Shown: in pieces, positions 1 to 64,000 of the stretch
Layout of the letters: each line of letters opens with the position of its first letter
Position numbering within the stretch: position 1 is the stretch's first letter
NCBI GenBank assembly: GCA_907165135.1
Contig: OU015569.1
Location: 1,240,001-1,304,000, forward strand
Reading direction: 5' to 3'
Length of the DNA: 64,000 nt
From: Oikopleura dioica
Taxonomy: Eukaryota > Animalia > Chordata
Made by a program: the position numbers and the translations under genes
Notes under the pieces: generated by a model
What the model was told of the DNA's origin: nothing
Database searches by the model: none
What the model saw: the letters and a program-made list of their open reading frames with translations, nothing else

Positions 1-2082
1 GCGAAGGAATATCAGAATAAAAAAGCAGGTGCGGGCGATTCAATGATTCCCTTTGAAACGCCGCAACTTGTGCTGCAGGTCCAGAGCACTCCTAAACAAC
101 GGAAATATTGCGTTCTGCTCGGCGCGCCAAGTAGTAGCTCTCCAATATTCTGCAGCGATGCGTGCCAAAGCTAAACAAGACCTTATTTATGGCACCGTGG
201 TAAACTTTCTCAGGGTTTATTGAATCGCGGATTGATAAATCATCCCTTGCTTACTTTGAAATGATTACTGGCATTAATTATTTTACTGGTGGGATACCAT
301 TTGAGAAGGCACTTTATGTAACCGACTTTCTGTAATTCGAAGTTCGAAAGAAAGAATTTTCTAAAACAGCGAAATTTAAGACAAAATGTTTCGGACTCGC
401 AGTTTGCCCCGAGTGAAGGCACATCGTTTGAGCAAGAACTTTGCCAGCGCAAGAACATTTCAATGTAGCCCAGCTGTTTCCCGAGAAGAGCAACTCGTAT
501 CCCTTGCTCAGCGAAAGAGGTAAACCCTTGCAACAGTAATGCACTCGTATATTTTCTTCCATGATTTCCACAGGCCTGAGCAAAGTTCAAATGGAATAGG
601 GATCTTCTTTCTGGGTCTTGTCTGCCAGATAGACTGTCTATCCTTCTAGTGGGAAACAACAATTTTGACTCGTCAAAACAGCCGACGTAAAATCAAAATA
701 CCACCGTCATATTCTTATCAACTCAGCGTCTTTGTTTCTGGGTTATATAATTTCCACTGATATGAAATACGTCGGGCTTCGGACTTTGAGTTCTTATGAA
801 ATAAAAGTATAGATTTAAAATTTAAATATTGAGTGTACTTGAGAAACTGGTCGAACAGGTTGAAGTTGAAGTATGAAATTTGTTGTTTTTGTTTGTTAGA
901 TCGAAAACATCGATAGGCAAGGGGGTTGAAATCGGGTTGAAAGAGGCGCAGCGGGTGCGCTGACCTCAATCGGCAGCTAGGAAATCGGCAGCTAAAATCC
1001 GCGCCGAAATCCTAGCATGATCGAACCACCATCTGCTCATCGCACTAGGGAAACGCTCGCCGAAAAAAGGCTGAGAAATCCTAGCAAGGGCACTCAACCG
1101 AACCAGTAAATCAGAACGGCGTAACGGTAAATTCCCATTTCCCGCGCAAGTCTACCTTTGAAGTTCTTATCAATATGACTTTACAATGCACTGTCTTCAT
1201 TCTTATCGACGTACCATAAAAAAGATAAATTGTGATTTCAATTGACGAAACTTTTTATTGCCTTTTTTCGTTAAAATTAAAGCAGCCAAGGTTTAATTTT
1301 AAACATCAATTTCGAAGTTCGCAAAAAAATGTTTTCAAAAGAAGTTTTTGGAGACTCAAAAGTTCCATTTCATTTCCTCAAAAATACGATCTCAAAGCTT
1401 ATTCTTTTTGCCTTATCATTTCTTTACGTATCCATTCTATTCACTATAATAAGTTCATTTTCATGAAGAAACCTAACTTGTTGGTTTCCAGGAAATAACT
1501 AGATTTTTAATGAAAAATGAGTTAATTTTGACATGAATTAATTTGATTATCGAAGAGAATTTTTAAAATTTTTAAAATGATTTTTATTGAAAATAATTTT
1601 CTGAAAGACTGTTATGAGTCAGTGGTGTTGGAGGAGGCAAGTTCTACTGGTCAAAGAGTTTATTTTTATTGGGGAAAGAGCGATGTTAATTTATTATTAA
1701 AAAGATTTTTGTTTGGGCGGAGCGAACCAAGTCATCCCCGTCTCGGTAGGAAAAGCGTCGCCGATTTGGAGCTCGATTCTCCGAGGGAGCGCTCTTGCCA
1801 CCCACTCGGGGAGCGTCCAATCACGCGCCGCTTGGAGGCCCGTCGCCAATATTAGCGACACATTTCCTAGCAAACTCAGAGTACACTCGGTGAGCAGATC
1901 GGCTCACACACAGCCACCAGACGCACTCGAAAATAAAGAAATCAAGATTTTGAAAAAATCTCATTTCCGCATTTTCGAGTGAATTCAAGTCTGATTTGCA
2001 CCAGTGTTGTACTATTTTTCTTTTTGTTGTCTAGAGAAACGCGAAAACAAATACAGCTCTGAGATGGTGATTTTGAAATTTA

Positions 2083-2170
2083 ACCGGGTTTAGTTGAGTG
2101 AGGGTCGAAATATCTGCGACCGGAACAGCTTCGTTCGGTCGGGACAATTCTACCCTAGCTCAACCTCGGT
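2083..2170. ncRNA. Candidate pre-miRNA-like imperfect hairpin
   Basis: GTTGAGTGAGGGT (2093-2105) pairs with ACCCTAGCTCAAC (2152-2164). CGACCGGAAC pairs with GTTCGGTCG around a 6-nt loop, giving a stem of about 33 bp. ACCGGG/CTCGGT extends it. Structure only; no expression evidence. Confidence 0.3.
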
Positions 2171-2994
2171 CCATTCGCCCGCCCACGCATAAACTTTTTA
2201 CCGGTTAACTTCGAGAGAAAGAAAGAGAGTCAGAACGGAATCGAGAACCTCGAGAGAAAAAATGGACTTTGTTACAGAATGTTTTTTTGCTAACTTAAAT
2301 TAATAATAGCTAATCAATTATTTAAAAATTAAATTTACAATTTTGGATTGTTTAATTGATGATGAATTAATGAATCATCGCTTCTATTTCTTGTTACTAG
2401 AGCCAGTATTGGCGTTTGTTGAATGCGCTATTTTCAGGCCGCATTTTTCGAAAGATACAGAACGCTACTTGACCAGTCCAAGCCCGGAGCGAAAAAGGGG
2501 GTCGAAGCGGGCTAGATTAGCCAGTTTAAAAAAAGTAAAAAAGGGTATTCGGGCCCGAAGGGGTGTCGCTTCAGACTCCTCCCCGCGCCAAAAAACGGGG
2601 ATCGATACAGGCGCAATAATACAGTGGGGATAATGCAAAAAGGCAATATGCGCAACTACGCTTCTATTTTGATTTTTACCACTCATTGCGAGAATGAGTA
2701 TTTTGAATGGATCGCGGCCCCCGGCTGAGCGCCCCGGCGCTACGAGCCAGAGTTGACCACGCTACTACTGAGTTTTGACGATTCAGCAGCTCTCGGGGGA
2801 GAATTCAAGGTCAACGCCAGCGCACTTCCTAACGCATATCAATAATCAAGCATCTGTATGCAACAGTTTGTGGGAATCAAAATGCTCTGCCAATTTACAA
2901 CGGAAGAAATATGCGAGTGAACGAATAATGAAATAAACGAAACGTAAATAATCGCCTTATCACTTTCAGCGCGTTCTCACAAGACGAAATCAAA

Positions 2995-3943
2995 ATGACG
3001 GAGGAGGACGAGACGCTGTACCGCGGAGTTGATATCATGCTTGATTCGGGTTCGCAAAAAATTGAAAAAACGAGGAGTTATATTTGATTTCCCGAGGGAT
3101 TTTCCCGTCGATTTCGGGTTTTAAAACTTTCATTTTCCCTTTCTTCGCAAAACTACAACTTGAAGTTTTGATCATTTGTCTCTTCCTTGATGTCAGTTAT
3201 TTGAACAATTAGCGAACCCAGTTTTTACCCGCTCATTCGGATCGGATTCTTGATTCTTATGGCGAGTTTATTAAAATGGTCGCTAATGAGTTAGGAAAGG
3301 GCTCGTATTAATCGAATGAAACAAATTCTAATTGGAATCGTGGCTAATTGAATTTCGAAATTCTGCAAGCAAAAATCAAGCCCTGAAAGATGTCGATTTC
3401 GCTGGCTTTACGGTACCACTTTGCCACGGCGATAAATGGCTAGTGAACAAGTCTCCTTTTATCTATGGAAAGCACAAAATCGAGTATGAATCGCGTACTT
3501 ACAAAAAGGTGCGATGAACTTTTTCAGAGCTCTTAACCAGCATTTATTCTTAGGTTGTTCATCTTCAATATTTGACAGAAAGTACAAGGGAAATTCTACT
3601 TTATTATATTGAGTCGCAAGTTCCGCCTGGCGTTGCAATTGAAGTAAGAAGTTACAAACTTGTCGAAATGCCGTCCAAAATGAAGGTTCTATCAACATAT
3701 TCGCCTGTCGCCCATTTTTTATCGTTTTAGGAAGCAATCAAGAACGAGAGCTTAGTCGATTCGGATCTCACGGAAAATGAACGTTTAATGAAACTTGACG
3801 ATATGGAATCCAGAAGAGCGCGAAAAGAGCAATTCGAAATCTACCGAAAACCTTGGAATCCATCTGAATACGATTGGAGGCGAACCGAAATCTCGCAACG
3901 CAAACGTAGACTTCGAACTCCTAATACAAAAGGAAATCTGTAA
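2995..3943 (+). CDS. MRPS10: Mitochondrial ribosomal protein S10 (uS10m), multi-exon, 5' end uncertain
   Basis: Exons give ETLYRGVDI..HSDRILDSYGEFIKMVANELG..NKSPFIYGKHKIEYESRTYKK|VVHLQYLTESTREILLYYIESQVPPGVAIE, matching the uS10m pattern ([54 protein letters not shown]). TAA at 3941-3943 is followed by AATAAA. Some junctions are unresolved. Confidence 0.8.
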
Positions 3944-4329
3944 TAATAAAGCTCTCACAACCGCAAATATTCCAAGAACACTTTTCGCATTTTTAAAATG
4001 TTCTAGGCAAGAGAGAGAATTTTTATCAATATGCCAAAGATTCTTTCGAGAATTTTGAACGGCGCGCAACTTACTAATCCAGGTCTTATCACTCCAACTT
4101 TGCATGGCAAAATCTCCAGATCTATTTGCACACACGCATCAGGTGACCCTCACGCAAGGGATGAAAGAGAAAAAAAAGAGTAATTTTAAGCAAATCCCCA
4201 ATCGTTTCCTCGGGGAAATGCATATGACTTGTACGAGCCGTATGGCTGCTGTGCTATTTATTCTATTAGATAGTTCAGTGAGTTACAGTCTTTTTTAGAA
4301 ATTTGGATTCGATAATTTTCTAAGCAGCA

Positions 4330-5348
4330 ATGGTGAGTTTTCTCGTGGTTATGATTTGAGTTGCTAGGGGATATTCTCAGAGTTATCTTTTTGTATTCGT
4401 AGCTGATGTTGTTGTATGATGTTACGGTCGGATAGAAGGCTATATTTTTAATTCAGGCGAAAGGATCGAAGGCTTCCAAAGCTAAGCGCGTCGCCGCTGC
4501 CCCTTCTTTGGTCAAGAAGCAGAAGACCAAGAAGGTGGAGAACCCCCTTTCCGAGAAGCGACCAAAGAACTTCGGCATCGGCGGAACTGTCCAGCCCAAG
4601 CGAGATCTGACCCGCTTCGTCAAGTGGCCCAAATACGTTCGACTTCAGCGACAGCGGGCTGTCCTCCAGAAGCGACTCAAGGTCCCACCAATGGTCAACC
4701 AGTTTAGCCAGACCCTCGACCGCCAAACTGCCACTGCTTTCTTCAAGCTTGCTGAGAAGTATCGACCAGAGAGCAAGGGCGAAAAGAAAGCTCGACTCTT
4801 GGCTCGAGCTGAGGCCAAGTACGAAGAATTCAAAGTTACCAAAATCATGATTTCGTTTCTAGGGCCGCCGGTAAGGCTGACGAGCCCGCCTTCAAGCGAA
4901 CCAATGTCCTCTCTGTTGGTGTTAACCGAGTTGTTACCGCCGTTGAGAAGAAGAAGGCTTCGCTCGTCGTTATTGCTCACGATGTCGATCCCCTCGAAAT
5001 CGTCCTCTTCCTCCCTACCCTCTGCCGAAAGATGGGCGTCCAGTACTGTATCGTCAAGGTGGTTTAGATTTACAAATCCATATATTTACTCCGTTCAAGG
5101 GAAAAGCTCGACTTGGTCGACTTGTTGGCCTCAAGACCGCTTCTTGCGTCGCTCTCACCGATGTCAATGCTGAGGACAAGAATGCTCTCGCCAAGATTGT
5201 TGAGTCCGTCAACACCAACTACATGGAGCGAGCTGATATGATCCGAAAGACCTGGGGCGGACAGATCATGTCTCAGCGAACGAACAACCGAATCGCCAAG
5301 ATGGAAAAGCTCCGAGCCAAGGAGGAGGCCAAGAAGGCTATTCACTAA
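4330..5348 (+). CDS. RPL7A: 60S ribosomal protein L7a (eL8), 4 exons
   Basis: Exons 4330-4332 (ATG only), 4457-4818, 4863-5058 and 5100-5348, joined by GT-AG introns of 124, 44 and 41 bp. Motifs [62 protein letters not shown] at 5359. Confidence 0.97.
4351..4406 (+). ncRNA. Candidate intronic box C/D snoRNA in RPL7A intron 1
   Basis: Degenerate C box ATGATTT (4351) and D box CTGA (4403-4406). Just upstream, TGTATTCGTA is complementary to the conserved 28S segment UACGAAUACA (rRNA sequence recalled, needs checking). This intron is about three times longer than its neighbours. Confidence 0.4.
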
Positions 5349-5624
5349 CTGCGGAGATAATAAATCTGCACTTGTAAAATGCTAAAGCGACTTCAGTATG
5401 CATGAGAGTCTGAACCTGCTGATCTACTTTGTTTCACTGAAAGCAAAATTAGCAAATGGATTGACTAATTACTTTAATAATCAGAAACGATATAAAAAAT
5501 AAGAACCTATTTAACTTTATCTAACAATTTTGAGAGATTGCATAGTCGGCGCTGTGGAGATCGAAGTCTGTTCTTCACCCTCAGTTTGAAAAAGAGAACG
5601 TTTCTCAAATCAAAGACTAGAAAG

Positions 5625-7504
5625 TTAACGTTTCAAACTCGTAGCAATAAGAGAAATCTCCGCATCTGATATTCTGCAACTGTCGAGATTAGTGTTTTTC
5701 GTTCGTGCAGATTTCTTCGAGCTGCTCGCGTCCCCAGCAGGAACGTACTTTTTGCAGAACACTCGCTGAACGCATCCAATTATTCTGTTCTCCTTGTTGA
5801 TTTCTTACCACTAGGTCTCTTCTGAACTTTCTCCCAAGGAAAGAATATATAATAGCATTTATCATTGGACAGGAAATAAGGAACCAGTCTTTCACATAAA
5901 TCAGCTTGTGGCAAAAATCAACGCCGAAATCGATCTTGGTTAAACGAATGAAATAGAAGAGCAGGCACGGGGCAGAACCCAGAAGAGTGGCAAGAAGGAA
6001 AATCGCTATATTCCTCGAAACTGTCTTTGAGTTGCTCCGAGATTGATTCCCGATCGACGAAAGCATCGTTTCGCTCTGTCGAATCTTTTGTCCAATTTTG
6101 CAGTAAAAGAACACTGAACTAGTAGTAACACAAGGCTGCTGGTATCTGTGCACCTGTAAGCGCAGCAGGTAGGCAAAAACCAAAAATGAATCGCGCTATG
6201 TAATGGGTGGTTTCTCCAACGGAAGTCGGTAAAAGACATTTGCTTAGCGACTCGATCAGGGTTCGGTATTTTGAATTCGCAAAATTATTCGTTTTTCATT
6301 TGAATTTCTATTTATTCGTTTACGAATATTCTCTAATGAGCGAATATGCAAAACGAATGAAAACGAATTTTCTCGGAGAATTTTTCAGAAATTCAGCGAA
6401 TTTCTCAAATATTCGCTTTGCCGCGCGCTCTGATTGGTCGGGCTTTGACGTTGCGCAGCCTATAATTTTATTTTCACCGCCCAAATAACCTTATAGCTCG
6501 CGGGCGCCACCCTTTTCTCGCCCGCGGCCCTGGAGTTCAGCCAATCCAGGGCTGTACGCTCAATTTCGAGCGAATATTCGCCCGAATAGGCGATTCGCGA
6601 ACAATCGCTCATTCTCTTAAGAAAAGAGCATATTCGCTGCGTGTATTGGCGAATTTTTCGACGAATTCAAAATACCGAACCCTGGACTCGATGTCTGGGG
6701 AGTACTCTTTGCACTTAATTATATTATTTCATATTACGGCATAATTCATCATGTACCTGTGATTCTAAATGCAACTTCGTGGCGTTAGAATCTTCAGCTA
6801 AAAATGTAGAAAAGAAGCTGCAATCTTCAAGGGTGTGAGCAGTCCAAACTTTTATACAAGAATAGGTTTCATTTCCTTCGGCATTGATGACTTTCGTGAG
6901 TGAGGAAAAATACATCAGAGGCGCAGAGCATAAAAGCGACCAGGCGAGAATGATGATGGAGAGCAAGGCTATCCTGGGAGCAGGACGGGACTGGCCAAGG
7001 CTGACGCGATGTAGAATGTGATATCGGTCGAAAGCAACAGCTGTGATGACGAGTATCGACACAGTGAGGAAGAACTCTCTTCCCGTATTTTTAAACTTGC
7101 ACCACGCTTTATCCAAAATGCCGTTCGAATCTGAAAAGCTTTCTTCTTGTATTACACGCCAAGGTGGATACAGGCAGAGCGTATGCGCGACTGCCAGCGA
7201 GATTTATATTCTATGCTCAAACAAGTTGTTATACAATGTTTAATAAACATAGTTATTTTAAAAATCTCTGATTAAAAGAAGATCGGCGATTGTCAGTAGA
7301 GTCACGAGAAAGTCCGCGGCGTTCTTTCGCGTCGTTGAAAACGTGACGATGAGGATTATTCCTTCTCTTCGGATACTAACATGTTTTTAAAGAATGCGAG
7401 ATTTGTCAGATCAAGTATCCATTCCGTTCAAGATAATGCCTAGAGCACAGCTAAACTCCCTTTGTAACCGAAAAGCTATTTCTTAAAGGAGCGTACCTGA
7501 ACAT
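5625..7504 (-). CDS. Class A (rhodopsin-like) GPCR, peptide-receptor-like; one exon interrupted by a MITE
   Basis: Spliced reading gives LGIILNG|IILIV (TM1), LTIADLL (TM2), WCK..AFDRY (TM3), FIFGFCLPAALT|VFFYCKI (TM5) and CPMINAIIYSFLGRKFR (TM7). Introns include 7362-7424 (GA-AG) and 6714-6756. The start is uncertain. Confidence 0.9.
6257..6684. mobile_element. hAT-type MITE A (428 bp) inside a GPCR exon
   Basis: Perfect 23-bp TIR CAGGGTTCGGTATTTTGAATTCG. 8-bp TSD GACTCGAT at 6249-6256 and 6685-6692. Many internal ATTCG/CGAAT subterminal motifs. Confidence 0.95.
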
Positions 7505-9257
7505 GATCGTCCAATTTTTTAGCTTGAAATCGTTGCTAGCCTTATTTTAGCTTTCAAATTTAATAAATTTACGAGTCTACTGAAGTAAATTCAAAGGAGG
7601 AGAATATGAGTGTGCGATCTAAAAACGCTTTTGCCCGCGAAATGTCAGTTCGAATCAATAGAAACCATCCGACATTAACTTCGAATTAAATTCGAAAGCC
7701 ATTAACAGAACCTCCGGACCATCCCCATTGCCGCCGGAGTCACAATCTAGAATTACATTAACAGTCTTTAGCAGATACTGTAACATACTGCAAGGTTCAT
7801 CTGGCTGCAGCAAACAGAGTTCCTCGCACAATGCTCTTTCCATAATAGCTTCTTCTTCCTTGTTTTTCTCCTCATAAAACTTTGGAATAGATTTTAACAC
7901 TCCAAGAAAGTATGAATTAGGCACTTTATGAATTGACCGAGACACTAATTCGACTTAAGTTTCAAGCAAATTTTCTTAATTAAAACGAGCTTTTTTCATT
8001 AATATTTAAATCTGTTCCGTCAAGTAATAGAAAGAGCATTCGCATAGCTTCGTTTTGTCGATGTCTTTAATATTTGTCGTCTCATTTTCCTGAGTTCTAG
8101 CTTTCCCGAGCAATAAGACTGCTCCGGACTGATAATGAACGAGGAAAGTTTTTGCGCTGGTTCTCTATTTTCTTTTCTCTCTCTCTGTCTCTCAGTCCGG
8201 TACTGAAAATACAGCGATCATTTTCTAACTGCGCGTCAATCGTAAAACCAAAAAATCGTCACCAGCAGTGCAAATAAAAGATCTAAAACGTTTTCATGTT
8301 TATCGGAGTTTAGGTGTCCCCATCGGGGAATTGCGGCTTCTTTCAGTAAAGCTAAAGTTCCTCTTTTCAGCCTTTTAAATGCAAAGCAAATTATAATTAA
8401 ATCCTCTCATTATAATTTCCCCCATCAAAGCTGATTACCGTTGAAGCAATTATAATCGAACTTCTCTCTCGCGTTTTAACAATTCTCGTCTTCTGCAATT
8501 CAAATTTGAAGTATATAATATTCTTCTACTGCCTTCTACTGCCGATTCACATGTTGGTGTAACCTACTTGAAAGCGGGACTAAGCAAGTAAGTAGGTATA
8601 TTTTACGTCGAATAATGCTTGAAGCGAAAAAGCTCTCTATTCTCTGAGCAAGTGTATGTATTTTAAATTCAAGAGATTAGTCTCTCGCTGGAGATTATAT
8701 AATGCAACTTCGGTGGTACACTTTGAGCTCATAAGAGAAGCATAACTTTCAACTCAATTCATAGATTATTTAAGACGGTGACAGATTCTGAGGTCAATTT
8801 GAAAATAAATAAAAATCGCGTCTTACCTCGCTCTAAATAATCATCAATGGGGAATATTGGATTTCTCTTTCGGGGATTGCGGCCTCTCAAGTCAAGAAAA
8901 GTCTAAGTTAGACTCTAACTTATTGAACTTTTTTTTTAAAAAGAGAAATCATTGTTCGGAAAAAGCCCCGGCGGCAATTTTAGTTTCAAGTACTAGAAAG
9001 AAACGTGGCGTTATCCTTGGACCAAATTTAATTTATTCTTGATGGGAGTTAGTAAATTTTACAGTTAACGGTTTGGAATTAGTAAAAAGGGATAGTTCTA
9101 GAGTAAGCGATTCCTTCTTCTATCGAGCAGGTTCCTGCAGGCCTGAGTTGATTCGATTCGCAGCAAACTTCCGATGGGATAGAGTACATTTGGAAACTGC
9201 CAAGGTCTGTAAGACAGCACATTGGCGTGTGATCTGAATTATAAATCTTCATTATCT

Positions 9258-10991
9258 TCATTGCTTTTTGAAGATCTTACCTATTGTCGAGCTAGAGGTG
9301 GGGGCACAAAGAGACTCGTCGTAGTCCATGAAATTAACGTCAGGAGCACCAATGGTTCCAAGAACGTTGGCGAGCGCCTTGTCGCATTCGCAAATGGCCT
9401 TCTCAAAAGGAGAAGAGGCGTCACAGACGAACGATGTTGGTTCTGGATATTCCCAAAGCGACGAGATCAGTGAGCCTGGTTGGAAGATGTCGACCGAGCA
9501 ACGAGCGCACTTTTTCCAAGCATTTATTGCCAGGTCAACATCGTCAACGATCTTACCCGCATTTTTACGGAATGGCTCGAGCTCGCCACGTCCTGTGCAG
9601 CCGTAATTCCAAAGAGCACTTGCAGTGGCGGCTGCTGCGTCTCCAGACACTCCTCCTGCACCAAAGAAAGATGCGAATCCTGACGCCCAAGCGGACAGCC
9701 ACCAATTGGCATTGACTTTGGCGGCTTGAGCAATGAGTTTGATGCAGACGCGCTCGCTGTTTCGGCCAATTGGATCATATGCGATTGCACAGAGATCGTG
9801 TTCCTTTCCAAATTGATCCGCAGTTGGCGTCCAAGTACAGTCAGATTGTCCAGTTGAGGTGTCGACAGTCGTGCAGGTCATTCCTGCAGGTCCGTTGAAC
9901 ATGATGCGATCCATGTCAACAAATGTGCCGAAGCCAGTACTGTACTCTGAATACCAGCTCATCGACCAGGAACCGTAGAAGCTGTAGACTTCTCCGTTCT
10001 TCGGACTGTCACCAGTGAATGTAGGAAGGCCTTCACAATGAGCTGGTTCGCTGGAGGGATCGCTAACCTGACGACGGCCACGAGAATGGAAATCGTCATG
10101 GTGGTCTTCTTCATTGTCTCCAAAGAGTCCAGTAAAAAGTTGGAAACCGCTCTGCTCCATCAGTCGTTTTTCTTTCTTGCTGGTCGGCATTCCAGGAGTC
10201 CACACTGTTGCCATGAATTGAGCAGGCATTGAACTCCTTAGATTTCCGTCGGCATCGAAATCTTCGACTTGAATCGCGATGGGTTTGATTCCTGACGCAA
10301 ACGTGTCTTGTAAGGGATCGTAAGTGACTTTGCACAGGTCGGCATCAAGAACTAACGAGTCAAAGCGGCCATTGTCACGTGCCAAAGCGCCACCTTCTGC
10401 CATCGTTGCCCATCGACACTTGATGCTGTCTCCATCGGGGTCTACTGGATAGAGATAGAGGCTCTGGTCGCTGCAGCCGGTCATGATGTACCATACAGCG
10501 GGTATGTTGAAGCGCGGTGAGTTGTTTGAAACATCCGCAACGGTCGAAGTGAAGATGTAGTTTCCGTTGAAACTGTTGCCGTCGTCGTCCTGCATGGAGA
10601 TTGTGCAGCAGCCGGAAGAGGTCTGAGTGAACGGCTGAGTTATTGAGAACTCTTCGTCAATCGATCCAAAGCAGTAGTGAGAGTTGACATCCAAGGACGC
10701 TGCCGTTTCAATTTCGGAAACGACATATGTGCCGCTCGTGCCGTTGTTAGCAGCGTCGATCAAGAGTGTTCCGTCTGGGTAAGAGTGAACCTGCTCAGCG
10801 ATCATTTGAGCACTCTCTACCTGGTTGTCGACGTCGTTCTGAGTGCAGCCGCTGCCGTAGCCGTCCATTGATCGTCGCCAAGCCATCGTTCGAGTGACGG
10901 ACATCTCACCGGTTCCAGCGGCGTACTGATAGGAACCTGCTCGGTAGTGGGAAGCAAAAGCGGAGGAGATAACACTCGCCAAAAATTTCAT
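9258..10991 (-). CDS. Intronless secreted protein (577 aa), oikosin-like, with a C-terminal degenerate phospholipase A2-like domain
   Basis: Signal peptide MKFLASVISSAFA, Cys-rich body with SHYRAG, NNSPRF and DPDGD motifs, basic site RGRR. C-terminus NYGCTGRG..GKIVDDVDLAINAWKKC..ICECDKALA has secreted-PLA2 spacing without the catalytic His-Asp. The oikosin label is inference. Confidence 0.85.
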   Translation of the reverse strand: MKFLASVISSAFASHYRAGSYQYAAGTGEMSVTRTMAWRRSMDGYGSGCTQNDVDNQVESAQMIAEQVHSYPDGTLLIDAANNGTSGTYVVSEIETAASLDVNSHYCFGSIDEEFSITQPFTQTSSGCCTISMQDDDGNSFNGNYIFTSTVADVSNNSPRFNIPAVWYIMTGCSDQSLYLYPVDPDGDSIKCRWATMAEGGALARDNGRFDSLVLDADLCKVTYDPLQDTFASGIKPIAIQVEDFDADGNLRSSMPAQFMATVWTPGMPTSKKEKRLMEQSGFQLFTGLFGDNEEDHHDDFHSRGRRQVSDPSSEPAHCEGLPTFTGDSPKNGEVYSFYGSWSMSWYSEYSTGFGTFVDMDRIMFNGPAGMTCTTVDTSTGQSDCTWTPTADQFGKEHDLCAIAYDPIGRNSERVCIKLIAQAAKVNANWWLSAWASGFASFFGAGGVSGDAAAATASALWNYGCTGRGELEPFRKNAGKIVDDVDLAINAWKKCARCSVDIFQPGSLISSLWEYPEPTSFVCDASSPFEKAICECDKALANVLGTIGAPDVNFMDYDESLCAPTSSSTIGKIFKKQ

Positions 10992-11378
10992 ACTTTCAGA
11001 TTTTCTGGGAGGCTCTTTTTTGATGCTCTGTCTGGCACTGAGTTGAATTATATACTGGCTGCTATCTCAAAATGTACACAAATTGAGACACCAAAACATA
11101 CGATAAGATTGGACCGGAGTCCAGCTCGGTGAATTTATCGCTTATATTTTGCCAGAAAACAAGGTTAAGAGCGGTTAGTTCTTTTACGGTTGTTTTTTTA
11201 AAGAACATACGATTCGAGATACCAAGTAATTTCAAGCAAATAAGAACCAATTGAAATGAACAAAATTTCAGTGCTAGAATAATCTAACTGAAATGCCCTG
11301 TGGCACTTTCACGGCGAAATAAATCAGAAGAAAAAATGGAAATGGTATTCACTCCGAAATCGTGCACATAAGAGAATA

Positions 11379-14300
11379 ATGCGTCTGCTGCCTGTGTGTT
11401 TCCTCACACTGGCGCAGGTTCGCTCACAAATTCCGAAATGCGAGCCGCCCGAGTTGCCAGAAGGGACTCGCATGGTCTGTCCAAGAGGTAGAAAGAATGG
11501 GGACAAGTGTACGACGTCTTGTGAACCAGGTTTCATAAAGGTATGATCTGATTGAATAGTATTTGGTGGAGAAAATCAATTTAGACTGGGCGAGACATCA
11601 CTATCACATGCAGATGCGTTCGTTTGAAAGCAGGAATCAAGTGCAAGTTCAACGAGCACCCGGCAGAGTGCATTCGAGAAGGACACGGCCAACTAGGTCG
11701 TGATGGACGAGTAATGGTGGCTCCAACTCGTCAGCCGGAAACAACTAAGGCTGGACGGCAAGTATTTTATCCTGGAGGGACGCCACCATCACCGCCAAAA
11801 CCAAAACCTGCAAAGCGCCCTAATAATGTTAATATCGGTGGCTTTGAAGCTCGTCAGCCTAGCACTATTGAAAGAAATGGAGTCTCATTCAACTCGAATA
11901 ATAAAGCCAACGTCGGTTCTTCATTACAGGTATAGACAGTAAACTTAGCACAGTAAGGTTTACCAAAGCTTCTAAGGCAACTCTCGCCCGTCAAATCGAG
12001 CTCCTTCAAGCTCAACAAGACCAGATCAACACGCTGATTAACAAACCACCGCCGGCAAAAGTTGGAATTCCGACGATTCCTTTCGGCGGTGGTTCCATTA
12101 CTGCTAATTTTGACAATGCTCAAGAGCAGCAGCAAAGTGTTGAGCGAGTCAATCTACTCGCTTGTGGAGATCCTTCGAAAATCGGCGTTTACTCGATCGT
12201 TGATAAGTGGGATACAGGATTGCTTTCAGAAAATTCGATAAAAAAAGTGATTAAGGACTGATAAAATTAAAAAAAAAATTTAAGCCGAAAAATGGTGTAC
12301 GCCCTTATCGAAAATTATCAGAATAAGAGTTCGTATTTTCTAAAGCGTAAAAAGGGTTTATGGCATCAGTAAACGTCGATCTGTCCATGATAAACGATGA
12401 TTGGAACGTAGCAGTAAGTTTTCCGGAAAAGATTTACCCTGGAAATGTGCAAGTTTGGAATGCACGATTTGTGAAACATTCTGACGATGGAAAAACTCTT
12501 CTTTTTTCGTCGAAATCGAGACATTCAAAAATGGGCCAACTCATTTAAAAAAAGTTTTAACTGTCAATCTTATTGACTTATTTGAATTTAAAGTTGACTC
12601 TTGAAAAGCTGAGGGACCGACGTTACCGAAATTCGGCTTCGTTATCTCTGATTTGCCTGTCTACTCGGCAAAGCCGCAGTCCGGAAGTGTCATCTACTAC
12701 GATAGGAAACTTCAAAGCTCCTGCGTCGATGGGGAGAACATTTGCAACGGTGCAATGCCAGTATCATCCAGTAGCCAAATGTTCGCTGCGGAAAGTTATG
12801 CTCGTACAACTGCACGTCCGACAACGACAACTCCTAAGCCCACGACAACGACGAAAAAAATGAGCCTGATGGAACTTCTTCAACAACGCAAGAAAATGAT
12901 GGAAGCGCCTCAAGAAGCAGAAGTTGAAGACGACTTCTTTGTAATTCCGACGAATAATCCAGTTTCTTATCAAAGTGAAAACATCGCTGTTGGCCCTCCG
13001 AGTTCAGGTGGAAATGATATCTGCGCCAACCAAATCATGGGAGAGTTTATCCGATTGAACAGTTGGTACACAGAAGAAACTGGAATGTCTGGAGTATCGG
13101 CCAAAATTGAGCTCACTGTTGGTCAACCACCAAGCCAAGATTTCGAAATAAACGTCCAGTTTACAGTGCCCGTGCACAACATAGAAGTCTGGACATTTCA
13201 GGCGATTCCTTCTGACAACCCTTCTCTTTGGCAATTCAAAAGAAGCCGGGATATTCCTACAACAGTAACATGGATTTCGACATCAACACGCTCTCGCCAA
13301 CGCCGAATCACGAGGACATTTCCGCAATTGTTGTCTATTGCGACGGCGCTGCTACTAACTTAGCGGCTATGTCTGTTATGGGCCAGGCAGGACTATCTGG
13401 GTCCACAGGCAGTCTTAGACCAAATGACAAGAGTCAATTATTTCAAATTCAAAACTCGGGTGGAAACTTCAATCATAGAGATCAACTATCTAAAGATCGA
13501 GATGTAAAACAGCTCATAGGAAAAATGCAAGGAGAACTTGAGAACGATATTATGAGCTATCCTTACTCACCAAGATGTACAGGCAGTATTCCAAGAGGCC
13601 TTCCTCCCATGGCACCAAGACAATCGAACATTCAGTGCGCTGAGAGTGATCCAGACTTATTCAAATACGATTTAAAGCGTGTGCTTTGCTTGTCAGGATA
13701 CTTTTACAAAGCGCAAAGAGTAGGCCCCACTGCTTCGAGAGATGTTCCTTGGAGAGGCATAGCTGGACTAAAACACGGCTGTGACATTCAGAAAGATCTC
13801 GTCGGTGGATGGTACGATGCCGGAGACAACGTTATCTTCACCTTTCCTCTTGCGTACACTATTACGATGCTCAGTTGGTCCGTCATCGAGTTCAAGGACG
13901 CGTTTGTAGCAGCTGGCGAGTATGAGAAGATACTTCGCGAGCTAAAATGGGGAACTGATTTCCTAATCAAGGCGCATATTTCTAAATTCGAGCTTGTCGG
14001 ACTCGTCGGTGACCCTCATTTGGACCATAAGAAATGGATGCGCCCAGAAGATCCAACATCGCCAAAAACACCAACTTTTATAATTGACGCTGAAAACCCT
14101 GGATCTGAATTAGCCGCAGAAGCAAGTGCAGCACTTGCAGCAGCGCATCTTGTTTTCCGTTGGGCGGAGCAAGAAGATTACGCTGATTTGTGCTTGCAAC
14201 ATGCTCTGGAGTTGTTTGAATTTGCGGATACATATCGGGGCAGCTATCATGACTCCATTCCTAAGGTATTGCTTTGTTTTACTAACTAAATGTATAAATT

Positions 14301-15114
14301 TCAAGGTTTACGACTTCTACAGAAGCTGGGAGGGCTATGAAGATGAGCTCGCATGGGCGGCGATCTGGCTATTCGGCGCTACCTCCGATAACGTCATGCT
14401 AACAGCTTCGATGGCCTTCTACAAAAAATCAGGCCAGTTGAACAGAAAACCAATCGACTGGGACAACAAATGGCCAGGTGTCCGTTTGCTTTTGGCCAGA
14501 CTGACGAAGGACGAAGAGCTTGCGCGCGAATCTCTCAGTAGACTTCGGAAGACAATTTCTTCAGCTAAATACACCCCAAAAGGGTTGATCTTCATCAATG
14601 AGTGGGGACCTCTTAGACACGCAGCAAATCATGCTTTTCTGGCCTTTGTTTCAACGAAACTCGACCTCGACAATTCAGACGATCTTCTTGACTTCGCAAA
14701 GAAGCAAATGTTCTACATCTATGGCGAGGGCGGAAGAAGCTACATAGTCGGCTTTGGAAAGAACTATCCGACAAAACCTCATCACAGGTGAATTATTTTA
14801 TCGAGTGATTTATAACGCAATTTTTCAGATCTTCTAGCTGCCCTGTTTCGCCGCAAGAGTGCGGCTGGGATGTTGCCGACGACAAAATGAGCCCGAATCC
14901 ATGGATACTTTTTGGGGCGCTTGTTGGAGGACCTGATCGCTTTGACTCCTTCATAAACGACAGGAAAAATCATCAACAAAGCGAAGTCACGCTGGGTAAG
15001 ACCGATAAAATTTCACATGCGCAACGATAAACTTTAGATTACAATGCGGCTCTTGTCGGAGGAACGGCCGGCCTTCTCTACTACATCGATCTCAACTACC
15101 TAACTGGAGTATAA
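11379..15114 (+). CDS. Secreted modular GH9 endoglucanase: signal peptide, Sushi-like domain, two CBM2-like modules, Pro/Thr linker, GH9
   Basis: GH9 motifs DLVGGWYDAGDN, KWGTDFLIK, YEDELAWAAIWL, PHHRSSSC, GALVGGPD and SEVTLDYNAA, with catalytic Asp/Asp and Glu present. Upstream KWDTG|FMASVNV..DWNVAVSF..VQVWNA..FGF has CBM2-like Trp spacing. One apparent -1 frameshift at AAAA 13238-13241. Confidence 0.92.
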
Positions 15115-15302
15115 ATTCTTTCTCGATAATAAAACATCACAACTGAACAACTCAATGCCTGCCTGCATAAAATATAGACTTGGGACGTATTTTTGATGGC
15201 TCTTGTTTGTAGTGAAAGAGGCAGTTCGTGATGTGGAATGGAAATAAGTGACCGATATATACATGTGAGAAAAATAGTGAGTTACAGAGTCGAGATGCTT
15301 TT

Positions 15303-16760
15303 TTACTGCGTGTCGCTTGCAGTCGATGAAAGTTGACGACGTTTTTCCGCCATCATTTCTTTCATCTTTCTGCGTCTCTCCTCTGCAGCCTAGAAAATTA
15401 AGTTAGTTCTTGCACGCTTTAGTGCTTTAGAAATTTACCTTTTTCACTGCAAGAGCTTTTTCTTTTTGCTCTGCTTTCTTTTTCGCGGCGAGAGCGGCCT
15501 AGAAGAACATAAGTTTAGTTGGAAAAAAGATGTGTTACCTTTTCTGGGTCCTTTTCCGACTCTCTTCGACCTAAATGGTCGATGGGCTTGACCCGTGGCT
15601 TGGCTGGCGACTGGCCGATGTTGGGCTTGGGCATGGAGTCTTTTTCTGTCTCCGGGAAGTTGAGCTTTGACGCGCGGAGAAGCCAGTTCGACTTGGCGCT
15701 CCAGTCGGTAACGACTGGGCCGATCTGTGCTTCCCAGTACGACTATAAAGAGTTGTTATCCAAGGAGAAAGCGAAGAAAAATATTACCTTGAGATCGTCT
15801 TCCGTGGCAATGCCTAAACCACCTTCGACATCTTCCGGCTTCTCAATCATGATTCTGAATTTGTGAAGCCGCGATTTTCGCCCAGCAAGTAGCTCGCCCT
15901 CTGCGACAACGACACGAAGCTGCTCTTCCCAGAAAGGGCTGAATAAAACTCGTTACTTCATGCGCTAAAAACATTTCCACTTACGCAATGTTAGAACTGT
16001 TTATTTCCTTGAGCTTATTGAGTGCAGTTTCTATCATCATTTTCTGGTCGCATTGGTACTCGCGCCAATATTTTAGATTCAGCTCTAAAATGTATTATTA
16101 TTCGGGGAAAATGCAAATTTGAGACTCACTCTTTTCCAAATCGCTTTGATTATCCTCGATGATGACTTTTTCTAGCGATCGGCGTATCGGAGTGAGCCCA
16201 GACGGCACAGGAACAGCCGAATCGCTCTTTTTCTCATCGCTCTTTTTATCTGCGGCTTGGGCAGCTCCAGGCTCGTCTTGGCCTTCTCAGTCGCTGGTGG
16301 CAGGGAAGCGCGTTTGCTATCCGTCTGCGGCAGGGAGGATCGCTTCTTCCTCGGCTCTGCATTTTCTTTGTTCGCCTCTGTGCTGCGCGGCGAAGTCGCT
16401 GGGCTCTGGACTTTCTTTCCATTCGCCTTGGCGACCTTCCTGTCCAGCTCTAGGCCTTTCATCAGATTGGGCGCGCTGACTGCATTCTTCGTCATGCTGC
16501 GAGTAACGGGCCCCTTCTCGCGAAAGGTCGGAATTCCCGGTGCCTTTCCAGCTGGCTTCCAAGCGGGGCGCAAAGCTGAAATAATAATTGTAGAAAGCGC
16601 GTTCTAGAAGCATTCAGTGCTTACCTAGGTCTTCCTTGCGTTTTTGCTCCTTCGCTTTTTTGAACTGGTCAAGTTTTAACCTTCTCGCCGCTTTCTGCGC
16701 CTCCTTCTCTTCCCCGTTCTTCGCCGACTGCGCGCTCAACGCTCCGCGATTCGATGACAT
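15303..16760 (-). CDS. DLGAP5: DLGAP5/HURP/Mars-like spindle protein (GKAP domain)
   Basis: N-terminal LKLDQFKKAKEQKRKEDL and C-terminal LRVVVAEGELLAGRKSRLHKFRIMIEK..TEDDLK|SYWEAQI resemble the GKAP/HURP motif (VGQxxLL..KFxQF..TxxDLxGFW). Short GT-AG introns. Confidence 0.7.
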
Positions 16761-17046
16761 CACTAAACAATCAAATATTACGAATTTTTCTCGGATTTAC
16801 TGTCACGAAAGTAGGAATGAATCACATTTTCATATTTGAGCCGAAATTCGTTAGTAAATCAATATTTTAAAAAATCTATTTTAATCGCCTATAAAAATAA
16901 GTTTCCAAATCGAATTATAAAACCTACTGTAGTGCTACTGTTTATCTTCGTAAAGGAATTTCTTATTTTCTCAGAGTAAATATAAAAAAGCGTCGCGCGC
17001 GAGTTCCGTTCTTTTCAATTTATGCGTTTTTCGGGGCAGCGATTCC

Positions 17047-17104
17047 GATTGGATGAAGCGAGCGCGCCCACGCTCAGACTCGCTACTTTCGCTTTCGCGC
17101 CAAA
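17047..17104 (-). promoter_or_regulatory. E2F site plus CCAAT box upstream of the DLGAP5-like gene
   Basis: TTTCGCGCCAAA at 17093-17104 (DHFR-type E2F site) and GATTGG at 17047-17052, about 300 bp upstream of the ATG of a mitotic gene. Confidence 0.45.
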
Positions 17105-20100
17105 AGACGAATTTTTCTCAGAATGGAAACTTCTCACTCCCATAAAAAGATTTCACAGATATTATCCGAATTTTTTAATAAATTAATCTTAAATAGTCTT
17201 GCATTCGATAAAAATACTAGTTATTATTAATAAGAGTCGTTACATACAAGCTAAACTTCTACAAATCAAGCTACGTTTTCATATCAGAAATAGGGAGTGG
17301 CCCTAAAACTCCAACCCCAACTCAACTCGAAAGAAAAAAAAATCAAAAAGCTGCTTACCTCAGAATGCAATATCTCGCAACTGAAGCGCTTTCGTCACTT
17401 TCGGTTTGTCGTGTTTTGCAAAACGCGCCCCTTGCGAGAAATCGTCTGATAGAATCAGCGTTTTTCGTGGAAAAAGCAATTCGTTTTTCAGTTGGGGACG
17501 CTCTGCAAAGCCGTAATTTTCTATTTATAAGTTGAAAATGGCGTTCTTTTTGAGGACAGAAGAATCGAAGAAGAAGCTCTTCAATGAATTACATCTAATG
17601 ATGCTGATAAGGAAACTCCTTCGACTACGATGTAGTTCATAAAATTGTTCTGGATATTATTATTCGTATTTTCTTCCTTGATCTTAGACTCTACATGTGT
17701 AAGAGCTCCATTTACTCACCTCTACAACACCATTCCTAAGTAGTAGGCTCTTTATCGAAGCCGGCAAAAGACCAGCAAAGCAGAAAATACGGTTTTCATG
17801 GCGGAAAAAGACACTTTTGATTTATCAAAAGCCATCGTTTCACATTTAGCGCGGTCTCTTCCTTGATTTCAGAGGCTACTGTGATTTCAACAGACACTTT
17901 TCGACATTCGAAGGCTTCTTTCTTTCTTTTCGAAATATAGAGAACTGAAATTCTAGTAGTGTTTTTTCTAAATTCTGAAACAGAAGCCGCCTGAATTAAA
18001 TTTAACCTCAATAACTGCCGAGCTAGAGGAAGCATAAATAGCGGTAATGGCAGAAAATTCCGGGGTTAAAATTGAATATCCGTTTTGGGAATTCCAATTT
18101 GTATTAAATCATTTTTGTCGCTTATCACATTATACAGCGAGATAATGAGTTCTGTATTGCCCAGTTGAGTCGTTATTTTTTTTGTCGTAGCTTCAGCTCA
18201 AGCCAAGAGCCCGGTGGTGTAGTGGCCAGGGACTTGGCCTGTGTGGTGAAGAAAAAGAGCGCAAAAATGAAAGAAATGAGAAAAATCGCTGGCGGCGCTT
18301 TATGATTCGAAATATGGAGCTTTTACTCTCTTTCTACTACCGACTACTGCTCCAACTCTCGAATCCAGAATCTGTTTCCCTCATTTTCTTGGCTAGCAAT
18401 TGACATTCAAATGATAATCAAACGCTGATGACTACAAATAAAGACAAAAGACCGCCGACGTCTTGGTACTACTAGGAAATCCTTACAAATAGTAATTTTA
18501 CTAGTTCTATTCCGAAAAAGAAGAAGCTGGAGCAGCTGAGCAAAAAGAAAGAAACTGGCGTGCGTAGTTTTGAAACTGGGCCAACAATGGCCGCCTCGCC
18601 TGTATTGATCATCCTTTTTTCGACATCGATCTTTGTCGCCCTTGATCACCACCAAAATTTAATTTTTACAAGCAAAGTGACATTTAATACATTTCCATTT
18701 GTTTAAATACTATTTTCTGAATTAAAAAAGGAGAGAGCGCAGCTTCGTCAAAACTTATTATCACTTACGAGAATTTCAATCAATGGATGACTTTTGAATA
18801 TAGTTAAAAGAGGTATTTAGAAAGATAGTATTTTTAGAAGATGAGTGTTTTGGCAAGGTGAGAGGCTTTTATTTGAAATTAGAGTCTTTCAAAGAGAGAA
18901 AAACTTATTTTTTTATTTTGTATTTTGCGCTAAGAGTGTGTGCTCCCGAGCGCTCCGTTCTGAGATTCCGGTCGAGAAGTGGATGAATTGCTGCTCATCC
19001 CTTTTTTTTGCCGTTTGATATGGCGCCCAGGCAAGTCGTTGGAGCGTGGCCAGCGGGAGGCCGAGATGCGGTCTAGTACCCCCAGCGACCAATCAGCGCC
19101 CAGTGTCGGGCGTTGCGTCGGCGGCAAGTTACTGGACCCACTCGTAGTAGAATGTGCGTACTCAGCCTAAGGCTCACAATTTGTTATTTTTGATAATTAG
19201 TGATTTTTGAGAATACGAACAGAGATTACACTGAACAGATTACACTAACCGCACCTTCAAATTTCAAATAAGGAAACTGGAAACGAACTAAACTGTAAGT
19301 AGCTACTTCCTTCCGCTTGCTCAGCCCAGGGGATGATCACCAAGAGGGATCACACTTTTTTCTAGCGCTTTTTCGAGCTCTTTCTTTTGAAAATCAAAAT
19401 ACGACAAGAAAAAATAATGAAATTTACAGCACAAGAATACGCTCCAATTTTTATTTTTAATAAATTCAAAAACAAATAAGCACTTTTTTATTTGAAAGTT
19501 GAAGTTGATCTGTAGTAGAGTTCTTGTTTTTTAGTTGATTTTCTGAGGTATTTGGCTGGGTTTTAAACTTGTAGAAAAAACGAAAGAACAAAACAAAATC
19601 AATGCGAGATCGATGTTAGTGTGCTTTTGCGTCAAGAAGCTCAAGCTGGGAATGGTTTTTCATTTTCGCATGGAAGGTGCCACCGGTTGGGGAAGTTGGC
19701 ACTGAGGCGCGGTGAGAAGCTTCTGAGGGATTGGGGAGGGCTTGTGCAACTGCTGATTAGTTGATGATAACGAGTCCACAAATCTAGAACACAAATCTAA
19801 ACAGTGCTGAGTTATTAGGTGCGAAGCTCCTCTCTGAAGTCACAGGACGACGTGCTCGACTCTATTCGATTTCAGAGAGACAAGCCATGTCTACGATCAG
19901 AGACTAAGCCAATCCTTACTACCAAGTTTCGACGAGGACCAAGTTAGTGATCATCACAATATCCAACTACCTACTTTAACTTGGTTGAAAAAAAACTTGT
20001 TTTTGCGCAAACTAAAAAGAGTATTTATCAAAAAGAGTAAGTTTCGATTTGTGGTGCTGGCGAGGAGCAAATGAATAATGGAAAGGGGCGAAATCGAAGA

Positions 20101-20358
20101 AATGAACAAATCGAGTGCTAGCGATAGTCATAAAGCCTTTTATGATCTGATTCGTGCCATGCACAAACGCTTCCCAGTATTAAGCGCCCGCCAGCCCAAA
20201 GAGAGATATTTCCCGCCGAACTCCAGCAATTTAACTTTTTTTTTCATTTCTTATCGAAATTCCTCTAAAAAGAGAGAACTCGCGTGAAATTAAGTTTATT
20301 TTTTTTCGAACTTTTTTTTTCTAAATTTCCTTCGATTTAGTATTCTTGTCATTAGAGC

Positions 20359-20597
20359 CTGGGCTCGGCAACCTGTGTAGAAAGCCTGAGTCAGGGTCCG
20401 AAAAAGCTGAAATTAAAAGCCGCGCAGCGGCTTTTAAAACGAAGCCGCGAAGCGGCTTCCTAATACTACCATTACAATCTTTCAAAAATTTTGGCGAAGC
20501 CGCTTCGCGGCTTCGTTTTTAAAAGCCGCTGCGCGGCTTTTAATTTCAGCTCTTTCAGACCCTGACTCAGGCTTTCTACACAGGTTGCCGAGCCCAG
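20359..20597. mobile_element. Foldback hAT-like MITE B (239 bp), intergenic
   Basis: About 101-bp inverted arms starting CTGGGCTCGGCAACC (2 substitutions, 1 indel) with a spacer of about 36 bp. 8-bp TSD ATTAGAGC at 20351-20358 and 20598-20605. Confidence 0.95.
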
Positions 20598-21276
20598 ATT
20601 AGAGCGCCAGTGGAAAAAATGACGCTTTTTGGTCGACCCCGCGCGCATGGGTTAAAAAACGAAACTAAGCATAGAACCGTTTTGGGAAGTGTTAAAAGGT
20701 TTTACCATCATATTTCAATTGTTGAGCAACACTGTGCGCGAGTGATTAGGTTTTCGAACAAAGGCGCAGCTCTATTGATTATTTATCACTTTCGAATCGT
20801 CAAAAAAGATTCTGCCCAACGAAAAATCATCTTTTGCGAACTTTTCCATCAGAGAGTTTTGAGGAAAGAGAGCGCGCTCGCCCTAGAACTCGACGGAAAA
20901 TTAAACTGATTGTTTCTATCGCGCCTTGAAAAAGAGCGTTTACTTTTGATCGAGTAAACGCGCTTTGGGTGCTGTCAAAGGAAAGCATAAAAATGTGATT
21001 TGCCCTGTGACGTTTTCGCGATTTTGGAACGCTGCGATTTTGAACTGAGCGTTACTATCGAAAGATTTTCGGAAAAAATATTGTCACTTTTCAGTCGCCA
21101 AATGATGGCTCTTTTGCGGCGCTTTTACGATCGTGAATATAAATCGCCAATTTATAATAAATTACTTCCGCTTGAAAGTGGGTGTTTCGACCAGATTCGT
21201 GAGATTTCGCACTTTCGGGCTTGAATTTTCAAAAAGGTTGAAATTTTTTTCTTTTTCTATTGTGATTTTCGGATAA

Positions 21277-21386
21277 TTTTTTGCAAAATTTTTTGGAAAA
21301 TTTTTGGAAATTTTTTTGGAAAATTTTTTGGAAATTTTTTTGGAAATTTTTTGGAAAATTTTTGGAAAAATTTTTGAAAATTTTTA
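21277..21386. repeat. Low-complexity tandem repeat (T5-7 GG A3-5)n, about 9 units
   Basis: Directly visible ttttttggaaaa repeats. Confidence 0.9.
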
Positions 21387-21945
21387 GGGGAGGGGAATTT
21401 TTACGTCGGATTTTGTTGAGTTGTAAATGACTAGCTAAAATGTTGAATTGTGTGATGGCCAGCGGCGCGTGTTGCCTCGCGGCGGAAAGCATTAAGGGTG
21501 TAGTAGATTTTTCGGTCGTTGGGGAAATCACACATTTGGAATTCAGTGTTTGCCATAATATGGGAATAAGTGTAAATTCAACATCATTGGGCCGATAGCA
21601 GATCAAACAAGAGATTTGGATTATTCTAAAACGGCGTCCTAACAACTTCTATTTATACAATCACGCCGTCTTTTATCAAGAGAGAACACTAGAATCGCAA
21701 AAGTTCGCCTCGAACTTTTTCAGAGAATAGACAAATAGACAGGAACGATAGTATTGATCACGTGGCGATTTCATTGATCTAAAGCAGCGTATTACTTTCT
21801 CCTCACTGTCTCAAACGATTAATTCTGCCAGCTTCTTTTTTCACTCAGATTTGTAATTGAGCTTTAATTTCGGGAAGAAGCTCTCTTTTTGAGATTTCGA
21901 ATGGAAAAACTAAGTTTTTCGATATCAATTGAAAAGTTTGGACTG

Positions 21946-22050
21946 AACCAATTTATGGAAGTGAATTTTTGGATTACCAATAAGATTGCTGTATTTGGCC
22001 TACCGGCCAATCAAAACCCTGATCCAGAAAATCACTTCCATAAATTGGTT
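21946..22050. repeat. 105-bp inverted-repeat element (29-bp arms, 2 mismatches)
   Basis: AACCAATTTATGGAAGTGAATTTTTGGAT (21946-21974) versus ATCCAGAAAATCACTTCCATAAATTGGTT (22022-22050). No TSD recognised. Confidence 0.8.
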
Positions 22051-24132
22051 TAACCCAAAAATTAAGGGATACAGAAGAAGATCATTTTAGACAATAAATT
22101 GAGAAAAATCGCTGTTGACACCCTTAAGCGAACTGTCAATTAGGATGATTGTAAGTGGTACCAGTTGCAATAGAGTATTCCCTTCCCTGTAGTTGTTGTT
22201 TTAACCTCGTGTGGGAGTCGGTAGTGAGGATACACTAAAATTGTCATTTTAGTGATTTGATGTTGCTCGTGATTGTCTTTTGTGTAGTCGAGTGGCCGAC
22301 TGGGCAAACACGTTTGCGCCCGGGCTCCTGCTTCAATCGCTCGTTTATCCATCTTTTGACAGACCAAACAGCCACTTTCCCCTTTCATCCAAGCTTCTAG
22401 ACCTCGTCCCAATCACCTAGCTACACGTGACTCTTCTCGTCCCCTTATTTTCGAGCTTCAGAAGGGTTTGAACTTGCGCGAGTTCAATTCCTTGCAAAGG
22501 TCATCCAAGGTCACTACTCGTAATCAAAATCAAAAAACATCAGCCAAGCATCATCATTTATCACCTCGCATTCATGATAAACCATGGTCGAGCGCTGGTA
22601 GCAGCTTCTTGATTTGCCAGTTGAATATTGCGGCGATAGAATTGTAAAAAAAAGGGATGAACGGTGCGAGTCGGCGCACAACGGACAGGGAGGGAGAGAC
22701 AACGCGGTGTGGTAGTTTTTTCTGATTTCAACAGCCGCGCCTGCTTTTTTTTCCGTCATCCCTCTTTTTTTATTTACCAATTTAAAATTACTACAATGAT
22801 TTTGATTACAACGATTACCCATTATTTTAATTTGGAATTGCGCTTTTATTTAATTTTACAAAACAAGAAAAGTTAATTGTTAAAAGTCCGTTTATAGAAG
22901 GATTTATAACTTTGATTCTTTACCAATTTATTGCCTCCACTTCTGAGTTATAACTTATAACTTCTGAATAAGCGGTTATAAAATTTTTATAACGAATCTG
23001 GACAGATCGCACGTTCCGTGATTTCACATGACTGTAAAAAGTAACACACCTCGTGAGAATACAAACCTCGCCAAGCTCGAGCTCGTGGCGCTCTCTCTTT
23101 TCTGCGATTTTCCTCTATCTGTTAATTTTCCTATAATCGACTAAATATATTCTTCTTGACTTTCTAAAATAGGAATTTTGCGAATAAGGAAGTTTTCCGG
23201 AAGTGCACAGCGCGATTCCCATTTATGCGCGGCTGTTTTACTGTCGGCCAGACTGATTTAAACGTAACTGATAAGAAGAACTGGGAAAATGCGTTGTTGT
23301 GAGCACGCACCATTAAAACATGGTGTTTCGAGACGTCTTGGATAAATTATTTTTCACTTCCTCTTTTTTCCGCGAAACTGTCTTTTTCTTAAACATGATC
23401 AGATGATCACATGTACAGCTTGTGATCAGTCTGCCAGACAGCTATTGTCTCGTACAGTTCTACTCTTCTTTAAATTATGCAAATGACGATGTCATTGAGT
23501 AGTACTAATCATCGATTCGAGAATCGAATCAATGAGTTCTTTATCAAGTTTATCAAAATTGAAAATGAATGAAAGGGAGCGAGTCTGGCCTTGTTAGCTT
23601 CCTTAGGAAAGGCAAGGAGCTTCATTAATCAAGGAACATTAATCAAGGACTACCATAAATGCGAGAGTCGCGGATTGTTGGTGGTGGTGCTTGTAAAAGA
23701 TTAGACAGAGTTATGAAAGGAATGAAAAAGTGTGCGCTCGCGCAAAAGTCATTTTTCAGCTCGGGAGAGAGGGAGAGAGAGCCGAGATTACCACACTGCT
23801 TGAGTGAGTGAGATGAGCTCGGGAGCGCGACGCTTGCCCGGGGTAGTAGCGACTGGCGCTGCTTTTTGAAGGGGTACTCGATGAGGTAGCAAGCCATAAG
23901 TCTAGTGACTTATAGTTTGCGCCCTGATCGCACCAAAAATAAAGATAGAATTAAATACCACTCAGAGATTACACTGGCGAAACGCAAATTTGAAATTTCG
24001 GAAGACAGAAAATTAAATTATTTTTACGATTTTGATTTTGACACGAGCTGGGAAGAGTTATTCATGAAAAACACTTTTGAAAGATAAAAGAAAGAGAGCT
24101 AATTAACGAGAGAATTGTGTTCAGAAGCAGAA

Positions 24133-27100
24133 ATGACAACGGAAATCGGCGAGAAAGAAACAACCGCGGAAGAACGTCTACGCGACAGGCTGGGCGACAG
24201 GAGCGATGAGAAGAACGACGAGGAGAAGGTCGAGGAGCTCTTCGCGGCCAGCCAAGGTAAGCAAGGGCAGAAAGACAAGAGCAGGAGAGGGATTAATCGC
24301 CGCTCAAGGAAACAATAGAATCGGGCTGGCTAGTTTCGAAAGGGGCGGGCAGCAGCGCTGAAATCGGTGAAAAAGCGCCGCGGGGCGAAAAATCCAGTCG
24401 ACGGATCCGGTCCACTGGCCGCTGACTTTTTCTTTATTATTGGTACTCAACTTTTTGCGAGATCAAGCCTGCCCCACTCCTTTTAATCCGCAATTAATAC
24501 TCGTTAACAGAATCGGCAATAAATATGTAACAAAGAAGCAATTATCGATGTCGAAAGAAGTACCTTTTTTAAAGATGTTCTTTTTTTAACAATGTCGCAG
24601 TGGAACACACTGGAATGCTTTAAGAAAGAATTAATCACCTTTGATCGGCTTGCATTCGCCAGAGTCGGGGTAAATTATTTATACTGCTCTTGGATCAATA
24701 ATAATCGATTCTGGTTTATTCTCGCCGCTGATAGAACTTTACCTATCAAAAGGTTGACGCTAATCGCCTCACACACCCTTGCAATATAACATCGCGAAAA
24801 AGTGCCACCAATTAAAATTTAACGCGATAAATAGTATTAGAGCTAGCTTCAAATCTTTGTACAGGCAAGACAGTTCTGTATAACCTTAGGAGACATAAAA
24901 ACCGCCATCCTGATCGATTACACTGTTTACGAGACAAAGACGAAAATAAATAAAGAAAGTAATACACAAAAATAAAGTATTTTGGACTTTTCGTCTATCT
25001 CCTGATGATTATTTACATCGATCAATTACGCGTCGAGTTTCTTCTTTCTGGAGAAAAGAAAGGAAACTCTGTTGGTTTTGGCAGTTTACAGCCACACGCG
25101 CGTTTTTATTTGACTAGTCCTAAAATTATTGAATATTTTTTTTGTTAGATTCATGAAACTATCGCCCAAGGATTTGGCCAGCGGTAAACTTTTATGTTAC
25201 CTTTTTCGTGGCGGCTTTGTGGATTCGCGAGAATATCAGCTGATTGAGCGTTTTTAGAGGCGAACTGCGACCGAAGAAAACGGAAATCGACGGACGAGTC
25301 GCCAGAGGTGGCTCTGAAGCGGACGAAGTACGAGGGCGGCGAGTCCGAAGAAGGCGACTCGCCCAACTCAGGCAGCTCGTCCAGCTCGAGCACTTCCGGC
25401 GTGGACCTTGCCTACGCCACTGAAGAACTCGAGGAGGTATTGCGCCAACATGAGTGCTTAGATTTACAGATTTTGTTAGGAATCGACGAAAAGCTCGAGC
25501 GACTCTGTGATCAAGAGTCTCAACGACTTCAAAGTGTTCGAGTACGACGAATGCGCGCGCAGCAAAAATAGCGCCATCAAGGGAGCGGAGAACGCGTGCG
25601 AAGCCAAGAAAAAGAAGAAAGCACGCCCCGCACGCTCGATCAAGTTCACCGTCGTGCGCGAGTTCAAGTTCCCACGCGCTCAGAGCTTTGTCACTATGCC
25701 CACTAATGGCGGCTACTCCTTAGGAATGGGTAAGTCCTTAACATAAAGGCACAATTTGTAAACCCTTCTTTCAGAAAAACGCCACATGAGCGGGCGAGAA
25801 GTGAGCCTGGACCGGTACCGAATCGAGCGAGAACGCTCGCGTCGACGAAAATACCGACGTTGGTACCAGAACCGCCAGGTAAAGCCCCCTGTCTTTTCCT
25901 TCGCCAGCGATGCTAAATCTGCGACTTTTGCTTATTAATGAGATCATTTAAATGTTTCGCGCGGAATCGATCAGTGAAATTAAAAATTGATAAACGTCCT
26001 GCCGTTTTTTACCTTGAGAATAGTTTTCGCGTAATTTGCAGAAATAGGAATTGTTGAAATCAAGGAAGACTCATCTTGACTTTCAGTTGGACGTGGAAAA
26101 CGACAACTCCGATTCGGACTCTGAAAACGAGAATGAAGAAAGCATGGCTCCGAATAGTGGATTCTGTCTGATGCCTGTCCCTCTCGAGCGGAGGAAGCAG
26201 TTGCTCGCGTCGAGCTCGTCCGAGCTCAGCGAGCAGCAGCGCCTCGAGAACGAGCAGCAATTCGCCGAAATCAATCTCAGAAGCTCGCGAGAGAACTGTG
26301 GCTGCAACTGCCAAAACATTTGCTATCCCGAATCCTGCGAGTGCCACATCAATGGCATTGGATGCCAGGTAATCTTGCTTTCTCACAGAAATTACTTCAA
26401 AAACACGATTTATATTACAAAACTAATAATCAAACAAAGAATATGAAGAGATTCTCAATAGCCACAATATTCTCTATTGACGCAGAAAAAAAATTAGTCA
26501 AAAAGGTGTGACTCAGCATTCTTTTGCGTTCGCAAAGTGATGACTCATCGCGCAAATATTCTCCATCGCGACTAAAAAAAAAAGAGAATTATAGACGATG
26601 ACTCTTATCTTTAATAAAAAAGCGAATCGAATAATCATTCGATGGGATTTTACTACTTTCAGTAGTCATGATTTCCGTTCAGGTCGATCGCCAGTACTTT
26701 CCCTGCGGATGTCTTCCGAAGAACTGCTACAACAAGTTCGGACGCACGTCTTTCAATGTCGACCGAGTTCGCGCGCATCTCCAGCGCACTCTCCACCGCG
26801 TAAACGTAACTTTCAATTTCGTTTCGCCAAACCTAACTTGATCCTTTTTCGCCAGTCGGGGATCCCTTTCGAAGAGAGCCCAAGCAATCCGAATGAGCAA
26901 AACAGCAATGAGCAGCAGTCCTTTTCTTTCGGCGACCATACACTGCCATGTGGAAACCCGCCGCCAGTAAATAACTTTGGAAACAGTCTCTGGAATCAGT
27001 GCTACTCGTGGAGCGACTACACTGCCTATGACTACTGCAACTCGTACAACAGCGGTAGCGTAGATTGACTTGATCCAGTGTTTTATCGCTTCGATTTTAG

Positions 27101-27432
27101 GGAGCTCGTACCACCAGATGACGCCACACCAACCGTCCAGTACGGGCATCGAGCAGTACAATGTCAACCCTGTTCTTTCGGCTCAGAACGAACCGAGCGA
27201 GCAGCTGAGCGAGAGTTCAGAATCCGCCTTTGGAGACGACAACATGGTCTCTCCTCAACCCCCTCAAACAGATGGTTAGATCGCAGCTAGAGAGCAACAA
27301 GAATGACCTTTTTCTTCAGAATCTGGATTCCAGGCGCCCAACACAGGCCCGCTTGGACTGGAAACGTCGATCCAACTGCCGTACCAAGAGGACTCAAACC
27401 ATTCGGTGCCATTATCCGTCGGGTCCGAGTAA
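24133..27432 (+). CDS. CSRNP: Cysteine/serine-rich nuclear protein (CSRNP/Axud1 family)
   Basis: IKFTVVREFKFPRAQSFVTMPTNGGYSLGM and LMPVPLERRKQLL..SRENCGCNCQNICYPESCECHINGIGCQ|VDRQYFPCGC..FNVDRVRAH match the CSRNP_N domain. Introns are GT-AG. Confidence 0.9.
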
Positions 27433-28532
27433 AATAGCCACTCTGTACTTTTTTTGTAAATTTGATCGTTCAACTCTATCCGCAGCCTCGACTTTTTCTA
27501 AAAAGTAATTTCGTGTTCTTACTTTCCGCAAAACAAAAGACAACTTTTCATTCAATCTTTATTTTTCTCCTTCTTTCCAATCTTTACAGATTAATTCTAG
27601 CGTTCTCTTTCGTACAGGGAGATAAACATACTTAAAGTATTTATTCAGTTTTCGACAACTCCCAAAAAGTCCTCTTCATTCCCAATATTTCTATTTTTCG
27701 CGCTGTTCGAATATTTCGCATAAATCTAGTTCCGAATGCTAAAACTCACACCAAACCAAGCAAACCAAACGATGGGAAGTAAATTCCCAAAAGTTCAATC
27801 AACAAGAAAAGCAACGAAATTAACCTTGAGAAGATTCTTTCTCCTGACTCTATCTTTTCTGAGATTCTTTTCTGGCCTGAAAATCTTCCTATAAAGCAAA
27901 GAATTAATGATGACCCATTCTTTTTATCTATATATTTTTTTCGCGCCTATCACAATACGCCGTCTGTCCATAACGTTTTCTCTTTTCGGAAAACGAGTGT
28001 TTCCACAAATCGCCGCCTCAACAACTTTTAATTTCCCAAAAAAGAATTACCACTACTCCCTTAACTATTCCATTCTATGCTCCTCCAGGAGAGGCCCCAA
28101 TCCACGTCCACAGTCGCCGGGTCGGTTTCGTGAATGTCATTTGAAAACCGTTTTTGCCCGCAGTGGCGAAATGTGGCCCTGGAAGCCCTCTTCATACCTT
28201 TTTTTTTCTAGCGGAACGTTACAGCTCTCACTCTCCAGGATGCATTTTACACACAATCGCTTCTTCCCTTAAAAACATTAGCAAATGTCTTCAAGCTGAT
28301 ATTCCTCTTGTTCAACCTCGACGAGATTAGACCCAACGACAAGTACAAGCTTTGTAACTTATATACAATCTCCTCTTTTAAAACTTATCTTTGTTTGGGA
28401 GCTTCAAGCTTCGTAATCCCATACTGAAATTTGAAGCCCAGCATAGGCATCCCAAACACAGACAGCACCTTATTCCAAACTCCTAAATCAACCGAAACAA
28501 GTTATGAAGCTATCAAGTTATTTTGCAAAGTA

Positions 28533-28689
28533 CAGTCAGGTCTTGCAATTGCGCGACCTGCAATTGCGCGGTTTTTTGGGAAAATCCGATACACAATTTG
28601 CACTATTTAGTGCATTTTAGGGCTTGCAATTACGTGGTTTTTAGCCAAAATCCCGAAAATAAAAACCGCGTAATTGCAAGACCTGACTG
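28533..28689. mobile_element. Tc1/mariner-type MITE (157 bp)
   Basis: 18-bp TIR CAGTCAGGTCTTGCAATT flanked by TA on both sides (28531-28532, 28690-28691). Internal TGCAATT repeats. Confidence 0.9.
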
Positions 28690-29076
28690 TATAATTATAT
28701 TATTCAAGAAATTCACAACCTAGAGTCACAAGCAATTTTCTATTCTATTCTATGATGTTATTTTCTGAGCAGTTTCAACTTTTTAAGGCCGCTAACAAAG
28801 AGCTTCTGTACGTCTTTCCTGTAGAAACATTGTAAAACGTCAAAAACAAATATTCAAAAAAAAAGAAAAACTTGCTGTTGTTTGCCTCTTCTTTGCAATG
28901 AAAAAATAGACATCAGAGCATAAGCTTTACGTATTCAGACTAGAATAGCGTTAGACTAGATCGATTTGTTACTCTCGGTACCTACTGTAGTTAATACTTA
29001 CCGGGACAAATCGAGGTGCAACCCATCTCGCGGTTCTTTTTCGTCATCGCTCTCTTTTTGTCAGTAGACTTTCTTC

Positions 29077-29332
29077 TGAAGGGATCCTAGCTTCTGCTGA
29101 ATCTCCCACTTCTAGCGTAGTTTGCCTGCTCTCTATATCTGGACGAGTGAAGAAAACGAGTAAAGTATCTTTGACGTCTGTATTTCGAGCTGGAGTAAAA
29201 TAGAGGTTAATTCACGAACTGCGTGAATTACCGAATGGAGAGAAATACACGGCGGCGACCGAGCAAAGCTCGATCTAGATAAGCAAGTGACCTTAGGGGA
29301 CGAGGGAGTCTAACGAATCTAAGATCCCAATA
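29077..29332 (-). repeat. 3' LTR
   Basis: Direct repeat of 35310-35565. Sense termini TATTGGGATC...GATCCCTTCA. Confidence 0.97.
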
Positions 29333-29340
29333 CCCCCCAT
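29333..29340 (-). promoter_or_regulatory. Polypurine tract
   Basis: ATGGGGGG on the element sense strand, abutting the 3' LTR. Confidence 0.8.
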
Positions 29341-29641
29341 GAGACTGAAACGTCCTCTAAGGCCAAAGTGTGTGATTTTTGCAGGAGTATAAGCGTAAGA
29401 TGAGTAACATGGCAGGTTCGAAACGTCGAGGCAGTCTGATTCGCGTTAAAAAACCCTTTTTTGGGAAAAAGCTTGAATCAGATGCGAAGTTTTCGTGATG
29501 TCCGAGCGGTGATGACATGAAGGAGTAGCTGCACATGTAGAAGAACTCAAAATACGTCGGCGACGGTAAACTGTGATAATTTCCGTACCTTTTCAGGCCC
29601 CGGTCGATGAATAGGGGACCTGAGTGGGGCAGTACTTGCGC

Positions 29642-31323
29642 TTAGTCGTATGACTGACCCGAGTTTGTGCCGATGTTTAGAGGTTCGACGGGCCTCGTTT
29701 CACGGTGTGCTCGTTTTGTATGTTTCGGGAGATGAGCTGCTCCAACTTCGGTTAAAGTCGCATTCGGATCGGCGCCGGCTGAGTATTGACGATCTGGTGA
29801 AGACTTTGGACGGGTTCTTTTCTTGCTGTTTTCAGTTGCTGAGCCCTCAACTACTGTTGAATTTTGTTTATCGACTGACATATGGCTATTGTCGGGCGCA
29901 GCAACCTCCGAAATCACTGTAGCATCAGCTGACATGTCCTCGGCAGTTTCATAAAGAGTACCACCAGAGTACCAGCGATCTGACGGCTCGGCTGGAGCTA
30001 CCGACGAGTCCAAAATAGATGTAGCGGTTGTATCTCCCAGATTTTCCATGTCCAATCGGCGTCTACTTTCCAAAATAGGTGATAGAGATGATCTTGGCGG
30101 TTTTTCCATAGCAACCATCGGAGTCGACGCGACCTGAGAAGATTTCCTCCCCCCATGCGACTTCGACCCGGACTTTTCCATCGGTTTGGAAGTAGGAACA
30201 GGCGATTTTTGTGGGACTTTCGACTTAACGATTTCGGTTAAATGTGGGAATACGTACTCGGCCTCGTAGTAATCAATCCAGCGTAAGTCGTGATTTCGTT
30301 CTGCGGCGTGAACCACGTGTTCTCGATGGATGAAATCACGTTGTCCTTTTTTATCTTCGACCATGACGACCCAGTCGTTGCTCGAAACGGCTTTCAGGGG
30401 ACCTACCCAGCGTTCCTTCTTGCTTTTAGCGTCGGTCAGGTTTTCTCGCTTAATGTACACGACAGCGCCAGCGGGGATTGGTCTCGGCTTAGGCTCGTTT
30501 TTCAGCCTGTGCTCCATGGCTCGGTCAGCAGCTTCCATCGCAGTTTTCACAATGGCTTCCGCCGATTTCGCTAAAGCTCCCACATTGAGACCAAACACCT
30601 GAGGTGTTTCCGCTGTCATTTCTGCGCCAGTAGAGTGGGTGAAAGTACTTTTTCGGCCAAACCAAACTTCTCGCGGTGAAATTTTCGTGCTTTTGTTTTT
30701 CACACTATTGAGCGCGCGCATCACGTGGGGAACGCAGTCGGCCCAAGTTTTTCGACCGGAAGATGAGTTGACCATGCAGAATAGACTGTTTTTGATAGTC
30801 CGATTCGCTCTTTCTGCGAAAGCGTTTGATTGAGGGTGAAATGCGGTACTTATTGTATGTTTTATCTGGTTAAGCTTACACATTTCGTCAATCACGCTTG
30901 CGCAGAAGTGGGTACCTCTGTCACTGTGTAGATGTTTCGGCAAGAAATCCATGGGAAGGAAGACCTTGTAGATGAGCGCTTTTGCAGCGCAGATAGCAGT
31001 GTCGGACCGCGTCGGAATGCACCAAGTGTAGCGAGAGAAAGTGTCCGCCACCACCAAATAATACTTGAATCCGCCAGCGGGAGGCATACAAGCGAAATCG
31101 ATCTGAATCGATTCGCCAGCTGTTTTTCCACGACGAAGGGTTCCAAGTGGCGGTTTGGTACGAGTTCCAGCAGATCCTTTTCTGCGTAGGCAAGGGACGC
31201 AGCTGTGGACGTAGTTAGAAACATCGTCTTGAAATGAAGGCCACCAAACGTCCTCTAATCGCTCTAAAGTCCGCGGCTCGCCCAGATGACCGGACAAGTC
31301 GTGAGCTAGAAAGAGAAAGTGAC
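29642..31323 (-). CDS. Retrotransposon integrase with long low-complexity tail
   Basis: HHCC finger AHDLSGHLG..CVPC, catalytic core IDF..SDRG..AER, GPY/F-like WVGPL. It is in the -1 frame relative to gag-pol. Confidence 0.93.
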
Positions 31324-34300
31324 TTTTACCGCTTCCGGTACCACCGCCCGCGCGCCAGATTTGAATTGACACATCAAGCACCCGGTAGTGTTATCCAGGA
31401 ACAGAGCTTTTTCCATCTTGAGTAGAGACGATTGTCGGTGGTCGGAGTCCTTCACCAGCGATTTTATGTCCAGTGGCTCCTTACCAGATTCCAGAAAAGT
31501 GATGATTGCACTCAGAGCAGAGTCCTCCCTTTGATAGTCCAGAATGTTATTATAATTCGCTGACACCAACGGAATCTCCATTGGCGCCGCGATAGCCTTG
31601 ACGTTTACCTTATGTATCTTCACCTCTGATAAAGTGATTTTCTCCGGAAACTGATTTTCGTTCCAGAAAGGGACGAAGACACGTACTGGTGAATTCTTGT
31701 CGATTTCGTACTCGCGACCAACGGGAAACTCAGAGTCGTATCCAAGTGATTTGTCGTCCTCGCCAGGTCTGCGGCTCATAAAGTCGGCGAATTGATTTTC
31801 TGATCCCTTGATGTAGACAATGTGAAAATCGAATTCTTCCAATCGGCTTTGCCATCGGCTTATTTTAGAATTCTTGAACTTCTTTTTGTGTAGGAAGATC
31901 AAAGATCGGTGGTCTGTGTGAATCTGAAAGAATCTACCTTTCAGGAGCTTTTCCAGTCGCTCGCAGCACCAGACAATGCTAAACATTTCCTTTTCTGAAG
32001 TGTTCCATTTTCTTTCAGCTTTGTTGAAGGTGTGGGAAATCGCGCTTACTAGGTGCACTCTCCCGCCATACTCTTGTAGCAGGACGCCACCCGCTGCGTA
32101 CAGGCTCGCGTCTGTGTAGAGATGAAAAGACTCGTCAAAGTTAGGAAAACTTATGACTGGAGTCTCGGAGAGTCGTCGTTGAATTTCCTTGAGCGCCAAA
32201 TCCGCTTCTTTGGTCCACTTGAAACAATTTGTTTCGTTCGCCGAATTTCGAACATCGTTTATGGGCTTCATTCTGCTCGAGAAGCAACCGGATGAAATAG
32301 CTTCGCCCATTTTCGTTTCTAGAAAACCTCGGATCCAATTCAATGACCCGATTAATGAAGCTAACTCCTTTTGGGAGCGTGGGGGTTTCATCTGACGAAG
32401 AGCGGAGACTTGCGCAGGGTCCGGTTTGATTCCATCTTCGTTGATGATTCGGCCCAAAAAGTGAGCTTCGGATTGTAGGAAAGAGCACTTTTCGCCCTTG
32501 AGTTTAGCGTTAAACTTGCGGAGCGCGATGAATAGGTTTCGGAGAGTGTTGTAATAGCAGCTGAAAGTCTTCCCAAAACACACTATGTCATCGATATAAG
32601 AAAGCATCTTTTTCCTGGTGGGGCTTGAGTCGAGAATTGTGTTTACGACGCGCGAGAATATATTCCCCGAGCATCGATAACCGAATGGTAGTCTGCAGAA
32701 GGCGTAAGATTTCCCACCCCACTGGAAGGAAGTCTTGTACCTGTCGCTTTTCTTTACAGGGCACTGCCAATATCCACTTCGTAGATCAACTGTGGCGAAA
32801 AACTTATTGCCCGGTCCAATGTTCGCAATCGTATCCTCCATGCTTGGGAGATGGTAAGGGTCGGATTTGTCGGAGAGGCATTTGTTCAGGCTGTTTTTGT
32901 AGTTGATGCAGAAGCGCATTTCCCCAGATTTCTTAGGAATAGGCAATACCGGGCTGTTAAACCCTTTCTGGTCTTTGATCTCTTCTATTATTTTCGTTTC
33001 GAGCAGTTCGGAGATGTGATCGCTGACCTGACCATGAAAAGCTTGCGGAATCGGGTGTTGACTGATGTTTCGACTCGTACCATCAGTCGGGATTTCGATC
33101 TCGAACGGGAATTCACCCATTTTTTGACCGTCGCAGCCGAATCTGTCGTCGAATTCCAAACACAGCTCGGCGACCATCTTCTTTTGCCCCGGGTCTGCGT
33201 CTGCTGGTAGGGTTATTCCGAGTTTTTGCTTCGCTAGCTGAATGGGGCACCTGGCTGCGTTCTTGTTCGGCGCGTCCAGCTTTGGGACTTCTCGTGGTGG
33301 TTGAGTGCGGGACCGATCGCTGTCTTTGACCGCTGATCTAGTCGTCAAGTATTTCTTGATTTTGGTCCGCTTCACTCCGTCCAGCTTCACCACTTGAGTC
33401 TCAGTTTGTGTGAAGGCTTCGTTGTAGCAAAATGAGAGAGTACGATTCTTATTGTCGACTGTGAAGCTGTCCGTCATCGCATTCTCTAGTATATCGCGGC
33501 CCAGTAGACTTGGGTATTTACTGCCTGGCATAATGGTGAGATTCAGGGAGAATGCAGGGCCACCATTGAATGATAAGCGGCAGGGAAGGATACCCATCGG
33601 CTGCTCGGCGGGAATATTTGGGCTGAAACCGGTGACCTTGAAGGGACAGGGCTTCAGCATCTGGAGAAATTCGTCGGGAACGTAAGCAGCGGACAGACAG
33701 GAGGACTCGGCTCCGCTGTCGACTTCCATCGATACGTCAAAACTTTTAGAGCCCGTAATGATGGTAGCCGAAGCGAAATAAGCCTTTCCTGGTCGCTTCT
33801 TCTTCACTGTGTAAAAGTGAACGTCGAATGGTTGGAAATCTTCAACGTTCTTAGTCGTATTTATCTTCTTGGATTCTGGTTGTTTATCGTCTTTCCCATC
33901 CTTAGAATCGTTGCTGGCGCGCTTAGCATTCTTCTTCTTTTTGTTCTTATTTCTGTTGAAGTGCTGGGAGACGGTCGCGCTGTCAACTCGATTCTGTCTT
34001 GTGGATTGGGCGAGACGGCAGAGTTCGTTGATATCGTAAACTTTTGATAGGCTTGGAAGGATTGCGTTGAAAACGTCTGGTTCTTCTTTCCTAAGATTCA
34101 AGTACAGCATCATCGTCGAGAATATGTCAAATATTTCATCGACCCCGGCGTCGGCTGACTTCTCTTGTCGGTAAGAGTTCAAAGTCGCTTGCTTCGCCTC
34201 GTTCATCTTTTGCAAGACGTTGGCGGTGTAGTGTGCAAACGGCTTCGAATGGTCGTATTCGACGTCGAAAACTTCGCTTAGCTTCAGTAAGTAGTGACTC

Positions 34301-34794
34301 TTCGCGGCGAATGATTTCTCTAGCAGCGCCTTGGCCGATTTCCAGTCTTGACAATTCAGAAATTCGGTTCCAAGTGAGCGTTCGATGTTCAAGTCGAAGT
34401 GGCTGTACACTGCTGCGATGAAAGGCTGTTCACGTGAAGGTCTGTCGCGGACGTAGGCGCGGTGATAAATGTCGGCTCTGCCCAAGAAGGTGTTGAAAGA
34501 TGTGTTGCATGCGGCGTCCAGCTTCGGCAAGTCTTGGACGTGACGAGACCAGGTAGTGGCCACCCATGCTTCTTCTCTCATTGTCGCATTCGTAGAGTCT
34601 TTTCCTTGATCGAGCTCGCAGGTAAGAAGCGTTGTACTGAGCTGTTCTAATTTTACTCTGCTTTCTGTGATCAAGGGCTCTAGGCTTGGCTTTAGTGATT
34701 CGTCATTTCGCACTTGTTCTTCGAGGTAGTTTACTCGATCGTTTATGCTTCTTATTTCGGTGACGGTTTCTAGCAGTGATTTGTTCGCCGCCAT
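31306..34794 (-). CDS. Gag-protease-RT-RNase H polyprotein (1162 aa)
   Basis: Protease VDSGA, RT VDLRSGYWQ..LPFG..YIDD, RNase H YTDAS..EKE..TDHRSL..ADFMSR. No CCHC knuckle seen in Gag. Confidence 0.96.
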   Translation of the reverse strand: MAANKSLLETVTEIRSINDRVNYLEEQVRNDESLKPSLEPLITESRVKLEQLSTTLLTCELDQGKDSTNATMREEAWVATTWSRHVQDLPKLDAACNTSFNTFLGRADIYHRAYVRDRPSREQPFIAAVYSHFDLNIERSLGTEFLNCQDWKSAKALLEKSFAAKSHYLLKLSEVFDVEYDHSKPFAHYTANVLQKMNEAKQATLNSYRQEKSADAGVDEIFDIFSTMMLYLNLRKEEPDVFNAILPSLSKVYDINELCRLAQSTRQNRVDSATVSQHFNRNKNKKKKNAKRASNDSKDGKDDKQPESKKINTTKNVEDFQPFDVHFYTVKKKRPGKAYFASATIITGSKSFDVSMEVDSGAESSCLSAAYVPDEFLQMLKPCPFKVTGFSPNIPAEQPMGILPCRLSFNGGPAFSLNLTIMPGSKYPSLLGRDILENAMTDSFTVDNKNRTLSFCYNEAFTQTETQVVKLDGVKRTKIKKYLTTRSAVKDSDRSRTQPPREVPKLDAPNKNAARCPIQLAKQKLGITLPADADPGQKKMVAELCLEFDDRFGCDGQKMGEFPFEIEIPTDGTSRNISQHPIPQAFHGQVSDHISELLETKIIEEIKDQKGFNSPVLPIPKKSGEMRFCINYKNSLNKCLSDKSDPYHLPSMEDTIANIGPGNKFFATVDLRSGYWQCPVKKSDRYKTSFQWGGKSYAFCRLPFGYRCSGNIFSRVVNTILDSSPTRKKMLSYIDDIVCFGKTFSCYYNTLRNLFIALRKFNAKLKGEKCSFLQSEAHFLGRIINEDGIKPDPAQVSALRQMKPPRSQKELASLIGSLNWIRGFLETKMGEAISSGCFSSRMKPINDVRNSANETNCFKWTKEADLALKEIQRRLSETPVISFPNFDESFHLYTDASLYAAGGVLLQEYGGRVHLVSAISHTFNKAERKWNTSEKEMFSIVWCCERLEKLLKGRFFQIHTDHRSLIFLHKKKFKNSKISRWQSRLEEFDFHIVYIKGSENQFADFMSRRPGEDDKSLGYDSEFPVGREYEIDKNSPVRVFVPFWNENQFPEKITLSEVKIHKVNVKAIAAPMEIPLVSANYNNILDYQREDSALSAIITFLESGKEPLDIKSLVKDSDHRQSSLLKMEKALFLDNTTGCLMCQFKSGARAVVPEAVKVTFSF

Positions 34795-35297
34795 AGCTCG
34801 AAATATATCGGCAGTAAGGGTTTATGGGCCTTGGATTACCTTTCAGGCCCTCAGAAAATACTGCGACTAAAAGTCGCAATATGATGAGCTGAGGTGCCTT
34901 TTGCGCAAACGCCCGACGATTTCTCTGTCCAGCGATTGTCGAAATTTCAAGGTCTGGTCCAAGGGTCGATTCTTCGTAAACTTCTCTCGATTTTTGGTGA
35001 AAAGTGGCGAAAGAATTATGTTTTTCTCAGTATTTTAGGTTTTCCCCGGCGTGCGTGCGTGGTTGCGTGGGCGCGACTTTCGGCGCGTGGGTCGTGGTGG
35101 CGCTCGTGTGGTGGCGCTCGCTCGGGGTGGTGTTGGTGTGGTGCGGCGCGGAAAATTCTCTGAGTGGAGTTTCTCCGGCGGCGCGGTGGCGGTTGGTGAT
35201 TCGGTTCCCCTCGACTCCGCTGACGGCCAATCAGCGTCCAAGTTGCGAAACTTCGGTTGTCGATGGCGGAAAATTTACCTTTTCTCCAACGGGACTA

Positions 35298-35308
35298 CTC
35301 TGATACCA
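35298..35308 (-). promoter_or_regulatory. Primer-binding site TGGTATCAGAG (initiator tRNA-Met type)
   Basis: Lies 1 nt downstream of the 5' LTR on the sense strand. Confidence 0.85.
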
Positions 35309-35309
35309 C

Positions 35310-35565
35310 TGAAGGGATCCTAGCTTCTGCTGAATCTCCCACTTCTAGCGTAGTTTGCCTGCTCTCTATATCTGGACGAGTGAAGAAAACGAGTAAAGTA
35401 TCTTTGACGTCTGTATTTCGAGCTGGAGTAAAATAGAGGTTAATTCACGAACTGCGTGAATTACCGAATGGAGAGAAATACACGGCGGCGACCGAGCAAA
35501 GCTCGATCTAGATAAGCAAGTGACCTTAGGGGACGAGGGAGTCTAACGAATCTAAGATCCCAATA
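35310..35565 (-). repeat. 5' LTR
   Basis: Direct repeat of 29077-29332. Confidence 0.97.
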
Positions 35566-35875
35566 CTTCAAAACAAAAAATGACGAAAATTGGTGTAGGA
35601 TTAATTTCAAATTGGGAAATCGATGTTTCAAACTCGATAAACTCCATACACAGAATTTATATTATTCGTTTATTACGCTATATCGGTGGAGATATGGACG
35701 TCTGTCCTGGAAGGTGCTCGCTGGAGCAGAAATAGCAGGCCAGTTAACGCAAGAGACAGATAATGACTCCGTTGCCTTAGTTTTGTTTTCCTCCGAGATG
35801 AGACGTCTAAGAGCGCGATTCAAACCCAACTGGCCAGTTGTTTTTCAGAATGGAGCAACTCTAAACGTCAGAGAA

Positions 35876-37471
35876 ATGGCAAGAGACGACGATGAAGTGT
35901 CCCTCATTTCCGACATCTCGACGCTGTTGGTCTCAGACACGTTTCTTTCGGAGGACGCGCGCAAAACGAAGAAGCACATCAGACATATTTTCAAGCTGGG
36001 CCTAGCATGCACCCTCGTCATCTTCTTCCCGGTACGAACTTTGTAAACACAATAACAAATAAATAACCGTACTCTCATAGATCTCCGGCTGTATTCAAGA
36101 AACCATACTAAAGTCCTACGAAGAGAAATACAATATACACATTTCCGCTTTCCTCGCGCAGAGTATCCAGTCGATTTCAGGCGCTTTTGCCTGTCTCTAT
36201 GTCCCTGCGTTTCTCGCGCTGGCCAAGCCCAAGCCTAGTTTCGTCATTGCAGGATGTATTCATCTTCTTTACACCGCGTCCTTTGCCCTTCCGAATGCGA
36301 TCGCGATATATTGCATTTCTGGTTTTCTTGGCTTTGCTGGGTCGCTTCTGTGGACCACGCATGGCATCACAGTCATTCACAATTCGACCAAAAAGACTCT
36401 TTCAAGAAATTACTCGCTCTTTTTCATCATTTTCCAGGCAGGGTCCACAATTAACCACCAAAGAAATTTGAAATATGCAAATTTAGTGAACCCGCAACAA
36501 AGATATCATTTCTAGTTTCAAATGGATACATCTACGTCAGCTACGGCTCAATCGACGAGCATGTTAATGTCACCATGCTGATCATGATCGCTTTGGGCCT
36601 CCTCGGCGTCATCATCTTCCCCTTTATCTCGACCCCGAGACCTGCCGCTGGGGAAATCGCCAAGCCGAAGGAAATGATCCTCGGCTCGGTTGATATCTGT
36701 CAGTTTTATTGAGAGCGTGCGTTTTTTAAACTAAATTTTTAGTAAAGAGCGTCGACTACTGGATGCTCATGCCACTGACGATTTATCTTGGCTTTGAAGT
36801 AGCTCTTCATCTGGGAGTGTTTCCCACAGCAGTGTCGAGTCTGAATCGTCTTGGAGGAAATCCACATCAGCTTGTTGGCCTGATGGGTTTGCTCACTTCA
36901 ATCGGGAAGATAGTCGCTGGCGTTTCTTCTATCTTTCTTAACGACCCGTCGAAGAACGCGTTCAGTGGAATGTTGGCTCATGTTATCGCCATGTTCCTCA
37001 CCTTCTTGTATATTCCTACCGAAGCCATTACCAAAGACACCTGGCAAATCGCCTATCTTGAGCCAAGTAAGTTCCTTAAACCCATCCGCTTGTTCAAAGA
37101 GAACCTTTAGGCATTCCTCCTCTTGCGATTGCAGCGTTTCTTTACGGCTTCGGAGATGTAGCCATGTTTACGACTGGCTTCACGCTTCTAGGGTTGCTTT
37201 TCCGTGGCCAAACATTCGCTTCTGCGGTCGCTATTTTCAATTTTATCACCTTGGGCTCGTCTGGCGTTTTATTCGCCGTCTCAGGTGATACTATTTATTT
37301 GATTCAAGCGATAGAGACAGGAATTTAGGAAACCTACCGATCTCGGCGATCCTCGGTGTATGCGTACTTATTCTCCTTTTTGGAATGCCGTTTCTGTTTA
37401 AAATCGACCGAAGACTCAAAGAAGACACTCAGACAAATACAGATCAGTTACTCAACGATGAAGAAGACTGA
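35876..37471 (+). CDS. MFSD11: UNC93-like MFS transporter (MFSD11-like)
   Basis: GFAGSLLWTTHGITVIHNSTKKTLSRNYSLFFIIFQ matches the UNC93/MFSD11 motif, and hydrophobic exons are joined by short introns. The start is uncertain. Confidence 0.75.
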
Positions 37472-37762
37472 TTCTAGGACGTCAAATATTTATCCAGAGC
37501 CACTCTTATCATGATTGCACCTGAAAGTTCCTTCATTTACACCTCTTTATTTCAATTTTTCTCCTCGATTGTGAATATATATTGAGAAATTTCTGTAAAC
37601 ACTGTGCTTGGTTGTTTTTCCCGGTAACTCATTCCGAATAAATAACTTCGCGAATTCAACAAAAAATATACTTCAACATTAATTTTTTCGTTCGCCAAAA
37701 AGCAACGCGTGTCATAGCCAAAATTTCAACTCTGGTCTAAAAGGATATTATTAGAGGTCGAA

Positions 37763-40300
37763 ATGGGAGAAGTGGTAGATCATACGAAGCTGGTGCTCGA
37801 TCTTCTGAATAAGCAGCGGTTAGAGCGCGATGGCTCTTCCTGTGATGTGTATCTCTATTCCAAAAACGATGATTCGAAGCAGTTGGCGCCCATTCGAGCT
37901 CACCGGAGTCTCCTGTCACTTAACCCCACCATTTACAATATGCTCAACAAAGGAAAGGATAGACAAGGAGATATTAGTGTAGCCAAAAGTTTATAAATGT
38001 GGCAACTTTTGTCTATCTGTAAATCAGGCAACCACGGAGAGTGGGAAGCTGAATTGGATGTCTCTTACGATGTCTTGGATTCGTTGGTTACCTACATGTA
38101 CACAGGAAGGTATAAAAATCAGAAATACAGACTGATAAAGCTGTGGGTGAATCATTTCATAGTATGAAATTCATACCACAAAAAAGGAAACATCGAGTTC
38201 AAGAAAGAAACAGTAATCAACATCATCCAAGCGTCGACAAAATACAGTATGGAGCGGCTTTGCACAAAAGCACGCGAGTACCTCAACAGCCTGACCCTCA
38301 ATGCCTTCGACGCATCACAGCAGAACCACGCCAAGGCGAATCCAGTGAACGCGATTGTCGAGCGAGAAGCGGCGAACAAAATGTACAATCCGGAATTCGG
38401 ACTCGATCCAAATCAATACTACTGGCTCAGTCCAGGATCTCTTTACCTCCTCTCCAAGTGTCCGATCTCTACGTATTTGGAATTTCTCCCAGTTTGTGTT
38501 ATGTGTCAGGAAACCGCTCGAATGAAGAGAAATATCAGATCTAGAAGACAGTTGAAAGAGCGTTTTTAAAGGTTCCTGTTGGCAACCCAAGCGCTCAAAA
38601 TGAAATGCTGTTCTTTCAACAACAGATGCCTGGGCACGAGCATTCATGCCACCGAGATATTCTGCTCTGCCGACGGATCAATTCCGGAACTAACTGGAGC
38701 CGCGTACGAAGCATGCCTTACCACGCAGCACGCATTGATGGGCCATCGTATGTCCAGTTCCAATTGTGCAAGGAAATCATGGATGCGAAACCCTGTAGCT
38801 ACGGTGACAACTGTACATTTGCACAGGTAACCTATTGGTTGGTGATACTTCATTTATATGATCTTTGCGTTAGTCCGACATCGAACTCGACGTCTGGAAC
38901 TCCGAAAAGCGAGGCGAGTTTATGCGTGCTTGGGTCACCAACAACTGGACACCTGCTGACTCTCTTCCTTATCTCAAAGGAATTCTCAGGTAAATCATCT
39001 CATCCTCAAATACCTTCAATCTGTTTTTAGTCGATACGGCGGTAGCTTTGGTTTTTCGAATGTCTCTACCGACCCTAATCGACCGAAGAGACAATTGTAT
39101 CACAAGCGTGAGGTGCGCATTCGTGATCCACGAAACTGCAAGACTGAGATTTGCTGGCATGAGCAGCGCGATCCCGGTTCTTGCAAAGTAAAGGACACAT
39201 GCCACTTCGCGCATTCTGACTTGGAGCTCGAAGTTTGGATGCTTCTCCGATCAAGCTCTATCTCAGCCCAGCAACTTGTCGCTTTTTCAGAGAACGGAAC
39301 ACTTGGCAACAAGGTGAACATCAAAAATACGTCATTATAAAATTAAAACGACTCTAGCGCAAGAATCCGGACATCAACAACGAAATGAATGATGTATCAA
39401 CTCTTCCAATCGACGAATTCGTCCGGGAGATCCAAGTCAAATGCTGCAAAGTGAGCAGACCCTATCGACATATATAAATACCGGAAGAAAACTAACAAAT
39501 TTTGCACTGAGACTAAACGAAAGATCACACCCGTTTTGAATTTAATTTTTAGCGGTCGGCGATCACAGTATTCTAATTAATGTAAACCATGAATGTCCCG
39601 AAACCACACATTCTTTGTTCCGAAATGACCCTAGAATGGGGCATTTTAATGCTTTAGAAAGCATCGTTCCAAAGATTGGGTGGTTTTTTATCATTTATAT
39701 GAACTATTATCGCATTTAATTATATTCATTCCATTATTAATAAGTGTGTGCAATCGATGGGCCCTGATGCTCCAATCTGCAACACCACGACCCAGGTATG
39801 AGCACTTCGCTAGATAGATGTAAGGATAATTTCCCTCCAGGGCCACGGGCAACAGAAGACACTCATCATCAAAGACGGCCAAGCGAATCAGCACCTGGTG
39901 CGCAACCTGTTTGGTGTCTTCAAGAACCAGAGTCTACCGAAGGTCTGAACAGCCTATTCATTTGAATGCGAGCTCATCGTTTAGAAATTTCTGATGTGCC
40001 AGAATATGCGCGAACGGAACGAGTGCCATTACCAAAACGCCTGTCTGTTCAGCCACTCGCCCGCGGAAGTCTGTGTCTGGCGCTTCCAGAAAGAACGGGA
40101 AATTCGAAATCAAGACGAACTCTACCGCGCGATCCTCGACGAATGTCAGAACGGCCCCACCGAGCCAAAGCGCAGCTTTTATTAAAATAAACTGTTCAAA
40201 GAAAAGAGATAGCAACTGTTGTGTCTATCTCCCGCTCCATATCCATCTCCTGATTCCGGATCGCGACCCTTACGCTAGCAACTCTACTCGTTCTCATTCG
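37763..40300 (+). CDS. BTB/POZ protein with three ZC3H7/RoXaN-like CCCH zinc fingers; 3' end uncertain
   Basis: BTB: CDV..IRAHRSLL..LVTYMYTG|NIEF..INIIQASTKYSMERLC. Fingers: CKEIMDAKPCSYGDNCTFAH..ELDVW, CWHEQRDPGSCKVKDTCHFAHSDLELEVW, CQNMRERNECHYQNACLFSHSPAEVCVW. Confidence 0.8.
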
Positions 40301-40637
40301 TAGAGTTACCATCCTATCTGCTGTGCTGGATTCCTTTAAAAGTACATCAACGCCCCCGAATCACGAGATGCCACCCCTTACGATACTTCCCCATTTTTTG
40401 ATTTCCTTCAATTTGTTTCGTTTTCGTATGCTTTCTCTCTAAGAATCCACCGTTCCAAGAAATTTATTTTTTTTTCATGATCAAATAATCTGAATGACTG
40501 AATATATATTGAGAAGGAAATCTTCATCTGTGATATTGAAAAAAATTTACCTCCCATCAGTTTCAAATAAAAGTTTTCGAAATTCAATAGTCTGTTTTTA
40601 CCATCAATCAACATTTTATCAGAATCAGAATGGACCA

Positions 40638-42424
40638 ATGGTACTCAATGGGGAGGACGAGAATGCCCAGCTCCTCGGTAGCTCTTCAGAAGGTAAACAA
40701 ATAGTAGAAGGAGAGCAGAAGTCTCAGACATTGTTTTTAGAAGAGATATTCGACATGGCTACAGATTCAACATCGCTAGAATTACGGACTTATCCTTCGA
40801 AAAAAGAAACTGCCGAAAAACAGAAACAGAAGAAAAGCGGGGATCAAGGAGGACTATCTAGTTTGGGATGTTTGATGCATATTTTGAAGGGGAATATTGG
40901 CACAGGATTGCTTGCGCTTCCACTGGCGACAAAGCACGCAGGAATCGTCTGTGGCCCTCTGTTGCTCGTCTTTGTCGCCTTGTTGGCGGTGCATTCGATG
41001 CATCTCCTCTCGCAAAACAGCGAGCTCCTCGCTAGACAGAACACTACGGGCCCTCTCGACTACGCAGGCGTTGTCGAGTACGCAGTTCGCTTTGGTGCTG
41101 TGAGGTGGCTTCAAAAATTTCATAAACCCTTTCGCCACGCGGTCAATATTTTCATCTTCATCACACAGCTTGGCTTCTGCTGCGTTTACTTTGTCTTCAT
41201 GGCCGAGAACCTGGTCCAAATCCTCGAGTTCTATGAATTTGCACATATTCCCAGGTAAGAATGGAAAATATTTGGAGAATTAACTTCTTTTATTTAGTGT
41301 TCGTATTATGACGATAATTTTGTTTGTTCCTGTTGTTTCGCTCTGTATGATTGACAACCTGCGTTCACTTGCACCACTATCTATCCTTGCCAATTTCGCC
41401 ATGGTGTTTGGTACTTTTAATAACCAGGAAAAAATATCGACCATTTTTAGCCGTCATCATTATTTACTACTTCTGCATCGTCTATAGCGTCAATAGCAGT
41501 GACGTAACGCCTCCATCGAATTTACCCAAGTTTGCGTCACTGGCAGAGTTTCCGACAGCGTTCGGATCCGCAGTGTTCTCCTATGAAGGAATCGCAGTCG
41601 TCCTGCCTTTGCAAAACTCGATGAAGAGCATCAAAGCCTTCAAGTCAGCGCTCAATACGGGCATGCTCATTGTAACAATCATGTACTTGTCGATGGCAAT
41701 TCTCGGCTATTTAGCTTTTGGGGACACTATCTGCGGCTCGATCACTCTCAACTTGCCGGAGGTACAAGCGTTACTCCTAATTTAAATCAAATAAATCTGC
41801 GTCCAGGAGAGTCTTTACGTTTTCGTCAAGCTCATCTACAGTTTCGCCATTTTCATTACCTACGCTCTTCAATTCTACGTTCCAATGTCCATCCTCTACC
41901 CACGCGCAAAAGAGGGCACGACCTCCCTCGTCCGAAAGAAGCTTACACAAATTTCCCTCGTCGCACTTACGTGTGCACTGGCGATCGGCGTGCCAGACTT
42001 GGGCGATTTCATTGCGCTCATTGGGGCCTCAGCCAGTTCTATGCTCGCTCTGGGTAGATTTTCTTTTGAATGTTCTTGACTAACTAATGAATTAGTGTTT
42101 CCAGCGTTAGTGGACAGCCTGGTGGTCCGGAAAGCATCTCTTATCCGTCTGTTCAAAAACATTATGTAAGACTCTTCCTAATTAGTCAGCTTATGTAAAT
42201 TATAATAAGGATAATAATGATGGGCATCGTTGGTGGCATCGTCGGCACATTTATAAGCGTCGAGTCTATTGTACACGTACTTTCGTCATCCGAAAGCGGC
42301 GACGACTGCAAGGTAAATCTCGGACAGAAAGAAGTCTCATCAAGTTATTTATGTTTAGCCTGCGACGATGGACTGGCTTGGGGTCTCCGTAAATGCTTCA
42401 ATTCCTACTTCTAGCTACAATTAA
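40638..42424 (+). CDS. SLC36A: Proton-coupled amino acid transporter (SLC36/PAT family)
   Basis: LMHILKGNIGTGLLALP, FITQLGFCCVYFVFMAEN, FGSAVFSYEGIAVVLPLQNSM, ITYALQFYVP, DLGDFIALIGA. Confidence 0.93.
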
Positions 42425-42845
42425 AACCTATATTCAAAGTTCCTGAAAATGCTATCGCCTCTAAAAGTGCTCTCTCAAAGTTCGATGAAAGCCTAGTTTC
42501 ATTTTTACATTTCATATTCTGTATAAGCCATTTATTCCTGTTCAAAGTCCAAGTAAACTAAATTATCAATTAAATCATACATTTATTTTTTGAACCCCAA
42601 AAGGTCAAAAAATAAGTCGCGTTTTGTCATAAAAGGTTTATTTACAAAGCAGGGGATTGGTTTCGCATCAATTTTTCTGTGGAGTTACTTTGATAAAAAC
42701 GAGTAAAAATGGAAAATGTAGAAAATAACGAGTGAATGGTTTTTGGAGAGGAAAAGAAAGGAAGAAGTTTAAAGGAACGTAGCGGAGTGAAAAAGAGGTT
42801 GAGTAGTGCAAAAATATCGAAAAAGAATGGTCGAAAAGAGACGTT

Positions 42846-43501
42846 TCATTTCTTGACACGACGGTCGATGCCGATGCCGACCTCAGCGCGTTGCAACAGC
42901 TTGCAGAGTTCTTCCGAGCGGCGCTCTGCGAATTCACGCCTGAAATATTTTAATTCGAAGTCATTTTTTTTCTGCTTCTCACTTTCGAACTTCTTCGTTC
43001 ACGATTTCGACGAGGTTCCTGTTGCGCGCTTCGACCTCGCGATAGTGTTGAACCACTTTTTCGTTGTTTTGGACGAGCTCGCGGTTTCGGTTTTCGAGCG
43101 CTGCGTGTGCGGCGACTAACTTCTCGATTTTGTCCGTGTATCGCTCGATAAGTCCCTAGAAAGGTGATTGAGAAGTGTCCAGTGGGAGTTCAACTTACTG
43201 CAGTGGGTATCATTGCTTTCAAAACGTCAATTGACGCCTGTGCTTGGCTGAGCTCGCGTCTCAGAGATCGGTTCTCTGCGTGGAGATCTCTTGAGTTGTC
43301 GCTGCTTCGTTCCCTGGGCTCGAATTGCTCCATCATCGAACGGAACTCGTCTGCATCGCGTTCATAAGCTTTCTTCAGCGCTTCAGTGACACGATGATTG
43401 ACTTCAAGCTCGAGCTCGTCTCGGTACATGTTGTCCATGCAGTCCCTTGGCGAGTCAATCGCAGAATCCGCCGAGCCCGGGGAGGCGATCCCTTCTGACA
43501 T
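42846..43501 (-). CDS. Coiled-coil protein, possibly TACC-like
   Basis: Three exons with heptad character (EFRSMMEQFE, LENRNRELVQNNEK, EELCKLLQ). ATG directly follows tattttAG. The TACC similarity is weak. Confidence 0.55.
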
Positions 43502-43608
43502 CTAAAATAGAACAAAGATGAATTGCAGGGTGATTAATGTGTTGTCTTTGTTTGTAAGTAATGGCAGTGATAACTTGAATGAACTTGGAAGAAATTGAAA
43601 ACTAACAA

Positions 43609-44031
43609 TTAACAGTGCTCGAGAACTTTCATCGTCGCGAGTAGAATCGGTCCGTAGTAAAACAAGCCAAACTCTTCGTCCATCGTTTTAACGAAACGAG
43701 GATCGCCTTTTTTGAAAATGTGAAACAAGCTATCCCGATAATACTTGATGTGGTCTTCAGCTGTAACGAGGCTCTTTTTCTTCGACTTTTTCATTTGCGT
43801 AGGCTTTTTCGGGTCGTTCTCGTCTGTGATAACCGGTGGCTCTGGCTTTGGCGGTTTATATTTCGTAGGTAAAATTCTCTTCATGACGTAGTACATTGAA
43901 CACATGATCAGTTTTCTATCACCACGTAGAAACCCATATCTCTCTAGTAGCTCTTTGAACTGCTTCAACGAAGTTATGTTGATTCCCTTTTCAGCCAATG
44001 TTTGCATTCGCTGCGTCAAGTTTTTCACCAT
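43609..44031 (-). CDS. Hypothetical 140-aa protein, or a final exon of RTEL1
   Basis: Open, gene-like ORF with its ATG 8 nt after the acceptor gatttcAG. I found no in-phase junction to the preceding exon. Confidence 0.5.
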   Translation of the reverse strand: MVKNLTQRMQTLAEKGINITSLKQFKELLERYGFLRGDRKLIMCSMYYVMKRILPTKYKPPKPEPPVITDENDPKKPTQMKKSKKKSLVTAEDHIKYYRDSLFHIFKKGDPRFVKTMDEEFGLFYYGPILLATMKVLEHC

Positions 44032-44162
44032 ATTTTCGTTCTGAAATCAAATAGCGTCAGAGACTCTTTATCGCTTCGAGTCCAATGGATTAGTTAGATA
44101 AAGCTCAGCAGCTGAAGCGCTTTGGTTCCAAGGATAATTTAATTCCCACTTTTGGCGCCGAG

Positions 44163-47100
44163 TCAATTACTTACATCGTTGTTAAGTTTCATGAATTTGA
44201 TGATCGCAATCATAACGTGCTTCGATTTTGGATGGAGCGTAGGGTCATTTGGATCGTCTTTAAATGCATCTCTCAATTTTCTTTCGATTTCAAGCATCTC
44301 TTCGTGAAAATCAGGATCAGCCATGTCACAGTGTTTGTCAAAAAAGCTGTAATAATTCTCTGGTTGAGGCGGGCGCAATTTGTGATCGAAGCAAATGGCA
44401 TTTTTCGACTTTGCATGCATCTCATCTAGCTTTTTTTCCTCTTCAGCAAAAAGAACCGTGCGTCTGTAGTCGTACTCAGCAATCATCTTTGCTGCTAGTC
44501 TTCGGGATTCTTTTGTTTCTCTGAAAAACAGTTCTTTTTATATCATAGCTTTTGACTCTTACAAAATGGGATGATCCGGGTCTCTCATCTGCATACACTT
44601 TAGCTCTTCGTATGTACGGGTCTTTTCTTTATTCTGGTACCAAGAGAGCGGCCTGTGTCCAGGAGTGTATGGTTTCTTGCAGAGCTCTTCAAACTCTTCC
44701 GGTGTCATCTTTTTCTTTTCTTCTGGCTCACTTTTCTCTTCTTCGTCGGACAGATCTGCTAAAGTGCGTTTTTTCGCTTCTGTTCTTTCTACTTGAAAAT
44801 CATCAATGGATTCTTGCAACTCTTTAATCATATCGCGATTCTTTCCAACTCGTTCTTTGTAAATCTTCACTCGCGCCTTTTCTGCGTCTTTGCGTGATAA
44901 AATCGGTTCTTTCTTCTTCTTTTCGTCAATCTAAAACATACTACTAGCGAGTCTGAATCAACGACAGATTATTTACCAGTACAATAGGGGCTTCCGGAGT
45001 TATTTTGCCAGATCTTTGATAAGCAGCCATTTTGTTAAAGAATACGCGCAGTTTGTCGGCAATATTGTCAGCGTCGACAGTTTGATGGCTGCATTTTACC
45101 CAAGCTGGCATGAACTTCTGCATCATCGGCTGCGCGAATCGCTGGTCCAAATAGATAATCGCACCGAAATCATTTCTGTGTCGAATAATACGTCCAATCG
45201 CTTGGTTAATTGCGCGAGCTGCCTACAATTCAATTGATTAAGGAAAACGCCGAAAGATTACCTGTATTTGATACCAGTCGCTCCCTGAAATGGCGCTTTT
45301 CTTCTCCCTAAACGCAGCATCGACATACTCTCGTTTCAATTTGACTTTTGGATCCATGGCGGGTGCATAAGGAATGCCCGTTATCACAACCACGCGGCCG
45401 CGGGCATCTGCGAAATCGACACCTTCTGAGATTTTGCCTCGACAGACTCCCATCAGTATCGCTCCTAAAAAGTCAAATTAAGTCATGTAGAAAGGAACAT
45501 TTTCTTTACCTTTGAAATTATCTTCTACGATTGTCGTCTCATAATCCTTGCTCACTTGCTCGAGGTCGTTCTTGTTGTTTGGCTCAATGAAGATCTTTCG
45601 TTTGAACATATTGCCAATAGGATTTGAAGCGTTTGCGCCATTCATGACGCCCCAGAACTCGCGGGAAATATTCATCAATTTATACGTGGGGTGAAAGACC
45701 AACAATCCACCCGGGCTCGAGGTCTTTATGCTGGCGATTACTTCGCCCATTTGGGCAAACATTCTTCGATTATCCCTGTTGCCATACACGTTCAACATTT
45801 CTGCGGGATTCTTGCCCATTCCTTTGGGCACTGTCGCCACGAAGACCTGGTCACTTCCTACTACGTGTTTGTTGACAAGTGTAACGGGCATGCGGCTGTT
45901 GTGTCTGTCCAAGCCCAAATTAGAAATGTACTGTTCCAAAGGCGAGAGAGTTCCCGATGTCAAGATGATGTTCTTCGCACCCTGGTCGAGTAAATGCGTG
46001 ATACTCTTCGACGGATCAAAACACCACAGACAAAACTTCATGCCCATAGTATCTTGCTTTTGTTGAACGAACTGTTCATCCTTTTCTCGCTTGAATTTCG
46101 TCTCTTCCATTTTGATATACAATCTGTACTTGGAAAACTCGCTGTCCGATTTTTCTTCTTCTACCATCGAGAATATTTCGATAAAGTCAAGAACGCGGTT
46201 GAGCTTCATGCCTTTAGTCGGCGATTTCTCAGCGATAAAAGTGGCTACTTGTGGGACGAAGTGTTGCAGCTCGAAGAAGGCCTCTTTCGTGAATCCAGTC
46301 TCTTGCAACAAACTGTTCATAGACGTAACTTCGAACATGGATCCTTCTTTTGAAGAACGCACTTTTTGAGCGTAAACTCGCTCAAGATTTTCCTCGAGAA
46401 GATGAAGCGCTTGGACAAGAATAGCTGATCGTTCTTCCATTTCGCCCATGTTAGCTGCTCCTTTCATTGGTCCATCCATCGGATTGTGATCCTTCTTCAA
46501 AAAGTAGTCCTTCGCTTCCTCAGGACAATCCATCTGTTTGATGTATTCTATCTGCTCGAGACACACTTTGCCCTCTTCGATCGCCAGCGCAATATCCGTT
46601 GAAGTCAATTCATAGCTCGCAGCGTCTTCCGAAACACCCTCAACGTTGTGAGCCTCGTCGAAGATCAAAATACGATTAGCCACATCAAGCTTATGCCTCG
46701 TGCGGAGCCTAGAATCGAGCAGATAATTGTAAGGCAGTAGGACTATCTCCGATTTTTCTGAAAGTTTTCGTCCGAGGTAGTACGCACAAGCTGTGTTTTT
46801 CGACGACCAACTGACTAAATCTTCGATATCGAGAATGCCGCCTGGTAATTTCTCCTCGCCCATGCTTCAGTTTTAATTTGAAAGCTGCATTTAGTTGATG
46901 TTTTCGCTTACCTATCCAGCTGGTTGAACCAGTGGCATTTCTTTGCCTTGCATAGTTGACTGCAAGTATTTTGCTGAAGTCGTCCATCAGCTATCTTCTT
47001 CACAGCTGGATTGAGACATGTGGCTGCGCGGCCTCCGATGACCGACATGTCGATACTATAGCCGCATACATTCTGCAGCTTCTTTAACTCGGACACCACT

Positions 47101-47481
47101 TGAGTTAGCTGAGAGTGAGTACGAGAGGAGTAGATGATTTTGGGACGTGGCCCATGTGCGCGCCTGGCATTCCACTTTGGACGGCTCCTTTCAAAGAGTT
47201 AGGAACGAAGAAAATGCACTACGTACTTTTCATCTCGTCGAAGAAATGCTCACGATAAGCCAAAACAGATGCGAGGAGACAGAGTGTTTTTCCTGTACCA
47301 GTAGGAGACTCTAAGATTGCGTGGCATCCCGATTTCAAGGCCTCGATGCATTTGCTCATGTAATCATTTTGCGCTGGATAAGGCTAGACAGGAAAAAATT
47401 ATATATTTCTCAATCTCTGCTGCTCTGAATCACCTCGTATGGAAATCTCACTTTAATGTCATGATAGACGAGTTCTTTCAT
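44163..47481 (-). CDS. RTEL1: RTEL1 Fe-S DEAH helicase with a divergent C-terminal extension
   Basis: FPYE|[32 protein letters not shown], Fe-S cysteines, [48 protein letters not shown] 46-bp GT-AG intron links to further exons at 44931-44163. Confidence 0.92.
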
Positions 47482-48334
47482 CTGAACAAACTCGAGGTCA
47501 ACGACTGGACGATTACATGCATCGGGTACAGAAATTTTTTTGGTGCGTTTTTATCTTGGTTTCGTTCGTTTTTGCTTTTGGAATGAGAGGAACCGAATAA
47601 AGGGATAAACGATAACGGTGATAGTGAAATTTGATTTTCGGAAAAAAAAGGAAAAAGAAGTTCTAGGAAAATGAGGAATCCTGTGATCTCGCTACATGAA
47701 AAAAACGCTGTAGAAGAAACTAGCAGAGTTTATTTTATTTTTATTTCTGACTTCTGGGACAGCTACGGAGAAATAACAAATGTTTCGATTTCTGTTCATG
47801 GAATAATTTGAAGATACATATTTTTGTTGTTTTCAATATTCTATAATTTCATTACCGGAATGACCTTTTACAAGTAATGATGTTGATTCTGTTACTGGCA
47901 CGGATTGTGTGTGTTTTTCTTTGGTTCTGGTGGATTAAGGCGATTATTAATGTTGTTGATGACTGTACTTGGGTGAAAAGAGGTTGCATTTATGACTTAC
48001 TGTGGTTATGCTGGGTATAGTATTTATGCGACGATAGGGCTAATATTAATCAAAGAAGAGAGTAAGTTGGATTTTGTTTGTTTTTGAAAGTCGAATTAAT
48101 TTTCGTGAAAAGTTATTATTTACATTTTGGCATCGGATGGAGCAGAAGTAATAAAATACCAAGAGTGAATTATAAGACAGTCACATAGTAGCGCAGAGAC
48201 GAGAAAGGAGTTTTTTTATATTCCAGTTGCTGTGTGTTTTCCTGCTGGAGCCGATGGTGGTGGTGGGTAGGTGAGTTCGTGTTTTTAGAGGACGATCGAG
48301 AGAGACGACGATCGCCGGGGAAAATAACAGACTG

Positions 48335-49319
<985 letters not shown>

Positions 49320-50105
49320 TTTCTAAATACAGTCACTTTTTAATACCAGTTTCGCGAAATGTCAAAAATACACCAGCACAAAAAAGTCTTCTTCCAATCT
49401 CTGCAAAAGGAAAAACTTTCATTTTTTTCAATCGTAAACGATTTCGAATTTTTTGAAAGTTTGAATTTTCTTCTTTAGAAAAAACGAAAAAATGATCATT
49501 ATTCTGATTGGGGGTAGTTATAAAGGCTGTTTTCTCTAATATTTGGTGGTGAGTCGGATCTGCTCGCTCGGGGAGTGATTTCCATTTTCGGTGGTTGATT
49601 TTCGCGTTTCGCCCACACTCGCCAAACAGTCGTCGTCTTTCACGCGCTCGGCCGTGCTCGGTTCCGCTCGGGAAGCTGCGGCCGAAAGCGACCAATCAGC
49701 GCCGCCGAGCGCGAAATTTTTGAAAGACGCCAAAGCGCAACCACTTTTAAATTTCCCAACGACACGCCACAGTTGTCATGTCAACCAGCCCCAATTACCC
49801 ATTGTGGAAAAGAGGGATGAACGCCCTTTTAGGTTTTTGAATCGCGCGCGCCTTCTTCAAGCTTGTGAAATGACCGGAAGCGCCTCTCAGCCAGAAAAAT
49901 TCCTCAGCTTATATCTTCGATTTCGATCATTTATTTAAAATCTGGAACATCGTACCAGAGTAGTTGCAGTCAAACAAGGAAGCTAATAGTACGTAATTCC
50001 TTTGATGGGAACGGCAGAAATTTTTTTGCAATTTTGAACTAGTGAGATAGCAGAGCGAAGGATGGAAGTCAAATTTGGTACAGCTGAAACTGATGAGAGT
50101 CACTT

Positions 50106-52992
50106 TCAGTCTCCAGTATAGAGACTTCCCCCTTTGGCCATGGATTTAGCGAAGTCTTTGGATATAACAAGTTTCGGCGTGCCGCTGACAGGATCGACCC
50201 CTTTGTAGACCTGAATCCCTTTGCTGTTTGCGTAAGCGACGATGAACTGGACCGCGCACTTAGTGGTGAAATGATGGGAGAACAGATGATCGAACCAATC
50301 TTTGTCTTTGGCGAAATTATCCACGAAATTTTTGTAGTATTCCTGAAAATGTCCTGATTACGGAATGTAGCGGCGGAATGAACTTACATAGCTGCCACCA
50401 AAGGGAATGTCGCGAGTTGGAGAGTCCTTGTCTTCTTGCACTAACGCTTCGATACACTTTTCTAAATCGAGACCTTTCGGTTTGAGTCTCGTGACTTTGC
50501 TGGCATCATCTTCTTTAGCCTTGACTGGACCATCCTCTTCTTCCTCCTCTTCTTTCTCATCCTTTTCCTCCTTCTGTCGCTTAGCCCAGGCTTCGTTGGT
50601 CTTTTCGATCTTCTCCATGAGTTCTTTCATCATTCGTCGCTCTTTCTTGTTGGCATAATCTCAAATTTGATTCAGTAAAGGACATTTCAACTGCTCACCT
50701 ACTTTTGTATGGCAAATCGTCCTCGTTTTGATGGCAAATTTCATCCTCAAAAGCACCGTATAGACTAAAAACGTTTTTTTTCTTCAGAAATAAACCAAAT
50801 AACTTACGAAACGACATCCGAAGAATGGTTGAATGGGTCCCGGCTATAGAGCTCCATCAAGTTGAATCGTGTCTTGTTCAATTTTGGATAGAACTGAGCA
50901 AGAAATTCCAAAGCCCTTTCTTCGTCCTTCCTGTAGTGTTCCAGCAGTTCCTCGAAAATGCGCAAGACTTGCTCTCCAACGCCTATTGCCTTCTTGTATA
51001 AACCGGGCTTCGCTTTTCTGTAAGCGAGGCAGGCGTCACAGTTCAGGTATATCAGATACTTCTTTAGCTAAATTCTACGTTTCCGCATTGGTATTCAAAA
51101 ACAAAAACTAACCTGCAATTCATCTTCCAAATTTTTGCACACGGCACGCTCTAAGCAGTGAATCGCTTGGGCGAGTAAGTCGCCGGATCGCTCGGCACCA
51201 AAGTAATCGTTTTGATTCCTGCTAGGTTCGATCTTCTCCTCGCCAGTGTTGCTGTTGACGTCGCGGACACCCTCACTCGCTTTTGAGAACTGTTCCTTGG
51301 CTTTTGTCTTGAGTCTCTTGCATGTTGCCATGATGGCTTTGAGTGGGATCTTTGCTCTGTATTTCATCGGCATCCGGATGAAGCGTTCGTGAAGTTCGTA
51401 GGTGATGTAGCACAGTTTGACTTGGAAGACGATCGTTGCGTTGCCGGGAATTCGCGGAAGCATGCCCCACTTTCCATATGCCCACTCAGGTTTGCAAATG
51501 ACGAAGTGCTGCGATCCTGAAGTCATGAGTTCGATCGCCGCTTCTAGGCCAGGAAGAGTTGCGCCACAGCAGATCTCCAGGTGCTCCATCATTCCTTAAT
51601 CAGAGTACAGTCCAGAGACCCTCAAAAAGTATTTCTACCTGTCTCAACATCTCCACGGTCGTAAGTATAATCAATCGGTGGAGCCAAAAGGTCATCGCCA
51701 AGCCACATGGCATAGTGAATACCGACTAGTACAAGAGCTTATGAAGCAATTACATATAAAACTACTTACCAACTGGCAAATAATTGATGTCACCGCCATA
51801 CTCTTTCATCAGCCCCTCAGCACGCTCCTTTTCTTGAGCCAGTGCGTCAGCTAAAAGTAAAGGTAGCAGATGTTGTGCTCAGTTACTAGCATCTCTACTT
51901 ACCAACAGTGATTCCCCGTTGTTGTCGTCTTTGGTAAGGCTCATGTTCATTTACCGGGATTTTCGTTATGCGGACTCCTCCATTAGTATCTAAAGAAGAT
52001 ATAATTGAACAGGGATGAATTTTTCATTTGAAATCATAGAAGAAAACGTATAATTTCATCTTTTTGCTGGTTTTCTCTTTGGTGTAAATTTCAGTCTGTA
52101 ATCACCTGGCACCTCTTCTGTAATATTGTAAAGGTAAGCGAGTCTCTCCTTAGAACAGGGATGGAAATCTGAGCGGCACGGCACGGCACGGCACAGCGGC
52201 ATGGCACGGCACGGCACGTGCCGTACCGTGCCGTGCCGGAGAGTAAAATCTGGTTGCGGCACCGCGGCACAGTAAAATTAACCATTCCTTGATTTGTTAA
52301 TTTAAGGGGCTTGACGGCCCTTCGGGCCGTTTCAGCCCCGTTCCTTGATTTGTTAATTTAAGAGGCTTGACGGCCCTTCGGGCCGTTTCAGCCCCGTTCC
52401 TTGATTTGTTAATTTAAGAAGCTTGACGGCCCTTCGGGCCGTTTCAGCCCCGTTCCTTGATTTGTTAATTTAAGGGGCTTGACGGCCCTTCGGGCCGTTT
52501 CAGCCCCGTTCCTTGATTTATTAATTTAAGGGGCTTGACGGCCCCAACCCCACTCTCATCCATTGTTAGAAAAATTCAAATTATCCAAGATTTTGATTTT
52601 ATTATGGTTTTCATTTTAACTTTTGAAAATTCTATAAGTACACTAGCAGCTTTAATTTTTTTCATTTATATAAATAAGTTATATGATTCGAATTTGTGCC
52701 GTGCCGTGCCGTTGTGCCGCGGCACCCCATTATCGAATTTTGTGCCGTGCCGTGCCGTACCGTGCCGCGGCACGGGTATTTTGGTTGTGCCGTGCCGTGC
52801 CGGTGCCGCTTGAAAATTTTCTCCTATTTCCATCCCTGCCTTAGAATTGGCACCGGGAAAATTTCTAGGGAAGAGCAGTCTGGAAAAACGATCGCTCTTG
52901 GCTGCAGCATGTTGGAAGTTGAGCTCTAATTCCAGCCCGTCCATTTCAGCAGCAAGCTGCGAGTCAACGCCTATTTCGTAGTCGTACAGCAT
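50106..52992 (-). CDS. FKBP6: FKBP6/shutdown-like FKBP-TPR co-chaperone; exon 1 interrupted by a MITE
   Basis: SKERLAYLYNIT (cf. LYERLSQRMLDI), VGIHYAMW, GLEAAIELM..KPEWAYGKWG..IPGNATIVFQVKL, IPLKAIMATC, TPR YLIYLN..GEQVL, NYANKKERRMMKEL. Exon 1 joins exon 2 via a GA-AG intron (inferred). Confidence 0.8.
52156..52838. mobile_element. hAT-type MITE C (683 bp) inside FKBP6-like exon 1
   Basis: 13-bp TIR CAGGGATGGAAAT. 8-bp TSD CCTTAGAA at 52148-52155 and 52839-52846. Subterminal (GGCAC)n on the left and (GTGCC)n on the right. Confidence 0.95.
52285..52544. repeat. 56-bp tandem repeat, about 4.6 copies, inside MITE C
   Basis: Units start at 52285, 52341, 52397, 52453 and 52509. Each full unit contains the hairpin ACGGCCC-TTC-GGGCCGT. 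Confidence 0.97.
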
Positions 52993-54135
52993 GCTCACGA
53001 GAAAATAAGAAAATCCTGCTTCTCTATATCGCAGAAAAACCTATTGTGTCAGAGGTCGCGTTATGGGGGCCAATCGGAAGGAATAGGAATTGACCAGTTA
53101 CGGTGACTCACATTTGCACATAGGATTGTCAGTTCGCGATCAAGGCTGATTTGCCGCGAAAAGGAATCATCCCTTATCGGCACAGCAACGCGCCAATTAG
53201 TTCGATTTTCATCGTTTTTTCACTCTTTGTCGCCATTTTTCAGGAAAAATTGTATGATTGTTTAATAAAATGCTAAAGTTTTTCACTCTCGTTATTTTTC
53301 TCGAGAAAAAAAAACACGAAAAAGAACAAAACAAGGACGAGAATAGCCCATGCGCAGGCCGATGTTTTCGAAAATGAGCGCCCGTCTCTAGAACTTGCGC
53401 TGAGCAGCTCATGTTTTTCACTTTTTCTCATTCACCGCCAAACCAGCTCTGGGGTAATCAGAGTCCGAACGGACTGCTTTTCAGGTAAATCTAGCGTTTT
53501 TGAAGATTTCCAAGTGCTTACAAAATTGTTTTTAGTGCTCTCCAAAGTCCATGGGCTCTCCCTATTGTTTCTGTAAACTGGAAGGCCTTCTTCAAGCCTT
53601 AAGCAATATAATATTGCCAATATTCGGTCAAAAAAAACCGATAAAATCTTTATCATAAGCAAAAATGCTAATGATAGAGTCTATCACCGCAGTTCTTCAC
53701 TGAAAACCAATAAATAAATGCACTATTTCCCTAAATGGGGCGATACGGCAAAAATTATATTTTAAATATCCTGTGTCATTCTTTTGTTCTGAGCGGTTGA
53801 GTGTAGGGATGTCTACTGTTAGAAAGGCTACTGAAGGGTTAGAAAATCTGAAGGGCTGAGAAAATCCCGTATTTCTCAAATCGACATATTATGTCCCCTT
53901 ATTAAGGGGTCTTATCAAAATATAATGCCAATACAATCTGCTTATATTTTACATGCATAAACAAAAAAAGAATAATGTAAAGTTAGATCAAAGTTGATCT
54001 TTATTGGAACTTTTTGAACAGCAAAAATAAGTCGGTAATAGGGTAAGTTGGTAAAAAAAAGGTCAGAAGGGCAGATAAAATAGGGAGGGGGAGGGAAAAA
54101 ACGAGTTTGAGTCTGAAGAGGGGAGAAATTGTTAT

Positions 54136-57100
54136 TTACAGTCGACAGAAGTAGATGGGGGCGTTGGGCATTTCCTGCTCCTTCATGTCGATGAGGCCTT
54201 CAGCCCCGAGTGCCATGAGGGCGGAGAACGCTTTCGCCGCCTGCGTTCTTTTCATTCCGCGGCAGAAATCGTTGAAGTTTGCGTAAACGCCGACTTCAGG
54301 GAGCCAGTTGAGCAACTAAGCAACGAGTTAGGAATTGAGAACATGAACAAAGAATAAAGTACTTACGGCTTCTTTGAAATCTTGTTGGCTGCCTTGCGAA
54401 GAAGAGCGAGGCTGCGGGTTGAACTCAGGAACTTGCATCTGCGGAGGCTGAACCTGAGGGACTTCAACCTGGGGGACCTCAACTTGTGGCGGTTGAGGAG
54501 CGGGGAGTTGAACTGACGGAATGCTGGTAAATGGCGTACTCGCCATTTTTGGACCAGAGACATCGTTCGGGAGGGAGATGTCATTTCCACTCGTGGGCCT
54601 GTTCACGAACGTGTTGCTCTTGCTAGAGGAGCTCGCCGTGCTTCGGTTTTCAGCCGTCACATTTCGCCGTCCTAAGAAGATATTTTTTCCGACAATGATG
54701 GTTTTCAATTACCTTCTCCCGTGCTTCGGTTTTCCATGCTACTTGAGATGCTTCGAGCGTCGTTCGTAGCGTTTTGGTTTCCTAGAAAAGATTCGTCATT
54801 TTCTTCAACAAGACGATGCTTTCATTACCTCTTGCACGTCGTCCTGCAGTCTTGGCATCACGGCGGAACGCCTCGCAGACCTCTTCGTGCAGTTTGTCCG
54901 CAGTGCAGGGGTTCAAGAAGATCTCCCTTCGGTTGTCGTTCAAAGCCTTCAGAACTCCTCTGTCTTTGGAGCCGACCTTGAGCTCGATTGTGCCAAAGAA
55001 CTCAAAAGGGTCGTTGATGAGTTCGCTGACATCGCCGAAACCGAGCGCTTCGTAGCCTTCTTTGCTCGGATCTCTGAGCGAGATCACCTCGTCGATAATC
55101 AAGGCCCTCTTCTTCTTTCCGCGCTTTTCCTAGAGTTTAATAACCACTTGGTCTGATATGATTTCTAAGTACTTACGTTGGTCACAGTTTCATTGTTGTT
55201 TTCATCGTCGGGCGAAGGAGTTTCCGAAGCAGTGGCAATGTTCTCCTGTGGAAGAGAAAGTGAAATCGCCGGTTCGGTGGCACTCTCGTTGATTGCAGTC
55301 GTCTCTGGTCCATGTCCGGCGATTGCGCTCAAATCGAACGGGTTCTTCTCTTCTGGTGCAGGCGGTTCCTGCTGGGGAGCGTCATTTGGAGGCTGGACCG
55401 CGGTGTATTCGAACTCTGGTCCAGGTGCTGGAATGGACGGTCCAGAAGATGGCTGCTCGGAGTCTGCGCGCTGGGGCTGAGACTGGGTCGAGGATGGAAA
55501 GTTACTGTTGAGTTCCTCGTCAGTGACACCCACAATATTTTCCCCGAAGAGCGCCACCATCTCGTCGTGATCGTATGGCAGTTCAACTGGTGCATCATCG
55601 TCCAGATTCAAGAATTCGGATTCGTCGCGCATCGTAATCTGCTCCCATCGCGCTCTGAAAATGCAAATTAGGACGAGAAAAAACATGAGTTCGAACCTGT
55701 TTCGATCTTCATCGGGAAACTCAATTTCACCCATATCTTCATCGTTGATGTCGTTGATTGAGAAGTCGAAAAGAGTCTTGTCGGCTTTCTTGGTCTTGGG
55801 GACCGGCTTCTCCCATTTATGGGTGTTGCTCAGGGGTCTGGATTTTGGCCAAAAATGAAAAGCGAAAGCGAAGCGAAAGCGAAAATTTTTCAAAAATTTA
55901 AAGCGAAAGCGAAGCGAATCAAATTATCGAAAGCGAAAGCGAAGCGAAGCGAAAAATTTTTCTAAAAAGCGAAAAAAGCGAAAATTTTCCGATAATATTT
56001 GACCTTCGAAAAAGTGTCCATTTTAGGTTCGCTTTCAATTTTATTTCTTTTCGGGCATTCGGACTCCCTCTCCGGAAAGAGCGAAATCGTGGATTTTCTG
56101 ATCTAACTCAGCTGAAGAGGATGTGTGGCTCGAGTGATCTCCATTTGCCCAAATGCCGTTTCCCCAAATCACCGTTTATCCAACTTGGGGGAACCTAAAT
56201 CTTGGGCAAACGGCAATGTGAATAAATGCCGATACAATGCCGATCCCGGGTTATTGGACGTTCATCCCGAGACTGACGGTATGAGAGGCCAGAAATGACG
56301 TCTGAAAAGCCAGGATCGAAGTTGTTGAGTCCGGGATTGATCTTGGTGAAGCCGGGATTGACTGTGGAGTAACCAATAAGTTATTGGCAATAGTTAAAGT
56401 TATATGAATCATATTATATGATCAATCAATTTAAAAAAATTCACGTCGCCGTTTGCCAATGTCGCCGTTTCCCCAAGTTCGGCAATCGGATATCTCTGGC
56501 GACTTGGGAAAAGTTATCCCGGAAAACGGTGACCACTCATCAGCTCAGCGTAGCTCACAATATATTATTGTCAATATTGGCTACTTTGAAAACATTCAAA
56601 TGATCTCAGCAAAACTCTGAATAGTGCAAATTAAGTTCAATAAGCAAAATTCTCAGTTATGCTTTCGCTAAAGCAGATGAAAATAACAAAATATTCAATT
56701 CTTAGAACGATTTCTTAAGAGCGAAATTTTGCGAAAATATTTGGTAAAAAGCGAAAGCGAAGCGAAGCGAATTGAAATTACAAAAAGCGAAAGCGAAGCG
56801 AAGCGACTTCGCTTCGCTCTGCTTCGCTTCGCTCATGAGCGAATTCGCAAAGCGAATCCAGACCCCTGTGTTGCTAATACTAGCGAGAAAAGCAGCGCAG
56901 TCCTTTTCGAGATAGGCAGCCTAAATTGACTATCAGAGAAGTCCCAGAAAATGTAAAATATTACCTTTTTGTTGAGGACTTGGGAGAGTCCCTTGAGCAG
57001 TGTTCCGCTCTGCCGGATGCTACTGGTGGTTGAGTTGGCTCTCATTTCTTCGACGACTTCGTCGATTGAGACTTAATAATATTTCCACAGCTCGAAGAGG

Positions 57101-57233
57101 CAAAAACATTACCTTTTTCAAGTCTTGCTCGTGTTGCTTTTTTGGAGAAGTTAGCTCCGTCGTGGGTTCCAGCGAAGATGATGAAGGCGAGATCGCCTTT
57201 CTTCAAGTTAGTGTAGACGTCGAAGAGGTACAT
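54136..57233 (-). CDS. Rad21/Rec8-family cohesin kleisin, divergent; one exon interrupted by a MITE
   Basis: N-terminal KKGDLAFIIFAGTH..IRQSGTLLKGLSQVLNKK|AAYLEKDC (cf. [26 protein letters not shown]). C-terminal winged helix RTQAAKAFSALMAL..IDMKEQEMPNAPI. A possible extra 5' exon starts at 57365. Confidence 0.85.
55831..56868. mobile_element. hAT-type MITE D (1038 bp) inside a kleisin exon
   Basis: 14-bp TIR CAGGGGTCTGGATT. Target duplication TGTTGCT (7 bp, or 8 bp GTGTTGCT if one G was lost). Subterminal (AAGCG)n repeats. Confidence 0.93.
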
Positions 57234-57950
57234 CTCAAAAATCAGGGAGAATTAATAGTCTCTGAGTCGCTTTTTGCTGCTCTTGAAAGTGAGCAGCGGC
57301 GACGATGCACGCCGGTTTTATACCCCCCTCGGCTCGAAACAGTTTCTGGAAAGTTTCTTCCATGCTCATTTCGAAACTTTCAAAAAAGGAGAAGCGAAAC
57401 TCAAATCTCGAAAGTCTCTCTCCGCTTAGGAGAGTGAATCTCTAGATTTCTCTCGTTGAACATTTAGCCAAATTTTCTCAATTACGAATTGTAAAGTTTT
57501 TCTAAAATTCGATCAGCCTGCTGTTTTAAAACATTTTTTGACGTTTAGTATAATATAATTATTAGATTGTGTTTCTCATCATTAATCTAAATAAAAAAGC
57601 TCTTTTCGATTTGGAAGCTCATGTAAATTACATTTTGTTCTCTCGGAGTGCCGCTGATGATCGACAGCTTCCTAGAGAACGTCGTACTTAAAAGAAAGAT
57701 GCAAAAATCGAAGTCAAATATCCATTTTATCGGCGTATAATTTGATTTTTCATCCCGGTTGTCGGAAGCTACCTGGTGGTGTGGGTCTGGACACTTTTTC
57801 ATTGCAAAGACTCTTCCTTGATTTCAACATGATTTTCTACCTAAGAAGAATAAATCTAACAATTTCAACAAATAGATTTTGATTTGATTCTTTCATTCAA
57901 CAATCGAAAAAAACACGAAACGATCAAGGGAAAAAGGTAGTGCATGAAAT

Positions 57951-58403
57951 TTACTTCTTCTGTCGCTTGAAGGGATTGGTAAGTCGGAACTTCGCCTTTT
58001 CTTCGAGAGATTCTTCCCAGGCGACAATGTCGTAGTCGTCCAAACAGTCGAGTTCCTTGGCGGATCGAATTCGAGAAGAGACTTTCGTGTTCAGGGACGA
58101 GCTGTTTGGAGGTACCATGATTTCGTTGATCTGTGTCTTGGAGAGCTTGTTGCGCATCGATTCTCTCAGCTTCTTGATCCGGAGCTTCTTGTAGATCTTC
58201 TTCTTGAGCCCCTTTGCAGACGATCGCAGAACACTCTTCGATGACGTTGTTGATTTCTGCGAAAGCGAGAGGATGGACCAGTCGGAGCCGTTTTCGGAAA
58301 AGGCGGTGAAGGAGAATCGTTTTTCGTTTTCGATCTCGGAGATGATGCTTTCGTTGAAGTGGAGTGGGTAGGCATAGACGGATGGAGTAGAAGTTCGTTT
58401 CAT
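57951..58403 (-). CDS. Hypothetical intronless basic protein (150 aa)
   Basis: Uninterrupted ATG-to-stop ORF with gene-like codon use. No recognisable domain. Confidence 0.5.
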   Translation of the reverse strand: MKRTSTPSVYAYPLHFNESIISEIENEKRFSFTAFSENGSDWSILSLSQKSTTSSKSVLRSSAKGLKKKIYKKLRIKKLRESMRNKLSKTQINEIMVPPNSSSLNTKVSSRIRSAKELDCLDDYDIVAWEESLEEKAKFRLTNPFKRQKK

Positions 58404-59047
58404 TGTTGCTTTTTTCTTTTTTGAGTTTTAGTAGTGAATTGAGGAGTAAATGTATATTTTGATGGATGACTGGATCCGGCTTGCGGTTAAATATTCAACA
58501 CGCTCCTTGGCGACATCGGATTGTTACGCAGAAGATTGATGACTTGGTTGAGATCGGACGTATGCCGATTTCACGATGAAGAAGCAGACGCTAGACAGCT
58601 GCTTCCGAAAAGAGGAGCGCGGCGACTTCCTGATATCTACACCAGCCGCTTGTCAGATCTTCTTGCAATTGAGACTTAGCTGCAGATGCTTTCGAATTGC
58701 TTCGCAGAACAAACGAAAAACATACAAACTATGTTTTGAAAATGTTATTTTGGATGCAATTCCAAAGCAATAAAACGAAAAGAAAGCTTGAAGCAGAAAA
58801 TCAGATTCATATGAGAAGTCAGCAATTGCATTTGCAAATCAGATTCTAGTCGATTAAGAGTTTTTGGCATAACTGTTTCTGGAAGGTTCAATAGTGCCGC
58901 TTTAACAGAAAAATATGTTACACTGAATATGTCTCATGTAATTATGCTAATTTCAAAGCGCGTGGTGAACTCCTTATTCAACAACTGGTAATCTAAGCCC
59001 TATAAAACGAGTCTACTTTGGAATAGCAGGACATCTAAGAATCACAA

Positions 59048-59230
59048 ATGAATTTTTTCTTCATTCTCTTGCTCATTTCTTTTGCTCTGGCGGATTTGAT
59101 AGGTTACAACCGACTGGGAAACTCAGTCTTCAAGCACAGACGGTCGCGAATAACAGGCGTTTCTGAAGGAGAATGGGAAAGACGACTTCTTCAGCAATTG
59201 CTCATGCAACGATTCAAGAACTATTCTTGA
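59048..59230 (+). CDS. Small secreted peptide precursor candidate (60 aa)
   Basis: Hydrophobic signal MNFFFILLLISFALA, two RR dibasic sites, AATAAA about 60 nt after the stop. Confidence 0.55.
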   Translation: MNFFFILLLISFALADLIGYNRLGNSVFKHRRSRITGVSEGEWERRLLQQLLMQRFKNYS

Positions 59231-60189
59231 AAGCTGCCTCAATTTAGTATTGCCTCTCTTTGACTGATCCTCATAGAATGCCCCGTGTAGTTAATAAATT
59301 GCCGATTTTGAAACGTACAGTCTGTTTTTATTGAAAGGGTTGTATGCTCTATTTTTCGAATAAGATAATAAACATAGAAAAGAGATATATCCATAGAACA
59401 GAAAGTCAGCCAGAATAGGAGTCTTGTGTGTACTCCGTCAGAAAATCAGCGAGTTCTTCGGCGAGAGAAGCTTTCAGTCCGTGGTTGTCGAAGAGTTTCA
59501 CATTTGCGTTTCGTAGCAGTTTCGGTTTATTCGCGTTTGCTAGGGTTCAATGATGTTTGGCGGAGTTTATGAAATCAACAAGGACTTTTTTTAGAAAAAA
59601 GCTAGCTATTTGTACATTTTTCATCGTAACAAAGAAAAACTGACTGACCTTGTCGAAAGACGCTCTCAATCTCTGGGTTTCCCATAAACAGTCGTCTCTG
59701 AAAACCGCTTCCTTGTGCGATGGTTAATGAGCAAACAAGGAGAATCTGAGTCCACATCATTTTTTCTCGAAAAAATATTTCGGTTTTGGTATTTTGTGTT
59801 TTCGATTTTTGACGTGTTGGAATGAGAATCTTGCCGTTGACGAGCTCTTAAATACCTTACAAACCGGATAAAGCTTATTTGCACATGCATTAATACTAGA
59901 TAATGGGTACGTGTACTCTAAGGACGGGTAAACCCTTAAGAGTACTCGACGTGCGCTGCGATAGAGATCAGACCGGTCCTATTTCTATTAGAATCTATAG
60001 ACAGGATGTAAGCGACGAACACGTTTATCCGTCAGCTTTTCTATTTTCATGTTTGATTGCTGTTTTATTAAAATCGTAAACTTTTTCATTCCCGTGAACT
60101 GAATGCAGAAGGCAACTCATCTGCAAATATTTGATTTTGACGGTTTCAAACTGCATCTCGAATCTGTTTTTATCTCGAAATTGAATAAA

Positions 60190-62091
60190 ATGACGACTTT
60201 TGCTGGAGAGTACCGTCTCTCCAGAAAACTACGAGACAACAGTAAAAATGTCGAGAAAATGCTTTGGGTTGTCCATAAGCCGAGTGGTAATTTTATTCAT
60301 AATGATCGGAAATAACCTTTCTCGAGATCGAAATAAGCAGTTTGTACTAAAGAGCTCTGTTAATCAACAAACCTCGAAGGAAGAATATGAAATAATGAAA
60401 AAATTGGACCATAAAAATATTGTGAAGGTATTTGATGAAGTATTCTTTGACTTCAACGGATGCAAATATTCCGGAATTGTGATGGAATATTTGCTCAAAG
60501 GAGACCTTGAATCATTTTTGGCTGAAGAAAAGGAAAGAAACGCAGACTATTGGGATGAAACTGATGCTCTTCGATTGATAACACAACTTATTTCTGGACT
60601 TAGTTACTTACATCAACATCAAATTATCCACCGGGATCTCAAGCCCTCTAATATTTTTCTTTGTGACAATAATCGTCTCGCCATCGGAGATTTTGGAATT
60701 TCAGGAAATGGAAGGATAATTAGAAATATTGCCAAAATGTAATTCATCCACTAAAGACTCTTTGGAGACAACAAGGATGACTCGTATTATTGGAACTGAT
60801 CATTATTTGCCTCCAGAAGCATTGGAAGATTTTGAAACAGAACAATTGACTTTTGCTCGGGATGTCTGGGCATGTGGAATTGTAATATTCATGATATCGT
60901 ACTTTACACATCCATTCGTCGAAAATAATAGAATGCGGACTCTAATGAATATTTGCGAAGGTGCCGTATCTTTTTTTATTATTCCTAACAATAAGTTAAT
61001 TATAAGTAAAAATCCTTCCTCATCCGCGATCGTTTTCTAAATGTGACGCTCTTATTAAACTTTGTCTTCAAAAAGAGGTTGAGAAGAGAGTTGGAAACGC
61101 CTGCATTCTAGCGAAAAATCAAAATATTGAGAGCCTTATTTACCAATACGACTTTGGCATTCCTCCATCTGAATTTTCTTTCTCCGAAGGCCTTACGTCT
61201 ATTGTTCAAAGTGTGAACTCCAAACTTATAGAGGATCTTAAGGACCTCCAGATGTCTTCAAATGACGCTATTAAAAATAAGGATCAGTTTATCCTAAAAT
61301 TGGAAGCGGAGAAAGAACAACTGAAGAAGAAGTTATCTGAGGAAGAAATCAAGAATAAGACTATTACCAAGAATTTAAATGTCAAAACACAGGCACTTTC
61401 TAATTCTAAAAGAGCGAATCAAGAAAAAACCAAAGCTCTGAAAGCATCAAAATCTGAAATCGCTGAATTGAATTCTCAAATTGACGATCTGAAAAATGCT
61501 AGTATATTTACTGTAGCTGGCCAGCGAAAAGGACTTGGTAATAATTATATTATTAGTCATTTTAATATTATGATAGGTTTTTATTTTGGTGACGATGGCG
61601 AAAGTATTCGTAGTCCAATAAACTTGAACGCGGCATATCACGCTACCTTTGTCATTGATGCTCTTGAAACTGGTCTCCGAAAAATTAATCTAAAAGTATA
61701 ACTATACATCGAACTCTTTAGTTATATTCATTTTAGTTTTATTACGAGTTTTCCGTAAACTTTACATATAAAAATTGGACAATTAGAAGTCCAGCATTCG
61801 AAAAAATTGGAGATAAGCACGATTTCTCCCGCCCATGGAAACTTGCTATTTCAAATCCAGGTTTTATCTTACATGTTATAACTTGGAATTTTTTAAAATA
61901 ACATAGGAAGAAAAATTAAATATCGGGCGACAGCTGAAAACATAAGGATAAAAACTGGAAAAGCAATTACAAAAGTCGAGAACATTGAAAGTGGAACCAT
62001 AAAAAATATACATGGAGAAGAAGAAGTTGTTGAAGCTCCTATTGCGAGTATCGTTGGTTTTATGAGGTGGAATATAGAGTTTCTCGAATAA
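60190..62091 (+). CDS. Divergent Ser/Thr protein kinase (NEK-like features) with a coiled coil; 3' end uncertain
   Basis: FVLK, EYEIMKKLDHKNIV, IVMEY, IIHRDLKPSNIFL, IGDFG, GTDHYLPPE, DVWACG. Followed by a Lys/Glu-rich coiled coil. Confidence 0.85.
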
Positions 62092-62162
62092 ATACAAAAT
62101 ATCTTTGATTCTCCTGATTATTGATGAGTTTATTATACAATGAAGAGTGTTGAGAATTTAGC

Positions 62163-64000
62163 CTAAAATGTAAGCAGCCAGTTGACGCGATCTAATCCAT
62201 ATCCGAGATAGTCCATGTCTTTTCGGTAATACTCCAGGATGTTGTTTAGCACATTTTCATCTGCATCCTTGTAGAAAGCGCCTACAGCAGCAGGATTGCT
62301 TGCAAATGATCCATCAGCTTCGTTTCGATGTTCTACAATCCGTTAGCTCATTTTATCCCTTTTCTTTCAAACCTAGCGAGTCGTCTTCTTTCCCAATCAG
62401 ACTAAGAATTCCTTGCGAGTCTTCTTCACTAGTTTCAGCTTTGATGATGTAGTCGTACTGACGCAAGCACAATCCGCACTTGGAGTAGATTGGGACGAAA
62501 TGAGTGTTGATCAGTTTTGGGTACCGCCTAAATTGAGTGTGATTCCAATGAATTCAGAAGACAAAACAGTATCTTAGACGCCGGGGTGGCACGCGAACGA
62601 AGTGGTATCATCGGAAAATATAAATAATCAACACAACCCTTTCATTGCTAATTCAAAACTCACTTGGTAGCAGTGCCCATGAATTTGAGAAAGTCAGGCC
62701 AGGAGATCACATGGCTGGAGTCTGCTCCATCTTTGGCGAAGTACTTCAGCTTCATGGAGGAGAAGACCGTCATCGCCATCGGGCCACCCTTCCGTAAATT
62801 TCTGAATATGAAAATTAGACAGAGAATTTCTCATTAAGAAATTAGCTGAAATTAAGCGGCTTAATTCATTAGCATAAGAGCAGCTACTCAGCACGTGGTG
62901 CTTATAAAATCTTTCATAAGAGTCTAAAACGACACATCTTCGTTTAGATATAATTATTTGTGCCTAACGAAGATCGTATAGAAAAAAGGATGAAGGAAAA
63001 AGTCCTTGCACAAACCTGTTCCAGCCCGAGTAAAGCCGCGCCAAAGGATGCCTAACAGTAACAAAGCGAATCCAGCTAGGATCGTTCATCGCTTCACTCC
63101 AGACCTTGTCGGCGATGGTCGCTGCGAATTTGAAGTTCTTGGCGTACGCTTCAGAAGGAACAAACGCATTATCCGGCTCGCGCAATTCCCAAAAGACCTT
63201 GTGCCATGAGCTCGAGCCCGACTTCTCGACCAAGCAGCCGAGCAGTTTGCGTGAAGGATCAGCCATCACGTGGGAGATTTGGTTCGTCGGCCAGTAGTTG
63301 AATTTAGTACAGTCGCCGACAGAGCGGAATTGTTGGTCCCCTGAATTGATCTATTTATGAATCCAATCAAAAAATTACCACAAAAATGAAGCCATTATCA
63401 ATTGTAAAAAGATTTATTATTAACAATTCATCAAAAAAAGTTATTCATGTGATAACACAGTGATAAAAATTTTGATACAAGAATTAAAGGGAGCCTAATG
63501 AAGTGTAACACCAAAAAAAGGGAAAGGATAAAGTTTCATTTTAAAACTTCATAACATAATACAGTTGTATGAAAAATGTGGAAAACCAACGACATTTATC
63601 TTGAAATCTCGCCGAAAGAGGGCGCAACATTTCTAGCCGAGAAACTCAGCGGGAGTTTTAAAATCGACGGATCTGCGATAGCGATCACTAAGCCATAAAA
63701 ATGTGTAACTAACCCTGTTTATCGCAAGAAAGCAGCAGATGTCCCCTTCTTGCTTCCATCTTCTGCTCCAACTTGGGAAACTTTCCGAGCGAGAGCTTCC
63801 TTCTCTCCGGCTTCTCTAAATGGCATTTCTCCGCCTGGCTTATTTCCGAAGTGACTCCATTTTTGCTGGTGAGTTTGAACGTCTTCTCCAGAGCTTCTTT
63901 GATTTCAAATCTGAGTTTTCCTGGCGGCGACAGAACTCTCGGCTCCAAGTTCTCTACGTAAACCGTGTGCACGAAAACTCCGAGAATAATGAAAAACGCT
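62163..64000 (-). CDS. Golgi carbohydrate sulfotransferase (CHST/HNK-1ST-like); start lies beyond the window
   Basis: TM anchor FFIILGVFV, 5'-PSB-like CLVEKSGSSSW, 3'-PB FVTVRHPLARLYSGW, SWPDFLKF, HFVPIYSKCGLC..YDYIIKAET. Confidence 0.88.

Follow-up and report, generated by a model that had tools for sequence, protein, structure and literature searches.

Three coding exons of the larvacean tunicate Oikopleura dioica have each recently taken in a different non-autonomous hAT-type transposon, and each of these elements is probably spliced out as a new intron; we put this reading at about 65%. The analysed stretch (the window, 64 kb) lies on X-specific scaffold OU015569.1 (positions 1240001-1304000) of the Okinawan assembly OKI2018_I69, which was made from one mature male, so that the alleles at the three sites are hemizygous, his only copies. 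The assembly was annotated by AUGUSTUS with RNA-seq intron hints (PMC8008620), and each of the three elements, E1, E2 and E3, is spanned by one public AUGUSTUS gene model. The interrupted coding exons belong to a rhodopsin-type GPCR (E1), an FKBP-domain gene (E2) and a Rad21/Rec8 kleisin (E3), all on the minus strand (Table 1).

The anatomy of E1-E3 supports their assignment to hAT-type MITEs from three different families, located in coding exons. All three have CAGGG...CCCTG ends, with 13-16 of the first 14-16 nucleotides complementary. The consensus start of hAT terminal inverted repeats (TIRs) is (T/C)A(A/G)NG, which CAGGG fits. Like known hAT MITEs, the elements have 8-bp target site duplications (TSDs; perfect in E1, E2 and E4), short TIRs starting with CAGGG, short subterminal repeats and no transposase ORF. 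Unlike them, every site only half matches the hAT target consensus nTnnnnAn, and a fourth element, E4, starts with CTGGG. Element sizes run from 240 to 1038 bp, and ORFs confined to an element reach at most ~61 aa; longer ORFs, of 93 aa (E1) and 92 aa (E2), cross an element boundary. Judged by ORF length, all four elements would be non-autonomous, and no autonomous partner was identified for them. We found no similarity among the four past the terminal pentamer, and no further copies within the 64-kb window. In the DNA of another individual, run X28, E2 and E3 prove to be multi-copy: their depth is 10 to 10,000 times that of the flanks, and 12 contigs with differing flanks adjoin the E3 terminus. 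The 32 JGI metagenome matches to the E1 terminus were single and unpaired, with similarity ending there, and were set aside as chance matches.

A blind scan for perfect 8-bp duplications flanking TIRs that match at 12 or more of 14 positions returned four matches, namely E1, E2, E4 and one low-complexity match within E3, and none on 30 shuffles. Shuffles were chosen as the control because reversal of a sequence preserves inverted repeats and is invalid for a TIR scan. TSDs, TIRs, reading frame and orthologues thus confirm what a sequence-only reading of the window had asserted, that three unrelated hAT MITEs sit inside exons at these places.

Table 1. Host genes, elements and candidate introns, in window positions.
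Feature	Position	Strand	Detail
GPCR gene model g13590	5625..6915	-	Annotated; 244 aa, N-terminally truncated model, rhodopsin-type
GPCR exon carrying E1, ECL2 to TM5	6154..6713	-	124 nt when empty
E1 TSD	6249..6256 and 6685-6692		GACTCGAT; perfect 8-bp duplication
E1 intron	6251..6680	-	As annotated: 430 nt, GT-AG; donor CAGG/GT in terminus, acceptor AG of 3' TSD copy; +2 codons (SR)
E1	6257..6684		428-bp non-autonomous hAT-type MITE by TIR and TSD anatomy; CAGGGTTCGGTATTTT... termini; terminal 16 nt perfectly complementary
E4	20359..20598		MITE; 8-bp TSD ATTAGAGC; CTGGG termini; 81-nt arms 98% complementary; stretch without long ORF
FKBP-domain gene	50106..52992	-	Annotated; 587 aa; E2 in exon 1; Pfam FKBP_C
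E2 TSD	52148..52155 and 52839-52846		CCTTAGAA; perfect 8-bp duplication
E2 candidate intron	52149..52839	-	691 nt, GC-AG, scarless; predicted from annotated length, not RNA
E2	52156..52838		683-bp hAT-type MITE; CAGGGATGGAAAT termini; CGGCA subterminal repeats; 56-bp tandem unit x4.6
Kleisin gene	54136..57233	-	Annotated; 556 aa; E3 in exon 3, end of Rad21/Rec8 N-terminal domain
E3 candidate intron B	55810..56863	-	1054 nt, GT-AG, -3 codons
E3 TSD	55823..55830 and 56868/9-56875		GTGTTGCT = (G)TGTTGCT; 8 bp; second copy overlaps terminal C/G by 1 nt
E3 candidate intron A	55829..56864	-	1036 nt, GG-AG, +3 codons; length arithmetic against 556 aa
E3	55831..56868		1038-bp hAT-type MITE; CAGGGGTCTGGATT termini; GCGAAAGCGAAGCG subterminal repeats

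The inserts measure 436, 691 and 1045 nt in E1, E2 and E3, each 1 mod 3. With the element retained, translation reads through to a stop after roughly 25-57 codons and the protein is truncated; with the element and one TSD copy removed, the frame is unbroken at all three sites, which bears out the earlier proposal that such a deletion restores a conserved frame. Exonic placement is also seen from colinear Pfam matches on either side of the sites, as in the GPCR, where 7tm_1 profile positions 47-146 lie upstream of E1 and 171-260 downstream, and from uninterrupted orthologous or allelic sequences. Within the Pfam scan, which covered the host-gene exons, the kleisin gave a Rad21_Rec8 C-terminal match of 24.6 bits and a weak Rad21_Rec8_N match. 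In both the FKBP and the kleisin gene, the remaining exons are all open. That three of the four elements are exonic holds as a count, but it is no enrichment over random insertion in a gene-dense genome; what is notable in it is the absence of depletion.

A comparison of empty and filled alleles, which the sequence-only reading had proposed, turned up empty alleles for E1, E2 and E3. The E1 site is empty in L005 and L006-L009, and the Bergen protein P0005 is likewise uninterrupted; L001 and L002 lack E3 at its site, and one contig without E3 is ~95% identical. These E1 and E3 sequences come from other O. dioica lineages and from metagenome contigs. The E2 site is empty in the conspecific DNA run X28, where a 3323-nt contig runs from 52147 straight on to 52839, the two sides overlapping by 8 letters; E2 is thus polymorphic or absent in a conspecific. 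Empty sites hold exactly one TSD copy with the frame unbroken. Because the uninterrupted exon is present in related lineages or individuals, the DNA comparison marks the E1-E3 insertions as derived, with orthologous sites intron-less. The perfect TSDs and near-perfect TIR ends indicate that the insertions are young.

Close inspection of the gene models revealed how each element may be removed. The annotated GPCR protein P0004 reads CKEYSPDIESRSLSK (DIESRSLSK), which is exactly the junction CAGG/GT...AG/TC predicted for E1, and the intron sum of 43 + 430 + 40 + 43 = 556 nt agrees with a 1291-nt gene and 244 aa. Model g13590 begins with a Met internal to the protein, and upstream of that point the frame would be kept only by a GA-AG intron (7191-7268); both points suggest scant RNA support for this gene, and its E1 intron may be purely ab initio. 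In the FKBP gene, scarless removal of 691 nt together with eight ordinary GT-AG introns of 43-116 nt gives 587 aa, as annotated, whereas the best GT-only parses run into E2 and yield 609-613 aa. The same 587 aa is also reached by 691-nt GG-AG and GA-AG introns and by one lower-scoring GT-AG model; GC-AG is the sole boundary pair at E2 that restores the exact sequence. The length of the annotated protein is most simply read as a GC-AG junction. The 116-nt FKBP intron (51990-52105) was considered as a decayed E2-like element and rejected, the common CATCCCTG being no better than in shuffles.

For the kleisin, dynamic programming against 556 aa fitted both GG-AG with a reasonable 78-nt intron (55505-55428) and GT-AG with a weak 60-nt intron; by length arithmetic, candidate A (GG-AG) is weakly favoured over candidate B. 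A protein search for the annotated kleisin and FKBP models had a single return, a 155-aa metagenome fragment.

In-frame removability barely discriminates, since 6, 12 and 8 in-frame pairs of G donor and AG acceptor are available near E1, E2 and E3. The sequence-only reading had also pointed to an AG in every TSD. Its letters are correct on the coding (minus) strand (ATCGAGTC for E1, TTCTAAGG for E2, AGCAACA(C) for E3), but AG is present in 42% of 8-mers of these coding strands and would occur in all three TSDs by chance with a probability of ~0.07, which makes the argument a weak one. Similarly, the E1 gene model does use an in-phase G donor from the CAGGG terminus, but such a pair is almost guaranteed. 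Its appeal to relaxed donor rules in the host stands: ~11-12% of O. dioica introns are non-GT-AG, mostly G*-AG (PMC8008620, PMC4122922). As for the elements being introns, the annotation agrees in the E1 junction, the FKBP length and the kleisin span, but this agreement rests on gene models.

We propose that the host's ordinary U2 spliceosome, permissive as it is, would excise each element from the pre-mRNA. The 5' splice site would fall at or within CAGGG(G), on a dinucleotide that begins with G: GT in E1, most simply GC in E2, and GG or GT in E3. An AG in or just past the 3' TSD copy, after the C-rich CCCTG terminus, would serve as the 3' splice site, and pairing of the TIRs would draw both splice sites to within ~10 nt. 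The predicted mRNAs would be in frame, with two added codons at E1, none at E2 and three gained or lost at E3. Against splicing count the mediocre acceptors of E1 and E3 and the length that these introns would have, 430-1036 nt versus a genome median of 49 nt. When folded, the E1 intron RNA forms a TIR stem at its ends (z = -6.9), which speaks for splicing; the stem would also bury the 5' splice site, which speaks against it.

These difficulties bring forward a second account, in which the elements are un- or inefficiently spliced and the three genes are recently knocked out on this X haplotype, persisting through dispensability or redundancy or through drift in a small culture, while the annotated introns reflect no more than a gene finder's preference for open frames. 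We consider it unlikely, though several observations favour it. The animals were of culture generation 44-47. E1 and E3 are missing in all other sequences recovered, and the youth of the insertions, the polymorphism of E2 and the absence of E3 from a ~95% identical contig are equally expected of recent null alleles. With a GN-AG in-frame pair nearly always at hand, a gene finder could rescue the frame, and the GPCR model does appear ab initio. None of the indexed RNA runs contains the analysed stretch. Over 51400-57300, three 2026 oligo-dT RNA runs under the same species label (X4-X6) gave zero exon coverage, with matches limited to partial ones on simple repeats within the elements, and no reads across the E2 or E3 junctions were obtained from them. 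Such coverage would suit null alleles; the repeat-only matches point instead to runs from another cryptic lineage. Knock-out of all three genes must also be squared with a mature male who, in an X-specific region, would be null for all three together, a cohesin kleisin and a member of the FKBP family among them. Apart from the insertions, the FKBP and kleisin genes are intact, and the most natural course for a gene finder limited to GT donors would have been to read into E2 and return the longer protein, not the annotated 587 aa.

Leaky or aberrant splicing, with mixed junctions, partial retention and mostly non-functional transcripts, would make the alleles hypomorphs and not clean introns. 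Several competing G-donor/AG sites, in and out of frame, lie a few nucleotides from each junction; the introns would be long, the acceptors of E1 and E3 are mediocre, and the donor is covered by a stable TIR stem. The hemizygous male nonetheless reached maturity, which suggests that sufficient function is left, and we regard this account as improbable. Artefacts of the Nanopore-based assembly are the least credible explanation: only its general 1.3% error estimate speaks for them, while perfect 8-bp TSDs with matching TIRs cannot come from misassembly, DNA runs contain 63-88% of the words sampled from the stretch (a measure of word content), and X28 contigs stop exactly at the E3 boundary, whose terminus is common to many other copies.

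Read as newly spliced introns, E1-E3 resemble several known systems in part. In the larvacean Fritillaria borealis, splice sites are provided by the TIRs of non-autonomous DNA transposons (Henriet et al. 2019, as summarised in bioRxiv 10.1101/2025.08.15.670264 and PMC11282704). The likeness lies in a larvacean tunicate with TIR-bearing non-autonomous DNA transposons in coding sequence at lineage-specific positions, and in removal by the U2 spliceosome with splice sites at the element ends, which in O. dioica is proposed from gene models. In contrast to ours, the introns of this kind in Fritillaria have a non-canonical splice site at either end (mostly AG/AC and AG/AT), account for >90% of all its introns and are accompanied by duplicated U2AF subunits; in O. 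dioica the candidate sites are ordinary G*-AG and the acceptor comes from the TSD, not the TIR. Fritillaria-type AG/AC or AG/AT termini were not found at E1-E3, where the element ends are CA...TG, no such frame-preserving pair is needed and the annotated E1 intron is GT-AG.

Introners of Micromonas, Aureococcus and others (Huff et al. 2016; Gozashti et al. 2022, PMC9860276; reviewed in PMC11282704), are likewise short DNA transposons that carry TIRs and TSDs and become introns on insertion, with the TSD supplying or completing one splice site and with presence/absence polymorphism; for O. dioica the splicing is predicted. Introners belong to families specialised as introns, with splice signals built in and near-identical intronic copies that number in the hundreds to thousands, whereas the O. 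dioica elements represent three ordinary, mutually unrelated hAT-type MITE families, known from one 64-kb window. Gozashti et al. (2022) mention neither Oikopleura nor tunicates (PMC9860276).

Within the species, new O. dioica introns are three-fold enriched for G*-AG (GA, GC or GG), according to PMC4122922 (reviewing Denoeud et al. 2010) and Bliznina et al. 2021 (PMC8008620). E1-E3 would follow the same permissive donor rule, but known introns are typically ~49 nt, compared with 430-1036 nt for the candidates. The source proposed there for new introns is reverse splicing, and DNA-transposon insertion is undocumented (PMC4122922, PMC8008620). Among the papers searched, none treats Oikopleura, hAT elements and MITEs together.

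A wider claim, which we hold tentatively and at less than even odds, is that ordinary hAT MITEs may be a main engine of massive intron gain in O. dioica: CAGGG(G) ends would combine with a tolerance for every donor that begins with G, the consecutive Gs would serve all three phases so that almost any exonic insertion near an AG becomes an in-frame intron, and nascent introns would segregate as presence/absence polymorphisms. Ancestral introns of O. dioica have mostly been replaced by new ones. The source of the new introns has been a question since 2004-2010, with reverse splicing as the published guess. If E1-E3 are unspliced, they are merely three linked knock-out alleles in a cultured strain, an ordinary matter. 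If they are spliced, datable and polymorphic exonic insertions in intact genes would offer a testable, DNA-level mechanism of intron gain, tie the G*-AG donor tolerance of O. dioica to that gain, and set the species on one continuum with Fritillaria, most of whose introns derive from MITEs. With filled and empty alleles, a culturable species and X-linked sites, one could directly measure how efficiently a newborn intron is spliced and what it costs in fitness. Should the hAT-MITE engine prove true, intron birth could be watched and manipulated in a culturable chordate.

We located the elements by an inverted-repeat search combined with direct reading of the three exonic sites, and the presence of three exonic MITEs (E1, E2 and E3), beside a fourth MITE (E4), is confirmed. 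A blind scan for TIRs (at least 12 of 14 positions matching) enclosed by perfect 8-bp duplications returned E1, E2, E4 and one low-complexity match within E3; the same scan gave 0 matches on 30 shuffles. hAT elements are characterized by an 8-bp TSD and a terminus of the form (T/C)A(A/G)NG. Similarity among the four is limited to the terminal pentamer, save for one match of 30 nt that links E1 with E3 (E = 2e-4), subterminal short repeats differ element by element, and the longest ORFs confined to any one element are ~61 aa. By these features, E1–E4 are non-autonomous hAT-superfamily elements of three or four different families. E2 carries a 56-bp tandem unit in 4.6 copies (52285-52544). Elsewhere, an inverted repeat with 45-nt arms at 28531-28691 (78% complementary, start TACAGTCAGGTCTTGCAATTGCGCG) may represent one more small MITE, of another type, and a further inverted repeat occupies 21937-22059 (38 nt, 87% complementary, spacer 47 nt).

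Elements, host features, candidate introns and RNA matches in the window
Feature	Position	Strand	Description
E1	6257-6684, 428 bp		CAGGG...CCCTG ends; GACTCGAT on each flank
E2	52156-52838, 683 bp		CAGGG...CCCTG ends; flanks CCTTAGAA
E3	55831-56868, 1038 bp		CAGGG...CCCTG ends; flanks (G)TGTTGCT; insert total 1045 bp
E4	20359-20598		TSD ATTAGAGC; CTGGG ends; 81-nt arms, 98% complementary; surrounding stretch without long ORF
GPCR exon with E1	6713-6154	minus	124 nt when empty; neighbours are ordinary 43-nt and 40-nt GT-AG introns
Annotated FKBP gene	52992-50106	minus	587 aa
Annotated kleisin gene	57233-54136	minus	556 aa
E3 candidate intron	56864-55829	minus	GG-AG, plus 3 codons
E3 candidate intron	56863-55810	minus	GT-AG, minus 3 codons
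Partial matches of X4-X6	55858-55990, 56740-56830, 52174-52240		RNA reads

All three host genes lie on the minus strand, and reading frame and Pfam matches around the sites bore out the claim that the elements sit inside coding exons of a GPCR, an FKBP-domain and a kleisin gene. Deletion of E1 with one TSD copy gives CKEYSPDIESLSKCLLPTSVGETTHYIARFIFGFCLPAALT, running from ECL2 to TM5; Pfam 7tm_1 profile positions 47-146 fall in the preceding exon and 171-260 in the following one. E2 interrupts exon 1, 51 codons into the gene, which has an FKBP_C domain (Pfam). E3 interrupts exon 3 of its host. The last exon of that gene scores 24.6 bits against Rad21_Rec8, which exceeds the Pfam cut-off, and the second exon has a weak match to Rad21_Rec8_N (positions 35-70 of 110), so that E3 falls where the kleisin N-terminal domain ends. 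At 436, 691 and 1045 nt, the inserts are each 1 mod 3, and read-through of E1, E2 and E3 meets a stop after ~25, 57 and 54 codons, so that retention would lose TM5-7, the whole FKBP domain, or all past the kleisin N-domain. The kleisin gene contains a GT-AG intron of 42 nt (55655-55696, minus strand) that is in frame and stop-free here, and a naive ORF reading counts it as coding; its homologue in metagenome contig L002 is out of frame, which marks it as a real intron. The cellulase named in the sequence-only reading corresponds to a neighbouring annotated gene at ~11379-15114 (locus record L003, 1-1537) whose 1047-aa product has a Glyco_hydro_9 domain.

Comparison with homologous loci shows that the E1–E3 insertions are derived and young. 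The E3 site is uninterrupted, with a single TSD copy, in two metagenome contigs, L001 (90-96% identity, ...ASISNTQKWEKPVPK...) and L002 (77-80% identity, ...AKVTNTHKWEKPVPK...). At E1, the alignments on either side of the element overlap by 8 nt in Logan contig L005 (86-87% identity), and in four contigs from a more divergent lineage (L006-L009, 70-75% identity) they are separated by ~97 nt, which matches the expectation for an empty site and indicates that it is unoccupied there. In the Bergen GPCR protein (P0005), DIRDLNK takes the place of the DIESLSK that an empty Okinawan exon would encode. For E2, a DNA run under the same species label (X28), which contains 37% of the window's sampled words, yielded a 3323-nt contig that joins 52147 straight to 52839, with 691 nt absent and 8 letters shared, revealing an E2-empty allele in a conspecific. 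Depth of this contig at 51400-53425 is ~86, versus 150-250 summed over most other single-copy parts, so the X28 individual may be heterozygous at the E2 locus.

Inside E2 and at the ends of E3, X28 depth exceeds that of the flanks by factors of 10 to 10,000, and twelve X28 contigs with unrelated flanks adjoin the E3 terminus; hence the E2 and E3 families are multi-copy. The summed contig depth of the 56-bp unit reaches ~980,000, against ~86 in single-copy flanks, making the unit extremely abundant in the genome.

A homology search with the last GPCR exon retrieved the protein Oidioi.mRNA.OKI2018_I69.XSR.g13590.t1, whose locus in GCA_907165135.1 matches the window at every base across 12,915 nt; this places the window at 1,240,001-1,304,000 of the X-specific scaffold OU015569.1. 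The OKI2018_I69 annotation was built by AUGUSTUS with RNA-seq reads as intron hints, and 11% of its introns are non-GT/AG (PMC8008620). At the FKBP gene, scarless removal of 691 nt together with eight GT-AG introns (116, 52, 44, 44, 45, 43, 43 and 45 nt) gives exactly the annotated protein length. Among 691-nt removals, GC(52839)-AG(52149) is the only one that restores the original sequence, and the GG-AG and GA-AG variants alter one or two residues. The best GT-only parses enter E2 and yield 609-613 aa; a lower-scoring GT-only model of 587 aa exists. Judged from these lengths, the simplest reading would be that an intron with a non-GT donor is annotated across E2 in the FKBP gene. AUGUSTUS normally requires an RNA hint to place such an intron.

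The annotated GPCR protein (P0004) reads CKEYSPDIESRSLSKCLL and exactly fits the junction CAGG/GTTCGG...CCCTGATCGAG/TCGC, a GT-AG intron of 430 nt at 6680-6251 on the minus strand; the junction with two added codons proposed from sequence is thus the annotated one. Lengths agree, with introns of 43+430+40+43 = 556 nt in a gene of 1291 nt leaving 244 codons and a stop. The public model begins at an internal Met in TM4 (6915), without TM1-TM3. Between TM2 and TM3 the frame contains three stops, and the only solution that keeps it is a 78-nt GA-AG intron at 7268-7191 (minus strand, ATCA/GAGATT...GCTGGCAG/TC), which the model sidesteps by its late start and which may be the GA donor previously noticed elsewhere in the window. 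The gene is probably mis-annotated. The internal start and the upstream need for a GA-AG intron suggest that the gene finder probably worked without hints at this gene, and the annotated E1 intron may then be an ab initio choice.

The annotated kleisin gene runs through E3. A scarless model of 579 aa is supported by conservation in L001, L002 and a third homologous sequence, L010; reaching the annotated 556 aa needs an extra 78-nt intron with the GG-AG candidate or a 60-nt intron with the GT-AG candidate. A decent 78-nt candidate lies at 55505-55428, and the 60-nt candidates are all weak. On the E3 junction this length arithmetic is suggestive only.

Splicing of E1–E3 as introns is a plausible interpretation with which the annotation agrees, and we assign it a probability of about 0.65. 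That the three insertions are instead recent null alleles is less likely in our estimation. The assembly derives from a single mature male (PMC8008620) and the scaffold is X-specific, so the three interrupted genes were his only copies; this disfavours heterozygous nulls masked by an intact allele, though it remains compatible with dispensable genes. A search of indexed public RNA runs for the window sequence found no run containing the stretch, and three 2026 RNA runs labelled as the same species (X4-X6) gave no exon coverage over 51400-57300 at 90% identity or above, which points to their origin in another cryptic lineage. For reads of X4-X6, the match is confined to the GCGAAAGCGAAGCG and CGGCA subterminal repeats, beyond which the reads enter unrelated sequence, indicating that elements sharing such repeats are transcribed in that other O. 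dioica lineage.

In the proposed route from MITE to intron, the coding strand of every insertion reads TSD-CAGGG...CCCTG-TSD in either element orientation. Its three or four consecutive Gs make a G-starting dinucleotide available in each of three phases, and the CCCTG end with an AG-containing TSD would supply an acceptor preceded by a short run of pyrimidines. Donors of the ordinary introns in the three genes resemble GTAAGT, and their acceptors are T-rich YAG sites; the E2 acceptor (CCATCCCTGTTCTAAG/G) has a normal appearance, and those of E1 and E3 are mediocre. In the folded E1 intron RNA (z = -6.9), the TIRs are predicted to form a stem of ~24 bp that begins at the first nucleotide of the intron and stops 10 nt short of the acceptor; this pairing would bring the splice sites together yet bury the donor.

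Parts of the original argument for this route carry less weight than proposed. AG is indeed present in all three TSDs, but 42% of coding-strand 8-mers here contain it, and its presence in all three has a chance probability of ~0.07. Removal of each element keeps the frame, as claimed, but discriminates poorly: only a few nucleotides from the boundaries of E1, E2 and E3 there are, respectively, 6, 12 and 8 in-frame G-donor/AG-acceptor pairs, and if every G-donor is permitted, in-frame removal follows almost as a matter of course. The count of three exonic MITEs among four is right but close to random expectation in so gene-dense a genome; its point of interest is that exonic copies are not depleted.

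According to PMC4122922, ~12% of the introns that O. dioica splices are G*-AG, with a three-fold enrichment in new introns, and where its many new introns come from is unsettled. A literature search for Oikopleura with hAT MITE-derived introns found no paper linking them, and Gozashti et al. 2022 (PMC9860276) leave tunicates unmentioned. A larvacean precedent exists in Fritillaria borealis, where, according to bioRxiv 10.1101/2025.08.15.670264 and PMC11282704, non-canonical splice sites are TIRs of non-autonomous DNA transposons; the sites there are AG/AC or AG/AT, whereas ordinary G*-AG sites are proposed here. Introners take the same route as the one we propose, in which a DNA transposon with TIRs and a TSD becomes an intron and the TSD completes a splice site. 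Classical introners, however, belong to one specialised family, whereas in O. dioica several unrelated, generic MITE families would serve.

What the first reader, a model, noticed from the sequence alone, without database searches (positions are those of the whole stretch)
6249..6692. MITE A forms a canonical GT-AG intron adding two codons to a GPCR extracellular loop
The coding strand reads GAC ATC GAG TCC AGG|GTTCGG..CCCTGATCGAG|TCG CTA AGC. The TIR provides a phase-0 GT donor at 6680 and the TSD provides the AG at 6252-6251. Removing 430 nt gives DIES-RS-LSKC in ECL2, upstream of an intact TM5. The acceptor is GAG, which is weak.
Basis: partly seen in the sequence, partly recalled or inferred. 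Interest (0 to 1): 0.8.

Follow-up and report, generated by a model that had tools for sequence, protein, structure and literature searches.

The report
Young MITE splitting a receptor exon
A small mobile DNA element recently jumped into a coding exon of a working receptor gene in the tunicate Oikopleura dioica; it could be spliced out as a new intron, as the public gene model assumes, but no RNA evidence exists and the element is absent from other individuals.

Summary
A 428-bp element (6257-6684) has perfect 23-nt terminal inverted repeats and an exact 8-bp target-site duplication, so it is a hAT-like MITE. It sits in the ECL2-coding exon of a minus-strand class A GPCR.

The window is O. dioica OKI2018_I69, X-specific region. 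The "intron" is therefore an existing computational prediction, not a new one.

The insertion is young and polymorphic. The empty site, with one copy of the 8-mer, occurs in another DNA run of the species, in a Tara metagenome contig and in a Logan contig. All orthologues have the ECL2 length of the empty allele.

The gene is under strong purifying selection: 18 synonymous and 0 non-synonymous differences against one wild haplotype, 13 and 0 against another.

Splicing is untested. No listed RNA run holds the stretch, the three laid RNA runs come from a diverged lineage and gave no reads, and no transcript-derived protein was found.

The in-frame GT-AG pair is not beyond chance, since 32% of simulated insertion sites offer one. 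Both sites are weak and the donor lies inside the 23-bp TIR stem.

Verdict: a real, recent insertion allele and a candidate nascent intron, unproven. First-stage notes of this scan report similar exonic MITEs elsewhere in this genome; those are unchecked.

The parts
6257..6684 (-). hAT-like MITE, 428 bp, non-coding, about 43% GC
   Evidence: Both ends were defined by the TIRs. Contigs of other copies in run X30 match up to 6257 and 6684/6685 and then diverge (loose ends). Word depth over the element is 4,500-15,000 against about 87 for the flanks, which suggests tens to over a hundred copies. The longest overlapping ORF is 93 aa and runs out into the flank. This is the only copy in the window.
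6662..6684 (-). 5' TIR (CAGGGTTCGG...). It contains the candidate GT donor at 6680-6679.
   Evidence: In the predicted RNA fold this arm is fully paired with the 3' TIR.
6257..6279 (-). 3' TIR (...CCGAACCCTG). It contains no AG at its end.
6685..6692 (-). Upstream copy of the 8-bp TSD (ATCGAGTC on the coding strand)
   Evidence: Empty alleles have this 8-mer once.
6249..6256 (-). Downstream copy of the TSD. It supplies the candidate acceptor AG at 6252-6251.
6251..6680 (-). Candidate 430-nt GT-AG intron, as annotated in public gene model g13590.t1. Splicing has not been shown.
   Evidence: P0007 reads ...DIESRSLSKC.... There is no RNA support.
6681..6713 (-). Upstream half of the split exon (CKEYSPDIES plus R). 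It would become a 33-nt micro-exon if the MITE is spliced.
   Evidence: The acceptor at 6714 is confirmed by the orthologue L001 (TTTTAG|TGT AAA GAA TAT) and by P0007 and P0008.
6154..6250 (-). Downstream half of the split exon, covering the end of ECL2 and the first part of TM5
6757..7179 (-). Exon coding TM3 (DRY motif), TM4 and the first part of ECL2
   Evidence: Pfam 7tm_1, E 5e-10. Orthologues are 74-79% identical.
6714..6756 (-). Ordinary 43-nt GT-AG intron
   Evidence: The wild haplotype has 2 differences here.
6114..6153 (-). Ordinary 40-nt GT-AG intron inside TM5
   Evidence: The X30 indels at 6120 and 6123 fall inside it.
5809..6113 (-). Exon coding the rest of TM5, then TM6 and TM7
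   Evidence: Pfam 7tm_1. Alignment to solved receptors.
5766..5808 (-). Ordinary 43-nt GT-AG intron
   Evidence: P0007 joins ...RRDLV|RVFCKK.... The X30 indels at 5770 and 5772 fall inside it.
5625..5765 (-). Last exon (C-terminal tail), with the stop codon at 5627-5625

Best explanation
This is a very recent, still polymorphic insertion of a multi-copy hAT-type MITE. It landed in the ECL2-coding exon of a functional, selectively constrained class A GPCR on the X-specific region of the Okinawa O. dioica reference.

Shown:
- The element, its TIRs and its TSD.
- The ancestral empty site in other haplotypes.
- The intact, constrained gene around it.
- Read-through hits a stop after 24 MITE-encoded codons, before TM5.

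Inferred: the reference allele is an insertion allele whose only route to a working receptor is splicing. The GT(TIR)-AG(TSD) pair used by the public gene model is one arithmetically valid option, not an established intron. I judge it more likely than not that this pair is not used efficiently. In that case the allele is a loss-of-function or leaky allele, tolerated in a lab line and in a hemizygous male.

Reasons for that judgement:
- The donor is AGG|GTTCGG, with a pyrimidine at +3.
- The acceptor is GAG.
- The donor lies inside a 23-bp perfect duplex.
- Two AATAAA hexamers lie on the sense strand inside the element.
For: - Element anatomy.
- Genome identity: the window is 100% identical to OU015569.1 (XSR) of OKI2018_I69. 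The sequenced animals were males (PMC8008620), so this allele is hemizygous.
- Empty site in X30: a DNA contig joins 6248 to 6685, skipping 436 nt with 8 nt of ambiguity.
- Empty site in Tara contigs L002 and L003, which are 97-98% identical to the window.
- Empty site in Logan contig L007, 87% identical.
- Orthologues P0008 (Bergen), L001 and L004 have the same ECL2 length as the empty allele.
- Purifying selection: 18 synonymous and 0 non-synonymous differences against L002 over a 993-nt CDS, and 13 and 0 against X30. Indels fall only in the introns.
- Read-through stop.
- Weak sites and competing junctions.
- The TIR stem buries the GU donor. Fold energy is -172.8 kcal/mol, z = -6.
- The in-frame pair is expected at 32% of random sites.
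- No transcript evidence.
Against: - AUGUSTUS chose exactly this intron, so the pair is acceptable to a species-trained model.
- O. dioica has a permissive spliceosome with 11-12% non-GT-AG introns and massive lineage-specific intron gain (PMC8008620; PMC4122922).
- The same gene carries a lineage-specific 63-nt GA..AG insertion inside TM1 codons, yet it remains under purifying selection. Exonic insertions can therefore be tolerated in this gene, presumably by splicing.
- Two other CAGGG-ended elements lie in ORF-rich sequence of the same hemizygous window. Three X-linked nulls in one mature male would be a lot.
- From my own knowledge: maize hAT elements (Ds, Ds1) inserted in exons are spliced out using sites at their termini.
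- The absence of RNA reads is uninformative, because the laid runs come from a diverged lineage.
Confidence: 0.5

Rival explanations
1. Nascent intron, exactly as the first reader and the public gene model propose. The spliceosome uses the GT inside the 5' TIR (6680) and the AG inside the downstream TSD copy (6251). It removes 430 nt and yields a receptor with two extra residues (R-S) in ECL2. The TIR stem may help by bringing the two sites together.
For: - The pair is in frame and stop-free.
- It is used by AUGUSTUS model g13590.t1.
- Among the GT donors at the element's 5' end it ties for the best consensus match, 5 of 9.
- O. dioica has a permissive spliceosome and a high rate of intron gain.
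- A lineage-specific 63-nt insertion in TM1 of the same constrained gene shows that such events persist.
- The ECL2 site lies between two cysteines in a variable stretch: DIES-LSK here, against DIRD-LNK and DSED-LNS in the orthologues. A 2-residue insertion there is plausible to tolerate.
Against: - There is no RNA evidence at all.
- The donor has T at +3 and C at +4, and the acceptor is GAG. The gene's own introns have A or G at +3 and A or C at -3.
- The donor is sequestered in a 23-bp perfect helix.
- It would leave a 33-nt micro-exon.
- An in-frame pair of this kind arises at 32% of random insertion sites.
- The allele was seen in only one haplotype, while three other haplotypes are empty.
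Confidence: 0.3
2. The element is removed, but through other junctions. One option is skipping the 33-nt piece, from donor 6756 to acceptor 6251, which is in frame and deletes 11 residues. A second is GT at 6675 with AAG at 6243, which replaces LS by RVR. A third is GT in the TSD (6687) with AAG at 6243. Non-canonical G*-AG pairs are also possible. The result would be a mix of in-frame and frameshifted products, that is, a leaky allele.
For: - 16 in-frame G*-AG combinations exist, 5 of them GT-AG.
- The upstream donor CAG|GTACAT at 6756 is much closer to consensus than the TIR donor.
- AAG at 6243 is generally a better acceptor than GAG (established splice-site knowledge).
- From my own knowledge: maize Ds and Ds1 insertions are spliced through several alternative sites.
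Against: No RNA data are available. AUGUSTUS preferred 6680/6251. Several of these products delete a conserved cysteine or part of ECL2.
Confidence: 0.17
3. The host is a decayed pseudogene, or the insertion is an assembly artefact, so the question of splicing is moot.
For: The annotated model is truncated at its N-terminus. There is an in-frame TAA just upstream of the TM2/ECL1 exon. No expression was detected.
Against: - 31 synonymous and 0 non-synonymous differences in two haplotype comparisons.
- All exons from TM1 to the stop are open and conserved across lineages.
- The truncated model is explained by non-canonical introns that AUGUSTUS cannot place.
- An exact TSD, perfect TIRs and element ends shared with other copies are not what a misassembly produces.
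Confidence: 0.03

Closest known systems
Maize hAT elements Ds/Ds1 inserted in exons of wx and adh1 and spliced out of pre-mRNA (Wessler and colleagues; from my own knowledge, not checked in the held library)
   Same: A short non-autonomous hAT-type element sits in a coding exon. Donor-like sequence is provided by the element terminus (CAGGG/TAGGG-type end). The acceptor lies at or beyond the other end. The products carry small in-frame scars.
   Different: In maize the splicing was shown on RNA and several alternative junctions are used. Here no RNA evidence exists, and the host is an animal with 40-50-nt introns.
Introners: MITE-like DNA transposons that generate introns on a genomic scale (Huff et al. 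2016, cited in PMC13326754; Gozashti et al. 2022, PMC9860276)
   Same: A non-autonomous DNA element with TIRs and a TSD. One splice site comes from the element and the other is created or co-opted from the TSD. The host is a marine organism.
   Different: Introner families carry adapted splice signals and are found by the hundreds as spliced introns. For this family only one genic copy was examined, it has no built-in 3' signal (its 3' end is ...CCCTG), and splicing is unproven. The word Oikopleura does not occur in the main text of PMC9860276.
MITE-derived non-canonical introns of the larvacean Fritillaria borealis (Henriet et al. 2019, as summarised in PMC11282704)
   Same: The host is a larvacean tunicate. 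The introns carry TIRs and TSDs at species-specific positions. The spliceosome has evolved to neutralise transposon insertions.
   Different: The Fritillaria introns are mostly AG-AC or AG-AT and are removed by a modified U2 machinery. O. dioica introns are about 88% GT-AG, and the junction proposed here is canonical.
Lineage-specific, often GA-AG, introns of O. dioica (Denoeud et al. 2010, as summarised in PMC4122922)
   Same: Same species, with new intron positions and a permissive major spliceosome. The same gene carries a 63-nt GA..AG insertion specific to the Okinawa lineage.
   Different: As summarised in PMC4122922, those authors favoured reverse-splicing-type mechanisms. A transposon origin with an intact TIR and TSD and a segregating empty allele is not mentioned in what I could read.

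Membership tests
hAT-superfamily MITE | 8-bp target-site duplication | tested here: met
   Exact 8-bp copies at 6249-6256 and 6685-6692. The 8-mer occurs once in the empty haplotypes.
hAT-superfamily MITE | Short TIRs with a terminal YARNG-type motif (definition from my own knowledge) | tested here: met
   The termini are CAGGG...CCCTG, with a 23-nt perfect TIR.
hAT-superfamily MITE | Small, non-coding and multi-copy | tested here: met
   428 bp with no transposase-size ORF. Word depth in X30 is about 50-170 times that of the flanks.
hAT-superfamily MITE | A matching autonomous hAT transposase with the same termini | not tested
   None is present in the window, and the rest of the genome could not be searched by DNA.
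Spliceosomal intron | Absent from mature mRNA transcribed from the allele that carries it | not testable with these tools
   No listed RNA run holds the stretch. The three laid runs gave zero reads on 5294-9262 and come from a diverged lineage. No transcript-derived protein was found.
Spliceosomal intron | GT-AG (or G*-AG) boundaries that keep the reading frame | tested here: met
   However, such a pair is expected at 32% of random insertion sites.
Spliceosomal intron | Splice-site context like that of the organism's own introns | tested here: inconclusive
   The donor has T at +3, against A or G in the gene's three GT-AG introns. The acceptor has G at -3, against A or C. That is only three local introns, and no genome-wide matrix was available.
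Introner family | Many copies of the same element acting as spliced introns in different genes | not tested
   Only one copy lies in the window. A metagenome scan for the TIR found nothing. First-stage notes on other windows are unchecked leads.
Class A (rhodopsin-like) GPCR | 7tm_1 profile match, a DRY motif after TM3, a TM3-ECL2 cysteine pair, and TM5-TM7 alignable to solved receptors | tested here: met
   Pfam PF00001 scored 39.7 bits against a cut-off of 30.5 on the TM3-ECL2 exon. FDRYHIL, AWCKF and YSC are present. There are 40 PDB matches over TM5-TM7. The TM7 motif is NAIIY rather than NPxxY.

The most novel reading that the evidence does not exclude
A newborn spliceosomal intron caught as a presence/absence polymorphism in a chordate. 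A hAT MITE insertion would be spliced through a GT in its TIR and an AG in its TSD, leaving a 2-codon scar. The intron-less allele still segregates in the same cryptic species. If true, this points to DNA-transposon insertion as a source of the exceptional intron gain of O. dioica, and it offers a locus where intron birth can be studied by crossing in a lab-culturable animal.
Probability: 0.3. Interest if true: 0.7.

Novelty: new member of a known kind. Interest (0 to 1): 0.45.

Why it matters
O. dioica is a textbook case of massive intron turnover. About three quarters of its mapped introns are lineage-specific, and the mechanism is unresolved (PMC4122922).

This locus has four useful properties. 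The MITE has intact ends. It lies in a gene under clear purifying selection. An empty allele segregates in the same lineage. The gene lies on the X-specific region, so males express only one allele. Together these make a clean natural experiment: a single RT-PCR on genotyped animals would show whether a fresh transposon insertion is handled as an intron.

If it is spliced, it links DNA transposons to intron gain in a chordate. If it is not, it is an ordinary segregating knock-out allele, and it also shows that the public gene model contains an intron invented to keep the frame open.

Tried and rejected
- RNA test. Three 2026 oligo-dT RNA runs were laid on 5000-9400 and gave no read on the GPCR. 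Their reads on the neighbouring gene are only 90-95% alike, so they come from another cryptic lineage and cannot speak to this allele.
- Older RNA runs of the species label hold next to none of the sampled words.
- Transcript-derived proteins. Two searches of the protein collection, one with the TM3-ECL2 exon and one with P0007, returned only products called on genomic or metagenomic contigs. Apart from the two annotated gene models, P0007 and P0008, they read into introns.
- Other copies of the MITE. There are none in the window, and an exact TIR scan of JGI metagenome contigs found nothing.
- Run shares. I first read the 0.84 word shares of runs X25-X28 as showing that they carry the insertion. 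I rejected this, because words inside a multi-copy element can come from other copies.
- Pseudogene reading. It is rejected by 31 synonymous and 0 non-synonymous differences and by open, conserved exons.
- Precise, scarless removal under a G*-AG rule is impossible. An intron ending at AG 6251 and 436 nt long would start with TC.
- Denoeud et al. 2010 (PMC3760481) is not held, so I used the summary in PMC4122922.
- I did not build an organism-wide splice-site matrix. A stop-free-ORF heuristic on 64 kb would give mostly false introns.

Full report
**What is there**

On the minus strand the sequence reads ...GAC ATC GAG TCC AGG GTTCGG... and ...CCGAACCCTG ATCGAG TCG CTA AGC....

- The 23-nt string CAGGGTTCGGTATTTTGAATTCG occurs exactly twice in the window, in inverted orientation, at 6257-6279 and 6662-6684. 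Shuffles give no matches. The arms extend to 35 nt at 86% complementarity.
- The element is flanked by an exact 8-bp direct repeat at 6249-6256 and 6685-6692.
- It is therefore 428 bp (6257-6684). It has CAGGG...CCCTG termini and an 8-bp TSD, which is the signature of a hAT-type MITE.
- It has no transposase-size ORF and no second copy in the window.
- It is highly repeated in the species. In DNA run X30 the word depth over the element is 4,500-15,000 against about 87 on the flanks. Contigs of other copies match up to exactly 6257 and 6684/6685 and then diverge.

**The host gene**

The gene is a multi-exon class A GPCR on the minus strand.

- The TM3-ECL2 exon (7179-6757) matches Pfam 7tm_1 above the curated cut-off and carries the DRY motif.
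- TM5-TM7 align to solved receptors.
- Comparison with orthologous contigs and annotated proteins fixes the local structure:
  - intron 6756-6714, 43 nt
  - the split exon 6713-6154
  - intron 6153-6114, 40 nt
  - exon 6113-5809
  - intron 5808-5766, 43 nt
  - last exon 5765-5625
- The MITE lies between the codons for DIES and LSKC, about 15 residues before TM5, so it is in ECL2.
- Read-through runs into a stop after 24 element-encoded codons.

**Where the window comes from, and the existing annotation**

- A 4.4-kb stretch of the window is 100% identical to OU015569.1, the X-specific region of the O. dioica OKI2018_I69 assembly.
- The public AUGUSTUS protein g13590.t1 (P0007) reads ...CKEYSPDIES RS LSKCLLPTS....
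- That model starts in TM4 and misses TM1-TM3. This fits an ab initio path that could not place the upstream non-canonical introns. It is not evidence of transcript support.

**The insertion is young and polymorphic**

The empty site, with one copy of the 8-mer, was found in three places:

- A contig of run X30, same species label and about 3% diverged, joins 6248 to 6685. It skips 436 nt with 8 nt of ambiguity.
- Two assemblies of a Tara Oceans metagenome contig (L002 and L003, 97-98% identical) read GACATAGAGTCGCTAAGC across the site.
- A Logan contig of a more distant lineage (L007, 87% identical) reads GACATCGAGTCGCTAAGC.

The Bergen protein P0008 and the orthologue L001 have an ECL2 of the same length as the empty allele. 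The perfect TIRs and TSD agree with a recent event.

**The gene is functional in the species**

- Against L002, the 993-nt CDS (TM2/ECL1 to the stop) shows 18 synonymous and 0 non-synonymous differences. The other 6 differences lie outside this CDS: four in the two 43-nt introns and two in the putative TM2 intron.
- For the part of X30 that was listed, the count is 13 synonymous and 0 non-synonymous. The listed indels lie outside the coding exons: in the 40-nt and 43-nt introns and in the unresolved TM2-intron and upstream sequence.
- The pseudogene reading is therefore rejected.
- The sequenced animals were males (PMC8008620) and the locus is X-specific. The reference animal therefore had only the filled allele.

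**Is it an intron?**

This could not be tested on RNA.

- No listed RNA run holds the stretch.
- The three runs I laid gave no read between 5294 and 9262. Their reads on the neighbouring gene are only 90-95% alike, so they come from another cryptic lineage.
- Two protein-collection searches found no transcript-derived product.

What the sequence says:

- The GT(6680)-AG(6251) pair is in frame. So are four other GT-AG pairs and eleven further G*-AG pairs.
- Inserting this element at every position of the CDS in silico gives an in-frame, stop-free TIR-GT intron at 32% of sites, and some GT-AG pair at 56%. The pair is therefore not evidence in itself.
- The donor is AGG|GTTCGG and the acceptor GAG. 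The gene's own introns have A or G at +3 and A or C at -3.
- In the predicted fold the two TIRs form a perfect 23-bp helix that contains the GU donor. The energy is -172.8 kcal/mol with z = -6.
- Two AATAAA hexamers lie on the sense strand inside the element.

What speaks for splicing:

- O. dioica has 11-12% non-GT-AG introns and an unusually permissive spliceosome.
- The same gene carries an Okinawa-lineage-specific 63-nt GA..AG insertion inside TM1 codons (7424-7362). It is absent from three other contigs, yet the gene is constrained.
- From my own knowledge, hAT elements in maize exons are spliced through sites at their termini.

**Verdict**

The claim that the MITE forms an intron remains untested. 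I put about 30% on the annotated junction being the main product, about 17% on removal through other junctions, and about 50% on a loss-of-function or leaky insertion allele. It is a new member of known kinds (a polymorphic exonic MITE, a candidate transposon-derived intron). Its value lies in being directly testable.

**Earlier notes of this scan**

First-stage notes report many hAT-like MITEs in coding exons of this genome, including two more in this window. I confirmed only their CAGGG-type TIRs, and that MITE C interrupts an otherwise open frame. None has been followed up with RNA.

Noticed in passing
window 7362-7424 (minus strand): A 63-nt insertion inside the TM1 codons of the same GPCR, between AAC G and GA ATA ATC. 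It has GA..AG ends, an in-frame TGA, a 7-nt terminal inverted repeat (GGATACT/AGTATCC) and GGAAT at both borders. It is absent from three orthologous contigs of other lineages (L001, L004, L005). It is a likely lineage-specific non-canonical intron gain, and it may explain why the public gene model is truncated at its N-terminus.
   Followed up: partly
window 7180-7290 (minus strand): The TM2 coding sequence (ADLLLI) is followed by a variable stretch without a usable GT donor and with an in-frame TAA at 7206-7204 just before the conserved ISLAVAHTLCLYPPW exon. Its length differs between lineages and X30 has 12 nt of indels there. It is probably another non-canonical intron, but its boundaries were not resolved.
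   Followed up: partly
window 52156-52838: A second, unrelated element ('MITE C') with the TIR CAGGGATGGAAATCTGAG and the 8-bp TSD CCTTAGAA. It is full of GGCAC/GTGCC repeats. It interrupts an otherwise open minus-strand frame (...FPGANSK|ERLAYLYNITEEVPGDY...) of an FKBP-type gene.
   Followed up: partly
window 55831-56868: A third element ('MITE D', about 1 kb) with the TIR CAGGGGTCTGGATT and AGCGA-rich internal repeats. It lies between ORFs of a kleisin-like gene. The reading frames on its two sides do not match across the TSD, so the exon structure there needs work.
   Followed up: no
window 7660-8093 (minus strand): Conserved cysteine-rich coding blocks (TKLCECSFYYL..., ...LCEELCL...VILDCD...) lie upstream of TM1 and are shared with the Bergen-type contig L004. 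They are either N-terminal ectodomain exons of the GPCR or a separate small gene. The annotated model does not include them.
   Followed up: no
window 5000-5293: The RNA runs of the diverged lineage show a 41-nt GT..AG intron (5054-5094) in the neighbouring L7Ae-type ribosomal-protein-family gene. They also show a second joint, 5122 to 5189, with TG..CT ends on the plus strand. This illustrates the very short introns of the species.
   Followed up: no
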